Of a stretch of 51,368 bases of DNA, positions 1 through 51,368 are shown piece by piece. A model generated the notes under the pieces. That model worked only from the letters and a program-made list of their open reading frames with translations, had not been told where the DNA came from and did not search any database. The stretch lies in IMG/VR virus record IMGVR_UViG_3300045988_135063. One strand, 5' to 3'. The stretch is from a virus. The position numbers and the translations under genes were made by a program. Position 1 is the stretch's first letter. Each line of letters starts with the position of its first letter.

Positions 1-36
1 GTATCTTGAACATCTTGAGTATCTTGAACATCTTGA
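1..36 (-). repeat. Tandem 9-bp (18-bp alternating) coding repeat gtatcttga/acatcttga at window start; same array as at window end
   Basis: Four 9-mers at 1-36. Nt 1-27 are identical to 51342-51368. On the minus strand they encode (QDT/QDV)n. Confidence 0.9.
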
Positions 37-857
37 GTATTAGCAACGAATTGAGCATCTAACTCTGTTTGAGCCTTTAATTCTTTTAATTGTTCCTGTA
101 ATCTTCTTGCCTCAATTCTTTTTCTTTGTTCTTCAAGTTCTTGCTCATAGAATGCTTTTTCTCTCTCTATATCAACGATTCCACCTTTATTATGGTAAAT
201 CCCTAATACATACTCCACAGAGTTTTTACCCTGTAAATATGCAACATCTAAGCAAGGTCTAAGTATAAACTCATCCATCCCTTTTAAAGTGTCCATTGCC
301 TTAGTATCATTTTTATCACAATTTAAAACTATGCCTTTTTTCTCACACATATCTAGCTTTTTCATAATTCCACACTCAGAGAAATTATACTCAAAGTAAT
401 CGGGAGCAGTTACAGGTACTGCCTCAGTTGTAGTAACCTCTGGAGTTGTCTGATCTTCTTGAGTTGTCTTAGTTTTTGGAGCTTTAGTCCCTTCTGGTGG
501 AGTATCATTTGACGGATTAGGTTTAACCTCAACCTCTAACTCCTCAGTTGTAGTAACTGAATTGTATTTGTAGATAGATAAAGTGTTTTTACTTGTACCC
601 CTTTTAACCATTGTTATTATATCTAAATCTATAAACTCTTTTAAAAGTCTAGTAGCCTTATTTCTTGTTATATTTAGTGCCTCTGATACCTCATGTATTG
701 AAGTATTGAAATATCCTTTAGGTAGATCTCCCTTTAATCTAGTGAAATTCTCCTTTTGCATTAACATATGATTTAGTTGTATTTTTTCTATGTCCTTTAT
801 TACATCAAATTTTAATGTTGTATTATCTAATTGATAAAATCCTTGTGTCTTTTCCAT
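1..857 (-). CDS. Replication organiser/initiator-like protein, N-terminal part (wHTH plus DnaD/DnaB_2-like domain); continues at window end
   Basis: ATG at 855-857 with a GGAGG RBS. The minus frame stays open to nt 1 and remains in frame across the 1/51368 junction. HTH-like segment (TSIHEVSEALNITRNKATRLLKEF). SVEYVLGIYHNKGGIVDIE resembles the DnaD C-terminal motif. Confidence 0.55.
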   Translation of the reverse strand, partial: MEKTQGFYQLDNTTLKFDVIKDIEKIQLNHMLMQKENFTRLKGDLPKGYFNTSIHEVSEALNITRNKATRLLKEFIDLDIITMVKRGTSKNTLSIYKYNSVTTTEELEVEVKPNPSNDTPPEGTKAPKTKTTQEDQTTPEVTTTEAVPVTAPDYFEYNFSECGIMKKLDMCEKKGIVLNCDKNDTKAMDTLKGMDEFILRPCLDVAYLQGKNSVEYVLGIYHNKGGIVDIEREKAFYEQELEEQRKRIEARRLQEQLKELKAQTELDAQFVANTQDVQDTQDVQD

Positions 858-887
858 TTTTCAATCCTCCTAAGTTTTATGTATTTT

Positions 888-916
888 ATTATATATTAAT
901 CATTTCTAAATGTAAA
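888..916 (-). promoter_or_regulatory. Sigma-A-type promoter TTTACA-17-TATAAT for the initiator-like gene
   Basis: Minus strand: -35 TTTACA (911-916), 17-nt spacer, -10 TATAAT (888-893), about 30 nt upstream of the ATG. Confidence 0.6.
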
Positions 917-946
917 GTGGTTTTTAATAACTTTTAATTTACTATG

Positions 947-979
947 TTCAAATATCATTCAAATATCATTCAAATTTCG
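947..979. repeat. Three tandem 11-bp iterons TTCAAATATCA (third degenerate)
   Basis: Copies at 947-957, 958-968 and 969-979. A further copy ttcaaatatc lies at 1121-1130. They sit about 30 nt upstream of the -35. Confidence 0.8.
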
Positions 980-1241
980 ATTATTTTCGGAGCTTTGCTC
1001 CCCTTAATTAAAACCACTACAATATTTTTACGAATTTTTTTTAAAAATTCTTTTTATTACTTTCTAAATAGTATGCTAAAATCCGTACTATAAACTGTAT
1101 CATAAATACCCTTAAAAGCATTCAAATATCTAAATTTAACTGTGTTATTTACTGTTTTAAACACATATCTAGTAACTATACTATTTGATATAGTGTAAAT
1201 TTACTGTATTTTTAGGTATTTGATAGCATATTTCTACAAAA

Positions 1242-1270
1242 ATAGTAATTTATGTTTGCACACTTGTCAA
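1242..1270 (-). promoter_or_regulatory. Possible second sigma-A-type promoter TTGACA-17-TACTAT in the 626-bp intergenic region
   Basis: Minus strand: TTGACA (1265-1270), 17-nt spacer, TACTAT (1242-1247). No ORF of 60 aa or more lies downstream before the 888-916 promoter. Confidence 0.35.
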
Positions 1271-1320
1271 GTAAAAATTTTAATATAGTAATAATTTACA
1301 TAAATTATTAAAAAAAGACA

Positions 1321-1356
1321 AAAAAAAGAATGGAGCAGTTTACCAGACTGCTCCAT
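1321..1356 (-). terminator. Intrinsic terminator after the endolysin gene
   Basis: 9-bp stem atggagcag/ctgctccat (1330-1338/1348-1356). A plus-strand A-run gives a U-run on the minus transcript. Confidence 0.75.
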
Positions 1357-1483
1357 CCAAGACACATTTTATTTTACCAATTCAAATAATACATAAAGGA
1401 GATGGGAAAGGATAATCCCAAATCTTTATAATAATATTTGTTAACGTTATTATAACATATTTATCACTATAAATCAACAAGAT

Positions 1484-2266
1484 TTACAATATCTCTACAT
1501 ACTGCTCACTATCATTACCTAAGCAAATATAATTCCCGACTGCATTGCCCTCAGCATCTTTAAACTTACTCTCCATACTAGCCCAACCATTCATACAATA
1601 AAATAGGTCTACTAATTGATCTTTAGAGAGTTTTCCAATGATAGGGTAATTAGTTCCTCGACCAGAACGAACATTTAACCTCGTAGCTAATACTTTACCA
1701 ATTCTTTGTATATCCCCATTAGGTGGGTAGTTCTTCATAGTACCATCTTGTGGCTTATAGTTAGCTATTCTTTTTTTGAATTTCTCCAAATTTCCGTCCC
1801 TCTCAATAATGACTTGAGGGCATATTTTCCCAGTGTAATCTTTATGCATCTTTACCTTAGATATAGGAATATTATGTATTTTCATTAACTCCCTAACTAA
1901 AGCAATAGCATTATCCTCTGCTAGTTTCTGTCTAGCAGCATCTTTAAACATACAAATCTCTATACCAATAGCTTTAGAATTACCACCCCCAACGTGCCAA
2001 GCCTTTTTACAAGTATCAATATGTTGATATATTTCTTTATCATCTACTGCAAAATGCCATGATGCCTCTCGGCTTGTAGGATCTTGGTTAGCCCTTTTTA
2101 ACGATTTGTGGTAATTCACACTAGGCACTCCCCAGTTACCTGTATTATGAATGGCTATTTCTGTTGGATTTAAAACTGTATTTGGAATACATCTACCTTT
2201 CGGTAAAATCTCATTGCTATAAACTTTTGCTTTGTTTAAAGTTTTACCATGTTGTATAATTGCCAT
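1484..2266 (-). CDS. Endolysin: N-acetylmuramoyl-L-alanine amidase (Amidase_2/PGRP type) with C-terminal SH3b-like wall-binding domain
   Basis: 260 aa. Motifs IAIHNTGN, SWHFAVDD, AWHVGG, IGIEICMF and HKDYTGKICP. C-terminal RLNVRSGRGTNYPIIGKL. Last gene of the late cluster. Confidence 0.88.
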   Translation of the reverse strand: MAIIQHGKTLNKAKVYSNEILPKGRCIPNTVLNPTEIAIHNTGNWGVPSVNYHKSLKRANQDPTSREASWHFAVDDKEIYQHIDTCKKAWHVGGGNSKAIGIEICMFKDAARQKLAEDNAIALVRELMKIHNIPISKVKMHKDYTGKICPQVIIERDGNLEKFKKRIANYKPQDGTMKNYPPNGDIQRIGKVLATRLNVRSGRGTNYPIIGKLSKDQLVDLFYCMNGWASMESKFKDAEGNAVGNYICLGNDSEQYVEIL

Positions 2267-2290
2267 ACCCTAAACCTCCTAAATAAAAAT

Positions 2291-2317
2291 AAAAAAAGAG
2301 AGCAGTATTGCCCTCTT
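2291..2317 (-). terminator. Terminator-like hairpin between holin and endolysin
   Basis: aagagagc/gccctctt stem (one mismatch) preceded by an A-run on the plus strand. Confidence 0.5.
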
Positions 2318-2354
2318 TCTTCTTACTTAGATAACTGTTTATGTATTTATAAAC

Positions 2355-2627
2355 TTACTTTTTACAGGTAATTTCAATATCTATATCTTTTAAATCTTCT
2401 TTTAGAACTGTAAAAGATGTTATTAAATCCTTACCATAAAATGATAATGATGATGTAACCATTCCAATTATCATGCCATCAGTAGTAGGGTTTAATATAA
2501 AACCAATCCCAGTACCTAATAATATACTGATAATAGCCTGTAGGCTTTCTTGTAATGGTGGTTTCCATCTTTGAGTTATTAATTTTAGTGTTAAAACTAC
2601 TATAACAATCTCAAATAAATCTAGCAT
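2355..2627 (-). CDS. Holin (small membrane protein)
   Basis: ATG at 2625-2627 with a GAGGT RBS; the ORF-track TTG start at 2660 is less likely. About 90 aa with hydrophobic helices and a charged C-terminus. Lies immediately upstream of the endolysin. Confidence 0.7.
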   Translation of the reverse strand: MLDLFEIVIVVLTLKLITQRWKPPLQESLQAIISILLGTGIGFILNPTTDGMIIGMVTSSLSFYGKDLITSFTVLKEDLKDIDIEITCKK

Positions 2628-2681
2628 ATTTACCTCTATAAACAAACAATTCACCCCCAAAAATAATAAAGGCTCAATGTA

Positions 2682-5543
2682 TTACTGAGCCTGTTTTAGT
2701 TCTTTTAATTCTTTTATTTCTCTTTTTAAATCATCTATAGTATTAAGTGCATCTTGTAACCCAGTCCATAAAACACCCAATACCGATAATTCCCTTACAT
2801 CATACTGTTTAATACCCTCATCAGTTACATATGATGTACCAATAAGATCAAAGAATGGCTTATTTTGTTCCTCAAGCTCTTGACCTAAGAACCCAACAAA
2901 AGTATCACCATTGTTTAAAGTTCTATATTTATATGAATATAGTGGTGTATTTTTTATACCATCAACAATTAAATCTTTTGTATCAGAGTATGGTGATTCC
3001 TCACCATTTCTAGCCATTTGAGGTTGCTCAACAGGAATTATATCCGCTTTCTCATCTTTTGATGACGAATAAACTGTTCCTGTAGAGGCATACAGAGATG
3101 CCCATCTATTCGATGAAGTTCCACAATAGGCAGAGCTATCTGTTAGTGGTACAAAAGCAGTATTTCCGAATAAATATCTCATCATTGCTTTTGATGTGTT
3201 ATGACTTTCAATAACCCCACCATATACAGTATTTGCACCCGCTGACGATGTTAATTTTATACTACTATGACCTGCACAGAATCTGCCTAAATAATTCTGA
3301 CTTCCAGTACTTCTATATATAATCACACCTCTCCACACATCCTCATAAGCCCCTATATTGATAGATTTCAGACTGACGATATTTTCTGTTACAGAAAGGT
3401 CGCCATCAATAGTTCCACCACTTAACGGTAAATAAGGGTGGGCATGACTTGAACTTGCATAACCAGTATGTGTATGATTAGCATCAGCATATCCAGTATG
3501 GGTATGATTAACAGGTGATGCCCCTATCTCTGTAGCCGTAGGCTTATTACCAGAATGATATATCTTTTGCCATTCTTTCGTACCAGTAGCAGTACCACCA
3601 GTAACCTCACTATGACCAGTCCTAAACCACAGATCATTCGAGGAATGTGTAGCAAATACTTGGAATTGTCGAGTATTACTTTCCTTTACAGATAACATTG
3701 TACCTAAAGTGCTTGGATAACCCTGTTTAGTTCCATCAGATGTATTAGCTATTGATAGCCCTGTTGGAATATTTTTATTAGAAGTTAATCCAGTTATATT
3801 AGCTCTAGGAAGAACACTTCCATCTACCATAAATTTCGCAGAGCCATCTGGAATACAATTAACTCCCACACCTTTCTCCCTAACAGACATTATCGGAGTA
3901 TACTGGTTAATTGTAATGCTTTTAACAACCTCATCAGATAATCCTGTATCGTCTTTGACTGTAACTGTTAAAGAGTATTTAGAACCACTATCTAAGCCTG
4001 TTTTACTTAATATTTGTGGAGATGTAGTTAAATTACCACTAACAACCCCAGTATACACTCTCTTAGAAAATCCTACGTTTGGTATTGTTGTATTTGCTTT
4101 TGTAACAACTTTTAAACTTACACCCTCAGCAGTTCTGTTTACTTCTGTAAATTCAATGCTTGGGGCTTTATATGAGTGTAACTGTATTTGTACTGCATCC
4201 TTTGTACTTTGTCTACCATATGATGTTTTTGCTACAACCCTAAATATATAACCAGTTTCAGATGCCACCGTTGGTAATGTAACTGTAGTAGATGTTGCAC
4301 TTAAATTACTCTTTAATGTAGTAAATGATCCCGTACCTAGTTTGCCCAGTAAATCATATGTAAGAGAACCACCTAGCTTATCAGATGCACCACTCCAAGC
4401 AACTGTAATAGCCTGCCTGTCTGGAATGAAATATGAGCCTCCAGTAGCCAGTGATACCTTACCTGTAATAGTTACTTGAGTAGGTGGGGTAGGGTTAGCT
4501 CTTAAATCTATATCTACTGTAGCACTCTTAGTTATACTAGAACCATAGGCATTAGTAGTTTTTAATTTCAATGTTAAAGTTCTTTGATATACATAGGAAC
4601 TATCGGCAAATTTCTTTAAATCATCGAATTTGATATATGGAGTAGTTGGTACAGTTTCACCAGTTCTCCATATCTTTACAGTAAATGGGGTAGCAGTTAC
4701 ATTACCGTTATAAACGGTTATTTGGTCTGAATAAACAGTATATTTAAATGTAATGTTATCGTCTGTATTTGATGCCCCTTTAAACGAGGCATTTATAACA
4801 TTAGTATCTATATCAATAGAGTTATTTATTGTTAAACTAGCACCTGTTAACATATTGAGTGTGATAATATTAGATGCTATAGGCTCAGACTTTTCTCCAT
4901 AACTATCTACTGCCCAGACTTTGTAATAAATCTCAGAGCCGTGTCCGTACTCACTTATATCGTCAGTACATTGTGTAACATCTGCACCAACTTCTATAGT
5001 TGCTTTATGTACCTTATTCACATATCTATAAATAATATAGCCACTTAAATTACTATCAACTGCTTTAGTCCATGATACCGTAACGGATGCAGTATTTTCT
5101 GGTATAATACCTGTCTTATTAATTACACCAACACCAGTTAATACAGGTGGAGTATTCCAAGTTGAGTATGAAATGTTATATGTTTTGTTAAAGTTTATAT
5201 TACCTCCACCACTTGGTAATATTTCAATCTTTAGTGGGACTGTACCACCAGTAACTCCTACAGAAGTAGTTAACGTAGTTGTAAAGGTTCTATAAGCCTC
5301 TCCACCATACCAACGAGGGGATGCATCCTTAACTTTTAACAACCCAGATGTTTTACCGTTTAATGTAGCTCTCCAGTTTATAGCATATCCGTAAAATGCT
5401 GAGGATGTACTAGCATTAAGTTTTAGTTTCATTGTTATTTTAAACGTAGCACTTGTTGAGGTTCTTCCAGTTTCAACTGCCTCAATCATAGCTTTGAAAG
5501 ACGGTGAACCACTAAAGGCTAACTCATTTTGAATTATTGCCAT
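2682..5543 (-). CDS. Tail fibre / receptor-binding protein with FN3-like repeats, HxH repeats and C-terminal intramolecular-chaperone (Peptidase_S74-like) domain
   Basis: 953 aa. NHTHTGYADANHTHTGYASSSHAHPY. C-terminal SSKDEKADI...LYSYKYR...GFLGQELEE plus a coiled coil. Confidence 0.8.
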   Translation of the reverse strand: MAIIQNELAFSGSPSFKAMIEAVETGRTSTSATFKITMKLKLNASTSSAFYGYAINWRATLNGKTSGLLKVKDASPRWYGGEAYRTFTTTLTTSVGVTGGTVPLKIEILPSGGGNINFNKTYNISYSTWNTPPVLTGVGVINKTGIIPENTASVTVSWTKAVDSNLSGYIIYRYVNKVHKATIEVGADVTQCTDDISEYGHGSEIYYKVWAVDSYGEKSEPIASNIITLNMLTGASLTINNSIDIDTNVINASFKGASNTDDNITFKYTVYSDQITVYNGNVTATPFTVKIWRTGETVPTTPYIKFDDLKKFADSSYVYQRTLTLKLKTTNAYGSSITKSATVDIDLRANPTPPTQVTITGKVSLATGGSYFIPDRQAITVAWSGASDKLGGSLTYDLLGKLGTGSFTTLKSNLSATSTTVTLPTVASETGYIFRVVAKTSYGRQSTKDAVQIQLHSYKAPSIEFTEVNRTAEGVSLKVVTKANTTIPNVGFSKRVYTGVVSGNLTTSPQILSKTGLDSGSKYSLTVTVKDDTGLSDEVVKSITINQYTPIMSVREKGVGVNCIPDGSAKFMVDGSVLPRANITGLTSNKNIPTGLSIANTSDGTKQGYPSTLGTMLSVKESNTRQFQVFATHSSNDLWFRTGHSEVTGGTATGTKEWQKIYHSGNKPTATEIGASPVNHTHTGYADANHTHTGYASSSHAHPYLPLSGGTIDGDLSVTENIVSLKSINIGAYEDVWRGVIIYRSTGSQNYLGRFCAGHSSIKLTSSAGANTVYGGVIESHNTSKAMMRYLFGNTAFVPLTDSSAYCGTSSNRWASLYASTGTVYSSSKDEKADIIPVEQPQMARNGEESPYSDTKDLIVDGIKNTPLYSYKYRTLNNGDTFVGFLGQELEEQNKPFFDLIGTSYVTDEGIKQYDVRELSVLGVLWTGLQDALNTIDDLKREIKELKELKQAQ

Positions 5544-5602
5544 TCTTAAAACTCCCTTCTATTTTATATTTACTTATACAACTATAGAAACATTTTTAAA
5601 CG

Positions 5603-5631
5603 AAAAAAAGAGAGGGGTATAAAGCCCCCTC
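5603..5631 (-). terminator. Terminator-like hairpin
   Basis: gagggg/cccctc stem after an A-run, between the Tal-like gene and the fibre gene. Confidence 0.5.
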
Positions 5632-5635
5632 CCAA

Positions 5636-8600
5636 TTATTTAATGATAAAATCAAAGCCAGAGTTATTATCCGTTGTAGTCCTTGATACCATTTCTATTT
5701 TATTATTTATAGTGATTTTATTTTTAACTGTAAGATCACCATTTACCTCTACCTCAACATCGGCATCAGCTCTGGTGAATTTATAATGTGGGCTACCCTC
5801 TTTAATTGCCCCAGTACTGTGGAATACCATAGAGCCACTATCATATTTAATCGAGTGTGCATACTGACCATATGAACCACTATACCCCATTTTTAGAACA
5901 TCATCCGAATTATTAGGGAATATTAAATATTTTTTATCTGTAGTTATGTTTAATGTTGAATCAGTCATATTTACAGACCTATTAGCTTTATCAAACTCTA
6001 CAACCTTATTATTAGTATTACCGATAATTAAAGTAGTATCAATAAATGATGCATCCTCTTGTAGTTTAATAACCTCTTTAGCATTATTATTGCTACTTAA
6101 TGTGATTGAGCCATTAGTTGAGTTAGTGTCCTCAATTCTAATATTACCGATATCTATAGAACCTGTAACAGTCCCATTAAATTCCCCTTTTGTGGCTATT
6201 ACAGTCCCATCCTGTAAAACTCTAAAAGGAGCAGCATCTCTATTTTCATAGTTAGCCCCTCCCCAGAACCTAACAGATTTATCACCAGTTCCATCATCAG
6301 TTAACCCACCATTAGGTAGTATAACAGAACCCCTAACAACTGCATTATTTAAATAAGCATCACCAGTAGGAGTTAATTTGTAACCACTTTTACCCTCAAC
6401 ATAATTAAATGATGTTAAAGTACCTTTAATATCCGTATCACCAGTTTCAGATATAGCAAATGTGATATTTTTCTGAGCATCCTCTATAACTAAACCTTTA
6501 GCATTAATCTTGTCGGCAGATATAGATTTAGTGTAAATATTTCCACCATTTATAAAAGTCTTATCGGCAGTACTATCATGCACAAAGTTTTTCTTTAACT
6601 CTGAATCAAAAGCATCAAAAGAGATTAACCCTGTTATATCAACCCTTTCCCCAGAGATTTGACCTGTTGTAATTTGAGAGGCATCTAAAGACACAGTTTT
6701 TAAAGCTCCTACAAATCCAGTATTAGCAAAAATATCATCTATCACAAGTTTATTACCTGTAATACTCTCATCGGCTATTTTAGGATTAGTGATAGCCCCG
6801 TCAGTTATTCCCTCAGAATAAACACCGTTCTCGTCATAAAGTACGGTATTTCCATCTGCTCCTCGTACTCTTAAACCATACAGAGAGCCATCATTATTAA
6901 CATCACCAATAGCAACCCTTTCTACTGGAGTAGATTGAGCATCAAATACCTGTAATCTATTATTAGTCATTCTAAGTTTACCATTTACACCAGAGATAGT
7001 AATTTTACCAGTATCAATAGTTCCAGTAGTTATTTTCTCAGCATTAATAGATTTAATTTTAGCACTATCTATAGTGGCATCTTGTATTTTAGCATTAGTT
7101 ATAGAACCATTAGCAACCTTTAAACTAGAAATACTACCATCAACAATATGGGCAGTCCCTATTGCTCCGTTACTAATCATAGCAGAGGTAATAAACCCAT
7201 CTTTAACATTTAATCTATCAGACGATATAGAGCCACTTGTAATATTATTAGCCGATAAATTAATAACATTTATTTTACTAGCATCTATTGATCCTGTAGT
7301 TATACTATTCGCAGATAAATTTTTAACTGTAACTTTACTAGCATCTAATGAGCCTGTAGTGATGCTACTAGCAGATAAATTAGTAACCTTAATTTTACTA
7401 GCATCAATAGTACCAGTAGTAATGTTAGTAGCATTTAGGTTAATAACATTAATTAGCCTAGCATCTAACGTACCAGTAGCAATACTGTCTGCTGAGAGAT
7501 TAGTTACATTAACATTACTAGCATCAATAGTACCCGTAGTGATATTATCAGCATTTAAATTTGATACATCTATAACACTAGCATCTATTGATCCTGTGGT
7601 AATATTATTAGCATTTAGATTTGTTACACCGATAACACTAGCATTGATTGAACCACTTGTAATATTACTAGCATTAATATTTGATACATTTATTTTACTA
7701 GCATCAATAGTACCAGTAGTGATACTATTAGCAGATAGATTTTTTACGTCAATCTTAGTGGCATCTAATGTACCAGTAGTAACATTACTAGCATTGATAT
7801 TTGTTACATTGATTTTTTGAGCATCTATTATACCACTTGTAATATTATTAGCATTTAAATTCGATACATCAATTATACTAGCATTAATCGAACCACTTGT
7901 AATATTATCAGCATTGACATTGGTTACATTTATTTTACTAGCATCTAATGTTCCTGTAGTAATATTACTAGCATTCAGATTTTTTACATTGACTAACTTA
8001 GCATCTATTGAGCCTGTAGTAATACTATTAGCATTTAGGTTAGTAACAGTAATTAAATTGGCATCTAGTGTACCTGTAGTTATCTTATCAGCAGATAAAC
8101 TAGATATATGAGTACTAGATATAGCCTCCTGTCCTATCTTGTCAGAAGTAACTGCCCCATCTTGTATATTCTCCGATGTTACAGGGAATTTACTATTAAT
8201 TGATCCATTTACAATGTTCTCAATCTCACCTTGCAGTTGGTTAGCTAAATCCCTCACATCACTTGTTATATTAGAACGAACCTCTTTAAAGTTTGCTAGT
8301 TTACAAGTGGTTTCGCCTGTCTTACTTTTTTCTAAAACAGATACTCTAGCACTTAATAACATATTAGGTACAAAATCTGTATCTATAACAAAGACCTCAT
8401 CTCCTAATCTTACATCTGAGCCTAATAATTCCACATCCATTTCATAAGTAATTTTTGGCTCTGACCTTCTTTTTAATTCTTTTCTAGTTAGATATAATAA
8501 TTCGTCTGGGCTATCAGTTTCAGCTTTATATACACCTGTAATATGAGAGCCTTTATTATTCCACCTATCGTAAGCATCTTGGTCTATTATAAAATCTTGG

Positions 8601-9319
8601 TTTAAAGGCTTATCATCTGCCGATACAGATTTAAAAGTAATGTTACTATTACCTACACCAATTAAGGCAGTACATAACTCAGATGTATCTACAGTCTTTT
8701 TAACGTTAGTCATATTAACACCGTACTCGAACCTGTGCTTTGTTGTTCTACCTCTTTGAGCAAACACATCAATATACTTTGCTACAATTCTATTACCTTG
8801 TATGTCGACCCTAAAACGTAGCTCTGCCCCAAACGTTCCGATAGCATAATCTTGTAGAGCTTTATACACATTGGTATACTCCGTAATCTCTATAGTGTGA
8901 GTATCAGATAGGGCAATATCTACCATACCTACATTCCACCCAGTATTTTCTAAAATAGTAGTTAATAACTGTTTAATATTTGTAGATGGTATGTTTACGG
9001 GTCTGATAACCTCATTTATCAATTCCATACACACACCCTCACAGTATGCAGTTTTTAGTAAAGTATCACTATGCTCCTCTGTTACCTCTGTAATCTGGAA
9101 TAATTGGAAACCTCCCTCATCTTTAAAGGCTAAATAATTACCGACCTGTAAATAATGAGCCTCTTTAGTGTGTCCTAAAGTGGTTACCTCAAAGGTAGAT
9201 GATGCAGTTTCTAAATCCTCTGTAAACAGATCATCAAAATATGGAGTGGTCTTTGATAAGTCCCCTGTATTACTTAATACCCCAACTATCTCCTCTTTTT
9301 TATCTAAAATGAAAATCAT
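5636..9319 (-). CDS. Tail-associated (Tal-like) minor structural protein with prophage-tail-endopeptidase-type N-terminus and long repeat domain
   Basis: 1227 aa. The N-terminus MIFILDKKEEIVGVL... is typical of siphovirus Tal proteins. Follows Dit. Central 15 x 20-aa repeats. Confidence 0.8.
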   Translation of the reverse strand: MIFILDKKEEIVGVLSNTGDLSKTTPYFDDLFTEDLETASSTFEVTTLGHTKEAHYLQVGNYLAFKDEGGFQLFQITEVTEEHSDTLLKTAYCEGVCMELINEVIRPVNIPSTNIKQLLTTILENTGWNVGMVDIALSDTHTIEITEYTNVYKALQDYAIGTFGAELRFRVDIQGNRIVAKYIDVFAQRGRTTKHRFEYGVNMTNVKKTVDTSELCTALIGVGNSNITFKSVSADDKPLNQDFIIDQDAYDRWNNKGSHITGVYKAETDSPDELLYLTRKELKRRSEPKITYEMDVELLGSDVRLGDEVFVIDTDFVPNMLLSARVSVLEKSKTGETTCKLANFKEVRSNITSDVRDLANQLQGEIENIVNGSINSKFPVTSENIQDGAVTSDKIGQEAISSTHISSLSADKITTGTLDANLITVTNLNANSITTGSIDAKLVNVKNLNASNITTGTLDASKINVTNVNADNITSGSINASIIDVSNLNANNITSGIIDAQKINVTNINASNVTTGTLDATKIDVKNLSANSITTGTIDASKINVSNINASNITSGSINASVIGVTNLNANNITTGSIDASVIDVSNLNADNITTGTIDASNVNVTNLSADSIATGTLDARLINVINLNATNITTGTIDASKIKVTNLSASSITTGSLDASKVTVKNLSANSITTGSIDASKINVINLSANNITSGSISSDRLNVKDGFITSAMISNGAIGTAHIVDGSISSLKVANGSITNAKIQDATIDSAKIKSINAEKITTGTIDTGKITISGVNGKLRMTNNRLQVFDAQSTPVERVAIGDVNNDGSLYGLRVRGADGNTVLYDENGVYSEGITDGAITNPKIADESITGNKLVIDDIFANTGFVGALKTVSLDASQITTGQISGERVDITGLISFDAFDSELKKNFVHDSTADKTFINGGNIYTKSISADKINAKGLVIEDAQKNITFAISETGDTDIKGTLTSFNYVEGKSGYKLTPTGDAYLNNAVVRGSVILPNGGLTDDGTGDKSVRFWGGANYENRDAAPFRVLQDGTVIATKGEFNGTVTGSIDIGNIRIEDTNSTNGSITLSSNNNAKEVIKLQEDASFIDTTLIIGNTNNKVVEFDKANRSVNMTDSTLNITTDKKYLIFPNNSDDVLKMGYSGSYGQYAHSIKYDSGSMVFHSTGAIKEGSPHYKFTRADADVEVEVNGDLTVKNKITINNKIEMVSRTTTDNNSGFDFIIK
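7202..8101 (-). repeat. 15 tandem 60-bp coding repeats (20-aa unit NLNAxNITTGxIDAxKINVx)
   Basis: Counted from the translation as aa 407-706 of the Tal-like protein. The units are diverged at DNA level. Confidence 0.9.
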
Positions 9320-9376
9320 TGAAAAACCTCCTAAAATTTATATCTACAAAGGTATCTATTAAAAGGTTTTTAAACT

Positions 9377-9404
9377 AAAAAAGAGAGAGGCAAAAGCCCC
9401 TCTC
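9377..9404 (-). terminator. Terminator-like hairpin
   Basis: gagagg/cctctc stem after an A-run, between Dit and Tal. Confidence 0.5.
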
Positions 9405-9405
9405 C

Positions 9406-11208
9406 TTATAGCCATTTTTCAGTTATGGATGCAGATACATCTATTGCATCATCGTCAGATACCACCATGAATTGAGATGTCCCTTTTCCAACATTAAAGA
9501 ATTTTGAGCCTATATCTAACTCAGACATAAAAGGATTATTATTTAACTCAATCTCATTATTCTCACAATCTATAATTAATTGATCCCCTTGCTTAAATAT
9601 AGCTCTATTTGTTGTTGTATTAGATACTGGATTAACTCGACTAACTTTAATATTAGACACAGTCATTGTATCAACTGGAATAACATCTCCATACTGTCCG
9701 AACCAAATAACCACATGATTTAAATTCCCAGTAGGAAATGCCTTATCCGATAAACTATTAGAAACTAATCTCTGTGTAGTCTTTCCATCCACTTGTTTAT
9801 TGACTTCACAGGTCCATAAATAACCACTACCCTTTTTAACTCTCTTTAATTTGAAAGTCCCTTTAAATTCGTTCCAGTTTCCGAATTTACCACTATCAAC
9901 TTTAGTAATAGTTTTATTACCATCTTCATCTTTTTTGCTTTCAGTCTTTGGTGAGGGTGCATCTACCCCATCACTTAAAACCAGTTTATTCCCAATATAA
10001 ACCTCTGGCTGAGTATATTCAAAATACTGCTCACTATCTCTGATAACAAATTTACCTAATTTCTGTGAGTTGTTATCAAATAGGTATACCTCCAGTCTAC
10101 CCATCCTATTCTCGGCTGATGGGGTTTCCTCGTCTGTTGTAGCTCTAGCTGATTTACTAGAATTAAGTTTTAGATAAGTCATATCACAATAACCAGTTTT
10201 ACTGTTATAGGTAACCTTGCCCCAACCTTTAGATATATCAGTTACAGTAACAATCTTACCCTTTGGAATACTTGTAAGTTTCTTATAAGATGAACCTCTC
10301 CCAGATCGAACCCTTAAAGATGGTTTAGCAGTTACAGTATATTTAGAACCGTTAGATGGTTTAGTATTCGAGTTAGACCCTTGACCTTTTACAGAGCCTT
10401 TACTATCATGCTCAACTCTAACCTCAATTTCAAACTCCTCAAGACTAGTACCAATATTCCTCCTTAATGCTCCACCATGCCATTTCTCACCATCACCATA
10501 ATTAGCACAACAAATACCATAACCTCCACCATTTATAGTACAGTTACCCGTAACCTCTCTACCACTATCTAAAACATTTCCAGATGCAGTAAAGTTTGTA
10601 GTAGTTTCACATGGCTCATTCAATACTACTGTTGATGGCTTTGTAGAGGTTTTATCAACATCAACCCTATTACCAATTAGAATAGCATCACTTGTATAAT
10701 TAACCACTTGAACAAAGTGAGCATCTTTAGAAAACTCAATATTTATTAAAGGTTGTGTTTTAGCACTACCATTATTTTCTACAGTAACAACCCCATCACT
10801 ATCTGCCTCAAAGATTTTATGACCATCTGAATAAGCTAAAGGGTTATGACATAAAAATCTTATAGTACCTAATCCAGTACTCATTAATTGATCTAACTCT
10901 GTAGCACCATCTAAAACTGCATAATAATATTTATCTGGCTCATCTCCGATAACTAATTTCGTAGGGGTTTCTGTATCAAGCATATCCCCAAGTGTTCTCA
11001 CAAACTCAAAGTATTGTGAACTTGTTTTACAAACTATTGCAAAATCCACTTCAATGGTTTTACTTTTGTATTTATGTCCTGTATATACTGAGCCATTCAT
11101 AGAATTTATATCTATAGAGTAATTTTCTCTCTCAGCTAACAATGGTCTTTTAACTTCTCTAATTTTAATAAAGTCTGTTAACTCTTTTCCTCCAAAATTT
11201 AAAAACAT
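9406..11208 (-). CDS. Distal tail protein (Dit, Sipho_tail family) with inserted SH3b-like and extra domains
   Basis: 600 aa. The N-terminus MFLNFGGKELTDFIKIREVKRP is typical of Sipho_tail. Position is after the TMP. Internal LRVRSGRGSSYKKLTSIPKGKIV. Confidence 0.8.
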   Translation of the reverse strand: MFLNFGGKELTDFIKIREVKRPLLAERENYSIDINSMNGSVYTGHKYKSKTIEVDFAIVCKTSSQYFEFVRTLGDMLDTETPTKLVIGDEPDKYYYAVLDGATELDQLMSTGLGTIRFLCHNPLAYSDGHKIFEADSDGVVTVENNGSAKTQPLINIEFSKDAHFVQVVNYTSDAILIGNRVDVDKTSTKPSTVVLNEPCETTTNFTASGNVLDSGREVTGNCTINGGGYGICCANYGDGEKWHGGALRRNIGTSLEEFEIEVRVEHDSKGSVKGQGSNSNTKPSNGSKYTVTAKPSLRVRSGRGSSYKKLTSIPKGKIVTVTDISKGWGKVTYNSKTGYCDMTYLKLNSSKSARATTDEETPSAENRMGRLEVYLFDNNSQKLGKFVIRDSEQYFEYTQPEVYIGNKLVLSDGVDAPSPKTESKKDEDGNKTITKVDSGKFGNWNEFKGTFKLKRVKKGSGYLWTCEVNKQVDGKTTQRLVSNSLSDKAFPTGNLNHVVIWFGQYGDVIPVDTMTVSNIKVSRVNPVSNTTTNRAIFKQGDQLIIDCENNEIELNNNPFMSELDIGSKFFNVGKGTSQFMVVSDDDAIDVSASITEKWL

Positions 11209-11253
11209 TATCTATACCTCCTATTTTCTAATAAGACAACAAAAGGCACAGTT

Positions 11254-13578
11254 TTAAACTATGCCTAATTGTCTATTTTTTCTCTGTGTTAACCTGTTTA
11301 ATTCCTCAGCTATCTTCTTAATATCAGTTTCCTCCCTTACTACCATTTGAGATATATTTATATTTACACCATTAGCAGCAGCAGTAGGCTTACTATCTGC
11401 TCCTATCATAGATGAAACTGCTTGGGCAAAAGGTTTCATTCTTCTTTTATTAGATAACGGAACTACTGCCTCATCTCCATTCTCACCTACCCCTATTACA
11501 GATGGTCCAGTAAAAATTGATCCCGTTTCAAACCACTTAACAGCTAGTTTTGGTACTGATGGTGGATTTAATGATAATTTACCAGATATAGATAGGTGTG
11601 GTAGTTTAATGTTAGGTTTAAGCACTTTACTGAAAATACCCCTCATTGAGTTCCAAGCATTTGACACTAAATTCTTAGCACCATTCATTAAATTACTAAT
11701 GGTATTTTTCACCCCATTAAAAATATTGGAAACGGTACTTTTTATACCTCCTCCGACATTCGATATTACAGACTTAATCCCATTCCAAACATTTAAAATG
11801 ACAGTTTTTGTCGCAGTTGAAATATTTGATATAGTCGATTTTATTCTATTGAATATATTCGACACAACAGAAAAAATTGCATTTAGAACTGAACTAAATA
11901 CAGACTTAATCCCATTCCATATAGTAGATACAACAGACCTAATTGCAGATAAAATCGTACTTATAAAAGACTTCACTTTATTAAAGATAGTCGACACTAC
12001 AGTCCAAATAGCATTTAATACAGTTCTCCAAACCGTTAAATTTATTTCTAAGTATATCTTAATCACATTAACTATAGCTTGTATAACATTCCCTATAAAA
12101 GCCTTGATTGAGTTAAATACAGTAATTACAACATCCTTGCAGTTTTGCCAAATAAATTGGAAAGGTAAAGTTATTATTGTAAAAGCTCCAGAAATTATAG
12201 AACCTATTAACATAATCCCTACCTGTACTACATTACAAATACCATTCCACACACCACTCATAAAGCTAGTAACACTATTCCAAATATTACTGATTTGGTC
12301 CTTACACCAGTTGAACCCAGTTACCACTGCATCTTTCACTATTTGAGCCATCTTTTTAGCCCATTCGCAGATAGTGTCCCAGTTTTTTATTATTAGATAA
12401 CCAACTGCTATAGCCCCCATAATAGCAAGTGTATAAGGATTAAAAGCCCCTTTAACTACAGAGCCTATAGTTTTTAAACCAGTCATGGCTCCACTCAAAA
12501 GGGTTTGAGCAGCTGCAAATAAAGTTGTTTTAGCAGTTGCTAATTGTGTGGCTAAACCAAAAGCATCTAATTGTAGGGCTGATATTACTAAAGCACCACC
12601 TAAAACTCCTAGAGCCACTCCTATGGCAGCCAACTCTAATTTATGCTCAGAAATCCACTCTTTAGCTTGTTGGAATTTATCCCCCAACTGTTTAATCCCA
12701 TCTATAGCACCTTTTACACCATCAGCAACTGCTTTACCCATTTCTGTAGCCATAGGTATACAGTCCTTTATTACAGGAATTAGGGCATTAACTACATCTG
12801 TAGCAAGTGGCAAGAGTTCTTTACCAAAGTTCTCTGCTACCTGTTGTACTTGAGCCTTTAAGTTTTTAGTACTATTGGCATATGCATCAGCAGATCGAAC
12901 TGCATCTCCTTGAGCATTCTTTGTTTGATCTAACATTATTTGATAACGTACCTGTGCCTTAGTTACCTCATCTAGTTTAGCAAACTGCCCCGTTAACCCC
13001 ATTTCCATCATTTTATTTTGTAATGTGGTTTCATTGATAGCTATACCTAGAGCCTTTAAACCTTCATGCTCCCCTAGTATACCTTTTGTCATCCTATCTA
13101 TAGCATCAGCATCCTGTACGTTATTAAAACTAGCCAAATCATATGATAGCTCTATAACAGATTGAGATAAGGCAGATGCCTCTTTCTGTGTCATTCCATA
13201 CCCAGTAAGTAAATCCCCTAAGTTTGTGACACCAGTCTTAATCTCGGTTTTAGTTCTACCTATAGCCTCACCAAATTTACTAGCCCATTTGTCAACAGAT
13301 GAGCCGACCTCACTAAATACAACATTAAATTTATTTTCCATCTCCTCAACATCTGAGGCACTTTCTAGGGCATACATCCCAAAATCTTTTATCTTATCAA
13401 CTGCTAGAGCTGAACCGATAACACCTGCAATACCTTTTAATGAGTTAGTTATACCACTAAAACCACTTGAGGCATTATCACCAAGACCTTTTAAAGACTT
13501 CTCAACATTTGAAAGACTGCTCTGCAAATCTTTAATATCAGCCTCGATCTTAATCATTACACTATTTTTCTCAGCCAT
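11254..13578 (-). CDS. Tape measure protein
   Basis: 774 aa. Follows the chaperone pair. Coiled-coil N-terminus, hydrophobic core, and periodic WNGIKSV/FNRIKST repeats. Confidence 0.85.
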   Translation of the reverse strand: MAEKNSVMIKIEADIKDLQSSLSNVEKSLKGLGDNASSGFSGITNSLKGIAGVIGSALAVDKIKDFGMYALESASDVEEMENKFNVVFSEVGSSVDKWASKFGEAIGRTKTEIKTGVTNLGDLLTGYGMTQKEASALSQSVIELSYDLASFNNVQDADAIDRMTKGILGEHEGLKALGIAINETTLQNKMMEMGLTGQFAKLDEVTKAQVRYQIMLDQTKNAQGDAVRSADAYANSTKNLKAQVQQVAENFGKELLPLATDVVNALIPVIKDCIPMATEMGKAVADGVKGAIDGIKQLGDKFQQAKEWISEHKLELAAIGVALGVLGGALVISALQLDAFGLATQLATAKTTLFAAAQTLLSGAMTGLKTIGSVVKGAFNPYTLAIMGAIAVGYLIIKNWDTICEWAKKMAQIVKDAVVTGFNWCKDQISNIWNSVTSFMSGVWNGICNVVQVGIMLIGSIISGAFTIITLPFQFIWQNCKDVVITVFNSIKAFIGNVIQAIVNVIKIYLEINLTVWRTVLNAIWTVVSTIFNKVKSFISTILSAIRSVVSTIWNGIKSVFSSVLNAIFSVVSNIFNRIKSTISNISTATKTVILNVWNGIKSVISNVGGGIKSTVSNIFNGVKNTISNLMNGAKNLVSNAWNSMRGIFSKVLKPNIKLPHLSISGKLSLNPPSVPKLAVKWFETGSIFTGPSVIGVGENGDEAVVPLSNKRRMKPFAQAVSSMIGADSKPTAAANGVNINISQMVVREETDIKKIAEELNRLTQRKNRQLGIV

Positions 13579-13602
13579 ACATTCCTCCTAAATTTATAAA
13601 AT

Positions 13603-13637
13603 AAAAAGAGAGAGGAGAGCCACAAGCTCCACCTCTC
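13603..13637 (-). terminator. Terminator-like hairpin
   Basis: Long interrupted stem gagagg.gagc/gctc..cctctc after an A-run. Confidence 0.55.
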
Positions 13638-13647
13638 CCAAATCAAA

Positions 13648-14264
13648 CTATTTAAAACTATCAAGTAATTCTTCCTGTAGTTTTTTGTGTTCATCTTTAT
13701 CTACGGATTTTATTCCTTTTTGATTATCTTCACCCTCATCTGGATTGAATAAATCGGTTGGCTTTATTTTTTTCTTTAACGTACCCATACAGTTAATTAT
13801 GATAGAAGTTTGCCAAGCTAATTTTTGCATATCAACCTTAAACTCCTCATTCCTAGCTATGGTATAAGCCTCCACCATTTCATACAGTTCTACAGGTTCT
13901 AAACTATATAATTCTTTAGGTCTTAGATTAAACACCCCATAACCCCAATAACAAATATCATTCCAAGAACCTAAGCCTTTGGCTTTTGCAAACCCCCAAG
14001 TGCCTCTGTTAGTTTTGTAGTAACCATGTTTATATTTCCCATGTCTACCAAATCACCAACCTCCTCGAAAGTTATCTCTGGGTCATCTTTTAATAATCCG
14101 ACATGGAGTAATGCTTGAACCATCTCTAAACTAAAATCTTTGTCTAGTTTGTCAAGTTTTACACCATAATCTTTTTCTAATATTCTTAGAGAGTTTAGAG
14201 TATATTTTAAAAATCTCTCTCTCCCATCTTCTAAAACAATTAATACACCTTTTCTCATTTCCAT
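13648..14264 (-). CDS. Tail assembly chaperone G-T fusion made by -1 programmed frameshift
   Basis: The -1 frame is open from the slippery site at 13989-13995 through the 13648-13935 ORF. Canonical position between the major tail protein and the TMP. Confidence 0.6.
13971..14264 (-). CDS. Tail assembly chaperone (G-like)
   Basis: 97 aa ORF with an AGGAGG-type RBS. Lies immediately downstream of the major tail protein. Confidence 0.7.
   Translation of the reverse strand: MEMRKGVLIVLEDGRERFLKYTLNSLRILEKDYGVKLDKLDKDFSLEMVQALLHVGLLKDDPEITFEEVGDLVDMGNINMVTTKLTEALGGLQKPKA
13989..13995 (-). other. -1 ribosomal frameshift slippery heptamer G GGT TTG
   Basis: Minus strand reads ctt ggg ggt ttg caa aag cca aag gct tag. 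The X XXY YYZ pattern lies 5 codons before the G stop. Confidence 0.6.
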
Positions 14265-14347
14265 AAATTCCTCCTATTTATTAATAGCTACAAAAAAAAG
14301 AGTAGCCATCTTATACTCTATAAGATAACTACTCAATTATTTTTAAA

Positions 14348-14803
14348 CTATTTTTTACCTTTTGCTACATCAACGTTAGCTAATTCTCTACCAACATTTT
14401 TAGTTCTTTTTAATGCAGATGCACCTTGTAATGATACTGAGAAAGTACAAGCATCATCCATAGGAAATTCCTCTGGAAAATCTGTAATGACCACTTTACC
14501 AGTATAAGTGTAGCCCCCAGTTTCTCCTACTTTTATCTCAACATCTAATGCCTCTCTATTATCAAAAGCATCATGTAGCTTTTCATAACCCTCATCACCT
14601 AAAGTAACAAAGCCCTCACAATCTAAAGACCATGATTTAAGACCCATTATACTCTCAGACCAACCACCACTCGTTTTATCTGATACATCTATAGTTTCTG
14701 CTGACCTAGATAAAGATGCTCCTTTTTGACCACCTACTGGTTTTTTAGTACCGTCTATATCTACTTTAAGTAATACATCGACACCTGCGACTTTTTTTGC
14801 CAT
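14348..14803 (-). CDS. Major tail protein (phi13/Phage_tail_2-like)
   Basis: 151 aa. MAKKVAGVDVLLKV...GGQKGASLSRSAETIDVSDK...SWSLDCEG is typical of the family. Confidence 0.8.
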   Translation of the reverse strand: MAKKVAGVDVLLKVDIDGTKKPVGGQKGASLSRSAETIDVSDKTSGGWSESIMGLKSWSLDCEGFVTLGDEGYEKLHDAFDNREALDVEIKVGETGGYTYTGKVVITDFPEEFPMDDACTFSVSLQGASALKRTKNVGRELANVDVAKGKK

Positions 14804-14837
14804 AATACCAATCTCCTTAATTAAATAAATTTACAAT

Positions 14838-14861
14838 AAAAAAGAGGCTTAAAAAAGCCTC
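14838..14861 (-). terminator. Terminator-like hairpin
   Basis: 7-bp stem gaggctt/aagcctc, 4-nt loop, A-run on the plus strand. Confidence 0.6.
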
Positions 14862-14870
14862 GTTAATAAT

Positions 14871-15236
14871 CTACATTACACAAGTCATAACTCTAAAATT
14901 ACAAGTAAAATAAAAAGAGCCATCATCCAAAATTCCCTCAAAGAATGGGTATGGTTTTTCAGCTAACATTAGTATTAACTGATACTCTTTATACTCCCTG
15001 TCAGTTACTTTATGTAGTTTATTAATCATGTTTATACATATTCTTTCTGCAGATTTTGGGTGATCTGCTTTTACACCTAACTCAATGTTAAAATCAAATA
15101 CCCCTCCCTGTTCAATCATCCCAGTAGTTATCTCCAGTTTAACTAAACAGTCCTCATCAATATTTGGGAACTGAATCGGATGTATTTTATATCCAGATAT
15201 ATCTCCCAAAAGATTACAAAGCTCTAATATATCCAT
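14871..15236 (-). CDS. Tail terminator/completion protein (position-based)
   Basis: 121 aa ORF between the gp10-like gene and the major tail gene. Confidence 0.45.
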   Translation of the reverse strand: MDILELCNLLGDISGYKIHPIQFPNIDEDCLVKLEITTGMIEQGGVFDFNIELGVKADHPKSAERICINMINKLHKVTDREYKEYQLILMLAEKPYPFFEGILDDGSFYFTCNFRVMTCVM

Positions 15237-15253
15237 AAAGCCCTCCTAAATAA

Positions 15254-15673
15254 TTAATCTAATAAATTACCTAATCTAGTATTTAAATCCTTTGTGTACC
15301 CTTTGGCACACGATAAAGCAGTACCCTCTAAATATTTAGAACCGACCGAAAAAGACCTACTTGCATACTTAGACCTCATAGCCCTTTTACTCTTAGACTT
15401 ATCACCTAATTTATATTTACCATCATGCATTTTGACTGCATAGTTAAACCCTCGATTAGTAGCCAAAAAAGATACCTCTCCAACAATATTAGAGCCTCCC
15501 GTAACTCTCTTACTACCAGAGTTCTCTAAATTGCCTGTATCGGATGGGGTTCTACTAACTGCTACCATATACAAATCATCTGTATAATCTGTTATACATT
15601 CCTTGACTAAATTAGAGATTTTTTTAGACTGCTCAACTATAGCTAATTTTTCACTAACCTTTATTTTAAACAT
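15254..15673 (-). CDS. HK97 gp10-family neck/tail-completion protein
   Basis: 139 aa. The RTPSDTGNLENS motif is typical of the gp10 family. Confidence 0.6.
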   Translation of the reverse strand: MFKIKVSEKLAIVEQSKKISNLVKECITDYTDDLYMVAVSRTPSDTGNLENSGSKRVTGGSNIVGEVSFLATNRGFNYAVKMHDGKYKLGDKSKSKRAMRSKYASRSFSVGSKYLEGTALSCAKGYTKDLNTRLGNLLD

Positions 15674-15997
15674 CTATATCCAAACCTTATATAAGACTGG
15701 CTCACCACTTAAATCTCTACTTATTGAAAGGGATAATATAGGGAATTTCTTTATAGTACCATTTATTAATATACCTACTTGATCCTTTGGGTTAATCCTT
15801 ACATAATGAGGTAAAGATACAGTATAACTAATCAAGGTACTTTTTCCCTTTTGTCCTCCCATTTCCTTAAACTCAATCTGTTCTTTTATATAACCCTTAA
15901 CTTTATTACCAGTAGGTGATATTATAGGCATTCCCCACTCATCCAACTCTGAGGAATATATATAAACATCATTATTAAACTCTCTAAGGTCTAACAT
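15674..15997 (-). CDS. Head closure / head-tail adaptor protein
   Basis: 107 aa. Called from position and size within the connector module. Confidence 0.5.
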   Translation of the reverse strand: MLDLREFNNDVYIYSSELDEWGMPIISPTGNKVKGYIKEQIEFKEMGGQKGKSTLISYTVSLPHYVRINPKDQVGILINGTIKKFPILSLSISRDLSGEPVLYKVWI

Positions 15998-16415
15998 AAT
16001 TTTCTTTTAGTTGTATGTTGTGCCTTCTATATAACTGTTGTGGAGTTGGGGCATATCGTACAACTCTCCTTTTATCAAAATAACCTTTTGGTAAATTAAA
16101 TACTCTATAAATAAAAGGTGCAATACTTCTATCTTTTTCTGATAGATTTAGAGCTACACCGTCAACATTGATATAAGTTATACCTAACTCAGACCTCTGC
16201 AAACTATCATCAATTTTTAGCATCCAAATACTCTGTTCTGCTATATGTTCTACAGGTATCTCCTCATCAGATTTATATTTATTAGGTAACATCATTCTTA
16301 AAATTCTTTGAGCATTATTTGTTGCCTTTGTTCTAGTCCTACTGTCTGCAACATCCCAAACTTTAGACTGTAACACATTTTCTGCAATATACTCATCTAC
16401 AACATTAATATCCAT
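15984..16415 (-). CDS. Head-tail connector (gp6-like)
   Basis: ATG at 16413-16415 after GGAGG. Follows the capsid gene. Confidence 0.5.
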   Translation of the reverse strand: MDINVVDEYIAENVLQSKVWDVADSRTRTKATNNAQRILRMMLPNKYKSDEEIPVEHIAEQSIWMLKIDDSLQRSELGITYINVDGVALNLSEKDRSIAPFIYRVFNLPKGYFDKRRVVRYAPTPQQLYRRHNIQLKENYVRP

Positions 16416-16477
16416 GTGTACCTCCATATAATAAAAAAGAGAGGAGAGGCTAAACCCCTACCTCCCATAAAATTAAA

Positions 16478-17347
16478 TTATTTTTTAGATCTCGCAGCTG
16501 CTCCAGTTAATACTGCGAATGCTTTAGGATGGAATACTGCTATCCCACAATAGAACTCAATTCTTGTACGATAACAAGGTTTACTTTCTAATTGACCTAA
16601 GTCCATTACTTGAACTCCACCATTAGTTAAACCAGATACATATTGCTCTGCACCGAACTTAACTGCATAAATGTGTTTCTCGTCAGTTAAACCGTCCTCT
16701 ACTGCTCTTATCTCAACATCACCATATTTAGATACCATTCTACCGAAAGCATCTTGACCCTGTTCTATATAGTGATTAGTTTCTTGTAATAGTTTCATTA
16801 GCTCTCTACGAGTAGCTTTATCCATGTAAAGAACATCAGCTCCACCCTCAACTGCATCTAATAACTCATTTAATGCATCTAAAGAAAGCTCTTTTTGTAT
16901 TTTAGTTCCTTTACCTTTTTCTAACCTCTTAGTTAAACCATCGAAACCGTTAGTTTCTTCTGTAGAATCACCTTTAAAGAAGTTTTTCTCGAAAGCCTTA
17001 GCAACTGCTTTTGCTTTTAACTCAGTTTGTAAAGCTCTTACATCGTTTATGTTACCTCTAGTCTTAGCTATGAATAAATCAACATCAACATCTCCACCTA
17101 GTATAACTAAATGTTCAGTTTCTCTTGATACAGTAGCCCCACTTTCAGTATAAGTACCGTTAACCTGTCTAAATCCTACAGTCGGTAAAGTTCCTACTAA
17201 GTTATATGAGTAACCATTCCCAACTACTTCCATAAAAGGTATTTTTTCTAAAACAGGTGAATTGTTAGCCATTGTAAGTATCACACCCTTTTGTAACATA
17301 TCTTGTGATAAATTGGCTGCATCTGTTAAATTTAATCCTATTGACAT
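16478..17347 (-). CDS. Major capsid protein
   Basis: 289 aa. Strong RBS. Lies between the scaffold and connector genes. Confidence 0.75.
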   Translation of the reverse strand: MSIGLNLTDAANLSQDMLQKGVILTMANNSPVLEKIPFMEVVGNGYSYNLVGTLPTVGFRQVNGTYTESGATVSRETEHLVILGGDVDVDLFIAKTRGNINDVRALQTELKAKAVAKAFEKNFFKGDSTEETNGFDGLTKRLEKGKGTKIQKELSLDALNELLDAVEGGADVLYMDKATRRELMKLLQETNHYIEQGQDAFGRMVSKYGDVEIRAVEDGLTDEKHIYAVKFGAEQYVSGLTNGGVQVMDLGQLESKPCYRTRIEFYCGIAVFHPKAFAVLTGAAARSKK

Positions 17348-17379
17348 ATCCCCTATGTCCTCCTTATAAAATTTGTATT

Positions 17380-17404
17380 AAAAAAGAGGCTTAATCAAGC
17401 CTCT
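17380..17404 (-). terminator. Terminator-like hairpin between scaffold and capsid genes
   Basis: 8-bp stem agaggctt/aagcctct, 4-nt loop, A-run. Confidence 0.6.
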
Positions 17405-17417
17405 CAATTTCTTGCAT

Positions 17418-18014
17418 TTATTTTTTTAGAACGTTGTATGCCATTGACAAAATACCTGAGTTTGTCATCTTACTTGTATCTGCTTTGGCATCTGTTTTTG
17501 CTCCCATTGGTTTCCCTATCTCAACATTTGGAGCAGTTTTATCTTTTCTGAATAAGTTTTTAGCCTCTGCTTTAACTAACCATTCTAACTGTTGCACTAT
17601 CGTCATATTTGAAGGGACTAACTCAGCATACTCCTCTGGAATAGCTTTCATCTTTTCATCTATCATTTGATTTAGTAAATCCTCATAGCCTTTCACAGTT
17701 TCATTTGTTTTATTTATTTCTGCTTTCGCATCAGCTAACTCCTTTTTAACTGCATCAAGATCAGCTAATTGTTTAGTAGCCTCATCTAATTTAGATGTTA
17801 ACTCCTCAACTGTTTTATTAGCATTCTCTAACTCTAAAGATGTTGTTTTCTCTGTTTTTTCTGTTTTTGGAGCATCTTTCTCATCAACCTTATCTACATT
17901 ATTAACATCATCTTTATGCTTTTCAGTTTTCTCAGTAGTGCCTTTTACATCATCTACTTTTGCCTGTTCTTCTTTAACCTCTGTATCTTGTACCACAGTT
18001 TCAGTATTTTCCAT
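17418..18014 (-). CDS. Scaffolding protein
   Basis: ATG at 18012-18014 after AGGAGG. Acidic, coiled-coil rich (KELADAKAEINK...). Lies upstream of the capsid gene. Confidence 0.7.
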   Translation of the reverse strand: MENTETVVQDTEVKEEQAKVDDVKGTTEKTEKHKDDVNNVDKVDEKDAPKTEKTEKTTSLELENANKTVEELTSKLDEATKQLADLDAVKKELADAKAEINKTNETVKGYEDLLNQMIDEKMKAIPEEYAELVPSNMTIVQQLEWLVKAEAKNLFRKDKTAPNVEIGKPMGAKTDAKADTSKMTNSGILSMAYNVLKK

Positions 18015-18201
18015 TTCTTTTTTCCTCCTATATTTTTTTATATAGTATGGAGGGGAAAACCCCTCACACACAATTTATTAAATAGGTAGGGAAAAAAGAT
18101 ATATTGTAACTATGAAATATACAAATTGCATAAACACCATTACAAAGTTTTCCCTTGCCTCTTATAACATTTAGTACAAGTATAAAGGGAAAATTAAACC
18201 A

Positions 18202-19182
18202 TTATTTTTTTAATTTTTTTAAACTAGCCAGTTGTTGTTTATGTCTTTCTTGATCTTCTGGGTGAAGTGCCTCCATTGAGTTAATAGGTATTGGGTTATG
18301 TTTACATCTTGGATGAAATATTAAATTAGTAGCCTTTAATTGTTCATAAGACATATAGCCCTCTGTTAGCCCAGTTAGAGATATAACCATACCTTCAAAG
18401 TGTTTACACGGGTCAGTAGCACCTTTTACTGGAATAACTGCTAAATCTTTACCAGTTTCTATGGCTTGTTGCTTGATACCCTCAATGTAGGCTTGATGTG
18501 TTTTAGTTTGGACTACCATGTCTACATAATTTTTTAAGCCCCACTTTTTGCCCCCTTTATCAATGATGCCTACAAAACCCTCTCTAACGATTTTTTCCGA
18601 TAAGCCTTTCTTTTGTAAATCTTTAATAATCATATTCTTTATGGTTTTATAACTCTCACCCTGTAAGGCATTTAATTGTAGATGCTTGGCAACAGTACTC
18701 TTAACAACTTTCTTTATACCTTTATTTGTATTGCTAGTAGCAACTAAAATATCTTCCATAGCATCAGAAATTAATTGGCTTGATGTGTACCAGTTGATAG
18801 TAGCAAAAGGAAAATTATTAAGTGCCTCATTATAATTTAAAATGCCTGTGGTACTGATATAATGATTAAGTTGCCCACTAATATATTCCGTTTCGATCTT
18901 ATCTGTAACCACTTCCTGTATTTGGCTCTGGATTAGATTTAGTTGTTGCTCAATTTGATTGAGTAATTGCAGTTCAGTCATGGCAGTAATACTATTTACA
19001 TCTAAACCGTTATATTGCAGATTATTTAAAATATGCTGACCTATAGCTCGATAACCTTGCTCTAATATCTTAATAATCCTTGTATCAGAGTTATCTACAA
19101 CCCTATTAGGTATGCTAACCCCTTTCATTTTATAAACCCTTAAAACCTGTTTTAAAATCTTCTCGTAAGTTTCGTGTGTCAT
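18202..19182 (-). CDS. Minor head protein (SPP1 gp7 / Mu F-like)
   Basis: 326 aa. C-terminal FHPRCKHNPIP motif. Follows the portal gene. Confidence 0.75.
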   Translation of the reverse strand: MTHETYEKILKQVLRVYKMKGVSIPNRVVDNSDTRIIKILEQGYRAIGQHILNNLQYNGLDVNSITAMTELQLLNQIEQQLNLIQSQIQEVVTDKIETEYISGQLNHYISTTGILNYNEALNNFPFATINWYTSSQLISDAMEDILVATSNTNKGIKKVVKSTVAKHLQLNALQGESYKTIKNMIIKDLQKKGLSEKIVREGFVGIIDKGGKKWGLKNYVDMVVQTKTHQAYIEGIKQQAIETGKDLAVIPVKGATDPCKHFEGMVISLTGLTEGYMSYEQLKATNLIFHPRCKHNPIPINSMEALHPEDQERHKQQLASLKKLKK

Positions 19183-19196
19183 TTTACCCTCCTATG

Positions 19197-19228
19197 TAAA
19201 AAAAAGGAGTGGCTATATAGCCAACTCC
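19197..19228 (-). terminator. Hairpin overlapping the portal stop
   Basis: ggag.ggcta/tagcc..ctcc stem after an A-run. Confidence 0.4.
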
Positions 19229-26284: not shown

Positions 26285-26504
26285 GTAATACAGATTTTAA
26301 TACAAATCATACCGTTCTATGAATTAATCCCTTTTTTAAAAATTAAAACAAATATTAAGTAAAATACTGCTTTTGATAGATATAGTAATGCAGATTTTAA
26401 TACAAACTTAATCAAGATCAATAAATTAACCACTCCAATATTTAATACAAACTACAATTCTAGGTTATATTAATCAAATTTGTTAATATCAGAATTTAAT
26501 ACAG
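26285..26504. repeat. Array of four TTTAATACA(A/G) repeats, including two 22-mers exactly 100 bp apart
   Basis: gtaat[a/g]cagattttaatacaaa at 26285-26306 and 26385-26406. Shorter copies at 26441-26451 and 26496-26504. Confidence 0.85.
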
Positions 26505-26631
26505 GGGGTAGATGTAAAGTGTAAAATAAAAGCTATGCTCAGAGCCATTTTAAGCTCTTTTAAAATAGCCCCCTGTGTGTTTCATCCTTTACAAAAATAC
26601 TCTCATACAGAGGATTTTTATTTTTTATGGG

Positions 26632-27141
26632 TTAATCCATGAAATCTGGAAACTCACTAACGGAATCTTGTATCTCTATATACTTAGTGTAATCATACAA
26701 TCTGCTATATAATTTTTGATTTACGGTGATAAGCTCATCCAATTCATAACACATTACCCAGAACCAATTATCTATTAAACCGATATAACCCCTGTCCTTA
26801 CAGTTAACATATCGTCTAGTTACTGCTTTTACTCTCCTTTTTAATGTTCGTATTAGTTCTGCAGTCGATGTGTTTATTTGAACTAAGCAGCTATATCTAT
26901 CATCTGATACATCGTAATCATCAACCACCCTAAAAAAACGGAATTTACCATCGTGGGTATCTTTGATTATATTCAACATAGTAACCTCTATGTTGAATAG
27001 CTCAGACAGTTTTAAGTCACCTAACTCAAACCTGTATCTTTCAACGAATACCCCCTCATCATCATCTAACCTATACTCTATACAGTAACCAGTTTTCTCA
27101 TCAAAAACTCTTTTATATCGTTCTCTTAATGCCCTCTCCAT
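26632..27141 (-). CDS. Hypothetical protein (169 aa)
   Basis: Start overlaps the upstream stop (TAATG). No recognisable domain. Confidence 0.6.
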   Translation of the reverse strand: MERALRERYKRVFDEKTGYCIEYRLDDDEGVFVERYRFELGDLKLSELFNIEVTMLNIIKDTHDGKFRFFRVVDDYDVSDDRYSCLVQINTSTAELIRTLKRRVKAVTRRYVNCKDRGYIGLIDNWFWVMCYELDELITVNQKLYSRLYDYTKYIEIQDSVSEFPDFMD

Positions 27142-27665
27142 TATTTACCCCTGTAATATTTCATCCCACTACTTACTTTTTTACGAACTGGTGGTTTAAG
27201 GTTTATATAATTTTCTCCATATTTTAAACAAGCTATTTGCTCCACTAACAACTTATTTCGAGCTATTAATACTGTTATCCTATCATATATATTTTGAAGT
27301 TTATTATTTAATGTAGGGCTTAGATAACCGTTTTTATAGGTTTCGACTACTATTTTATGTAATCTTTTATATTCAATCTTTAGCCTATCAATATTATCCT
27401 GTTCACCTGTATCGGGTAGATAATGTTTTGTTGGGTTTTCTTGGATGTTTTTTATGGACTGTTGCATCATACATTCACAACCGACTAAAGATGTTTCTAA
27501 ACCATTTAGAGCATCATCTAGTTGATTAACTTTTATTAAATCCACTTTACTAGTATTTGCATTATAATCAAATTTTTCAAGTCTAAACAATTCATCATTA
27601 AATCCCTTTTCATATTCAATGCATTTATTATTTTTGCAATCTATTAATTTATATGCTCTCATCAT
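27141..27665 (-). CDS. Hypothetical protein (174 aa)
   Basis: AGGAGG RBS. The N-terminal CIEYEKGFNDELFRLEKF resembles CIEYRLDDDEGVFVERYRF in the downstream ORF. Confidence 0.6.
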   Translation of the reverse strand: MMRAYKLIDCKNNKCIEYEKGFNDELFRLEKFDYNANTSKVDLIKVNQLDDALNGLETSLVGCECMMQQSIKNIQENPTKHYLPDTGEQDNIDRLKIEYKRLHKIVVETYKNGYLSPTLNNKLQNIYDRITVLIARNKLLVEQIACLKYGENYINLKPPVRKKVSSGMKYYRGK

Positions 27666-27712
27666 ATGAACCTACCTCCTACTATATATATTTATATTAA
27701 TCCTTATTATAT

Positions 27713-27741
27713 ATTTTATCAAATTTGTTTTCGTATGTAAA
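27713..27741 (-). promoter_or_regulatory. Sigma-A-type promoter TTTACA-17-TAAAAT
   Basis: Minus strand: TTTACA (27736-27741), TAAAAT (27713-27718). About 45 nt upstream of the 27665 start. Confidence 0.55.
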
Positions 27742-27774
27742 CAAGTATACATATTATACTACAATAATAAACAC

Positions 27775-27800
27775 AAAAAAAAGAGGTATTTTCTACCTCT
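27775..27800 (-). terminator. Terminator after the SleB-like gene
   Basis: 7-bp stem agaggta/tacctct, 5-nt loop, 8-nt A-run. Confidence 0.65.
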
Positions 27801-28222
27801 TAGTAACTACTTGTAAATACATGACTACCTATAGTATATTTTATAGGCAATTTCCATAAATCACAATCTCTATCTACATATGTAGCCCAGAAACCTATGC
27901 AATTTCCTATAACATTTTTACCATTTAGGGCATCATGTACTGCTTTCTTTGTACTTTCTTTTGGGGTTATATTTAATCTACCCTTTCTCACCACTTGGAA
28001 TTGATAAGGTTGGTAAATAACCCCTGTTATAGTATCTGGAAACCTTCTATCCTTAACTCTATTTAGAACCACTTGAGCAACTGCTACCCTACCATTATAT
28101 GGCTCTGTACCACTCTCAGCCTCTACTAGTCTATATAATAAATCCAGTTCCTCATCTGTAATATTATATTTAGTCTTTTGAGGTTTTACAGATTGAGCAA
28201 AGGATGATTTATTTTTTACCAC
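27800..28222 (-). CDS. Cell wall hydrolase, SleB/CwlJ (Hydrolase_2) family
   Basis: 140 aa. LLYRLVEAESGTEPYNGRVAVAQVVLNRV...GVIYQPYQFQ is typical of the family. Confidence 0.75.
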   Translation of the reverse strand: MVKNKSSFAQSVKPQKTKYNITDEELDLLYRLVEAESGTEPYNGRVAVAQVVLNRVKDRRFPDTITGVIYQPYQFQVVRKGRLNITPKESTKKAVHDALNGKNVIGNCIGFWATYVDRDCDLWKLPIKYTIGSHVFTSSY

Positions 28223-28237
28223 CCTTTGCTGCTCCCT

Positions 28238-28519
28238 TCATTCTTTGATCTTCAACTCTTTTCTCAACTCGTTTATTGTAGCTTTATTATCTTTTATCTT
28301 AATCTCTAATCTTTCTATCTCAGCAGTAGATTTATTTACATACTGAGTTAATTGTTGATTATGTTTATTTAATCTATTTACCTCTAGCCTGTATCCCTCT
28401 ATACCACTCTTTAACTCGGTATTTTCTTTACCTTGTTCTATGTAATGATACATACCCACAATATTACTCACTAATAAACCTGTTATCATTCCTAATACTA
28501 ATATTTTTCTAATCCTCAT
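28238..28519 (-). CDS. Membrane-anchored coiled-coil protein (93 aa)
   Basis: N-terminal TM helix followed by a heptad-rich region. Confidence 0.55.
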   Translation of the reverse strand: MRIRKILVLGMITGLLVSNIVGMYHYIEQGKENTELKSGIEGYRLEVNRLNKHNQQLTQYVNKSTAEIERLEIKIKDNKATINELRKELKIKE

Positions 28520-28890
28520 TATTTTTGCTCCTTTTCTCTAGTACTTTTCTTTTCCCTTCTACCTCTAGTAATATTTAAGTGGTCTAAAGTATCATTTATA
28601 ACTGCTATCTGCTTTCTACCCCTTCTCTTTATTTGGTGAACTGAAAGTACAGGATATTCTGTTTTAGATACTTTATCTACATCCTTAGATTTTAATATGT
28701 CTGCTAAAAACCACTCAGTTAGTAAATATAATAAAGGTTGTGGCATATATTCTCCTACCTCTACAAAATACTCCTCTGTTATATCTATTATTTTTCTCTT
28801 TTTACTATCAAGATCAATTGAATGTTTTATAATTTCCTCTATTCTATATGTATACCTATTATTTATGCTATTGATTAGGCATCTACTCAT
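28519..28890 (-). CDS. Hypothetical protein (123 aa), basic C-terminus
   Basis: ORF coupled to its neighbours by overlapping start and stop. Confidence 0.55.
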   Translation of the reverse strand: MSRCLINSINNRYTYRIEEIIKHSIDLDSKKRKIIDITEEYFVEVGEYMPQPLLYLLTEWFLADILKSKDVDKVSKTEYPVLSVHQIKRRGRKQIAVINDTLDHLNITRGRREKKSTREKEQK

Positions 28891-29212
28891 TACAAGACAC
28901 CTCCCCCCAGACTTTTAATACCTTTCTTATCTTATCTTTTGACCTTTTCACATTATTAAAAGTTGCTTGGGTAGTGTAATTATACATTTTGGCAATCTCC
29001 TCAAGTGTATATCCTTGTATGAAATACAGGTTAAAGACATCTAATTGTGTTTTTGTTAATTTTGCCTTTTTAATTAATATTTCCATATCAACAATGGTAT
29101 CTATTACATCAAAATTACTTGTATAATATGCCTGTTCCTTTAACATTGGTAAATTTTTTACTGTACTGTATACAGTCTTTTCATTGTAACGTATATTACT
29201 TTTATTGCTCAT
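28883..29212 (-). CDS. Sigma-70 region-4-like / late transcription regulator-like protein
   Basis: 109 aa. LTKTQLDVFNLYFIQGYTLEEIAKMYNYTTQATFNNVKRSKDKI matches the region-4 HTH pattern. Confidence 0.5.
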   Translation of the reverse strand: MSNKSNIRYNEKTVYSTVKNLPMLKEQAYYTSNFDVIDTIVDMEILIKKAKLTKTQLDVFNLYFIQGYTLEEIAKMYNYTTQATFNNVKRSKDKIRKVLKVWGEVSCNE

Positions 29213-29738
29213 CTAATAATTTATTTATTATATTTAGTACCTCCCTTTGTAATTCCTCTATAGTTCCATTATTAACTATTGTTATATCAGCCTCTACTAC
29301 TTCGGAAAACTGCTCCGTTTCGTGGCTTAAATCTTCTAGGTTAAACACATCCCCAGAGTTTAGCATTCTTGATAATCTAACACCCTCATCTGCCTCTATT
29401 TTGATTATCGTAAATCCATTTTCTTTTAATGCTTTTACCTCGTTTTCTTGTCTAACATCGGTTATAACTATTCTGTGATAATCTTCTTTTTGCACAGTCT
29501 TTAGTAGATAGTTAACCCATACATCAGCATCTAGTTTTCTCATGGATTGACCTATATATTGATAGTGTTTTCTAGGTTTACCTTGTTCTCTAGCAGTTGG
29601 AAAATATTTATCTATTATCTCACCTATACCATCAGCAAAAGCATATTTTTTAAAGTCATATTCATTAATAAGCCATTCCCCTATGGTATCCTTACCACTC
29701 CTCATTTTCCCTATTAAGCCAATCTTTAACTTTTTCAT
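29202..29738 (-). CDS. Deoxynucleoside monophosphate kinase-like P-loop protein
   Basis: 178 aa. N-terminal GLIGKMRSGKDT P-loop, with layout as in phage dNMP kinases. Confidence 0.55.
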   Translation of the reverse strand: MKKLKIGLIGKMRSGKDTIGEWLINEYDFKKYAFADGIGEIIDKYFPTAREQGKPRKHYQYIGQSMRKLDADVWVNYLLKTVQKEDYHRIVITDVRQENEVKALKENGFTIIKIEADEGVRLSRMLNSGDVFNLEDLSHETEQFSEVVEADITIVNNGTIEELQREVLNIINKLLDEQ

Positions 29739-29768
29739 ATGTAAACACCTCCATATTTTTTTACATAT

Positions 29769-29798
29769 ATACAGTAAGCGAAAAATAAAAGTGTTTAC
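29769..29798 (-). promoter_or_regulatory. Phage-type promoter-like motif (site g): GTAAAC-N17-ACTGTAT
   Basis: Minus strand: GTAAAC acttttatttttcgctt ACTGTAT. About 30 nt upstream of the 29738 start. Confidence 0.5.
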
Positions 29799-29810
29799 TG
29801 AAATTTACAG

Positions 29811-29839
29811 TTTACAATAATCGAAAATTAGTGTATATT
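29811..29839 (+). promoter_or_regulatory. Sigma-A-type promoter TTTACA-17-TATATT for the XRE gene
   Basis: Plus strand: TTTACA (29811-29816), TATATT (29834-29839). Divergent from site g. Confidence 0.5.
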
Positions 29840-29862
29840 ATAGTTAAGTTTGGGAGATAATT

Positions 29863-29884
29863 GTGTAATCAAGCAATATTACAC
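29863..29884. promoter_or_regulatory. Inverted repeat GTGTAAT-N8-ATTACAC in the XRE leader
   Basis: Perfect 7-bp arms at 29863-29869 and 29878-29884. Confidence 0.5.
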
Positions 29885-29924
29885 TCACCAAACTGGGTAA
29901 TATTGTTTTTGGGGGTAAAAGTAA

Positions 29925-30236
29925 ATGAGAAAAAACATCAAGGATTTAATGTATAGTAGCATTAATAATGACTTAAAGGATTTAGTGGATAGGCATGGAG
30001 AAATAACAGTTAATTGTAAACTGGATGAACTTTTGGAGGAAAGAGGGTTATCACAAAAAGAGTTTTCTAAAATGTCTGGACTTAGAGAAAACATTATCTC
30101 GGAGTTTAAAAATCTAAAAAAACACAATATTAATTTGGGTACTTTGGTAATTATTATGTGTGTTTTGGGAATAACAGATATAACAGATGTATTAGAGATT
30201 GAATTTGGATTACGAAATTTACATCATATGGTATAA
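29925..30236 (+). CDS. XRE-family HTH regulator (candidate lysogeny repressor)
   Basis: 103 aa. LDELLEERGLSQKEFSKMSGLRENIISEFKN. One of only two plus-strand genes. Confidence 0.7.
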   Translation: MRKNIKDLMYSSINNDLKDLVDRHGEITVNCKLDELLEERGLSQKEFSKMSGLRENIISEFKNLKKHNINLGTLVIIMCVLGITDITDVLEIEFGLRNLHHMV

Positions 30237-30270
30237 AAAAAAGAGGAGGCATTTAGCCCCCTCTTTTTTA
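30235..30270. terminator. Bidirectional terminator
   Basis: agaggaggc/gccccctct stem flanked by an A-run and a T-run. Confidence 0.6.
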
Positions 30271-30783
30271 TTGTATATGTTCAGATGGTATTGTATTAGT
30301 TTCTAACTCTCCAACTAGCATATCATTTAGGTAATATCTTAATACATATATATCCTTCTCTATATGTCTATATACCTTTTCTGCCTTACCGTCAACCTCT
30401 AAAGTTGAAAGTAACTCAAGTTCATTATCATCATACTCAGATGCTATAGTTTTAATTTGTGAGTAGTCCATTTCCTCACCCTTCATAACTGACCTAGTGT
30501 AATCATCTAAAAAAGATGCTTTACTATTATTTACAGTCCTATCTATCTTACCTTTTTTATCTAATGCAGTTTTAACCGTAAATAACTCATCTAATCCTCC
30601 ATGATTTACAGTTAATGCTTTTTCCTCACCATCTACCATAAATACAACCATACAAGATAAATCTCTTATTTTATACTTTGTGTCCTTTGGTAAATTAGCC
30701 TTTTCTAATACCTCTGTCACAACCTCTTTTATTAAACTATTAGCTTTTGTAGATGCTACTGTTCCTATTGTTTCAATTCTCAT
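30268..30783 (-). CDS. Hypothetical protein (171 aa)
   Basis: ORF with a GGAG RBS. No recognisable domain. Confidence 0.55.
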   Translation of the reverse strand: MRIETIGTVASTKANSLIKEVVTEVLEKANLPKDTKYKIRDLSCMVVFMVDGEEKALTVNHGGLDELFTVKTALDKKGKIDRTVNNSKASFLDDYTRSVMKGEEMDYSQIKTIASEYDDNELELLSTLEVDGKAEKVYRHIEKDIYVLRYYLNDMLVGELETNTIPSEHIQ

Positions 30784-30792
30784 ATCTTTCTC

Positions 30793-31083
30793 CTACCTAT
30801 CATACCATTTTTTTAAACAGTCCATATCACAGAAAACATTATCCATTTCATCCTTTATATAGGTTTCTGGTAAATAATCATTACAACAATCACAATACTT
30901 TATTAGTTCTTGTTCTTCTACACCATAATATTTTTCAACACACTCCTCACTACAAAGTAAACCGTGTTCAAGCTCTATATAGGCATCACCTTCTATAAAC
31001 TCTCCACATTCTTCGCATTGATTAATGACTACACATTCTGGTATTTTTGTAATATAATCATCAATTATTTGTTGCTCTCTCAT
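30793..31083 (-). CDS. Tandem TRASH/FCS-type zinc-finger protein
   Basis: ATG at 31081-31083 after AGGAGG. CEECGEFI...LLCSEEC and CDCCNDYL...VFCDMDC. Confidence 0.5.
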   Translation of the reverse strand: MREQQIIDDYITKIPECVVINQCEECGEFIEGDAYIELEHGLLCSEECVEKYYGVEEQELIKYCDCCNDYLPETYIKDEMDNVFCDMDCLKKWYDR

Positions 31084-31112
31084 AAGATCCTCCTGTTTAA
31101 TTTTTTTCATAT

Positions 31113-31142
31113 ATACAGTAAGGGGTATTTTTAAATGTTTAT
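31113..31142 (-). promoter_or_regulatory. Phage-type promoter-like motif (site c): ATAAAC-N17-ACTGTAT
   Basis: Minus strand: ATAAAC atttaaaaatacccctt ACTGTAT. Confidence 0.45.
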
Positions 31143-31161
31143 TAAAATAAAAAAAGAGTGC

Positions 31162-31341
31162 CTAATTATTGCACCCTCTTAGTCTTTTTATTACTACTAT
31201 ATCATCTGTATTTAATATAAAATCAATTAAATCTTTCATATTTTTAAAACCTTTCATATACATAGTTCTATAACCTAGAAACCTATATAGTAAAAATACA
31301 TCTGATGTTAAACCATCGACCTCTATAATTTTTTCCTTCAT
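31162..31341 (-). CDS. Hypothetical protein (~59 aa)
   Basis: GAGGTG RBS. Start may be the ATG at 31341 or the GTG at 31344. Confidence 0.45.
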   Translation of the reverse strand: MKEKIIEVDGLTSDVFLLYRFLGYRTMYMKGFKNMKDLIDFILNTDDIVVIKRLRGCNN

Positions 31342-31387
31342 CACTATCTCACCTCATTTATAATTTAGGGGGAGTATACCCCCTATT

Positions 31388-31567
31388 TTATTTTGAATAT
31401 GGCTCTAAAAGTTTAGTCAATATATCTATATCATTAAAATCGTGTCTGTATAGATCAATCTGCTTATTATTATTTGTGTTTATGATTGATATACCACCAT
31501 CTACTATTTCAACTAATTTATAATCCTTATATATACCTCTTAAATCATTTATTATATTTAAATTCAT
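31388..31567 (-). CDS. Hypothetical small protein (59 aa), not in the ORF track
   Basis: The ATG overlaps the polA stop (TAATG). Translates to MNLNIINDLRGIYKDYKLVEIVDGG... Confidence 0.4.
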   Translation of the reverse strand: MNLNIINDLRGIYKDYKLVEIVDGGISIINTNNNKQIDLYRHDFNDIDILTKLLEPYSK

Positions 31568-33867
31568 TATATTATGCTCCTATCCTCTATCCACTCTTTG
31601 AATGGGACACCTTGCCCCCATCTTTTACTTATTTCAATATCACATTTAAACGGTATTGATAGCCTTACTGCATCCCTCTGTATTTCAGATATTTTTAAAA
31701 TCTGTTCCTTAGTTGCATTCTCAGGTATTTCTATTAATATCTCATCGTGTATAGTTGCCAACATTCTCCACTCGTCCCCAAGTGTTCTCAAGTGTTTCTC
31801 TACTTCTACCATAGCTATTTTCATAATATCGGCACTCGATCCTTGAATGACTGCATTTACCGACTGCCTATTTACTCTCATATACTCCTTTGATAGCTCC
31901 CAGTATTTTGTTTTTAACTCTCTAGGCACATTCTTCTCAGTCCAAATATTAAACTTTTCCTTTTTAACTATCTCCTGTACTCTTTTTTCTACTGCTTTAA
32001 ATCTTTTGGCTACTTGAGGATGTCCAATAAATCTCCTTTTTCTTCCGAGCATAGTTTCAACATAACCTTGAGCATCTGCCTCATCGTGTTTACCTTCTAT
32101 GAATCTTGCTACATCCTCATAACTTGAGTAAAAGTCCTCTATTATTTGCTCTGCCTCCTCGACAGTTATGCCTACCTGTTGACTTAATGTAAATGCAGAG
32201 GTCCCGTACATTGTTGCTAATAATACTACCTTTGAAAGTTTCCTCCATTTAGAGCCATCTCCACACTCCTCTATAGGTTTCTTAAATACTGTAGATGCCA
32301 AAGATGAGTATAAATCTTTGCCTGTTAAATAAGGCTCTTTTAATTTATCATCTTTAGCCATATGGCTTAATACCCTCGGCTCGATCTGTGAGTAGTCGCA
32401 ACCCATGATAATTTTACCCTCTGGGGCAACTATTAACTTTCTAGCATCATACGGTAAATTTTGTAGATTCGGATTATTAGATGCAAATCTACCTGTAGCA
32501 GTAGCACTTTGATTAAATGAGCCATGCAATCTGTTGTCCCTCTTACATACCTTTTGAGGTAGTGGCTCTATGTAAGTAGTTAATAATTTATTTAAAGCTC
32601 TATACTCTAAAAGCCTCTCAATATATTTAACCTCTGGATGATCCTTTGCCTCTTTTTTTACTATCTCTTTTAAAGTTGCTGCATCGACCTTACTTTTATA
32701 TTTATCCTCTATTCCCCACACATTATAAATGATATTTCCTAACTGTTGGTTAGAGTTTATATTTGTATCTACCCCAAAGCCTTCTTTAATTTCATTCTCT
32801 AATAGTTCAATCTTGACCCTCAAGTCTTGCCCATAGTCCTCTGCAAAATTTAAATCAATGGCAAATCCATTCTTCTCCATTTCATAACATATATTTGTTA
32901 TAGGTAGCTCTACCTTAAAATATAAATTATGTAGTTTCGGCATCTTATTAAAATACTCCATTATCCATAAATGCAATTTATATGTTAGGTGGGTATCTTT
33001 ACAAGCATATACAGTACCTATATCAAGTGGTGTATTCTCAAAACCACCTTTACCGAATAGCTCCTCGTAAGTTAAAGATTTATCCTCAAATCCGAAATGC
33101 TCTCCGTATCGTGTAGCTAGGTTTTTAAGTGCAAAAGATGGCTCATTTTCATTTAATAAATGCATAGCAACCATAGTATCCATAAATAAGCCTTTTAGAG
33201 TAATTCCTTCTTTTCTCAACATATGCATATCGAATTTAGCATTATGTAAGACCTTCTTTAAATCCTCATTCTCTAAAGGATTTTTCAAAGCCTCAAATAC
33301 ATATGATGCCTCTAGTTGTTCATCTGATACATTGTGTCTAACAGGTATATAAACGTGTTTATTCGCCTTTGGTAAAGTCATAGATACCCCAACAATAATA
33401 TCATCACCCCAAATATCTACTCCTGTAGTTTCGGTATCTAGTGCTATTATTTCCTCATCCCATAAAAGTTGGCATAGTGCCATTAGTTGGCTCTCTGTAT
33501 CAACTAATACATAATTCTCTGGTTTTTCTTGTACCATCTTTCGGATGATGCCCTCTCTCCTAATCTCTTTTAACTGCTTATACAGATTAAGTGCATGGGA
33601 TTTACTAAACTTAGATAAATCATCAACCCCCAATCCAATCTCACCCTGTTCTATGGCAGTCTTTACATCAAGTAACCTATCTCGATCTGTATCTGTTATC
33701 CTACTCTGGAATATTGCTTTCTTTGTTGATCCTGTGTGTGTAGTGTACCCAGTTTCCCACACCTCCTCCCAAGTAGGAATATATTTTTCTTTCTTCTTAA
33801 TTGCTTTCTTTACTCTCTCGATTTTCTTCGTATCGTTGTTTAAACTTAAATCTATTTTTAAATCCAT
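31567..33867 (-). CDS. polA: Family-A DNA polymerase with 3'-5' exonuclease domain
   Basis: ATG at 33865-33867 after TGGAGG. Exo motifs ALDTETTG and HNAKFDMHML. Pol motifs DYSQIEPRVL, RRKAK-like KVVLLATMYG and QGSSADI...ATIHDE. Confidence 0.9.
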   Translation of the reverse strand: MDLKIDLSLNNDTKKIERVKKAIKKKEKYIPTWEEVWETGYTTHTGSTKKAIFQSRITDTDRDRLLDVKTAIEQGEIGLGVDDLSKFSKSHALNLYKQLKEIRREGIIRKMVQEKPENYVLVDTESQLMALCQLLWDEEIIALDTETTGVDIWGDDIIVGVSMTLPKANKHVYIPVRHNVSDEQLEASYVFEALKNPLENEDLKKVLHNAKFDMHMLRKEGITLKGLFMDTMVAMHLLNENEPSFALKNLATRYGEHFGFEDKSLTYEELFGKGGFENTPLDIGTVYACKDTHLTYKLHLWIMEYFNKMPKLHNLYFKVELPITNICYEMEKNGFAIDLNFAEDYGQDLRVKIELLENEIKEGFGVDTNINSNQQLGNIIYNVWGIEDKYKSKVDAATLKEIVKKEAKDHPEVKYIERLLEYRALNKLLTTYIEPLPQKVCKRDNRLHGSFNQSATATGRFASNNPNLQNLPYDARKLIVAPEGKIIMGCDYSQIEPRVLSHMAKDDKLKEPYLTGKDLYSSLASTVFKKPIEECGDGSKWRKLSKVVLLATMYGTSAFTLSQQVGITVEEAEQIIEDFYSSYEDVARFIEGKHDEADAQGYVETMLGRKRRFIGHPQVAKRFKAVEKRVQEIVKKEKFNIWTEKNVPRELKTKYWELSKEYMRVNRQSVNAVIQGSSADIMKIAMVEVEKHLRTLGDEWRMLATIHDEILIEIPENATKEQILKISEIQRDAVRLSIPFKCDIEISKRWGQGVPFKEWIEDRSII

Positions 33868-33893
33868 AATGACCTCCAAATATTTGTTCAACT

Positions 33894-33923
33894 ATGAAGT
33901 AAATCATTTTAATTATTGTTTAC
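33894..33923 (-). promoter_or_regulatory. Phage-type promoter-like motif (site i): GTAAAC-N17-ACTTCAT
   Basis: Minus strand: GTAAAC aataattaaaatgattt ACTTCAT. About 27 nt upstream of the polA ATG. Confidence 0.5.
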
Positions 33924-33970
33924 TCTTTTGTATTAATTTTTTAAACACAAATTATATAAAGATTTGCAAT

Positions 33971-33995
33971 AAAAAAGAGGCTCTATTAAGCCTCT
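33971..33995 (-). terminator. Terminator hairpin
   Basis: 7-bp stem agaggct/agcctct after an A-run. The stop codon of the upstream ORF lies in the loop. Confidence 0.6.
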
Positions 33996-34312
33996 ATTAA
34001 ATCTAATTTATACAATAAATAATCTTCCTCAAACATCCATTTAAAGCCATATGCTGATTTATTCCTTATTTTCTTATTACGAACACCTCTACAAACTGAG
34101 GAAATTAATGGACTTCCGACCTTTCCAAAGTGTTCTAAAGCCTCTCCTATATAGTCCCATCTTCTCACAAAATCACCCTTTAAAGTTAGTTGTATAATTG
34201 GTTTACAATGTGGGTTATTAATTCCAACATGAATACCTTTTTCTTTCATCGTTCTACTTATTTTTGCTTTATGTTCCTCTGATAAATAATATCCAAATAT
34301 ATCGTATGGCAT
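33986..34312 (-). CDS. Homing-endonuclease-like DNA-binding protein (NUMOD3 plus NUMOD1-like) lacking a nuclease domain
   Basis: 108 aa. LSEEHKAKISRTMKEKG, NNPHCKP and ...SAYGFKWMFEEDY. Confidence 0.5.
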   Translation of the reverse strand: MPYDIFGYYLSEEHKAKISRTMKEKGIHVGINNPHCKPIIQLTLKGDFVRRWDYIGEALEHFGKVGSPLISSVCRGVRNKKIRNKSAYGFKWMFEEDYLLYKLDLIEA

Positions 34313-34451
34313 TTTTAAATTTCTCCTTATGTAATATTTAATTGGGTTTTTATGTAATTATAGATTACTATAATTAATAATCACAGTCAATAATATTATT
34401 ATATTTCCAATTATTACCTTGTATAAAACAAGTCTTTTTTGGGTATACCCA

Positions 34452-35162
34452 TTAGTTTATAACGTATTTACTCCCGTCCTCATTGAAAATAATTACATTT
34501 TTCCCTTTCCTACAATCATAGATCCATCTTTTAACATTGTTTATATCTGATGGTTTACCGTATTTATAAATGTTATAGGCAAATCTTTTTGCAAAATCAT
34601 CTTTATTTTTCAAAGTCAATTTTGTTAATGCTCCAGTATCAGTTGATTTATAAACAGATACCCCCATCTTTTCCCCCCTACGATTATAAATTACAATATC
34701 TGCTTTTTTGACCTTATCCTCATAATTATTTGAACCTCTAGCATCGATTCCTAGTTTTTGTAAACTATGTAGCAAGTTAACCTCATTAGCCATACTAATA
34801 AAATTACCCACTCTTTTCTCCATGTAGCCATTGGTAAATATATCACTATCCTCTCCCCATAAATCCAGAGTTAGTACCTCATATGGCTCTCCTTTTCGTC
34901 CATATTTTATAGACCAATTTCCTACTGGGTAATATTTCGATTTACCAGTAACTCTAATCTTACCACCATTAACCTCTGCCTCTTTTAGCATATTCTGTTT
35001 AATTTGAGCTGATATTACTTTAACTTGTATATCTTTTGGTATCTTCCCCTGTATAATCGGTCTTACTAGAGCAGGGTACATTGATGTATTACCATTTAAA
35101 AATCTTGATAACTCGTCTACTGCTTGTATTTTGTCATAACCTGTATAAACTTTCGTATTCAT
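34452..35162 (-). CDS. Hypothetical protein (236 aa)
   Basis: ORF with an RBS. KKADIVIYNRRGEKMGVSVYKS is faintly PD-(D/E)xK-like, which is very weak evidence. Confidence 0.55.
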   Translation of the reverse strand: MNTKVYTGYDKIQAVDELSRFLNGNTSMYPALVRPIIQGKIPKDIQVKVISAQIKQNMLKEAEVNGGKIRVTGKSKYYPVGNWSIKYGRKGEPYEVLTLDLWGEDSDIFTNGYMEKRVGNFISMANEVNLLHSLQKLGIDARGSNNYEDKVKKADIVIYNRRGEKMGVSVYKSTDTGALTKLTLKNKDDFAKRFAYNIYKYGKPSDINNVKRWIYDCRKGKNVIIFNEDGSKYVIN

Positions 35163-35194
35163 CCCCTATTTACTCCTATCTAATTTATTCATTT

Positions 35195-35224
35195 AATGAG
35201 TAAAGAGATTTACAAAATGTTTAC
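35195..35224 (-). promoter_or_regulatory. Phage-type promoter-like motif (site a): GTAAAC-N17-ACTCATT
   Basis: Minus strand: GTAAAC attttgtaaatctcttt ACTCATT. Confidence 0.45.
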
Positions 35225-35230
35225 AGGCAT

Positions 35231-35258
35231 AAAAAAGAGAGGCTTTTAAACCTCTCTT
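35231..35258 (-). terminator. Terminator hairpin
   Basis: 8-bp stem aagagagg/cctctctt after an A-run. Confidence 0.65.
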
Positions 35259-35283
35259 AGTTTTCTAGTATGTTATATTTTAT

Positions 35284-35931
35284 TTATGCACTTACTCTTA
35301 GTAGGAACTTTGTTCGATGTTGCTCAAACAAAAGATTTAATTCTTTTTCTCTATCAGTAGTACATTTCAACCCCAAATTTAACTCCTTTAGTCCACTCAA
35401 CTCTATAGCCTTTTTTAACAAGCCTGTTAATACAATTATTGATGTATTATAGCCATAAACATCTTTTAAATATTTATTAGCATTGTTATACAAATGGGTT
35501 ACTGCCGATTGATATGTTTGGGTTGCTTGTGTTCCAATTGTGTATTTATCGTAATCTCGTACTGTCCTACAAACTGATGGGTATTTTCTTTGAAACTTTT
35601 GGAATAATTTGAATTGCAACTCGGCTAACTCAAAAATCAATTCCTCATCAGACAAATCTAAATATTTTCCCTTCTGAGCCAAAGCTAGTTTTGTATTTGT
35701 AAAGCCCCAATCAAAATAATATATCCTTTCCCCTCTTTCATAATCCTTCTCCTCAGTTTCTTCCTCCAAGCCAACCAAAGCACACAACTCTTTATAATGT
35801 TTTTCTTTGAAGTCTTTCACTACTGTAGTTGTAAAAGAGTTACATAGATTATTTTTTACCACATATTTATAAAAATCTTCGTCAGAGTACTTCTCCCCGT
35901 ACTTTGCCCCTAATCTATACCATTTATTCAT
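35284..35931 (-). CDS. Hypothetical protein (215 aa)
   Basis: ATG at 35929-35931 after TAGGAGGG. Confidence 0.55.
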   Translation of the reverse strand: MNKWYRLGAKYGEKYSDEDFYKYVVKNNLCNSFTTTVVKDFKEKHYKELCALVGLEEETEEKDYERGERIYYFDWGFTNTKLALAQKGKYLDLSDEELIFELAELQFKLFQKFQRKYPSVCRTVRDYDKYTIGTQATQTYQSAVTHLYNNANKYLKDVYGYNTSIIVLTGLLKKAIELSGLKELNLGLKCTTDREKELNLLFEQHRTKFLLRVSA

Positions 35932-35989
35932 GCCTATCCCTCCTATGTTATTATAGGTAAATTGTAGCATATTTTTACAAAATAAGCAT

Positions 35990-36022
35990 AAAAAAAAGAG
36001 AGGTTTTTGATCCCCTCTCTCT
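35990..36022 (-). terminator. Terminator hairpin
   Basis: agagagg/cctctct stem after an 8-nt A-run. Confidence 0.6.
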
Positions 36023-36023
36023 C

Positions 36024-36218
36024 TTATTTAGATAATGCTCTTAGTAACCAGAATAACATCACACCATTTGCACATAAGGTTGCCTTTAATGGTTTAAGCC
36101 CAAAGTATAAAAATATTGGGCTAGATAGTACTGCTATTGATGTGCCTATGATATAAGCAACAATTAAAACTATTAGGGAGATTATGATCCCTCCAATTAA
36201 TGTATATATTACTTTCAT
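36024..36218 (-). CDS. Small two-helix membrane protein (64 aa)
   Basis: Very hydrophobic. Start lies 1 nt after the nupC-like stop. Confidence 0.5.
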   Translation of the reverse strand: MKVIYTLIGGIIISLIVLIVAYIIGTSIAVLSSPIFLYFGLKPLKATLCANGVMLFWLLRALSK

Positions 36219-36219
36219 A

Positions 36220-37398
36220 CTAGAAGAACATCCCCATTAAACTAGCAGATATTAAAGAAGTTAATACCCCACCTAGTAAAGCCTTGAACCCTAAAGAAGT
36301 TACCTCGTCAGCCTTTTCTGGGCAGAATGTTTTAAAGCCTCCTATAGTTATTCCTATTACAGAGAAGTTAGCAAAGTTGACTAGAGCTATTCCTAGCATT
36401 GCCTGAGTTCTAATAGATAAAGTACTCATTACCTCAGTTAAACCACCTATAGCCACATACTCATTTACGGCAGTTTTTAAACCGATAGCAGAGGTAAATG
36501 TAGCTATCTCACTTGAAGGTATTCCCATTAATTTAGCTAATGGATAAAGCATTATAGTAAATATCTCAGTTAAAGATGTGCCGAACCATCCTAGAACAAA
36601 ATTAACCAAAGCTATTAATGATATAAACCCTATCAATACTGCTCCTACCGATAAAGCTATATTTAAGCCATCCATAGCTCCAGAACCTATAGCATCAAAT
36701 ATATTAGAATGCTCAGAACCCTCTATTTTTATTTCTGTTGTTTTGCTTTCTTCTGTTTCTGGCACTAACATTTTAGCCATTAGTAAAGTAGCGAATGGGA
36801 CTGTTGCCATTTGTACCAGTATATATTCCATGTTTATCCCCATTGTAGAATATCCTAAAACCACAGATACAGATACAGAGGCAAATCCTCCTAATATAAC
36901 TGCAAATAATTCTGACCTTGTTAAATCTTTTAAGAAAGGTTTAGTTAATAATGGACTTTCTGTAGCACTTAAAAATGCATTACCAACTCCACAAAAACTC
37001 TCTACTGGAGTAGTACCCATTATTTTACTAACTATCCCACCTACAACCCTTACAAAGAATGGTATTACCTTTAAATAGTATAATAGAGCTATTAATGACC
37101 CTGTAAAACAAATTACTGATAATACTGTTATTGCAAAAGCACCTGTTCCTATTAAACTATCACCAAATACAAAAGATATTCCCTCAGAGCTAAATCCTAA
37201 CACAGTAGTTATGCCATTAGAAATACCCTTTAAAATCCATTGTCCTATTGATGTTTTTAATACAAAGAACATCATTACTATTTGGGCTAGTAGTCCTATA
37301 CCAACTGTCCTCCAGTTTATAGCCTTTCTGTTCTCTGAGAACAAATAACCCACACCTAATAAGAAAATGGTTGTTAAAATTCCATACAAAATATTCAC
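36220..37398 (-). CDS. nupC: Concentrative nucleoside transporter, NupC/CNT family
   Basis: 392 aa polytopic membrane protein. GFSSEGISFVFGD and NFANFSVIGITIGGFK align by eye with E. coli NupC GFANEGTNFVFG and FANFSSIGIIAGAVKG. Confidence 0.88.
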   Translation of the reverse strand: MNILYGILTTIFLLGVGYLFSENRKAINWRTVGIGLLAQIVMMFFVLKTSIGQWILKGISNGITTVLGFSSEGISFVFGDSLIGTGAFAITVLSVICFTGSLIALLYYLKVIPFFVRVVGGIVSKIMGTTPVESFCGVGNAFLSATESPLLTKPFLKDLTRSELFAVILGGFASVSVSVVLGYSTMGINMEYILVQMATVPFATLLMAKMLVPETEESKTTEIKIEGSEHSNIFDAIGSGAMDGLNIALSVGAVLIGFISLIALVNFVLGWFGTSLTEIFTIMLYPLAKLMGIPSSEIATFTSAIGLKTAVNEYVAIGGLTEVMSTLSIRTQAMLGIALVNFANFSVIGITIGGFKTFCPEKADEVTSLGFKALLGGVLTSLISASLMGMFF

Positions 37399-37426
37399 TT
37401 TTCAAAGTCCTCCTATTTATTTTTAT

Positions 37427-37723
37427 CTATAATAAACCTCTAGCCCTAAGTATACTGACTGCTCTGCTCCTAATCCTTATATGCTTATAAGGTAAATTAA
37501 AGCCAGATGCATGACTAAACTTAGTGGTAAAGGGTTTGTGCCATTTTACTTTTTTACAAATCTCTGGGTACTTCTTTTGTAACTCCAGTAATTCGTTACA
37601 CCATCTATCAAAAGTTGCATCATCAATTATATTCATGTCATACTCATAATAAATACAAGAATGTACTAAAATCTGATGCCTCCTCCTATTTATCAACTCT
37701 CGTATCCTCTCCGAGTTCTCCAT
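37427..37723 (-). CDS. Small protein resembling the N-terminal Ia domain of NAD-dependent DNA ligase
   Basis: 98 aa. IYYEYDMNIIDDATFDRWCNELLELQKKYPE compares with the LigA pattern YYxxDxPxISDxEYDxLxxEL..LE...P. Confidence 0.35.
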   Translation of the reverse strand: MENSERIRELINRRRHQILVHSCIYYEYDMNIIDDATFDRWCNELLELQKKYPEICKKVKWHKPFTTKFSHASGFNLPYKHIRIRSRAVSILRARGLL

Positions 37724-37751
37724 TGGTTACCTCCTATTGTTATTTACAAAT

Positions 37752-37781
37752 ATTAAGTAATAAAAAAGGAAAGATGTTTAT
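37752..37781 (-). promoter_or_regulatory. Phage-type promoter-like motif (site k): ATAAAC-N17-ACTTAAT
   Basis: Minus strand: ATAAAC atctttccttttttatt ACTTAAT. Overlaps a ggaaag/ctttcc hairpin. Confidence 0.4.
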
Positions 37782-37803
37782 CACCTTTCCGATTTTTTTT
37801 AAT

Positions 37804-38457
37804 TTATTTTTCTTTTCCCATTTCCTCTAATTTATCAGTAACTATTTGTACTAACTTTTGAGCATCCTCTGAATTATTTACAACATCCATATTATCCATA
37901 TCTATTACTATAATTGGTGATGCTTTATAACAGTTGTAAATCCACTCATCATAACCTTTCCACAATTCAAAGTAATATTGTTTAAGGGCATCATCTAACT
38001 CGTATCCCCTCCCCCTCTTTTTGATTCTCTCAAGCACTTTCTCAAAAGAGCCTTTTAGATAAACCATTAATTCTGGAGCTTTCTTTGGCATTCCATCAAT
38101 CTCTTTCACCATTTCCTCCAGTATTTCATCGTAAAGATCACTCTCTAACTGAGATATTCTCCCTAATCTACAATTCACATCTTTAAAATATTTATCTTCC
38201 CATAATGATCTATCTAAAACATTATTCGGATGAGATTGAGCCTCCTTAATGCTCATAAACCTACTACTTAAAAATTCTAACTGTAAAAGAAATGGATATC
38301 TTTTTGCCTGTATCTCTTCCTCTGAGGCAGTATAAAATTTCTCCAATACTCTATTATTCTCTACCTTTTCATAAAACACTTGAGAACCAAGAGCCTCACC
38401 TAAAATCTTGGCACAACTAGATTTACCTAGTCCTATCATTCCACCTATAACAATCAT
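37804..38457 (-). CDS. Deoxynucleoside kinase (dAK/dGK/dCK family)
   Basis: 217 aa. GMIGLGKSS P-loop, DRSLWED, RIKKRGRGYE. Confidence 0.85.
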   Translation of the reverse strand: MIVIGGMIGLGKSSCAKILGEALGSQVFYEKVENNRVLEKFYTASEEEIQAKRYPFLLQLEFLSSRFMSIKEAQSHPNNVLDRSLWEDKYFKDVNCRLGRISQLESDLYDEILEEMVKEIDGMPKKAPELMVYLKGSFEKVLERIKKRGRGYELDDALKQYYFELWKGYDEWIYNCYKASPIIVIDMDNMDVVNNSEDAQKLVQIVTDKLEEMGKEK

Positions 38458-38460
38458 TTA

Positions 38461-38658
38461 TTAAAACTCCTTTTTATTTAACATATCAAATATTACGTTC
38501 CTTAGTGTATTTAGAGCCTTTTCTTTTCGTTCTAAAGATTTCTGTAACTCTAAAATCTCCTTATCCTTTTCAGAGATAACTATCTTTTGATCCTGTATTA
38601 TGGTATGTAAGCCCTTTATCTCATTTTCTATAGATAATAAGGCTAATGATTTAACCAT
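38461..38658 (-). CDS. Small coiled-coil protein (65 aa)
   Basis: Start overlaps the tdk stop (TAATG). Confidence 0.5.
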   Translation of the reverse strand: MVKSLALLSIENEIKGLHTIIQDQKIVISEKDKEILELQKSLERKEKALNTLRNVIFDMLNKKEF

Positions 38659-39233
38659 TACACCATACCCCCTGTATTTAACTCAGAGTAACATTTCCTA
38701 CATAAAGGTGTGTATTTATCATATGAGCCTATGTCTATAGTTTCCTTATTAGCACCCTCTATATTTTTTCTAGCTGATATATGAGCATCGTTCCCACACT
38801 CATTACAAACTGCTTTAAACTTATTTATCACATCAGCATGACACATTAAAGAGCCTGTTACCATGAATGCAGCATTGTCAAAAGTTAAATCTAGCCCCGA
38901 GCAGTAAATCACTTTACCCTTATCTAGTAATCTTAAAATATCGTCTATAATTGTAAAATTAAAGAATTGTATCTCATCAATTAGTATAACATCAGCCTCT
39001 AGTACTTCATCACAATAAATACTATCATTTATATCTACAACCATTGACTGAGTATAATCAGATGCCTCCCCGTCATGGCTCACTATTTTAGTATTAGAGT
39101 ACCTAGCATCTATAGTAGGCTTTATGTAAAGTACTTTATCTTTAGCTATTGTATGCCTCTTACCTTGCCTTAATAGTTCTGTAGTCTTTCCAGAAAACAT
39201 ACTCCCTACATTAACAGTTAATTTCCTTTTCAT
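38658..39233 (-). CDS. tdk: Thymidine kinase
   Basis: ATG at 39231-39233. GSMFSGKTTELLR, LIDEIQFF and C-terminal CxxC...CxxC. Confidence 0.9.
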   Translation of the reverse strand: MKRKLTVNVGSMFSGKTTELLRQGKRHTIAKDKVLYIKPTIDARYSNTKIVSHDGEASDYTQSMVVDINDSIYCDEVLEADVILIDEIQFFNFTIIDDILRLLDKGKVIYCSGLDLTFDNAAFMVTGSLMCHADVINKFKAVCNECGNDAHISARKNIEGANKETIDIGSYDKYTPLCRKCYSELNTGGMV

Positions 39234-39234
39234 C

Positions 39235-39495
39235 TTACACAATCTCCTCACTTAAATATTTTTTAGATAGTGATATTATTAAATCATCTTTTCTACAAAT
39301 TAATCTAACTGTAGGATCTTCATCTATAGCCGATAATAAATAGCCATAATCTTTAAGGATTTTTCCATTAAAGCCTACGATATAATATTTATCACCGTAA
39401 GAGCTGAATATTCCTAAATCTCCATCACAATCTACTAAATCACCTAAAAATATACAACTAACATTTCTTTCTATGTGATTCTTTATTGTTGCCAT
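39235..39495 (-). CDS. Hypothetical protein (~86 aa)
   Basis: ATG at 39493-39495, 8 nt after GGAGG. Confidence 0.5.
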   Translation of the reverse strand: MATIKNHIERNVSCIFLGDLVDCDGDLGIFSSYGDKYYIVGFNGKILKDYGYLLSAIDEDPTVRLICRKDDLIISLSKKYLSEEIV

Positions 39496-39522
39496 AATCA
39501 TTACCTCCACATTTTTATATAA

Positions 39523-39552
39523 GATAAGTCAGTATATTTTCAAAATGTTTAC
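39523..39552 (-). promoter_or_regulatory. Phage-type promoter-like motif (site b): GTAAAC-N17-ACTTATC
   Basis: Minus strand: GTAAAC attttgaaaatatactg ACTTATC. Confidence 0.45.
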
Positions 39553-39554
39553 AT

Positions 39555-39581
39555 AAAAAAGAGGCTATATTAATAGCCCCT
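39555..39581 (-). terminator. Terminator-like hairpin overlapping the ruvC stop
   Basis: ggctat/atagcc stem after an A-run. Confidence 0.45.
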
Positions 39582-40104
39582 GTTTAATAGCATAAGCAAT
39601 ACCAACTGCAATAGCATCAGATACATCATCTGAGTAAAATTTCATATTCCTTTGATCCTCTACTAGAAAGTTTCTAACCTCATCCATGACCTCAGATTTA
39701 CTAGCCTTACCATCACCAGTAACTAATTTCTTTACAGATGGTGGGGTTATCTCCATTATATCCTTATTTCCTAATTGGTCTAAACAAATATAATCCACTA
39801 AACCAACCACTCTAAATATGGTTTGAGTTTCAGTTGCAAACCTACTAAAACCTCTTTCTCTTACTATATGTAAATCCTCACACGATTTTAAACCAAATTT
39901 CGATATAAAATCATTTAAAGCATTGTGTATTTCAACTAATTTTTGTGCATTAGTCTTTTTCCTCTTACCAGTTAATCCTTTATTGTCTACATATTCATAG
40001 CCTAATACTTTAATCTTTTTATCCTCTGTTATTGATAGTAGTACCATAGCAGGTAAATTCATTGATAAATCCATTGATAGTATTTTTTTATTATACATTC
40101 CCAT
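39565..40104 (-). CDS. ruvC: RuvC-like Holliday junction resolvase
   Basis: ILSMDLSMN at the N-terminus (the catalytic Asp position) and C-terminal DDVSDAIAVGIAY. About 179 aa. Confidence 0.7.
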   Translation of the reverse strand: MGMYNKKILSMDLSMNLPAMVLLSITEDKKIKVLGYEYVDNKGLTGKRKKTNAQKLVEIHNALNDFISKFGLKSCEDLHIVRERGFSRFATETQTIFRVVGLVDYICLDQLGNKDIMEITPPSVKKLVTGDGKASKSEVMDEVRNFLVEDQRNMKFYSDDVSDAIAVGIAYAIKQGLLI

Positions 40105-40783
40105 GATGCCCCCCTTTATCCGATGTGACCTGTTCAAGTCTATTTGATGCTATTTTAAAATAACTCTCATCTAGTTCTACACCTATAAAATACCTACCCG
40201 TATTAACACAAGCAACTCCTGTTGAACCACTACCCATAAATCCATCTAAAACAGTTTGCCCTTTATCTGTTGACTGTTCAACAAAAACCTGTAATAAGTC
40301 AACAGGTTTTTGAGTTGGATGCAACTTGTTACCTGTTTTATTTGCCTGTATAATGTCTGGTAATCTTTTACCATTCCTCAACCTTCGACCTTTGTGTCCA
40401 AATAATATAAACTCATGCTTAGGGGCATAACTCCCCTTTAAATCACCTGTACCATGAACATTTTTCTCCCAAACTATTATATTTTTTAGTTTAAAATATC
40501 GTTCAAAAGACCTTTTAAACTCATCAATATTGTGCCAACTACAAAAGCAGTATATGTGAGTGTTGTCCTTTAGTAGTGCATTGCATTTTTTTAGATATTC
40601 ATCCAAAAAATCTAAAGCAGCATCATTTTCTATTTTATTATACTTGTCTTTCCTTCTATTGCTTTTATAATTCATACCATAAGGGGGATCAGTTATTATG
40701 GCATCAACTGTTATGCCTTGATTAATTAAGTCATCCATCACATTCAAACAATCACCATTATATAATGCATAATGTTTAGTCAT
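40091..40783 (-). CDS. DNA methyltransferase, beta-class N6A/N4C (DPPY)
   Basis: IITDPPYG (motif IV) precedes DGFMGSGSTG (motif I). Confidence 0.85.
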   Translation of the reverse strand: MTKHYALYNGDCLNVMDDLINQGITVDAIITDPPYGMNYKSNRRKDKYNKIENDAALDFLDEYLKKCNALLKDNTHIYCFCSWHNIDEFKRSFERYFKLKNIIVWEKNVHGTGDLKGSYAPKHEFILFGHKGRRLRNGKRLPDIIQANKTGNKLHPTQKPVDLLQVFVEQSTDKGQTVLDGFMGSGSTGVACVNTGRYFIGVELDESYFKIASNRLEQVTSDKGGHHGNV

Positions 40784-41702
40784 TATTACCACCCCCATTA
40801 CATACTCCTTTATAGGTACAAAACAAACATTTATCCTCCTCTTTTGGTGGAACTTTCTTCTCCCTTACACATTTAGTTATATATGCATATTTATCTAACA
40901 ACTCTTTTATATCCTCATCTTTAACCTTATGGTAAAATACCCTAAAATCAAGTTTAGCATCTGCTCCTTTAGTCCAACCATCTTTTGCTAAACTTTCATA
41001 CATTATTAAATGCTCATCTATACCAAACAGAATAGCATAAGCAGTACATTGTGTTTTATGCCCTTCTTGAGCATCTTTCATTTTATAATTACCTACTGCT
41101 CCTATAGTAGTGGATTTGGTTTTAAACTCAAATCCAACCTCTTTATTTTCCTCTTTATTTAACAGAATACCATCACACATTCCATATATCCCAAAGGTTT
41201 CCCCGTTGTGTTCTATAATCTTAAATGTTTTTATATTCTGTTCCCATTTCGGCAAACCATTATCCATTTTAGATACTTTAAACATAGCCTCTGGCAACAT
41301 CTTTTCCATATACATTAAATCTTTTTGTACTGCCTCATGTACTGCCGAGGCATTCCTAGTCCATCTACGATGATAAGGGTAAAATGGTATTTCGTCCTTT
41401 TCGTATTTTAATGCCTTATAAAATAATTCTCTGTTACATTTAGATGCCCCAGACGGTGAAAAATATGTATAACCCTCCATTCCTTCTGGTATGTGTGGTT
41501 TTACTATATTCTCTACCTCTTTTACCTTTTGCTCTAGTAGAACTTTCTCAATATCCACATCTGCATAATAATCTAATGTGTGTAGATCATTAAACATATT
41601 ATACAAAGCAGATGCCATTTTAAGCCCACTCTCTGGTATAGCCTCAACTACTTGCTTTTTTAACTTAGTAGCCCCAGTTCTTGAAAAAATCAAATTACTC
41701 AT
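40776..41702 (-). CDS. PD-(D/E)xK exonuclease, Cas4/RecB-like, with a 4-Cys cluster
   Basis: GMCDGILL...GFEFKTKS, QCTAY, N-terminal SKCNRE and C-terminal CLFCTYKGVC. Confidence 0.7.
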   Translation of the reverse strand: MSNLIFSRTGATKLKKQVVEAIPESGLKMASALYNMFNDLHTLDYYADVDIEKVLLEQKVKEVENIVKPHIPEGMEGYTYFSPSGASKCNRELFYKALKYEKDEIPFYPYHRRWTRNASAVHEAVQKDLMYMEKMLPEAMFKVSKMDNGLPKWEQNIKTFKIIEHNGETFGIYGMCDGILLNKEENKEVGFEFKTKSTTIGAVGNYKMKDAQEGHKTQCTAYAILFGIDEHLIMYESLAKDGWTKGADAKLDFRVFYHKVKDEDIKELLDKYAYITKCVREKKVPPKEEDKCLFCTYKGVCNGGGNND

Positions 41703-41732
41703 AACATTACTCCTTTTTATCTTTAGTCATAA

Positions 41733-41762
41733 ATAAAGTCAATAAAAAAAGAAGATGTTTAT
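41733..41762 (-). promoter_or_regulatory. Phage-type promoter-like motif (site j): ATAAAC-N17-ACTTTAT
   Basis: Minus strand: ATAAAC atcttctttttttattg ACTTTAT. Confidence 0.45.
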
Positions 41763-41792
41763 TTACATCCTCCTGTTTAATAAAAATAGTAG

Positions 41793-42386
41793 CTATTGCT
41801 CTAATAACACCCTCAACTTTGTAAAATCTGGGTTTTCTCCTTTTTTCCAAACCAAATGGCAATACTCAATACTATCAGTTTTTTTATCTGAGGTAAAACT
41901 TATACGTTTATTATGAACAAAACAATATTTTGGCATAAAGTTTTTCCACAAATCCTCTCTTACCTTACCCCCAAAGTAATTTAATCTAAGCAACATTATT
42001 ACATAACCACCCTCTTTAACATCGTCAATGGCTTTTAATATTATGTCCTTAGAAATATTAAATGGTGGATTAGTTATAATAACATCATATTTACCTTTTA
42101 AATCTTTCTCAAGATAATTACCCTTCTCAGATGCTCGAGAATCATCTCTTATATCCAAAGTATTTACCACCAAATCATTATTGAATTGATATAATGCTTT
42201 TGGGTAAGACATTTCATTATCTGCATCCCCACCTGCACATGGGTCTAAAACTTTAACCCCACTCATTTTAAATATATGCTCATGCTTTTCAAACTCATAT
42301 AAAAACTGTAATATCTTTTCAACAGGTGTTACATAATAATCATTTTTATGCAAATCCCTACTATTACTCCTCAATGTACTACTCAT
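41793..42386 (-). CDS. N6-adenine DNA methyltransferase (NPPF)
   Basis: ATG at 42384-42386 after GGAGG. VLDPCAGGD (motif I) then IITNPPF (motif IV). Confidence 0.8.
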   Translation of the reverse strand: MSSTLRSNSRDLHKNDYYVTPVEKILQFLYEFEKHEHIFKMSGVKVLDPCAGGDADNEMSYPKALYQFNNDLVVNTLDIRDDSRASEKGNYLEKDLKGKYDVIITNPPFNISKDIILKAIDDVKEGGYVIMLLRLNYFGGKVREDLWKNFMPKYCFVHNKRISFTSDKKTDSIEYCHLVWKKGENPDFTKLRVLLEQ

Positions 42387-42403
42387 TTTAACCTCCAATT
42401 ATA

Positions 42404-42440
42404 CAAAGAAAGGGGGGCATTCCCCCCTCTTTTTCTTTTT
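42404..42440. terminator. Bidirectional-looking terminator
   Basis: agggggg/cccccct stem, 4-nt loop, A-rich on the left and T-rich on the right. Confidence 0.6.
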
Positions 42441-42454
42441 TAATCAACTGTTCC

Positions 42455-43114
42455 CTAGAAAGGTATTTCCTTATCTGCTTTATTTTCTTCCTCTGGTAAT
42501 TCCATTCCGAAATCAGCAACGGGGAAGTTAGCCTCATGTAAGACTTTAACCATTAAATCCTCTGTTCTTGGGTTTAATACAGTACTGAAAAATTCATCAG
42601 TAACAACGATACCCTCTAAAGCATCAAATTGCTCTTGGTCATAGCCTTTCATTTTTATTATTGGATTTAATAGATAGGCAGTTTCAGTTTTTTCCCCTTC
42701 TTTTTTAAGGTTAAAGGCTAACTCGTCTATCTCGTCCTTATATTCTTCTATTGCAGATATTAATTTCTTTGCTTGTCCTTTTGATACATCTAATATCATT
42801 GTTGTACCAGTTTCCATATCTCCGAAAGCAAATACATATCTTTTCTTAGGTCTTAATACCTCAAATTCCTCTATACCAGATTTAGATGCAGTACATAAAG
42901 GACACTCTTTACCTAATACCTCTATACAAGGTTGAGTATATATCTTATGATTAAACGATGAGTGTGCTTTATACTCTACATAATCATTTAGTCCTAGTAT
43001 TCTTACTTTTCTACTTTGCCCAGATTTTAGGCTTATTCTCACTTTTGATAAATCAACATTTTGCCTGTTTATGTTTTCTTTTGCTTGTTCTCCTCTAGCA
43101 GTAAATATTGCCAT
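42455..43114 (-). CDS. ssb: ssDNA-binding protein, gp32-like zinc motif and acidic IPF tail
   Basis: ATG at 43112-43114 after GGAGG. PCIEVLGKECPLC. C-terminal EEENKADKEIPF. Confidence 0.55.
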   Translation of the reverse strand: MAIFTARGEQAKENINRQNVDLSKVRISLKSGQSRKVRILGLNDYVEYKAHSSFNHKIYTQPCIEVLGKECPLCTASKSGIEEFEVLRPKKRYVFAFGDMETGTTMILDVSKGQAKKLISAIEEYKDEIDELAFNLKKEGEKTETAYLLNPIIKMKGYDQEQFDALEGIVVTDEFFSTVLNPRTEDLMVKVLHEANFPVADFGMELPEEENKADKEIPF

Positions 43115-43241
43115 AAGTAGTACCTCCATTTTCTTCTTTTTTTTCTTCTTGGTTTTCTTCTTTTCGTCAATAGATTTTATACACAAAATTAAAATAAAAT
43201 AAAAATCACTTAAAAATATTTTGATAAGATTAGCTTTAATG

Positions 43242-43270
43242 AATATAAAACTATAGTATTACCTTTTCAA
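43242..43270 (-). promoter_or_regulatory. Sigma-A-type promoter TTGAAA-17-TATATT
   Basis: Minus strand: TTGAAA (43265-43270), TATATT (43242-43247). Confidence 0.45.
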
Positions 43271-43306
43271 ATTTATTTTTTCTGCAAGGTTTCTCACCTT
43301 ACATCT

Positions 43307-43336
43307 ATAAAGTAATATCTATTTTATTTTGTTTAC
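43307..43336 (-). promoter_or_regulatory. Phage-type promoter-like motif (site l): GTAAAC-N17-ACTTTAT
   Basis: Minus strand: GTAAAC aaaataaaatagatatt ACTTTAT. Confidence 0.45.
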
Positions 43337-43345
43337 CTAAAAATT

Positions 43346-43376
43346 AAAAAAAAGGAGAAAAATTTTTCTCCTTTTA
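43346..43376. terminator. Bidirectional terminator
   Basis: ggagaaaaa/tttttctcc palindrome with flanking A and T runs. Confidence 0.55.
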
Positions 43377-43383
43377 CCTTTAT

Positions 43384-44028
43384 CTAAAATAAATGAGCAT
43401 AACCATTAGCTAACATATATTTATATAATTTATCTTTTAGTTTGAATATCTTTACTCTCTCAGTAGATGTATATTTTTCTATCCCTAACTCTTTTTTAAT
43501 CCTCTCAGTAGCTTTATGACCACCCAGTTCGTAAGCATATAATATTTTTGCTTTTGGATGTATCTTTACAAACTCCTCCAGAGCATCATATATAGTTTTT
43601 TCTTTAAACAGTTTAGATTTGTCTGCATATTCCCCGAAATATTCATCTTTTAATTCTTTACCTGTTAAAAGTGCCTTATGCTTTTGATTAGTTGCTGATT
43701 TAAATAGGTTGATAAATGCTTTTTTAACTCTATAATAATATAATTTCATAAATGCATTAGGTGTAACATTAGGATCAAAATCATTTACTAATCTCACTAA
43801 TACCTCAGATAGTGCCACTGAGTAGTAATCCAACTCACAAGCTCTAATTTCTTCATTATTCTTTAAGTTTCTAACCTCATTATCACAGAACTTAGTTATT
43901 TTAGGATAAATCATTTTATATAGTTCTGCATAAGTATCTTGCCACTCAAAACTATTATTCTCTAAAGTTTTTAATTGTACTGCTAAATATTCTATTTTTT
44001 CATCATAAGTCATTTTTAATTGTGTCAT
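43384..44028 (-). CDS. Sigma-70-family-like protein (regions 2 and 4)
   Basis: ATG at 44026-44028 after GGGGAG. DFDPNVTPNAFMKLYYYRVKKAFINLF resembles region 2. C-terminal HTH-like ILYAYELGGHKATERIKKELGI. Confidence 0.5.
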   Translation of the reverse strand: MTQLKMTYDEKIEYLAVQLKTLENNSFEWQDTYAELYKMIYPKITKFCDNEVRNLKNNEEIRACELDYYSVALSEVLVRLVNDFDPNVTPNAFMKLYYYRVKKAFINLFKSATNQKHKALLTGKELKDEYFGEYADKSKLFKEKTIYDALEEFVKIHPKAKILYAYELGGHKATERIKKELGIEKYTSTERVKIFKLKDKLYKYMLANGYAHLF

Positions 44029-44062
44029 TGTTTTTCTCCCCACATCTTCTGTTTTTCTGTTA

Positions 44063-44092
44063 TTTAAGTAAGGAAAAATTTAAAATGTTTAC
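44063..44092 (-). promoter_or_regulatory. Phage-type promoter-like motif (site f): GTAAAC-N17-ACTTAAA
   Basis: Minus strand: GTAAAC attttaaatttttcctt ACTTAAA. About 35 nt upstream of the sigma-like ATG. Confidence 0.45.
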
Positions 44093-44308
44093 TCTTTTTT
44101 AAAAAAATTATTAATTATAGTAATCAATAATTTAATAGTAAAAAATATAGATGTGCCTACTTTGATAATTACAGATCATCGAAATCAATAATTTTAAGCA
44201 CAAAAAAAAGAGTTCACAAATAACCCCCTCCAATTTTACGTTGAAGTGGTCATTGTAAACCCTTTTTATAATTCTATAATAATATAATATACTTAAATTT
44301 TCCCCACA

Positions 44309-45253
44309 TTAAATTATAAATGGTAAATGTATGTTATCAAGTAAATATTTTCCCTCAATTAAAATATTTTTTTCCACATCATTTACATCCTTTACACCTT
44401 CTGGAAATACAAAAGATTTAAGGCTAAAGTATGGTGATAATTCCTGTATTAATGTATCATGGATAGCCCTACCCACAGTATCGTTATCTGTGGCTATTAC
44501 AATGCTCGATGCCCCTGTTTTTCGTAGTAGTTTTAATTGACTTTCATTTACTGAGGCTCTACCCAAAGCGACTGCATATAAACCACATGACCATAAATAC
44601 AGGGCATCTATCTCACTCTCTACAATCCATATTTCTTGAGCCTGTTCATTCATTACTTGAGATAGTCCAAATATATGTTTTTTGATAGGCTCACCCTTTT
44701 CTGCATAGAAAAACTTTTTATCCTCAGTATTTCTATATTTAATATTTATCAGCTTTCCGTTTCGATTATACCATCCCATTCCGACAACCTCCTTATTATC
44801 TAAAGTAGTTTGGAATGTTCCAAATAATTTCTGAACCTCAGTACTGATGCCCCTACTATATAAATAATTAGAGTAACTATATTCGGCTTGTAAGTCCAGA
44901 TTATACTCAGCCTTAGAGAAACTACTGGCTAGGTTTATTTTTAATTCCAACTTAGATGCATCTGAGAAATCCACAGAGTATTTCTCCAGTAGATAATCCT
45001 CTATCTCCTCAAACGATACCCCTCTTATATAAGCTAGGAATGATATTATATTTCCCTTTCTTAAATGATCTTGCTCTGCTCCACTATCTACCCATAACCC
45101 ATTTTCTAAGTTGATAGCGAATGATGGTCTGGTTTCATGCCTAAAAGGGCTACAGGCTTGCAATTTATTGTCCCTTATTCTGGAATGATTAAAGGAGATA
45201 TTTTCTATCTCCTCCAAATAGTTTATATCTAACTCTATTCCTCTAACTATCAT
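44309..45253 (-). CDS. DNA primase (DnaG-like zinc motif plus Toprim)
   Basis: CSPFRHETRPSFAI, EIWIVESEIDALYL and IATDNDTVG. Confidence 0.8.
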   Translation of the reverse strand: MIVRGIELDINYLEEIENISFNHSRIRDNKLQACSPFRHETRPSFAINLENGLWVDSGAEQDHLRKGNIISFLAYIRGVSFEEIEDYLLEKYSVDFSDASKLELKINLASSFSKAEYNLDLQAEYSYSNYLYSRGISTEVQKLFGTFQTTLDNKEVVGMGWYNRNGKLINIKYRNTEDKKFFYAEKGEPIKKHIFGLSQVMNEQAQEIWIVESEIDALYLWSCGLYAVALGRASVNESQLKLLRKTGASSIVIATDNDTVGRAIHDTLIQELSPYFSLKSFVFPEGVKDVNDVEKNILIEGKYLLDNIHLPFII

Positions 45254-45484
45254 CTAATAAAATTTCCTTCTTAGATATATTTTTCTTTTGTTTACCATTC
45301 CAGAAATCTCACTAAAAGAGCAGTCTTTATGATACCACTCTATCAGTTCTATTAAATACTCAACTCCTTGATATACTATCACTTGCCCATGATTTACTGG
45401 AACAAAACCGTCATTATAACTAAATAACAGATCTGCGTTCTCCCTTCTGAATAGATCATCTTTTAATACATAAAATTCACTCAT
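45254..45484 (-). CDS. Hypothetical protein (76 aa)
   Basis: ORF between the helicase and primase genes. Confidence 0.5.
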   Translation of the reverse strand: MSEFYVLKDDLFRRENADLLFSYNDGFVPVNHGQVIVYQGVEYLIELIEWYHKDCSFSEISGMVNKRKIYLRRKFY

Positions 45485-45599
45485 TATTTTCTCCTCTCCC
45501 TCTGTTCAAATACATAAAGTAACTAATTAATATTCCATATAATATTCCTACACATACCCCTAAACCAAACTCTATAGTTTTAGTACTCAGTACAACCAT
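45477..45599 (-). CDS. Possible 40-aa membrane peptide, not in the ORF track
   Basis: GGGGG RBS 8 nt upstream. MVVLSTKTIEFGLGVCVGILYGILISYFMYLNRGRGENNE. Stop overlaps the next start. Confidence 0.35.
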   Translation of the reverse strand: MVVLSTKTIEFGLGVCVGILYGILISYFMYLNRGRGENNE

Positions 45600-45615
45600 A
45601 CAACATACCCCCTAT

Positions 45616-46884
45616 TTAAATATAATCAATAGCAGATGCCTCTTTAATAATCCCCCTATTGAAATCACATTGTAATGTAAGCTCTTTATCTACGTTAGGA
45701 GTTCTAGTCTTTGCCAGTTTTAGTTTTCCTATCCCGTCTGCTTGGTCGAAAGTTAAAATAGTACAAGCATCTTGTATTACTGCTACGGTTTCCGAATATT
45801 GATGTAATTCTGGAGGTTTCGGTATTCTTATTCCAGTATCTTCATCTGATACCCTATTCTCCTTTTCTGCCGATGTTGGGGTTTGATGTATTACTACACC
45901 TACAACTCCATACTTTCCGAACACTTGCCTTAGTTTTCTACTTGTACTGGTCATAGCATCTCTATTGCTGCTTTTACCTTTGTGGCTCATTAGATTAAAA
46001 CCATCTATTATAACCATCTTTATATTATCATTAGCCTGTAAGTCTGCCTCTATCACATCTATAGATAAACCATTTTTTAAATCTTCCATTGTCTTTACCA
46101 TGTATGGAGTGTCTTGATCCTCTGGGTTAAACTTTTCTAAGTATCTAAAATAATTATCTTCATTATATAAATCACCACTCTTTAAAGCCGAGTTCGTAAA
46201 CTTACCATGTAAAGTATCTAGCCTTTGTAACTGTTGTTCCTTTGAAAGCTCTGGGGAATAATGTAGCACTCCAAAATTATTAGCCCATGCAGTTACACCT
46301 ATGTCTGAGCCTAACCACGATTTACCTCTATTTGTATAAGCCATGATTAACAGGTAATCACCTAACTCAAACCCCCCACCTAAATATTTTGTTAATGTCT
46401 TGTACGGTGTAGGTATATATTTAAAAGTCCTCTGCTCTTTACTTAGTCTGTACCATTCTGCCCTCTCATCCCCATTTGTAGCAAAATTCGTACCTAGAGT
46501 ATTATCCATCATAGATAAGTCCTTTAGATGACTTACCTCTCCATGTAGCCAGTTTACAAACTTTACTCCGTCAAGTTCTGCGAATTTACTTGCGACCTCA
46601 TTTTGGATTAATTTATAGGCTCTAATTTTCGCAGTTTCCTGTTTTAATTTTTTACATAAATATGCAATATTATCAGTAACCTCTGGCATAAAATCGAAAT
46701 CCTCAAACTCATCCACCATAGCAGTAAATGATGGCATTTCTCCATATTCATATTTAAAATCCTTTACAAACTTAAACATATCTCGGCATGATGTAAAATC
46801 ATTTTCTGTTATATTATATTTCGTCAGCTCATGTAAACAGTTCTCATTTATTACCTTATTAATTAATTTTAATTCTATTACCAT
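45616..46884 (-). CDS. dnaB: Replicative DNA helicase (DnaB-like)
   Basis: 422 aa. Walker A AYTNRGKSW, MVIIDGFNLM and RecA-like C-terminal domain motifs. Confidence 0.85.
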   Translation of the reverse strand: MVIELKLINKVINENCLHELTKYNITENDFTSCRDMFKFVKDFKYEYGEMPSFTAMVDEFEDFDFMPEVTDNIAYLCKKLKQETAKIRAYKLIQNEVASKFAELDGVKFVNWLHGEVSHLKDLSMMDNTLGTNFATNGDERAEWYRLSKEQRTFKYIPTPYKTLTKYLGGGFELGDYLLIMAYTNRGKSWLGSDIGVTAWANNFGVLHYSPELSKEQQLQRLDTLHGKFTNSALKSGDLYNEDNYFRYLEKFNPEDQDTPYMVKTMEDLKNGLSIDVIEADLQANDNIKMVIIDGFNLMSHKGKSSNRDAMTSTSRKLRQVFGKYGVVGVVIHQTPTSAEKENRVSDEDTGIRIPKPPELHQYSETVAVIQDACTILTFDQADGIGKLKLAKTRTPNVDKELTLQCDFNRGIIKEASAIDYI

Positions 46885-47645
46885 TATCTGAATAATCCTC
46901 CCTTTCGATGATCCTCTCCTTTAAAACCTACTGGGTAACATTGCCCCTCTATTCTCGATACAATTCTATCTCCCAGAATATCTCCCATACTATTAATTGG
47001 ATAATTAGAGGTATATATTGTAGCTCGATCCTCCGTACATCTAGTATCAATCACATCGTATAGCTCATTTTTAAAGGCATCTGTTAAATCTCTTATACCT
47101 ATATCGTCAATAACTAATAGCTCAACATTTTTCATTCTGCTTAATAATGCAAAATATTTTGTAGACATATCTTGCTGATTAGAATATCCTCCCCTAAACT
47201 GAGAGTTATATATATTCTGCATTTCCGAAAGTTTTATAAACATAGTAGGATTATCACCGAAATTAAAATCATTTCTAATAAACTCTCCAACTCTAGCAAT
47301 TAAATACTCATGTAAAATTGTTATTGCCGAGGTAGTTTTACCTGTACCTGTCCCTAGTCGATTATTAGCATTAGGAACAGAGAACAAATATAACCCCATC
47401 CCCTTCTCTTTTACATACCTTAATACATCTTTACTATATTTCTCTATAACATTAAATGCATTCGGATTTTCTTCTCTTATCGGTAAATTTTCTATAAAGC
47501 AATTTTCATATTTTTTCGGTACTCTCGTACTGTTCCAATAACCTCTATTACCCTCAATACCATGCAATACCACATAAGAAAAGCACTCTTTATTACATTG
47601 ACTTGTATTAACTATAGAGCATTTCTTTTTAAATTTGCAGTCCAT
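46884..47645 (-). CDS. DnaC/IstB-like AAA+ helicase loader with Cys-rich N-terminus
   Basis: ATG at 47643-47645 after GGGAGG. GTGTGKTT and LLVIDDIG. Confidence 0.75.
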   Translation of the reverse strand: MDCKFKKKCSIVNTSQCNKECFSYVVLHGIEGNRGYWNSTRVPKKYENCFIENLPIREENPNAFNVIEKYSKDVLRYVKEKGMGLYLFSVPNANNRLGTGTGKTTSAITILHEYLIARVGEFIRNDFNFGDNPTMFIKLSEMQNIYNSQFRGGYSNQQDMSTKYFALLSRMKNVELLVIDDIGIRDLTDAFKNELYDVIDTRCTEDRATIYTSNYPINSMGDILGDRIVSRIEGQCYPVGFKGEDHRKGGLFR

Positions 47646-47677
47646 GTGTAACCTCCCTGTATCAATTATTTTCATAG

Positions 47678-47707
47678 ATACAGTAAGAACAATTTTCTAT
47701 TGTTTAC
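47678..47707 (-). promoter_or_regulatory. Phage-type promoter-like motif (site h): GTAAAC-N17-ACTGTAT
   Basis: Minus strand: GTAAAC aatagaaaattgttctt ACTGTAT. Confidence 0.5.
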
Positions 47708-47730
47708 TTTCGTGTATTAATTTTTTAAAC

Positions 47731-47756
47731 AAAAAAAAGAGAGGCTTTTGCCTCCC
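47731..47756 (-). terminator. Terminator after parR-like gene
   Basis: gaggc/gcctc stem after an 8-nt A-run. Confidence 0.5.
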
Positions 47757-47777
47757 TTATCGTTTCATATTGTTTAT

Positions 47778-48089
47778 TTACTTAATAAACTTAGCTAATG
47801 CTCCAGTCAATGCTTTCCTCTGACCTTCCGAAATACCTTCCGAATTATCCCTCTCTCCTTGAGGTTGTTGGCTAGGTGGTTGGGCTTGTTGTACTTGCCC
47901 AATCATTCCCCTATTTATCATATCCTTTAGAACTGCCACCAACTCTGATACCTCTGAGTTTTCTTTATTCTTTTGCATATCCTCTCGTATTAACTTTTTT
48001 ACATAAGAAGTAAAAGATATATCAAGATCATCTAAGTGATTCAAAATATCACAATCTTTTACCTCATTAAAAGATACTGGTTTTATCAC
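47778..48089 (-). CDS. parR: ParR-like centromere-binding adaptor (RHH-like N-terminus)
   Basis: Small ORF directly after parM (start GTG at 48089 or 48098). KPVSFNEVKDCDILNHLD...FTSYVKKLIRED, then a low-complexity linker and a C-terminal helix. Confidence 0.5.
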   Translation of the reverse strand: MIKPVSFNEVKDCDILNHLDDLDISFTSYVKKLIREDMQKNKENSEVSELVAVLKDMINRGMIGQVQQAQPPSQQPQGERDNSEGISEGQRKALTGALAKFIK

Positions 48090-48101
48090 ACTAATCACTC
48101 C

Positions 48102-49031
48102 CTACATCTTAGCTACTAATCTAAGTATTTTACTATTTACAAATTGAGCATCCTTTACTTGCTCTGCATGAGTGTAGTGTTTTGTAAAGTATTTGAAAGT
48201 AGAATAAACACCACCACCGAAAATTGATATTTTTTCAACCTGTCCTACTTTAAATTTAGCCTCCTCTATAGAAGATACTACACCATCCACAAACTCCTGT
48301 ACCATTAAGTATATAGCAGATATATCAACAGGTACTTGGTTTATAGGGATTACTGTTTTTTCCTTGCAGATTATTTTTTCTATATCTCCAGTAGTAAATG
48401 AACCCCCGTAATTATAGTTTAAATACTCTGCTATATTTAGATACATATTTGTTATACTTGCATCTAATGTTGTGTAATTTACAGGGGACATATCTTCCCA
48501 CTCTACAACGTTGATAGTTCCACCACCTATATCTATAGTTAATTGATGGCTCATATCTTCATTAAGAACAGGTAAAGCACCCTCTATAAAGAATTTTAAA
48601 TCTACTATCTCTATTGTATATGTATTATATTTTCCAGTATTCTCATCTTTTATAGCAAGTTCTTGAACTCCCCAACTTTCTATTATAGAACGAACTTCCT
48701 CGACTTTTCTCTCAAAGTTCATAATTGGTAAGCCTAAACAAATTTTAGCTCTTACATTTCTTTTTCTTCCAGATTTTAAAGCTATTGCAGTAAGCACACA
48801 TAATTTATATGCATCTGTTGAATATTTAAACTCACCCATTACTGCCTTTCCATCACCTACAACATAATCAACTCCATTATAATTGACTTGGTGTACTTCT
48901 ATTCTTTTATCTAACTCTAATTTCTTTCCTATTTTAACCTTAGTTGCAAATTTCATATTTGAGAAATTAGCATATGCATTTCCTATATCAAAACCTTCTG
49001 TTAAATTTGGTATTACTAATGTATTATTCAT
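48102..49031 (-). CDS. parM: Actin-like segregation ATPase (ParM/Alp family)
   Basis: 309 aa. Phosphate-1 FDIGNAYAN, phosphate-2 IDIGGGTINV, adenosine motif IFGGGVYS. Confidence 0.75.
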   Translation of the reverse strand: MNNTLVIPNLTEGFDIGNAYANFSNMKFATKVKIGKKLELDKRIEVHQVNYNGVDYVVGDGKAVMGEFKYSTDAYKLCVLTAIALKSGRKRNVRAKICLGLPIMNFERKVEEVRSIIESWGVQELAIKDENTGKYNTYTIEIVDLKFFIEGALPVLNEDMSHQLTIDIGGGTINVVEWEDMSPVNYTTLDASITNMYLNIAEYLNYNYGGSFTTGDIEKIICKEKTVIPINQVPVDISAIYLMVQEFVDGVVSSIEEAKFKVGQVEKISIFGGGVYSTFKYFTKHYTHAEQVKDAQFVNSKILRLVAKM

Positions 49032-49242
49032 CTTGATCTCCTCCTGTTACCTATTTAAATTGGTAATCTCTTTCTTATTATTATTTTTTTTATTTCTTGT
49101 TTCTTATTATATATATTTAAATCAATTCGTTGCGAATTGTTATAGACCTTTTTATCTCAAGCAAGTTATCTAAGATTTGATTTTTATATTATAACCGACT
49201 TGAGCGACTTGTTTTGTGTTTCTTGTCCTCTTGACAATATTT

Positions 49243-49271
49243 ATTATATATCATATCAAAAAATAATGCAA
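49243..49271 (-). promoter_or_regulatory. Sigma-A-type promoter TTGCAT-17-TATAAT for parMR
   Basis: Minus strand: TTGCAT (49266-49271), TATAAT (49243-49248). Abuts iteron cluster 1. Confidence 0.6.
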
Positions 49272-49274
49272 TAC

Positions 49275-49330
49275 TTTTTTATATATTTTTTATATAAATT
49301 TATATATTTTTATATATACTTTATATATAA
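49275..49330. repeat. parC-like iteron cluster 1: five TTATATA-type repeats at 10-11 bp period
   Basis: tatat cores start at 49280, 49291, 49301, 49311 and 49322. The 38-nt segment 49280-49317 is identical to 49397-49434. Confidence 0.8.
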
Positions 49331-49380
49331 TTTAGGTATACCAACAGTTTGAGCCTCATATCTTTTTCTAATTTTCTTTA

Positions 49381-49476
49381 TTTTTTATATACAATATATA
49401 TATTTTTTATATAAATTTATATATTTTTATATATCTCTTATATACAGTATATATATCATATAATCTTTATATAAAG
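49381..49476. repeat. parC-like iteron cluster 2: about eight TTATATA-type repeats at about 10 bp period
   Basis: tatat cores start at 49386, 49395, 49408, 49418, 49428, 49439, 49448 and 49468. Confidence 0.8.
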
Positions 49477-49505
49477 TTGCACAATACCTGAGTTTATCCT
49501 AAACT
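49477..49505 (+). promoter_or_regulatory. Sigma-A-type promoter TTGCAC-17-TAAACT for the zinc-ribbon gene
   Basis: Plus strand: TTGCAC (49477-49482), TAAACT (49500-49505). Confidence 0.45.
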
Positions 49506-49526
49506 GCTATTAAGGGGGGTAATTCT

Positions 49527-49748
49527 ATGAAATGTACTGCTTGTGGTAGTGAAATGATGTGTGTATCAGTTTGTGAAGGAGTTTTTGCTGAGGATGTTCT
49601 AGGTGATGATGTCAGATGTACTGGGGAACTGTGTTATTTAAATGATAATAAATGTAGTAAGTGTGATGCTTGTGCTTATGATACAATAGTAAACATTAAA
49701 GAATATCGTTGCCCAGAATGTGATTCGGTGATACAACATACTTATTAA
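49527..49748 (+). CDS. Cys-rich zinc-ribbon protein (73 aa)
   Basis: AAGGGGGG RBS. CTAC, CSKCDAC and CPEC pairs. Plus strand, divergent from parMR. Confidence 0.65.
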   Translation: MKCTACGSEMMCVSVCEGVFAEDVLGDDVRCTGELCYLNDNKCSKCDACAYDTIVNIKEYRCPECDSVIQHTY

Positions 49749-49774
49749 ACTCATATGTCTTTTAATTTCCATTT

Positions 49775-49811
49775 AAAAAAGGAGAGGTTCATCTGCCTCT
49801 CCTTATTTTTT
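49775..49811. terminator. Bidirectional terminator
   Basis: 9-bp stem aaggagagg/cctctcctt with an A-run on the left and a T-run on the right. Confidence 0.7.
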
Positions 49812-49823
49812 CCTATTTCAATT

Positions 49824-50747
49824 TTACAGTTCCATAAAATCAGAATAATCTGCATCTATATAATCAGCAGTTTGATCTATCAACTGCTTACTTTTCTTAT
49901 CTGCTTTTTGCTGCTCCAGTAAAACTCGTACTACCTCGTTGCATAACCATGAGCAAAGCATACCTATAGTTGGGTATGGGTATTTACTATTCCCCCATCT
50001 TGATGGGTATTCCTTTATCGTTAAATGTATAATCTCTACAATCTCATCAATACTAAAATTCTTTATAAGTTTGTTTTTAATTAAACCTAAATCCCTTTTA
50101 TAGTTTATTACATATGACTTGCCATATGCCTCTTTATATTGTTCTGCAAAATAATGTGCAAGGTCTTTACTATTCTTAATAACTTTCTTAGATGGTTCTA
50201 TAACCTCCTCAGAGCCATTTTCCGTAGTTTCTACAACCTTATCAGTAATTTCATCAACAGGACTATCACAACCTGTTACAAGGGCATCCTCTCGTACCTC
50301 AAACCTATCCTCATCTATAGCATCTATATCAACTGTATTTATATCTCTATGGTCCTCTATATCAATATCTTTAGGTGAAAGATCGAATATAGTATATACA
50401 GAGTTTTTACGTTGACCTGTTCCCCTTAAAACTCTATCTAAGATAGGCATTCCATTTATCTGTATCTCTAATAAGTTAGATACTGCTTTGTTTACAGTAG
50501 TTAAAGATAAACCTGTTATCTCTGCAATCTGTCTTTGTGTGGGATAGCACTCTCCTCCAGTATTCATAAATGAGGCTATTCCTAATAATACCGTAAGTTC
50601 CGAACCCCTCACATGATGGAGTAAACCATTCCTAATAGCAGTAACATCTATTTTTAAATAGGTATCATATCGAGTCTGCTTATTTGTGGCATCATGCTCA
50701 GTATTAAACACGATAGATAAAAATTTACCAGTTTCTATATTTTTCAT
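49824..50747 (-). CDS. wHTH DNA-binding protein, replication-initiator-like
   Basis: ATG at 50745-50747 after AAGGAGG. ECYPTQRQIAEITGLSLTTVNKAVSNLLE. First gene of the replication cluster. Confidence 0.5.
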   Translation of the reverse strand: MKNIETGKFLSIVFNTEHDATNKQTRYDTYLKIDVTAIRNGLLHHVRGSELTVLLGIASFMNTGGECYPTQRQIAEITGLSLTTVNKAVSNLLEIQINGMPILDRVLRGTGQRKNSVYTIFDLSPKDIDIEDHRDINTVDIDAIDEDRFEVREDALVTGCDSPVDEITDKVVETTENGSEEVIEPSKKVIKNSKDLAHYFAEQYKEAYGKSYVINYKRDLGLIKNKLIKNFSIDEIVEIIHLTIKEYPSRWGNSKYPYPTIGMLCSWLCNEVVRVLLEQQKADKKSKQLIDQTADYIDADYSDFMEL

Positions 50748-50779
50748 TTTATCAAGTCCTCCTTTAATCATTACAATAA

Positions 50780-50809
50780 CTAAAGTAATTACGATGATAA
50801 AATGTTTAC
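50780..50809 (-). promoter_or_regulatory. Phage-type promoter-like motif (site e): GTAAAC-N17-ACTTTAG
   Basis: Minus strand: GTAAAC attttatcatcgtaatt ACTTTAG. About 33 nt upstream of the ATG. Confidence 0.5.
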
Positions 50810-50815
50810 GAATTA

Positions 50816-50836
50816 TTGTTATAATTTTTGTAACAA
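50816..50836. promoter_or_regulatory. Palindromic site TTGTTATAA-ttt-TTGTAACAA
   Basis: Identical to 23291-23311. Lies 6 nt upstream of the GTAAAC element. Confidence 0.6.
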
Positions 50837-50886
50837 AAGAACATACTAAATATAAATATAGATATATAGATATAGTAGGTACTTAC

Positions 50887-50903
50887 GTTACAATATTTGT
50901 AAC
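50887..50903. promoter_or_regulatory. Palindromic site GTTACAA-tat-TTGTAAC
   Basis: Identical to 23363-23379. 69 bp centre to centre from 50816-50836. Confidence 0.6.
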
Positions 50904-51037
50904 AATAAATAAAATATGCTTTTCACACTATAAAAGCCTTTTTAAGCTATATTTTGTATTTAGGTATATAATTACCTTATTTCTAAGTTAAAATTGCTTA
51001 GGAGGGCATTTAAGCCCTCTGAGTGCTATCTAAACAC

Positions 51038-51368
51038 CTACCCCCTAGATACCACTCTATCCTCAGCATATGCTTGATCTATTACAGTAGTATCTACTTG
51101 ATAGTATTTTGCATAATGTTTAGCTAGGTTAACATTAGTATCTAAAAGGTGTCCTTTACCCTCTATTATGTCTATGTAAGTAGTGTAACCAATACAATCC
51201 CTAATAAAATTAAAATTTGGTGATGTATTTGGGTATACAGGTAAACCAGTCTTTGTATCTATTGGATAGCTTTGATTTTGGCTTTGATCTTGACTTTCTA
51301 CAGTAGCAACTTCATCAACTTGGACCCCTTGAACATCTTGAGTATCTTGAACATCTTGAGTATCTTGA
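51038..51368 (-). CDS. C-terminal part of the initiator/organiser-like CDS that starts at nt 857
   Basis: The minus frame is open from 51368 to a TAG at 51038-51040 and is in frame with 1-857 across the junction. Confidence 0.55.
   Translation of the reverse strand, partial: QDTQDVQDTQDVQGVQVDEVATVESQDQSQNQSYPIDTKTGLPVYPNTSPNFNFIRDCIGYTTYIDIIEGKGHLLDTNVNLAKHYAKYYQVDTTVIDQAYAEDRVVSRG
51324..51368 (-). repeat. Tandem 9-bp coding repeat at window end
   Basis: accccttga, acatcttga, gtatcttga, acatcttga, gtatcttga. Continues the array at 1-36. Confidence 0.9.

Follow-up and report, generated by a model that had tools for sequence, protein, structure and literature searches.

The closest described systems are phage-plasmids, actin-based partition loci and several regulators of phage or plasmid transcription. 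The repressors C1 of P1 and KorA of RK2 act at many operons, their operators overlap good sigma-70 promoters, and korA is autoregulated behind its own site. In plasmid R1 the par iterons flank the par promoter. Xpf of PBSX and gp28/gp34 of SPO1 are full-length sigma-like proteins, and SPO1 gp33 and gp34 act jointly. Late regulation in Gram-positive phages is assigned to the Ltr superfamily (LtrA, which is Sigma70_r4-like, RinA, ArpU and LtrC; Quiles-Puchalt et al. 2013, PMC3753634); the ltr genes lie just 5' of terS, and their products activate one late promoter via nearby repeats (PMC3753634). In clostridia, phage-plasmids are reported to be common (PMC10210947). Like P1, N15, SSU5, the groups of Pfeifer et al. 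2021 and C. perfringens pCN5383_8, the phage analysed here combines a full set of tailed-phage genes with partition and initiation genes and has no integrase; its relatives are deposited as isolate plasmids, whereas the phage itself is known from metagenome contigs. With confidence a little above even, we read it as a plasmid phage in which host sigma-A-type promoters serve the maintenance genes and an XRE regulator, and private promoters, read by a phage factor, serve the lytic operons.

The window, that is the whole stretch of 51,368 nucleotides, is a complete, circularly assembled phage genome of about 51.3 kb; one open reading frame reads through the circular junction and the ends share a 27-bp terminal overlap. 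Structural genes and an endolysin were identified in the late region. It is best explained as a temperate phage of siphovirus type whose host belongs to the low-GC Clostridia, probably to the Peptostreptococcaceae. None of 50,697 phage records was related at the nucleotide level. Syntenic relatives are annotated as plasmids in cultured isolates, namely pCPC216_2 of C. perfringens C216 and 60-kb plasmids of Bacillus altitudinis and B. licheniformis, the nearest plasmid having 66% terminase identity. Scans of 67 ORFs with Pfam, PHROGs or NCBIfam profiles recognised no integrase, as the preliminary description had stated, and returned only a resolvase/invertase-type serine recombinase; no RNA polymerase gene was found in the window. 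The exact phage was present in 174 sample blocks, among which no contig of more than 200 kb carried it. Genome-length metagenome contigs are equally expected from a purely lytic phage, which counts against the plasmid reading.

The maintenance genes (Table 1) speak for that reading. ParM shares 36-37% identity with ParM/StbA of clostridial plasmids and matched PDB 3js6, deposited as 'Uncharacterized ParM protein', at E 0.007; the ParR candidate matched no family and no PDB entry. There are two initiator-like genes, one across the junction (PHROGs matches phrog_13390 at 1e-22, DnaD-like loader at 1e-8 and replication initiation O-like at 1e-5) and an HTH_36 gene at 49824-50771. The serine recombinase has 201-207 aa (201 aa counted from the conserved start), and its putative res site is placed by position. 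The phage is thus most likely kept as a plasmid rather than integrated. The proposal of a plasmid prophage held up well on the absence of an integrase, the ParM, ParR-position and iteron locus, the initiator-like genes, the resolvase and the plasmid relatives; the host-type promoters may mark the gene set expressed in the lysogen.

Table 1. Promoters, genes and repeats of the window discussed in the text (class 1, host-type; class 2, private).
Feature	Coordinates	Strand	Details
Class 1 promoter	888-916	-	TTTACA-17-TATAAT, 11/12; DnaD/O-like initiator
Class 1 promoter	26162-26190	-	TTGACT-17-TATAAT, 11/12; 79-aa membrane protein / phBC6A51-type (terS-like) HTH unit
Class 1 promoter	29811-29839	+	TTTACA-17-TATATT, 10/12; XRE gene
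Class 1 promoter	27713-27741	-	TTTACA-17-TAAAAT with TG, 10/12; two-gene operon 27141-27665 + 26632-27141
Class 1 promoter	49243-49271	-	TTGCAT-17-TATAAT, 9/12, 3/6 -35; parMR
Class 1 promoter	24072-24100	-	TTGCAT-17-TAAAAT with TG, 8/12; resolvase
Class 2 promoter	50784-50809	-	before HTH_36 replication-initiator-like gene; conserved in L028
Class 2 promoter	47682-47707	-	DnaC-like / DnaB / primase operon, 47675 down to 44309
Class 2 promoter	44067-44092	-	before gene 43384-44043 (219 aa, function not assigned)
Class 2 promoter	43311-43336	-	before 42455-43186 and methyltransferase gene 41793-42398
Class 2 promoter	41737-41762	-	PD-(D/E)XK nuclease / DNA methylase / RuvC operon
Class 2 promoter	39527-39552	-	thymidine kinase / deoxynucleoside kinase operon
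Class 2 promoter	37756-37781	-	Nlig-Ia / NupC nucleoside transporter operon
Class 2 promoter	35199-35224	-	before 34452-35162
Class 2 promoter	33898-33923	-	family A DNA polymerase operon; elements conserved, spacers vary in L011, L015
Class 2 promoter	31117-31142	-	before 30793-31083 and 30268-30783
Class 2 promoter	23246-23271	-	head of packaging / virion / lysis region
Switch region	29773-29815	-	class 2 promoter of sigma-4-like operon; second GTAAAC 17 bp upstream
Sigma-region-4 / YlxM-like protein	28883-29212	-	109 aa, basic; candidate reader of class 2 element 1
Partner protein	28519-28890	-	123 aa; gene overlaps sigma-4-like gene; C-terminal KDVDKVSKTEYPILSxHQIKRR
XRE/Cro-C1-type HTH regulator	29925-30236	+	Pfam HTH_26 7e-10; candidate lysogeny repressor
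parM, actin-like segregation ATPase	48102-49031	-	Pfam ALP_N 8.7e-9
parR candidate	47778-48098	-	106 aa; by position only, directly 3' of parM, likewise in all relatives
parC-like centromere	49280-49456		two roughly 60-nt TATATA-N5/6 iteron blocks, 11-bp period
Initiator-like ORF, 5' part	1-857	-	395 aa total, crosses circular junction
Initiator-like ORF, 3' part	51038-51368	-	18-bp tandem repeats, possible internal origin iterons
11-bp repeats	947-975		TTCAAATATCA x2.6, just 5' of initiator promoter; possible operator or iterons
Small serine recombinase, resolvase/invertase type	23430-24035	-	Pfam Resolvase 6.4e-19; phrog_125 7e-35

The private motif RTAAAC-N17-ACT, as first proposed, was confirmed. 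The window holds 15 matches against 2.01 +/- 1.45 in shuffled sequences, and 0/100 shuffles reached 15. Thirteen matches lie on the minus (coding) strand, all intergenic, and comprise 12 separate sites at operon heads, each about 25-35 nt 5' of a ribosome-binding site, plus one overlapping copy that lies upstream, at 29790-29815. In extended form the consensus reads gTAAACAtTTT-N10-TTACT-ttAtataTG-AA, laid out as gTAAACA, 14 nt, TTACT and then a conserved TATG-AA start region. Despite divergent spacers the motif stands at orthologous positions in the relatives L011-L016 and L028. In relatives, replication, nucleotide and late operons keep the private type. The claim that it heads replication and nucleotide-metabolism operons stood, and its extension to structural operons in the plural was overstated: the 22-kb late region (23179 to 1484) has one copy only, at 23246-23271, and no further copy at 0-1 mismatch.

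Beside the XRE gene, one of only two plus-strand genes, lies a gene pair that the preliminary description overlooked and that would supply a mechanism for the two classes. The 109-aa protein (pI 9.3) matched Sigma70_r4 (6.8e-6), UPF0122 (1.3e-7) and phrog_3512 'sigma factor' (1.7e-10); NCBIfam profiles added support for a sigma-4-like fold, with a weak match to 'positive control sigma-like factor' (E 0.0016). In its AlphaFold2 model (pLDDT 81), about 60 residues superpose on ECF sigma region 4 at 1.4-2.0 A; the Foldseek overlays were with region 4 of sigma-E, SigL and SigR at weak E-values (0.2-0.9). Sigma region 2 is missing from the 109-aa protein, and the model of the 123-aa partner matched no sigma domain and no fold, so a complete sigma function remains putative. 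In relatives the two genes are always adjacent and overlapping, beside a divergent HTH gene that occupies the XRE position in all of them. The pair occurs in phages of Clostridium, Bacillus and Paenibacillus and in Bacillus plasmids, and, with the divergent HTH gene, even in a cluster of tail genes on a Paraclostridium chromosome.

Four further lineages have different motif sequences in the same geometry; among these, L026/L033 have TACAACA..CAACT, a C. difficile contig has TGACAGA..TGTATC and pCPC216_2 of C. perfringens has GTCACT..TTTAATA. The upstream motif element co-varies with the recognition helix of the 109-aa protein: the same motif goes with the same helix and a different motif with a different one, with no counter-example in five lineages. 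The 109-aa protein and its partner are the probable readers of the motif. On another reading, a host alternative sigma factor, for instance of the ECF type, might read the private promoters with no phage specificity factor needed. ECF-type -35 elements typically contain AAC, and the geometry GTAAAC-N16-TACT resembles Bacillus ECF promoters such as TGAAAC-N16-CGTA; the ORF scans, moreover, found no complete sigma gene in the phage. We nevertheless regard this as very improbable. Among close relatives (terminase 57-71% identical) quite different sequences occupy the same geometry, with two variants apparently in a single host group. The differences follow the recognition helix of a phage protein, and the specificities of host sigma factors vary far less than this.

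The same 109-aa model overlays the plasmid global repressor KorA equally well (about 2 A), and the motif could instead be the operator of a dimeric global repressor that binds at every lytic operon, where the promoters would be weak or atypical sigma-A promoters. Either XRE or the sigma-4/KorA-like protein together with its partner could be this repressor. The motif is partly palindromic in two lineages (GTAAA-N16-TTTAC), as expected of a dimeric operator; partial dyad symmetry is present in the window and clearer in L015/L028, and the C. difficile relative shows ACAG/CTGT symmetry. Three GTAAA(C) copies cluster in the XRE/sigma-4 control region, where the -35 of the divergent XRE promoter and the second GTAAAC of the switch region overlap, and the sigma-4-like gene lies behind its own site, comparable to korA. 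We judge this reading unlikely, however. The private promoters lack usable sigma-A hexamers: a sigma-A -35 could be placed at 0/12 sites, a C is invariant in the candidate -10 (TACTnT) where sigma-A prefers T, and the best sigma-A scores inside the promoter itself were only 6.5-8.5, against 9.5-11.5 in class 1 units. Two of the four other lineages keep the three-element geometry with no dyad symmetry. From lineage to lineage the sequence changes in the upstream as well as in the -10-like element, as expected of promoter recognition rather than of one operator.

All six host-type sites given in the preliminary description are present (Table 1); 'near-consensus' suits the first two to four, and among the rest are two with 3/6 -35 matches. 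Taken singly, the sigma-A hexamer matches are no better than many chance sites. Counts over the whole window were at or below chance (84 vs 90.8, 85 vs 111.5 and 48 vs 63), and matches of equal quality occur inside genes. It is their placement and their conserved position in relatives that lift the host-type sites above chance. Intergenic sequence makes up 13% of the window; on its coding strand, sites of at least 10/12 numbered 10, against 4.6 +/- 2.0 in composition-matched shuffles (5/500 reached 10), a modest enrichment (p about 0.01). At the position of the initiator promoter, L028 has TTTACA-17-TATAAT and L027 has TTTACT-17-TATACT with TG; the resolvase promoter corresponds to TTGTAT-17-TATAAT in L011 and TTGACA-17-TAATAT in L015; and in L028, L026/L027 and pCPC216_2 iterons precede the parM promoters, which are of the sigma-A type. 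The parMR promoter also shares a 45-nt cassette with that at 26162-26190. Initiator, parM with iterons and resolvase are thus of the host type in relatives too.

Both promoter classes are therefore real, with the gene assignment kept in relatives; the clean split of the genome first described did not hold throughout, as sigma-A-like sites also occur within lytic modules. Seven further sites are as good as the six (1449-1477, 1242-1270, 24211-24239, 26457-26486, 34398-34427, 43242-43270 and 44114-44142), and 2/7 adjoin private promoters in the replication module. Likewise, the host-type set contains the initiator, parMR, resolvase and XRE as claimed, but 2/6 units have no known maintenance role, one of them with a terS-like HTH, and the second initiator-like gene is under a private promoter. 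The layout also fits a temporal cascade, in which early promoters are read by host sigma-A and middle and late promoters through a phage factor; the split would then say nothing about lysogeny, and no stable plasmid prophage would be required. Several sigma-A units are small genes without assigned function that each possess a promoter and a terminator, resembling a cluster of early or host-takeover genes; four to six such cassettes lie in the corresponding region of the C. difficile and C. perfringens relatives. Genome-length circular contigs fit replicating lytic DNA too, and SPO1, as outlined in PMC13401047, uses sigma-A early and phage sigmas later. We consider a purely lytic cascade improbable, though less so than the other alternatives. 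ParM with its iteron centromere, the resolvase and the divergent XRE gene have no obvious use in such a cycle, relatives of like layout are resident plasmids in cultured isolates, and the factor genes lie behind a private and not an early-type promoter. A cascade is also compatible with the plasmid-phage reading, since a temperate phage has both programmes.

Under the plasmid-phage reading, host sigma-A-type promoters would drive parMR with its centromere, the DnaD/O-like initiator, the resolvase, XRE and two accessory cassettes. The twelve private promoters head every replication, recombination, nucleotide-salvage and virion/lysis operon and would be read by host RNA polymerase only with a phage factor built around the 109-aa protein and its obligate partner. 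With their operon under its own private promoter, positive feedback is predicted. The XRE product may hold this adjoining operon off in the plasmid state, and its release would fire the whole lytic programme at once. A point against the model is that the factor's own operon needs the factor, so that the initial trigger is left unexplained.

The partition locus resembles type II ParMRC systems (R1, pSK41 and the C. perfringens parMRC families) in its actin-like ParM, small downstream gene and par-promoter iterons. It differs in the low identity of ParM to the clostridial plasmid proteins, in a ParR candidate outside known families and in having both iteron blocks upstream of the promoter, not flanking it as in R1. 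LtrA is likewise a small basic protein with a C-terminal sigma-region-4-like DNA-binding domain serving phage operons without host-type promoters; in contrast to the Ltr genes, the window gene adjoins the XRE switch, has sites at 12 promoters, among them those of every DNA replication and nucleotide operon, and is always accompanied by a conserved partner. In PBSX Xre/Xpf of Bacillus subtilis an XRE-type repressor gene also lies next to a sigma-like positive factor that switches on phage operons, and as with SPO1 gp33/gp34 two small proteins may jointly confer specificity; unlike Xpf and gp28/gp34, both window proteins are without sigma region 2. RK2/RP4 KorA and P1 C1 are similar in that one small HTH protein has sites at many promoters of a mobile element, KorA also in fold, whereas no host-type promoter underlies the window sites. 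We regard the phage as a member of the phage-plasmids that carries a sigma-like phage transcription control.

The RTAAAC-N17-ACT motif occurred 15 times in the window against an expectation of 2.0, and no shuffle attained 15. Thirteen of the copies lie on the coding strand, all of them intergenic. Twelve promoter-like sites were found 25–35 nt 5' of ribosome-binding sites, often directly after an intrinsic terminator, and when aligned they resolved into three blocks: gTAAACAtTTT, TTACT and ttAtataTG-AA. These sites, here called the private promoter, head the HTH_36 initiator-like gene, the DnaC/DnaB/primase operon, two operons of unknown or SSB-like genes, the nuclease/methylase/RuvC, kinase, NupC and polymerase operons, two small operons, and the operon of the dNMP kinase and a sigma-4-like protein; the 22-kb packaging-virion-lysis region has a single copy, at its head. 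A sigma-A promoter hidden in the motif, with its -10 at TATAnn, was rejected, the matching -35 position being ACATTT (0/6). The best sigma-A scores within the twelve sites were 6.5–8.5, none usable.

No extra private sites were found in the late region at 0–1 mismatch, and matches with two mismatches were near background (80 vs 60). The region has one recognisable promoter, yet at least eight strong hairpin-plus-T-run terminators stand between its genes, which implies either leaky termination or an antitermination mechanism. A further motif, GTTTAAAAA, occurred 14 times against 2.7 expected, with 12/14 copies on the coding strand and often directly 3' of terminators; in two cases a private promoter follows 14 nt downstream. 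A third, late promoter class built on GTTTAAAAA was rejected, as about half of the copies lie inside genes and no convincing fixed partner element was found.

Coordinates of features in the window
Feature	Position	Detail
Assembly overlap	1-40 / 51328-51368	27 bp
Host-type promoter, initiator-like gene	888-916	11/12
Packaging/virion/lysis region	1484-23179
Late-region terminators, examples	5610-5633, 9380-9407, 14300-14334, 17384-17405, 22538-22556
GTTTAAAAA, examples	5593-5601, 9367-9375, 14340-14348, 22521-22529, 33938-33946, 47722-47730
Tandem repeat in tail protein gene	7239-8099	about 14 copies of a 60-nt unit (70% matches)
Private promoter of late region	23246-23271
Host-type promoter, resolvase	24072-24100	8/12 plus TG
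ORF-less unit	24132-24239	promoter 24211-24239, terminator 24132-24153
TTTACTGACATA cluster	24705-24932	four copies
terS-like HTH gene, phBC6A51 type	25091-25477
Conserved non-coding region	26100-26632	sigma-A-like site 26457-26486, ORF 26317-26433
Host-type promoter, membrane/HTH operon	26162-26190	11/12
Post -10 element, membrane/HTH and parMR	26162-26140, 49243-49225	AATATTGTCAGAGGGACA / AATATTGTCA(A)GAGGGACA
Host-type promoter, two-gene operon	27713-27741
Partner gene	28519-28890	123 aa
Sigma-4-like gene	28883-29212	109 aa
Nucleoside salvage set, including an Nlig-Ia domain protein	29202-29738, 36220-37398, 37427-37723, 37804-38457, 38658-39251
Host-type promoter, XRE regulator	29811-29839
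XRE regulator	29925-30236 (+)
Host-type promoter, parMR	49243-49271
Iteron blocks	49280-49456	two of 60 nt
CxxC protein gene	49527-49748 (+)	73 aa

The preliminary description had placed host-type (sigma-A-type) promoters before the initiator-like gene, the resolvase, parMR, the XRE regulator, a membrane/HTH operon and a two-gene operon. All six were located there, but their quality is uneven, as the scores in the table indicate. Sigma-A hexamer pairs were no commoner window-wide than in shuffles, so a hexamer match alone proves nothing. Intergenic sequence makes up 13% of the window and holds 10 coding-strand sites scoring at least 10/12, against 4.6 ± 2.0 in composition-matched shuffles (5/500). 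The placement of the sigma-A sites is informative, and their conservation is weightier. The resolvase has TTGTAT-17-TATAAT as its promoter in one relative, TTGACA-17-TAATAT in a second, and the initiator and parM promoters are sigma-A-type in three relatives, the parM promoter always being preceded by TATATA-type iterons. A 45-nt cassette is common to the parMR and membrane/HTH promoters; it includes an element after the -10, and the same element lies 3' of sigma-A promoters in a C. difficile relative (contig L022, about 13680-13700); it may be an operator or a leader element. Seven more sigma-A-like intergenic sites lie outside this list of six, two of them in the replication module, and the two-class split is therefore clear but imperfectly clean. 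As an observation the split was largely right, and the reading given to it, a candidate plasmid-maintenance set against lytic operons, is reasonable as a prediction about expression.

Just upstream of the resolvase promoter, a sigma-A-like promoter (TTTAAA-17-TATAAT) is followed about 60 nt on by a terminator with no ORF between; the unit is a candidate small RNA, and its -10 is kept in a relative, L011. The non-coding stretch at 26100-26632 is about 99% identical among relatives whose proteins are about 90% identical. It holds three repeats spaced by 100 bp (CAGATTTTAATACA), a sigma-A-like site and a 38-aa, strongly hydrophobic ORF, and may act in maintenance, for instance as a type I toxin-antitoxin-like element.

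Contigs encoding an 85–91% identical sigma-4-like protein are syntenic with the window, and the private motif recurs at orthologous positions although the spacers have drifted. In remoter relatives the geometry is kept and the letters are changed, with element 1 at 1-7, a -10-like element at about 23-28 and TATG-AA at about 32-38. The variant is TACAACA..CAACT in L026 and L033, TGACAGA..cTGTATC in a 55-kb C. difficile contig and GTCACT..TTTAATA in pCPC216_2, a plasmid of C. perfringens. The window's own motif sequence was absent from two IMG/VR relatives, L002 and L003 (terminase identity 70%). The relatives with the three variant motifs all carry sigma-A promoters on maintenance-type genes instead, among them the iteron-preceded parM, the resolvase and several small cassettes. 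Judged from sequence, the two-class promoter design is a property of the lineage.

Neither a full sigma factor (region 2) nor a phage RNA polymerase was found among the 67 ORFs scanned. The best candidate reader of the private promoter is the basic sigma-4-like protein, which matched Sigma70_r4 (6.8e-6), TIGR02937 (3e-6), YlxM/UPF0122 (in Pfam and PDB) and a PHROG family labelled 'sigma factor'. On its AlphaFold2 model (pLDDT 81), region 4 of sigma-E, SigL and SigR overlaid at 1.4–2.0 Å over about 60 residues; the Foldseek E-values are weak, and KorA overlays as well. Both the matches and the model identify region 4, the -35-binding HTH of the sigma-70 family. A region 2 was found neither in the 47 residues, all that precede the region-4-like part, nor in the PDB search with the model of the partner protein. 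The KorA match, together with the partial dyad symmetry of the motif, would suit a reading of the motif as a global operator; that reading is improbable, however, as no sigma-A promoter underlies the sites and some lineages show no symmetry in the motif.

The recognition helix of the sigma-4-like protein is identical across three genomes with GTAAACA and altered in each lineage with another element 1 (YTTQATFNNVKR, ATPQATFNNIKR, YTSHNSVRMCINR, ISQQAVQDYISK). A host alternative sigma factor might recognise the private promoters, but the divergence of the motif is rapid and linked to a phage protein, which leaves this explanation very improbable. The terS-like HTH protein was also considered as the specificity factor and rejected, because its recognition helix is the same across lineages with different motifs.

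The partner gene always overlaps the end of the sigma-4-like gene, and the C-terminal motif of its product is almost invariant. The pair was found in Clostridium phages FA67/FA70, Bacillus phage PK2, the Halcyone group of Paenibacillus (with the neighbour annotated there as 'sigma factor'), Bacillus plasmids and a Paraclostridium chromosomal tail-gene cluster, with a divergent HTH gene always nearby. The partner was unsupported as a sigma region 2: its N-terminal three-helix bundle is confidently modelled by AlphaFold2, and Foldseek returned nothing below E 5. As this model gave no sigma-2-like match, a 'split sigma' has the standing of an idea rather than a result. The operon that encodes the pair lies behind a private promoter in every lineage, implying positive feedback. 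A second GTAAAC copy in the window overlaps the -35 of the divergent XRE promoter, a layout that would suit a bistable switch.

We hypothesize, tentatively and with doubt outweighing confidence, that the pair is an undescribed two-subunit specificity factor and, gated by the XRE regulator, a single master switch between plasmid and lytic states. The factor would redirect host RNA polymerase to a promoter of three elements that is private to each lineage, with the variable upstream element read by one subunit. The second subunit, which carries the invariant basic motif, would contact either the polymerase or the conserved TATG-AA start region. The XRE repressor next door would gate the pair, setting plasmid maintenance against the entire lytic programme. 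Such a switch would be shared across a widespread lineage of phages and phage-plasmids from Clostridia, Bacillus and Paenibacillus, and by the Paraclostridium tail-gene clusters. The two promoter classes could instead form an early/late cascade with no bearing on lysogeny; this alternative, which is partly compatible with the plasmid-prophage reading, we consider rather unlikely.

In the chromosomes of Paraclostridium ghonii and P. dentum (L020 9687-20354, L029 and L030), a divergent XRE gene and the sigma-4-like/partner pair lie directly 5' of siphovirus tail genes. The L020 cluster adjoins host two-component, ABC-transporter and MurJ genes, and the arrangement resembles either a defective prophage or a tailocin-like cluster of the F type, controlled by the same module.

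Proteins for partition and replication initiation are encoded in the window: a ParM (ALP_N, 8.7e-9), and initiator-like proteins with HTH_36, weak RepL and DnaD-O-like matches. ParM, which matched Pfam ALP_N and MreB-like_C, had 57 matches to ParM/StbA of clostridial plasmids and is 36–37% identical to ParM/StbA on C. perfringens, C. botulinum, C. tetani and C. difficile plasmids. Four nt past the end of parM starts a 106-aa gene, the ParR candidate by position, with no family or PDB match; a gene is present at this position in all relatives. Just upstream of the par promoter, the two iteron blocks carry TATATA iterons with an 11-bp period, as in a centromere, and analogous iterons occur in L028, L026 and pCPC216_2. 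Between the initiator-like gene and parC lies the sole plus-strand gene apart from XRE; its product has two CxxC motifs and no family match.

The sole recombinase is a 201-aa protein of the resolvase/invertase type (Pfam Resolvase, 6.4e-19), with the catalytic domain and C-terminal HTH (residues 172-206) of a serine resolvase of about 200 aa; PHROGs labels its family 'DNA invertase'. Four copies of TTTACTGACATA (two tandem, one inverted, one further direct) lie 0.7–0.9 kb upstream of its gene, in a 1-kb non-coding region that extends from the terS-like HTH gene to the resolvase gene. The cluster is a candidate res site or, equally, a pac site.

The preliminary description had recognised no integrase, and this was confirmed: no tyrosine or large serine recombinase was present in any scanned ORF. 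Across 174 sample blocks with the sigma-4-like protein, the longest carrying contig never exceeded 200 kb (50–200 kb in 12 blocks), and the inspected contigs bearing the exact protein were about genome length. The scanned ORFs and the 174 blocks thus gave no sign of chromosomal integration, which is absence of evidence and not proof of absence. The terminase's top match in the plasmid database was pCPC216_2, a plasmid of 55 kb that comes from a cultured C. perfringens and is syntenic throughout; its annotation includes ParM/StbA, a recombinase and a 'sigma factor-like HTH' protein with its overlapping neighbour. The terminase and the partner protein also occur on 60-kb plasmids of Bacillus altitudinis and B. 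licheniformis. Extrachromosomal carriage was seen for relatives only, namely pCPC216_2 in C. perfringens C216 and the Bacillus plasmids. Phage-plasmids are 'very common in other clostridia' according to a C. perfringens plasmid study (PMC10210947). The plasmid-prophage reading is supported for this phage, short of proof.

The end of the 51,368-base window repeats its start directly over 27 bp, and an ORF of 395 aa stays in frame through the junction, indicating a circular assembly of the whole genome. Since the overlap falls within an 18-bp tandem repeat of the initiator ORF, neither the real number of repeat copies nor the exact genome length is certain. There are two initiator-like proteins, and it is one of these that has the internal 18-bp repeats at the junction; repeats within an O-like initiator gene may mark an origin. 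GC is about 32%, and the minus strand holds all genes but two. A full tailed-phage morphogenesis, packaging and lysis set is present (terminase large subunit, SPP1-type portal, capsid, tail tube, tape-measure-sized protein, Dit, tail endopeptidase and amidase endolysin). The tandem repeat in the tail region lies within the gene of a 1227-aa tail protein with Prophage_tail and Gp58-like domains. Replication and recombination genes comprise a DnaC-like loader, DnaB-type helicase, primase, family A DNA polymerase, RuvC, a PD-(D/E)XK nuclease and two DNA methylases. Nucleoside salvage is represented by a NupC transporter, thymidine kinase, deoxynucleoside kinase and dNMP kinase; the NupC-type Na+/nucleoside transporter is a membrane nucleoside importer, unusual for a phage, and is kept in relatives, including L022. 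Scans for tRNA and Rfam families gave no match in the window, megablast of both window halves against 50,697 phage records revealed no deposited relative at the nucleotide level, and a terminase search of GTDB species genomes returned no relative. The small regulatory proteins have homologues in Clostridioides difficile, Paraclostridium and Romboutsia, which suggests a Peptostreptococcaceae host.

Phage-plasmids are common in clostridia, but, P1 and N15 apart, few studies have addressed how lytic genes are silenced while maintenance genes are expressed. In this genome the private promoter, which host sigma-A would not be expected to recognise, stands before a dozen operons, and the maintenance genes have ordinary promoters. 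The lineage-to-lineage shift of this code parallels one small phage protein, from which a simple one-factor lysis-lysogeny switch can be hypothesized. Orthogonal promoter-factor pairs might serve as genetic tools for Clostridia, and the system hints at the way in which related chromosomal tail-gene clusters of hosts are controlled. If the switch hypothesis is false, an ordinary new phage-plasmid is left.

As a mobile element, the phage adds a new member to the phage-plasmids and has a parMRC-like locus of type II. By analogy, its transcription system would work like the sigma-like or Ltr-type activators of Gram-positive phages. The LtrA family consists of small basic proteins with a sigma-region-4-like C-terminal domain (PMC3753634). 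The sigma-4-like protein shares these features (109 aa, pI 9.26, region-4-like C-terminal domain), but its gene lies not immediately upstream of terS but about 5.6 kb upstream of the late promoter, in an XRE-adjacent operon. Whereas LtrA acts at a single terS/late promoter, the presumed site here is at 12 promoters, and, unlike LtrA, the protein has an obligate partner. The PBSX Xre/Xpf arrangement and the two-protein late specificity of SPO1 also resemble this system, which, having no sigma region 2, cannot be filed as a sigma factor. The private promoter system is apparently uncharacterised, and its carrier, a phage-plasmid, is an ordinary kind of thing.

Follow-up and report, generated by a model that had tools for sequence, protein, structure and literature searches.

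The window analysed here, i.e., a stretch of 51,368 nt, carries a gene of the NupC/CNT family of nucleoside transporters (36220..37398), which is flanked by phage genes on either side and located within a bona fide complete phage genome. The first 27 nt of the window are identical to its last 27 nt, which indicates a circular assembly of approximately 51,341 bp, and the same contig is present in IMG/VR. Genes for endolysin, tail fibre, Dit, tape measure, major head protein, portal and TerL were found, together with the replication genes primase, DnaB and DnaC; the window is the complete, circularly assembled genome of a siphovirus, and its host group is gut Clostridia. Moreover, it contains a ParM-like ALP_N partition gene, a RepL/DnaD-like HTH protein, a small serine recombinase and an oppositely oriented HTH repressor-like gene, a combination that makes a temperate or plasmid-prophage lifestyle possible. 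All the ORFs named in an earlier note on this DNA are present on the minus strand, as are the named genes and the hairpins located by coordinates in the next three paragraphs.

The transporter, hereafter NupC, comprises 392 aa, is read from a GTG start codon with AGGAGG 9 nt upstream and terminates at TAG. The earlier note had described a full-length CNT/NupC gene and proposed a search with three Pfam models, all of which were recovered in the order characteristic of the family and above their gathering scores, namely PF01773 (1.2e-25, 90.3 bits vs a cut-off of 27), PF07670 (8.5e-10, 39.5 bits vs 29.6) and PF07662 (1.3e-52, 179 bits vs 32.3). Residues 3–391 align end to end with residues 9–421 of the vcCNT chain 3TIJ (phmmer, E = 2e-74), and PHROG 25571, annotated as 'unknown function', matches the protein over its full length (2e-82). 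The AF2 model (pLDDT 87, pTM 0.87) predicts the full-length CNT fold with scaffold and transport domains and both HP1 and HP2, and matches 3TIJ, 5L26 and 8TZ1 with TM scores of 0.89–0.92 (Foldseek). Thus, at 36–37% identity, phage NupC appears to share the fold, the length class and the arrangement of 8 TM helices plus two re-entrant hairpins of bacterial CNTs (TC 2.A.41), such as vcCNT, Neisseria wadsworthii CNTnw (5L26) and E. coli NupC. Truncation, which the earlier note had named as evidence against a transporter, was not observed, since the nearest homologues are equally long (391–392 aa, 100% coverage); judged from its sequence, NupC is an intact member of the CNT/NupC family. The NCBIfam model TIGR00804 (nupC) also matches the full length (E = 4.8e-105), and its score of 351.9 bits, under the curated cut-off of 442, points to a divergent subtype.

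NupC has TK and dNK genes on one side and a family-A polymerase gene on the other, with a dNMP kinase nearby, and Pfam searches bear out the adjacent kinases proposed in the earlier note. The deoxynucleoside kinase (dNK; 37804..38457, 217 aa) matches PF01712 (2.2e-35, 122.7 bits vs a cut-off of 27), 2JAQ, a deoxynucleoside kinase of Mycoplasma, is its nearest match among solved structures (1.5e-20), and its translation contains the P-loop GLGKS, DRS and the Arg-rich lid RIKKRGRGYE. In the large phage L012, NupC is preceded by a dNK that shares 59% identity with this kinase. The thymidine kinase (TK; 38658..39233, 191 aa from ATG) is a type II enzyme of the bacterial type that matches PF00265 (1.3e-43, 149.3 bits vs 20.6) and scores 174.9 bits with the NCBIfam equivalog NF003296, slightly below the cut-off of 183; it displays the P-loop GSMFSGKT, DEIQFF and two Cys pairs (CNEC...CRKC) of a zinc-ribbon. 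Its longest ORF extends to 39251, but 191 aa is also the length called in a near-identical relative. The dNMP kinase (29202..29738, 178 aa) and the polymerase placed nearby by the same note were likewise recovered, the former through PF21448 (3.2e-17, 63.4 bits vs 27.1) and PHROG 139 'deoxynucleoside monophosphate kinase' (5.5e-50), and the latter as a family-A DNA polymerase (PolA) with 3'-5' exonuclease in the ORF list (31567..33891, or 33867). The 98% identical PolA gene of contig L002 carries PF01612, PF22619 and PF00476 in precomputed Pfam annotation. No RNR, thymidylate synthase or dUTPase was matched among the ORFs of at least 90 aa, all of which were scanned except 15674–15997 in the head–tail module, nor in the precomputed Pfam annotation of L002, a contig 97–98% identical to the window, so that the earlier statement that none of these enzymes was recognised holds across both.

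Three small ORFs accompany these genes. A hydrophobic ORF of 64 aa (36024..36218), predicted by sequence reading to form about two TM helices, starts with an ATG 1 nt past the NupC stop codon, in agreement with the downstream coupling previously described. This protein is 100% identical across L001–L005 and occurs exactly on 79 contigs, and syntenic homologues of 63–73 aa with the motif NP(I/L)Lx(Y/N)(F/Y)G(L/I/V)K directly follow NupC in the related phages L006, L019 and L020; no match was found in Pfam or PHROG. Upstream of NupC, a 98-aa protein (37427..37723; PF22745, 3.2e-30; PHROG 6466) consists of domain Ia, the NAD+-binding part of LigA, and lacks the ligase body. Homologues of this solo Nlig-Ia domain lie near NupC in L006, L019, L020 and the distant L016, and such proteins have been described in 81 phages and proposed as NAD+ sensors (PMC9503650). 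The third ORF, listed between TK and dNK (38461..38658, 65 aa), has no family match in Pfam or PHROG, and relatives also have a small ORF at this place. Terminator-like hairpins identified by a terminator scan after dNK (37768..37790) and after the 64-aa ORF (35988..36027, also read directly, with a 16-bp stem and a T run) bracket the genes for Nlig-Ia, NupC and the 64-aa protein; the region 33800–40200 contains 9 such sites vs 1.6 expected from shuffles, and the scan of this region located no promoter-like site just upstream of the bracketed unit.

The substrate site of NupC was compared with the nucleoside-contact set of vcCNT and hCNT3, namely Q154, T155, E156, V188, E332, F366, N368 and S371 (vcCNT numbering). 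Six of the eight residues are identical (T146, E147, V179, E313, F342 and N344 in NupC), and two differ, with A145 at the position of Q154 and V347 at that of S371. Among the 120 closest homologues retrieved, Gln is absent at position 154 in 119 and Val occupies position 371 in 101, which suggests a subtype feature rather than decay. The Na-site residues N149 and S183 are kept as N140 and S174, and the cation-site positions N149, V152, S183 and I184 are occupied by N, L, S and V, respectively; positions 152 and 184 presumably bind the cation through the backbone. Hence, phage NupC and bacterial CNTs have E156, E332, N368, F366, N149 and S183 in common, whereas the NupC of the window differs in being phage-encoded, in the replacement of Q154 by Ala and S371 by Val, in scoring below the NCBIfam nupC cut-off and in the small membrane ORF that follows it. 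The roles of these binding residues are taken from PMC7440666 and PMC4139061. vcCNT and the human CNTs all have Ser at position 371, and a variant of hCNT1 altered at the equivalent position, S546P, is non-functional (PMC4139061), so that the Val of NupC might entail an altered or reduced activity.

Phylogenetically, the query and sequences P0001–P0008 form a clade with 100% bootstrap. The members whose contigs were read all belong to the same PolA phage type and have one gene order, i.e., TK, small ORF, dNK, optional NDT, Nlig-Ia, NupC, small TM ORF and PolA. L006, L019 and L020 are syntenic with the window, relatives down to 62% identity keep NupC at its position in the same backbone, and dN/dS values of 0.13–0.25 at 62–99% protein identity indicate that the gene has been retained over the long term under purifying selection. 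NupC accompanied by dNK, TK or NDT also occurs in the myovirus-like phage L008, in an integrated prophage (integrase and TerS/TerL present) of Zhenhengia yiwuensis NSJ-12, a cultured gut bacterium, in phages of 130–240 kb having tail fibres, sigma factor, RecJ and DnaE, in L103 and L014, and in L016. The deoxyribosyltransferase NDT (PF05014) is added in L006, L008, L020, L014 and L103. The NupC–dNK pairing is found in at least five backbones besides that of the window, i.e., at least six in all. Phage NupC is nested among Clostridia NupC sequences, and the nearest genome copies are those of a Cellulosilyticaceae MAG (60%) and UMGS1389 (56%), so that its cellular origin is traced by phylogeny to the Clostridia. 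The L008 protein clusters with NupC encoded on Cellulosilyticaceae chromosomes (87% bootstrap), and with the window clade in 0% of the replicates, which implies at least two separate phage–host exchanges. Related hosts have a NupC of their own and, thus, the need of the phage for its own copy is a matter of argument.

The occurrence of an intact and conserved NupC beside dNK and TK suggests that the phage feeds its DNA replication with nucleosides from outside the cell. We consider it probable (roughly 0.7) that NupC functions as a concentrative nucleoside transporter feeding salvage kinases for replication of the phage, with transport activity, substrate range, expression timing and phage benefit being read from gene content. 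NupC would be a trimeric elevator-type cation/nucleoside symporter, made with the replication genes and inserted in the host membrane, that would import nucleosides, probably mainly deoxynucleosides, from the nucleic-acid-rich gut environment. The phage TK and dNK would trap these nucleosides as dNMPs, the phage dNMP kinase would convert dNMPs into dNDPs and the host NDP kinase dNDPs into dNTPs, which would finally be consumed by the phage family-A polymerase. Since RNR, thymidylate synthase and dUTPase were not recognised, salvage would be the only self-encoded way of the phage to raise its dNTP supply. Moreover, phage NupC would escape any host regulation acting on host nupC. The earlier note had proposed import rather than de novo synthesis, which agrees with the gene content of the window but does not hold in general, because the related phage lineage L103 has NrdD/NrdG besides NupC; import would thus supplement de novo synthesis and would not in every case replace it.

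Nucleotide-depleting host defences comprise dCTP deaminase, dGTPase or similar enzymes, and import plus kinases might mainly rebuild dNTP pools under such a defence or after shutdown of host synthesis, not simply accelerate replication. This explanation overlaps with the main one, from which it differs only in what is selected for, and appears rather unlikely: neither defence nor anti-defence genes were recognised in the window, although the salvage route would wholly bypass host de novo synthesis, L020 has a weak Tad2-like match a few genes away and the solo Nlig-Ia, given its proposed sensor role in virus–host conflicts (PMC9503650), shares the hairpin-bracketed unit of NupC. It is improbable that NupC instead acts as a resident gene of a prophage or phage-plasmid, benefiting the bacterium with nucleosides as carbon, nitrogen or precursor source rather than lytic replication. 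The hairpins surrounding its unit like an insulated cassette, the partition, HTH, serine recombinase and repressor-like genes, which would permit a temperate lifestyle, and the copy in the integrated prophage of a cultured strain are in line with that role. Nevertheless, in every lineage NupC belongs to the replication module, on the lytic strand and in tight succession with the genes for TK, dNK and polymerase, away from prophage ends and not beside integrase or repressor; the scan detected no promoter-like site belonging to NupC itself, and the 130–240-kb phages carry it with no integrase seen in the 21 kb examined.

The cargo itself might be different, with NupC importing nicotinamide riboside or another non-canonical nucleoside and, together with Nlig-Ia, restoring NAD+ instead of supplying DNA precursors. 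Nlig-Ia directly precedes NupC in the same unit and again lies close to it in the distant L016, two substrate-contact positions are unlike those of characterised CNTs, and PnuC transporters for nicotinamide riboside are already known from phages (PMC6163359). However, NupC is constantly accompanied across lineages by dNK, together with TK or NDT, whereas Nlig-Ia is missing from L008, the Zhenhengia prophage, the large phages and L103. Neither an NR kinase nor an NMN adenylyltransferase nor any further enzyme of NAD salvage was detected, and this alternative is very improbable. Finally, the clear derivation of the family from Clostridia hosts could suggest a recently captured gene with no role in the phage. 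This explanation, already disfavoured, is scarcely credible for a protein whose full length and position are kept in relatives diverged to 62% with the dN/dS values given above, which shares only 60% identity with the nearest copy in a bacterial genome and which either was acquired independently by at least six backbones or was transferred between them.

Within the preferred reading, i.e., a transporter feeding phage salvage kinases, a more specific proposal can be made tentatively. The dNK-linked NupC copies carry, with exceptions, Val at the ribose-contacting Ser371, and this change may reflect a preference for deoxynucleosides, as a rule that has exceptions. The CNT subtype with Val (V347) instead of the otherwise near-universal Ser at S371 and a small residue at Q154, coupled to dNK, might then be a deoxynucleoside-specialised importer, and gut-Clostridia phages might have repeatedly captured or exchanged the dNK–NupC pair as an 'outside-in' dNTP supply operating with TK, NDT, dNMP kinase and, in the window clade, a small membrane partner. 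If this were true, phages would compete directly for extracellular deoxynucleosides from lysed neighbours or host DNA, and one binding-site residue would predict sugar specificity across the CNT family, providing a concrete rule for a pharmacologically important group of transporters.

Known phage routes of nucleotide supply are host DNA degradation, RNR or thymidylate synthase, and kinases, and a self-encoded membrane importer would constitute a fourth one, which taps the extracellular environment. Lactobacillus-type deoxynucleoside salvage combines nucleoside 2-deoxyribosyltransferase with deoxynucleoside kinases. By analogy, this system and the TK, dNK and dNMP kinases of phages (e.g., T5-type, PF21448) would employ the same enzymes as the window and those relatives that include NDT, while in the window the pathway is extended outwards by a membrane importer in the same phage module. 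The PnuC transporters of nicotinamide riboside/NMN, known in at least 35 phages (Greiner et al. 2018, PMC6163359), are similarly host-derived polytopic importers of a ribosylated small molecule that presumably sustain a metabolite pool during infection, but they belong to another family and fold, carry NAD precursors and are not paired with deoxynucleoside kinases. The same survey of viral transporter genes reports nucleoside transporters in two gammaherpesviruses only, of the ENT type (PMC6163359), and the single CNT fold in BFVD is that of an insect virus, the Musca domestica hytrosavirus protein B2YG43 (UniProt; TM 0.90 normalised to the query), a eukaryote-type CNT of 579 aa with 22% identity. 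The hosts of these viruses are eukaryotic, and no kinase cassette has been reported alongside their transporters.

The survey of phage databases suggested in the earlier note yielded 9 weak tblastn matches (26–35% identity, unannotated records) in 50,697 GenBank phage records, and the one inspected proved to be chromosomal DNA of S. aureus filed as UNVERIFIED_ORG; no genuine NupC copy was recognised in the reference phage collections. A published description of a phage NupC plus salvage kinase gene set was not found either. The previous assertion that such importers are unusual in phages consequently applies to curated resources (GenBank phages, BFVD and the 2018 survey) but not to metagenomes, where at least six backbones carrying NupC show that it is not a one-off. 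An importer of this kind would link the productivity of gut phages to the extracellular nucleoside/DNA pool and suggests a route around host control or depletion of dNTP pools. Moreover, CNT proteins import nucleoside-analogue drugs, e.g., gemcitabine and ribavirin, and, therefore, phage NupC could change drug uptake by bacteria during infection or lysogeny. With the prophage of Zhenhengia yiwuensis NSJ-12, the question comes within experimental reach in a cultured organism.

All the ORFs named in the earlier note are present where it had placed them, and its central observation, a phage NupC next to salvage kinases, is confirmed. The transporter gene (36220-37398, minus strand) encodes a protein of 392 aa that exceeds the gathering scores of PF01773, PF07670, and PF07662, while the neighbouring kinases match PF01712 (deoxynucleoside kinase, dNK) and PF00265 (thymidine kinase, TK) and the ORF at 29202-29738 matches PF21448 (dNMP kinase). 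Along its full length, the transporter corresponds to PHROG 25571 (2e-82), a family listed as of "unknown function", and aligns from one end to the other with vcCNT, the concentrative nucleoside transporter (CNT) of Vibrio cholerae that has been crystallised (E = 2e-74). An AlphaFold model built with 26 homologues as input (pLDDT 87, pTM 0.87) superposes on vcCNT, on CNTnw from Neisseria wadsworthii, and on mammalian CNT3 with TM scores of 0.89-0.92. Moreover, the GTG start codon is preceded 9 nt upstream by AGGAGG, and the length of the protein is common to all its close homologues. Taken together, the domain matches, the alignment, the model, the translation start, and the homologue lengths indicate that the transporter is not truncated and, by its fold, it is an ordinary member of the CNT family.

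The binding site, interpreted with the residue roles described for vcCNT and hCNT3 (PMC7440666, PMC4139061), departs from the canonical one at two positions. In vcCNT numbering, T155, E156, V188, E332, F366, and N368 are kept, together with N149 and S183 of the cation site, while Q154 is replaced by Ala and S371 by Val (V347 of the phage protein). Gln is missing from position 154 in 119 of the 120 closest homologues, and Val occupies position 371 in 101 of them; thus, both changes constitute a feature of a subtype and do not reflect damage specific to this phage. The score of the protein against the NCBIfam nupC model (351.9, below the curated cut-off of 442) fits a divergent subtype of this kind.

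When 130 loci were scored for the residue at position 371 and for the presence of a dNK gene within 5 kb, Val occurred with a dNK in 26 loci and without one in 4, and Ser or Thr occurred with a dNK in 3 and without one in 84, counts that come from phylogenetically structured loci and are not independent. The four Val loci lacking a dNK in this interval comprise a truncated one, one with the dNK at 6.5 kb, one with TK only, and one with neither kinase. The three Ser loci with a dNK (L114, L115, and L127) belong to a single lineage whose dNK carries a group II intron: in L114 (4624-7982), and likewise in the other two, the dNK gene upstream of the Ser-type NupC is split by about 2.7 kb encoding a 611-aa intron reverse transcriptase/maturase. 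The possibility that Val371 marks phage copies was ruled out by a Val-type NupC in the plainly bacterial dNK–NupC operon L104, and also by the canonical Gln/Ser type in the contig L018 from a probable Gram-negative phage. In its revised form, the rule is that Val371 goes with an adjacent dNK, the exceptions being L114, L115, and L127 together with L124 and L128, where Val is present and dNK absent. The pattern covers several clades, including the bacterial operon L104, and the Ser-to-Val replacement requires two nucleotide changes. The ribose is hydrogen-bonded by Ser371, and the affinity of vcCNT for 2'-deoxyuridine is about five-fold lower than for uridine (PMC4139061). It is a reasonable hypothesis that the Val subtype may be tuned to deoxynucleosides.

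The genome carrying this transporter has a G+C content of about 0.32 and nearly all its genes on the minus strand. PHROG searches placed endolysin, tail fibre, Dit, tape measure, major head protein, portal, and large terminase genes in its first 23 kb, and RuvC, two DNA methyltransferases, a Cas4-like exonuclease, primase, DnaB, DnaC, and a partition protein in its last 12 kb. The 27 nt at its start are identical to those at its end; the assembly is therefore circular, with a length of about 51,341 bp. IMG/VR holds a 49.9-kb contig that is 97-98% identical, and more copies occur in several sequencing runs. Megablast against 50,697 GenBank phage records found no close DNA relative. A search for TerL relatives in 185,579 species genomes, carried out for host assignment, returned none, and the probable host is deduced from NupC phylogeny and G+C content only. 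Two DNA methyltransferase genes (40091-40798 and 41793-42398, within 40087-40800 and 41773-42455) are absent from the contigs L001-L004, which are otherwise 96-98% identical, and appear to be variable cassettes. The regions 48102-49031, 49824-50771, 23430-24053, and 29925-30236 carry a partition gene of ParM-like (ALP_N) type, a gene for a RepL/DnaD-like HTH protein, one for a small serine recombinase/invertase, and an HTH repressor-like gene in the opposite orientation. The scanned ORFs include no integrase, the small serine recombinase being their sole recombinase, and persistence of the phage as a plasmid-prophage is possible.

The transporter is retained in related phages. A search of 5.8 billion proteins returned a series of homologues graded from 99% to 58% identity, among which P0004 (72%), P0007 (69%), and P0008 (62%) lie in phages of the same type, with the same replication module and gene order, two of these three contigs having in addition a nucleoside 2-deoxyribosyltransferase (NDT). 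In a bootstrapped, distance-based neighbour-joining tree, the query and its relatives from this phage type form a clade with 100% bootstrap, within which pairwise dN/dS is 0.13-0.25, with dS near saturation.

The association of NupC with kinases extends to other phage backbones. L008, a contig with baseplate J and sheath-initiator genes, has the order TK, NupC, dNK, and NDT. Contigs of 130-240 kb from IMG/VR and metagenomes carry tail-fibre genes, a sigma factor, DUF1064, dNK (59% identical to that of the window), NupC, RecJ, and DnaE. The phage contig L103 (ERZ27247535 k141_70641), to which L014 is similar, encodes DnaE, dNK, NrdD, NrdG, NDT, NupC, and TK and, therefore, its anaerobic ribonucleotide reductase beside the salvage genes would combine de novo and import-based supply in one phage. 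In L016 (G+C 0.43), NupC is found with a split family-A DNA polymerase (PolA), RuvC, dNK, an Nlig-Ia protein, TK, and dNMP kinase; the polymerase of this 62-kb phage consists of two ORFs (633 and 358 aa; 382-4642), between which lies a 370-aa ORF that matches no Pfam family. L018 (IMGVR_UViG_3300033688_000039, 6764-21048), which probably belongs to a phage of a Gram-negative host, encodes a porin, TerD, a flavodoxin-like protein, and a canonical Gln154/Ser371 NupC that adjoins phiEco32-type ligase, amidoligase, and GATase genes. An integrated prophage of Zhenhengia yiwuensis NSJ-12, a cultured human gut isolate (PMC8140505), contains the "NupC/NupG family transporter" of this bacterium (L102, JACRSY010000008.1 33027-54199) in the order integrase, repressor, SNF2, PDDEXK, DUF669, NupC, a 61-aa transmembrane ORF, TK, dNK, D5 primase, TerS, and TerL, with the salvage genes inside the replication module. 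Its public record names the gene simply as a bacterial NupC/NupG transporter, and this prophage offers a usable experimental system. True chromosomal NupC genes (L009, L021, L022, L023, and L105) are solitary and located beside regulators. A single origin of all phage copies is rejected by the distance tree, where chromosomal Cellulosilyticaceae sequences are the neighbours of the L008 copy (87% bootstrap) and a clade uniting this copy with the window clade is never recovered (0%), which therefore implies at least two separate exchanges.

On the minus strand of the window, the gene order is TK, a 65-aa ORF, dNK, a hairpin, Nlig-Ia, NupC, a 64-aa ORF, and a second hairpin. The region is rich in terminator-like hairpins (9 observed versus 1.6 expected), which bracket the unit formed by the last three genes, directly upstream of which no promoter-like site was found; no regulatory RNA was recognised upstream of NupC, the whole window giving no Rfam match at the gathering threshold. 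The 64-aa ORF (36024-36218, minus strand) starts 1 nt past the NupC stop codon. Every phage of the clade has such a two-helix membrane ORF after NupC (L006 11195-11401, L019 2205-2426, and L020 6294-6485 in diverged phages), which is syntenic, 63-73 aa long, and 23-44% identical, with a common NPxL..FG.K motif. The 61-aa hydrophobic ORF of the Zhenhengia prophage (L102 11173-11358) overlaps the NupC stop and has no detectable similarity to them; chromosomal NupC loci contain no such ORF, and a protein search for a wider family of the 64-aa ORF returned near-identical sequences only. Comparison of window 37804-38658 (minus strand) with 8742-9596 of the 97-98% identical relative L002 gave pS of 0.27-0.38 (dN/dS 0.11-0.22) for the 65-aa ORF and dNK and about 0.03 for flanking genes, and this stretch looks like a recombination tract that may have brought in another allele.

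The earlier note had recognised no ribonucleotide reductase, thymidylate synthase, or dUTPase, and likewise none was found when all ORFs of 90 aa or more, except one of 107 aa in the head–tail module, were scanned with Pfam and PHROG, in agreement with the precomputed Pfam annotation of a near-identical contig. The gene content covers the route from an external nucleoside to dNDP. NupC would import external nucleosides, TK and dNK followed by dNMP kinase would convert them into dNDP, the host NDP kinase would perform the last step, and the product would be consumed by the phage PolA. NDT, present in relatives, can redistribute bases among deoxynucleosides, as in the Lactobacillus pathway. This route, for which we infer transport, substrate range, timing, and benefit to the phage, is the best-supported reading (probability of about 0.7), and the proposal that the phage boosts its precursor supply by import is supported.

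A closely related rival keeps the same import–kinase route and considers it selected mainly as a counter-defence. Others depart from this route, with NupC acting as a lysogenic-conversion gene, being carried as an inert passenger, or transporting another kind of cargo, one connected with the Nlig-Ia protein. This protein, a solo NAD+-binding domain (domain Ia of LigA) with no ligase body (37427-37723, minus strand), lies directly upstream of NupC within the same hairpin-bracketed unit, and the distant phage L016 also has a homologue close to NupC. Solo Nlig-Ia proteins occur in 81 phages and have been proposed as NAD+ sensors (PMC9503650), and no report linking them to a nucleoside importer was found in the literature searched. 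Conversion, passenger, and different cargo all have against them the position of NupC inside replication modules, its constant partnership with dNK, and the purifying selection acting on it.

The view that a phage nucleoside importer is unusual stands as far as GenBank phages, the BFVD, and the literature are concerned, although the pairing with kinases recurs in other backbones. The BFVD contains a single CNT fold, from an insect virus, and pattern-based scans of 2.9 million IMG/VR contigs, run with just two peptide patterns, gave 10 NupC loci, which is thus a minimum. No report of a phage-encoded CNT, NupC, or nucleoside permease was found in the literature searched, where one paper dealt with the Tsx-like phage receptor OmpK only. 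In a 2018 survey of viral transporters, the phage entries are Mg2+, Na/glucose, Na/Ca, and PnuC transporters, and nucleoside transporters appear for two herpesviruses only (PMC6163359). No description of the phage setting, the recurrent importer–kinase cassette, or the binding-site signature was found in the sources searched. In GenBank phage records, tblastn gave nine weak matches, all in unannotated records. The one inspected (OR844992.1, UNVERIFIED_ORG) proved to be the chromosomal pseudouridine kinase/glycosidase–nupC–nan locus (psuK–psuG–nupC–nan) of S. aureus, and the remaining eight belong to unannotated multi-contig submissions like this one. OR844992.1 and its sibling "Staphylococcus/Listeria/Salmonella phage" records (H1-H9, one inspected) contain host chromosomal DNA, and such records are able to give false "phage-encoded" matches.

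Follow-up and report, generated by a model that had tools for sequence, protein, structure and literature searches.

A ParMRC-type partition cassette in the replication module of a Clostridium-associated siphovirus that is probably a plasmid-prophage

Why does a tailed phage keep, among the genes for its own replication, a short gene cluster laid out like the partition operon of a plasmid? The question is raised by the minus strand of a viral DNA of 51,368 nucleotides (IMG/VR record IMGVR_UViG_3300045988_135063, here called the window), for which a preliminary description had proposed a parC-parM-parR cassette of the kind found on plasmid R1 and a phage-plasmid that segregates actively. Both of the open reading frames on which that proposal was built, with their motifs, are present where it had placed them. 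The 51-kb siphovirus, found in gut metagenomes, carries a complete, well delimited type II (ParMRC-type) partition cassette of about 1.7 kb, and the joint reading we favor is that this belongs to a Clostridium-associated siphovirus which is probably an extrachromosomal plasmid-prophage. As had also been described, the cassette lies between an initiator-like gene and dnaC/dnaB-like genes; the order within the replication module is initiator - parC - parM - parR - dnaC - dnaB - primase, and this placement is common to the related loci L011 and L015 and to the Clostridium perfringens record pCPC216_2. Features and coordinates are collected in Table 1.

Table 1. Features of the partition cassette and its neighbors in the window.
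Feature	Coordinates	Strand	Basis or remark
parC block 1 (nine ~10.5-bp direct repeats whose core is TATATAA; some read GTATATAA)	49381-49475	-	Repeat scan, shuffles, relatives
Non-repeat spacer between blocks 1 and 2	49336-49380	-	
parC block 2 (five 10-11-bp direct repeats that directly adjoin the promoter -35)	49275-49329	-	TRF
Candidate sigma-A promoter of the parMR operon, TTGCAT-17-TATAAT	49243-49271	-	Read from sequence; relatives
Leader, ~210 nt	49032-49242	-	Read from sequence
parM, actin-like (ParM/Alp) ATPase, 309 aa	48102-49031	-	Pfam, PHROG, PDB profile, AF2, Foldseek
parR-like adaptor, 103 aa from GTG (putative)	47778-48089	-	Position after parM; homology to pCpb2-CP1 gene
Intrinsic terminator closing the parMR operon	47737-47758	-	Terminator scan: 9-bp stem, 5 G-C pairs, then T-run
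Divergent Cys-rich 73-aa ORF, zinc-ribbon-like	49527-49748	+	Repeat region is its upstream DNA
Bidirectional terminator	49779-49804	.	Closes upstream initiator gene and divergent 73-aa ORF; insulates cassette
HTH_36 initiator-like gene	49824-50771		Upstream neighbor of cassette
IstB/DnaC-like gene	46884-47675		Neighbor of cassette
DnaB-like gene	45616-46884		Neighbor of cassette

The product of parM carries the motifs FDIGNAYANF, TIDIGGGTINV and FGGGVYS. The conserved phosphate-1, phosphate-2 and adenosine motifs and the actin/ASKHA fold are present, and residues D15, G17, E150, D167, G169, G171, T172 and G272-274 are invariant among 29 homologues. Pfam ALP_N matched the protein with 36.2 bits (gathering cut-off 26.3), and PHROG 691 ('partition protein') matched it over its full length at 2.5e-28. 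Profile searching of the PDB returned Alp12 (4apw, 1.5e-14), Cbc-ParM (7x54, 5.7e-14) and pCBH ParM (6izr, 1.2e-10), as well as AlfA and R1 ParM; the values for Alp12, the ParMs and AlfA ranged from 1e-14 to 1e-6, and those for FtsA and MreB were 0.01 or worse. A single-sequence PDB search gave only a weak match, to pSK41 ParM (E 0.007). Structure prediction agreed with the earlier assignment of the ATPase to ParM/Alp rather than to the sugar kinases or Hsp70: for the AF2 model (pLDDT 92.4, pTM 0.87), Foldseek ranks 1-27 in the PDB were all of ParM/Alp type (the pSK41, B. thuringiensis, C. botulinum and R1 ParMs, Alp12, Alp7A, AlfA, CorM and the ParM-like Ta0583), with MreB next and Hsp70 first at rank 49. 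By sequence and by modelled fold alike, its nearest kin are ParM/Alp proteins, ahead of MreB, FtsA, Hsp70 and sugar kinases. The form of its filament is unpredictable because the filament architectures of its Alp12, pCBH and Cbc relatives differ widely.

The small ORF begins 12 nt after parM, co-oriented and in the same operon, and has its own ribosome-binding site, its GTG lying 8 nt after AGGGAG; another possible GTG start, at 48098, would give a protein of 106 aa. A homologous small ORF directly follows parM in 23/23 related loci. The family alignment shows an N-terminal domain (K-P-V-x-F ... F-x-x-Y-V-K-x-L-I-x-x-D-M), then a variable Q/P-rich linker and, after it, a conserved C-terminal S-x-x-Q-[KR]-K-A-x-x-x-L-x-x-F-x-K. 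Over the N-terminal 67 aa the protein is 45% identical to the product of the gene in parR position on pCpb2-CP1 (pairwise E 5e-14, tblastn 3e-5), which has been termed a parR equivalent (PMC3506638), and a matching gene follows parM in pCpb2-CP1 and 12 other C. perfringens plasmids. The protein had been called RHH-like. Its position and its homology to the pCpb2-CP1 gene support a parR-like identity, but the fold was confirmed by none of four approaches: Pfam gave no RHH match (DUF6290 reached only E 0.037, in 2/10 family members), PDB profile searches with full-length and N-terminal family alignments returned no RHH protein, hhalign against pSK41 ParR aligned in register at an E of only 0.13-0.33, and Foldseek with the AF2 model found no match. 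The AF2 monomer has an extended stretch at residues 1-12 (pLDDT 79-88) and helices at 13-22 and 26-59, an arrangement compatible with RHH, followed by disorder at 60-87 and a low-confidence helix at 88-102. By position and homology, the small protein is probably a ParR-type adaptor, with a putative RHH fold. PDB matches of the small protein to a SET domain protein, Fanzor and diphthine synthase were rejected as short chance matches to the YVKxLI motif.

Upstream of the ATPase gene, where an iteron region had been noted, the window holds 9 + 5 direct repeats with a spacing of 9-11 nt in both blocks. Copies start at 49473, 49462, 49453, 49444, 49433, 49423, 49413, 49402 and 49391 in block 1 and at 49327, 49316, 49306, 49296 and 49285 in block 2, for which TRF reported a period of 11 with 5.4 copies and 81% matches. 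In 2000 dinucleotide-preserving shuffles of the 210-nt core, none reached the observed 17 occurrences of TATATA (4.95 +/- 2.1 in shuffles, maximum 14) or the longest chain of 7 at 9-12 nt spacing (shuffle maximum 4); the repeats exceed chance even for 88% A+T DNA. Of the 37 TATATAA on the minus strand of the 51-kb window, 11 lie in this core. The half-site published for ParR_B, GTATAATC, occurred at chance level.

The repeats recur among relatives as well. Copy number in block 1 varies among strains by 11 or 22 bp. A two-block, 11-bp architecture ending at the promoter is found in L015, L011 and pCPC216_2: the equivalent of block 1 has 7.9 copies of period 11 in L015 and is also present in the other two, the equivalent of block 2 in L015 has 5.0 copies (90% matches) in the same position, and the spacer equivalent in all three contains the hairpin that terminates the initiator gene upstream. 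The core in pCPC216_2 is TATAGAA, and the core changes along with the ParR sequence. In 18/22 loci, arrays of period 10/11 precede parM, compared with 59/506 control tiles that have such arrays (Fisher p = 6e-13), a comparison in which the loci are phylogenetically dependent and the control tiles are mostly coding DNA; the median repeat core count was 6 upstream of parM and 0 in control tiles. By sequence comparison, the arrays are linked to parM whatever the neighboring genes. With these arrays before parM and the small homologue after it, the proposed parC-parM-parR order is borne out, and it is kept across related loci.

The cassette had been credited with a strong sigma-A promoter of its own. 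A candidate does exist, with a perfect -10, but strength could not be upheld: its -35 matches at 3/6 positions, and it is absent from the list of a consensus promoter scan, which gave 7 sites against 15.4 expected. A promoter lies directly after block 2 in the relatives too (TTGACC-17-TATATT in L015, TTTACA-17-TATAAT in L011 and TTGCAA-17-TATACT in pCPC216_2), and positional conservation in relatives rather than consensus strength supports the candidate. In the leader, the ribosome-binding site AGGAGGAG occupies 49045-49038, and 49123-49139 form a perfect palindrome of 7 bp; the predicted RNA fold of the leader is unremarkable (z-score -2.5), and an Rfam scan of the cassette found no family above the gathering score. 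The operon's own terminator, previously given as 47731-47756, was recovered a few bases off by the terminator scan, with the stem at 47758-47737 on the minus strand followed by the T-run. The divergent 73-aa ORF, only a possible member of the cassette, is called as a gene on all contigs and is absent from L015, L011 and L018.

Like the window, R1 ParMRC of E. coli has the parC-parM-parR order and an actin-fold ParM (Foldseek 1mwm/4a62, E about 1e-13 to 5e-15), and its centromere, in the account of Dam & Gerdes 1994 cited in PMC9426499, consists of 11-bp direct repeats in two blocks tied to the operon promoter. The 5 + 5 repeats of R1 flank the promoter, whereas in the window 9 + 5 repeats are followed by it; ParM identity in structural alignment is ~16%, ParR sequence similarity is undetectable, and the cassette in the window is carried by a phage. 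Alp12 (C. tetani pE88) and the pCBH and Cbc ParMs (C. botulinum), all clostridial, are the best sequence-profile matches among solved structures yet are distant, at 16-18% in structural alignment. The nearest plasmid partition systems with supporting experiments are those of the pCW3-like plasmids of C. perfringens: the ParM of pCpb2-CP1 is 33% identical to that of the window over its full length, and the repeats upstream of it, phased at 11 bp, have GTATATA as their core. Binding of ParR to parC direct repeats was seen by SPR for C. perfringens families B, C and D (PMC9426499), to which pCpb2-CP1 may or may not belong. Unlike the window, which is a tailed phage, the pCW3-like plasmids are conjugative and toxin-bearing, and their rep is divergent and their oriV separate.

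Phages provide the remaining comparisons. The C. perfringens C216 'plasmid' pCPC216_2 (NZ_CP075975), deposited as a linear record and labelled a plasmid of an isolate, is collinear with the window: 21/30 tested proteins match, in order (TerL 66%, portal 63%, Pol 58%, DnaB 55% and ParM 36% identity), and initiator, two repeat blocks, promoter, parM and small protein occupy the same place. C. botulinum pNPD12_2 (NZ_CP014147), a circular plasmid of 59 kb made up of a complete phage genome, has the same ParM/ParR family but, unlike the window, carries baseplate genes and has parMR outside the replication module. The ParMs of these two are only 36-37% identical to that of the window. Bacillus IEBH, vB_BtS_B83 and B. 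cereus group plasmid-prophages encode a ParM-like protein with an RHH adaptor and are maintained as circular plasmids (PMC8026635). Like the window they are siphoviruses of ~50 kb in which a small adaptor and a putative centromere accompany an actin-like partition protein (PMC8026635); they differ in host genus and in having Xer-type tyrosine recombinases where the window has a small serine recombinase only, and tblastn against the phage collection showed no close sequence kinship of the window's ParM to Bacillus plasmid-prophages. AlpC/AlpA/alpS of Corynebacterium glutamicum CGP3, likened here by description, likewise combine a phage actin-like protein with an adaptor that binds DNA and with binding sites upstream (PMC4446434, PMC5539076), but CGP3 is an integrated prophage in which AlpAC acts in replication and viral DNA transport after induction.

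The window, a siphovirus genome, is complete and was assembled as a circle, and it is found as permuted contigs of ~51 kb in many samples; the phage occurs in many metagenome assemblies, and 117 collection blocks contain an identical ParM. The 6 contigs listed span 33-51 kb with a maximum of 51,402 bp, and none above 51.4 kb was seen in a check over the blocks indexed for the phage, where the longest contigs all fell in the 50-200 kb bin or below. Virion genes (TerS/TerL, portal, major head protein, tape measure, Dit, tail, lysin) are accompanied by genes for replication and partition (initiators, DnaC, DnaB, primase, Pol A, ParMR). A nucleoside-salvage module is also present. No tyrosine or large serine integrase was found among the ORFs scanned, a set that takes in only part of those shorter than about 60-90 aa; a small resolvase-type serine recombinase of 207 aa lies at 23430-24053. 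One opposite-strand gene of Cro/C1 type (29925-30236; HTH_26, 7e-10) is a weak candidate for a prophage repressor. The genes are almost all on the same strand, and Pol A, primase and helicase are supplied by the phage itself. A one-strand layout with its own replisome is commoner in virulent phages, and this layout, the replisome and the single weak repressor candidate count against a plasmid-prophage.

Megablast of the cassette and of both genome halves against cultured phages and plasmids gave no match, nor did a close-relative scan of species-representative genomes; the nearest relatives were found at the protein level only. The host is probably Clostridium or a close relative, because a profile scan of species-representative genomes found only Clostridium and one Alkalibaculum MAG. 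In tblastn against the phage collection, ParM matched only Clostridium and faecal records. Since cassettes of this kind are known from Clostridium plasmids and from plasmid-prophages, the phage is probably maintained as a free plasmid and not integrated. The earlier phage-plasmid proposal is thus supported by comparison (a complete circular phage, no integrase among the ORFs scanned, no longer contig in the blocks indexed, collinear with pCPC216_2, and with pNPD12_2 as a second phage genome on plasmid record), and from this we infer a plasmid-prophage state; active segregation, the other half of that proposal, we likewise only infer.

Could the genes and repeats serve something other than partition? 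Nucleotide-binding motifs are common to all ASKHA proteins, which is the sole point for seeing in the 309-aa protein a non-polymerising enzyme or chaperone (sugar kinase or Hsp70-like) and in the small ORF an unrelated regulator; kinase matches were zero, Hsp70 ranked far down in Foldseek, and the best sequence and fold matches were all ParM/Alp, so that with the strict pairing of the two genes a kinase or Hsp70 identity is effectively refuted and the whole alternative extremely improbable. Iterons beside an initiator are a classic origin layout, and the repeats come immediately after the initiator gene, in the lowest G+C stretch of the region (13.5%), as would suit iterons for the HTH_36/DnaD-like initiator together with a DNA-unwinding element, rather than (only) a centromere. 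Against such an origin, period-10/11 arrays, mostly with a GTATATA/TATATAA-type core, stand upstream of parM in loci where HTH_36 is not adjacent (L016, pCpb2-CP1, L019-L026), repeat core and ParR sequence vary together, other repeat candidates lie upstream of a second initiator-like gene, and pCW3-type plasmids have their oriV elsewhere, upstream of rep (PMC9426499). We consider it unlikely, although the repeat zone could double as an origin because it is the most A+T-rich stretch beside the initiator gene.

A mainly lytic function, in which AlpC/AlpA/alpS-like filaments would move or position replicating phage DNA and raise replication efficiency, is unlikely as well, if less so. The conserved placement within the replication module of L011, L015 and pCPC216_2 and the unidirectional genome with its own replisome speak for it, and the literature warns that a partition system is no proof of a plasmid stage (PMC8026635, PMC4446434). 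However, a promoter of its own and terminators on either side suggest that the cassette is expressed independently of the genes for lytic replication, homologous ParM/ParR pairs occur both on ordinary plasmids of Clostridium and on phage genomes that were deposited as isolate plasmids, and among the ORFs scanned no integrase was found for an alternative, integrated lysogeny. Lytic and partition roles are mutually compatible. Because the cassette is built into a lytic-type replication module of a unidirectional genome with its own replisome, it may, in the lineage of the window, L011, L015 and pCPC216_2, both organise or space replicating phage genomes during productive or carrier-state infection and segregate a low-copy prophage, and ParR-parC beside the initiator could couple origin use to partition; we offer this dual purpose tentatively and hold it to be rather doubtful. 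If true, it would give a small, common gut phage an actin-based equivalent of the way in which jumbo phages position their genomes with tubulin.

For the plasmid-prophage that we favor, partition may proceed much as in R1. The operon would be transcribed from the promoter abutting block 2, with terminators isolating both sides, and because of this promoter and these terminators parMR may be expressible while the neighboring lytic replication genes are silent. By analogy with the R1, pSK41 and C. perfringens ParRs, ParR dimers would assemble a segrosome by cooperative binding to the 9 + 5 TATATAA repeats, which are helically phased, and ParR probably represses its own promoter. The conserved C-terminal ParR helix may capture the ends of ATP-bound ParM filaments, and insertional polymerisation of ParM between two ParR-parC complexes would, as in R1 ParMRC, push sister genomes to opposite cell halves before division. 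Genome dimers could, more speculatively, be resolved by the serine recombinase.

ParM with an adaptor is already documented in plasmid-prophages (PMC8026635), and the cassette reveals no new principle; at ~1.7 kb it offers compact material for testing clostridial type II partition. If our reading is true, a phage of many metagenomes persists in a Clostridium-like host as an actively partitioned plasmid, without integration. This would bear on whether such phages are counted as virus or plasmid, on the stability of the accessory genes they carry, such as the nucleoside-salvage module, and on the incompatibility of co-resident elements through ParR-parC specificity, as in C. perfringens plasmids.

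The 309-aa ORF encodes an actin-like ATPase of the ParM/Alp type. Pfam ALP_N scored 36.2 bits (gathering score 26.3), and PHROG 691 ('partition protein') matched over the full length (E 2.5e-28). When compared with solved structures, a profile built from 29 homologues matched Alp12 (1.5e-14), C. botulinum Cbc/CBg-ParM (6e-14), pCBH ParM (1e-10), AlfA (6e-9) and R1 ParM (2e-6), with FtsA and MreB no better than 0.01-0.09. The AlphaFold2 model was confident (pLDDT 92.4, pTM 0.87), and Foldseek ranks 1-27 against the PDB were exclusively of ParM/Alp type (including pSK41 ParM, B. thuringiensis ParM, C. botulinum ParMs, Alp12, Dh-cParM1, R1 ParM, Alp7A, CorM, AlfA and the ParM-like archaeal Ta0583), followed by MreBs. 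Invariant nucleotide-binding residues in the family alignment are D15, G17, E150, D167, G169, G171, T172 and G272-274, and JGI's pipeline names an identical protein 'plasmid segregation protein ParM'. Pfam, PHROG, profile and Foldseek results agree with the preliminary description of an actin-fold ATPase of the ParM/Alp kind. Identity as a sugar kinase or Hsp70 was rejected, with no kinase among the matches and the first Hsp70 only at Foldseek rank 49.

Position and homology identify the 103-aa ORF as the conserved partner of ParM, a predicted ParR-type adaptor with a putative RHH fold. Direct homologue searches returned few relatives. Across 23 ParM-clade loci drawn from Clostridium plasmids, isolate contigs, IMG/VR viral contigs and cultured C. 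perfringens phages, the next ORF after parM carried the motif K/R/Q-x-V/I-x-F/L ... F-x-x-Y-V/I-K-x-L-I/L in every case. Family members carry a conserved N-terminal domain of ~45 aa and, at the C-terminus, a conserved segment that is basic and amphipathic (S-x-x-Q-K/R-K-A-x-x-x-L-x-x-F-x-K); the low-complexity linker joining the two varies. A tblastn search gave 3e-5 on 13 C. perfringens plasmids, among them the pCW3-like pCpb2-CP1, and pairwise comparison with the ORF after parM on pCpb2-CP1, which that plasmid's authors regard as the parR equivalent (PMC3506638), gave 45% identity over 67 aa (E 5e-14). C. perfringens ParR families B, C and D bind their cognate parC direct repeats specifically in SPR, AUC and EMSA (PMC9426499). 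The AF2 monomer (pLDDT 68) has an extended N-terminus, helices at 13-22, 26-59 and, C-terminally, 88-102, and a disordered stretch at 60-87, a modelled topology that fits an RHH domain, a linker and a ParM-binding helix. Pfam, PDB profile searches and Foldseek gave no significant match to RHH proteins; hhalign aligned the protein in register with pSK41 ParR at E 0.13-0.33, below significance.

Elements of the proposed partition cassette and its upstream flank
Feature	Coordinates	Strand	Remarks
Bidirectional terminator	49779-49804		3' end of upstream initiator-like gene
73-aa ORF	49527-49748	+	Cys-rich; divergent from parM
Repeat block 1	49475-49381	-	9 copies
Spacer between repeat blocks		-	45 nt
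Repeat block 2	49329-49275	-	5 copies
Candidate promoter	49271-49243	-	TTGCAT-17-TATAAT
parM leader		-	~210 nt; ribosome-binding site AGGAGGAG at its end
ParM	49031-48102	-	309-aa ORF
ParR-like protein	48089-47778	-	103-aa ORF; 12 nt past the 309-aa ORF; AGGGAG ribosome-binding site
Intrinsic terminator	47758-47737	-	3' of 103-aa ORF

The operon is autonomous in its anatomy, with its own promoter candidate and a terminator on either side. All elements described previously are present in the sequence, with slight correction of the terminator coordinates. The promoter had been called a strong sigma-A site, an adjective we do not retain: a consensus scan did not list it, and promoter-like sites were fewer than in shuffles. 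The parM leader is unusually long (~60-100 nt in relatives), and its fold z-score is only -2.5. It contains a perfect 7-bp inverted repeat, CAATTCG-CAA-CGAATTG (49123-49139, minus strand), a possible operator or RNA hairpin. Because the 73-aa ORF is divergent from parM, the repeats also lie in its upstream region; it has a strong ribosome-binding site and weak zinc-ribbon matches, and all close genomes have it among their called genes, while the related loci L018, L015 and L011 lack it.

The repeats share a TATATAA core and start 9-11 nt apart, which is about one turn of the helix. In the 210-nt repeat core TATATA occurs 17 times, compared with 4.95 +/- 2.1 (maximum 14) in 2000 dinucleotide-preserving shuffles, and the longest chain spaced at 9-12 nt has 7 members against a shuffle maximum of 4; counts and chain length both exceed the shuffles, so the 88% A+T content does not account for the repeats. 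This core also holds 11 of the 37 minus-strand TATATAA sites in the 51-kb window. Relative to near-identical genomes, block 1 (49380-49475) differs by exactly 22 bp in one (L002) and 11 bp in another (L018), which fits slippage by whole repeat units. The layout is shared by L015 and L011, the closest relatives, whose ParMs are 63-64% identical to that of the window: 11-bp repeats form the first block, the spacer contains the initiator gene's terminator, and a second block of 5 repeats is followed immediately 3' by a promoter with 17-nt spacing. The C. perfringens C216 'plasmid' pCPC216_2 (NZ_CP075975; ParM 36% identical) keeps a like layout with another core (TATAGAA, 5 + 4 copies, then TTGCAA-17-TATACT), and its ParR is correspondingly diverged.

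Being the locally most A+T-rich stretch (13.5% G+C), the repeats might instead be origin iterons of the neighbouring initiator. The comparative data favour their behaving as parC, a putative centromere, over this origin reading. Period-10/11 arrays were found in the 450 nt upstream of parM at 18 of 22 loci, compared with 59 of 506 control tiles taken within those loci (Fisher p = 6e-13), although such p-values overstate independence because the loci are related and the tiles are mostly coding DNA; median GTATATA/TATATAA counts were 6 and 0, respectively. The association of array with parM persists where no HTH_36 initiator is adjacent, as in L016 (a 29-kb contig of SRR23490974), where Mob/TraG genes neighbour parM, pCpb2-CP1, where rep is divergent, and others. 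The parC-parM-parR arrangement first proposed stands, with phased arrays upstream of parM in 18/22 loci and the motif-bearing partner downstream in 23/23. L016 encodes, besides its ParM/ParR pair, a Mob_Pre relaxase, a TraG-like coupling protein, a resolvase, a holin and a choline-binding lysin, and may be a mobilisable plasmid carrying phage lysis genes.

These data establish a ParM-family ATPase, a conserved partner protein and a helically phased array linked to the pair. By analogy with the systems of R1, pSK41 and C. perfringens, dimers of ParR would form a segrosome by coating the 14 repeats and would probably repress the promoter abutting them; the ParR C-terminal helix would capture the ends of ATP-ParM filaments, and insertional polymerisation would drive sister genomes apart, with dimers perhaps resolved by a serine resolvase. 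The main rival to partition is a role like that of AlpC/AlpA of the Corynebacterium prophage CGP3, the positioning of replicating phage DNA in lytic growth (PMC4446434), for which the cassette's location within the replication module and a virulent-looking genome layout both speak. Partition and such positioning are compatible and can coexist.

The window is a whole siphovirus genome with a terminal overlap of 27 nt, found also on ENA contigs of ~50.7-51.3 kb with differing start points (the set includes one of 33 kb). A 398-aa gene spans its ends (1-~1000 joined to ~51000-51368, minus strand; L002 6820-8016); with a DnaD-like N-terminus (PHROG 13390, 186), it is a candidate second initiator or loader. 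The overlap lies inside this gene's 18-nt (QDTQDV) tandem repeat, which leaves some doubt about where exactly the circle closes and how many repeat units there are. Among the structural and lysis genes are TerS, TerL, an SPP1-type portal, major head protein, tape measure, Dit, tail proteins and an amidase. A large replication/nucleotide module encodes two DnaD/HTH_36-type proteins, DnaC-like and DnaB-like proteins, primase, Pol A, RuvC, a Cas4-like nuclease, methyltransferases, thymidine kinase, dNK, dNMP kinase and a nucleoside transporter. G+C is 32%, and ParM relatives are almost exclusively from Clostridium. The 392-aa concentrative transporter (36220-37398, minus strand; Nucleos_tra2_N, Gate and Nucleos_tra2_C; E 1e-52), also present in some strain variants (L003, L031), and the thymidine, deoxynucleoside and dNMP kinase genes (38658-39251, 37804-38457 and 29202-29738) form an apparent nucleoside uptake/salvage module; a membrane transporter is unusual cargo for a phage. 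A possible late-gene activator of 109 aa, with a sigma-70 region-4/YlxM-like HTH (28883-29212, minus strand; UPF0122, 1.3e-7), is encoded ahead of the packaging genes.

Taken together, a whole siphovirus genome, the lack of an integrase among the window ORFs scanned, contig sizes and plasmid-deposited relatives make a phage-plasmid the best-supported, though still inferred, reading, as the preliminary description had suggested. Identical ParM occurs in 117 collection blocks, the longest contig being 51,402 bp and none exceeding the 50-200 kb bin. pCPC216_2 carries collinear homologues of 21 of 30 tested window proteins (TerL 66%, portal 63%, Pol A 58%, major head 56%, DnaB 55%, DnaC 51%, primase 44%, initiator 30% identity), with the cassette in the equivalent place, and the circular 59-kb C. 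botulinum plasmid pNPD12_2 (NZ_CP014147) is an entire phage genome that encodes the partner protein and a ParM with 37% identity. A 207-aa resolvase-type serine recombinase (23430-24053, minus strand; Resolvase domain and C-terminal HTH) lies just upstream of the terminase genes, as in pCPC216_2, and could be a plasmid-prophage dimer resolvase or an invertase. Only two called genes are on the plus strand: the 73-aa ORF and, amid minus-strand genes, that of a 103-aa Cro/C1-type HTH protein (29925-30236; HTH_26 7e-10), a candidate prophage repressor that may be variable, since its exact sequence is on only 9 contigs. The major head protein (16478-17347, minus strand) is ~35% identical to family members on 954 plasmid records, mostly ~110-kb Klebsiella, E. 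coli and Yersinia plasmids, and 48-49% identical to those on Bacillus plasmids of ~60 kb. Plasmid-deposited elements across phyla therefore share this capsid type.

Clostridia are said to harbour phage-plasmids commonly (PMC10210947), and the Bacillus plasmid-prophages IEBH and vB_BtS_B83 carry ParM-like proteins, small RHH adaptors and putative centromeres (PMC8026635). An existing PHROG 'partition protein' family covers the window ParM, and cultured C. perfringens phages have annotated ParM/StbA genes; given these precedents, the kind of cassette is already known, here in an uncultivated carrier. In R1 parC, 11-bp repeats in helical phase form two blocks coupled to the promoter of the operon (PMC9426499), a design that the window shares. 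Mildly new are a clearly defined ParR family motif for the clostridial clade, the R1-like two-block parC, and the fixed place of the cassette in a widespread phage lineage's replication module.
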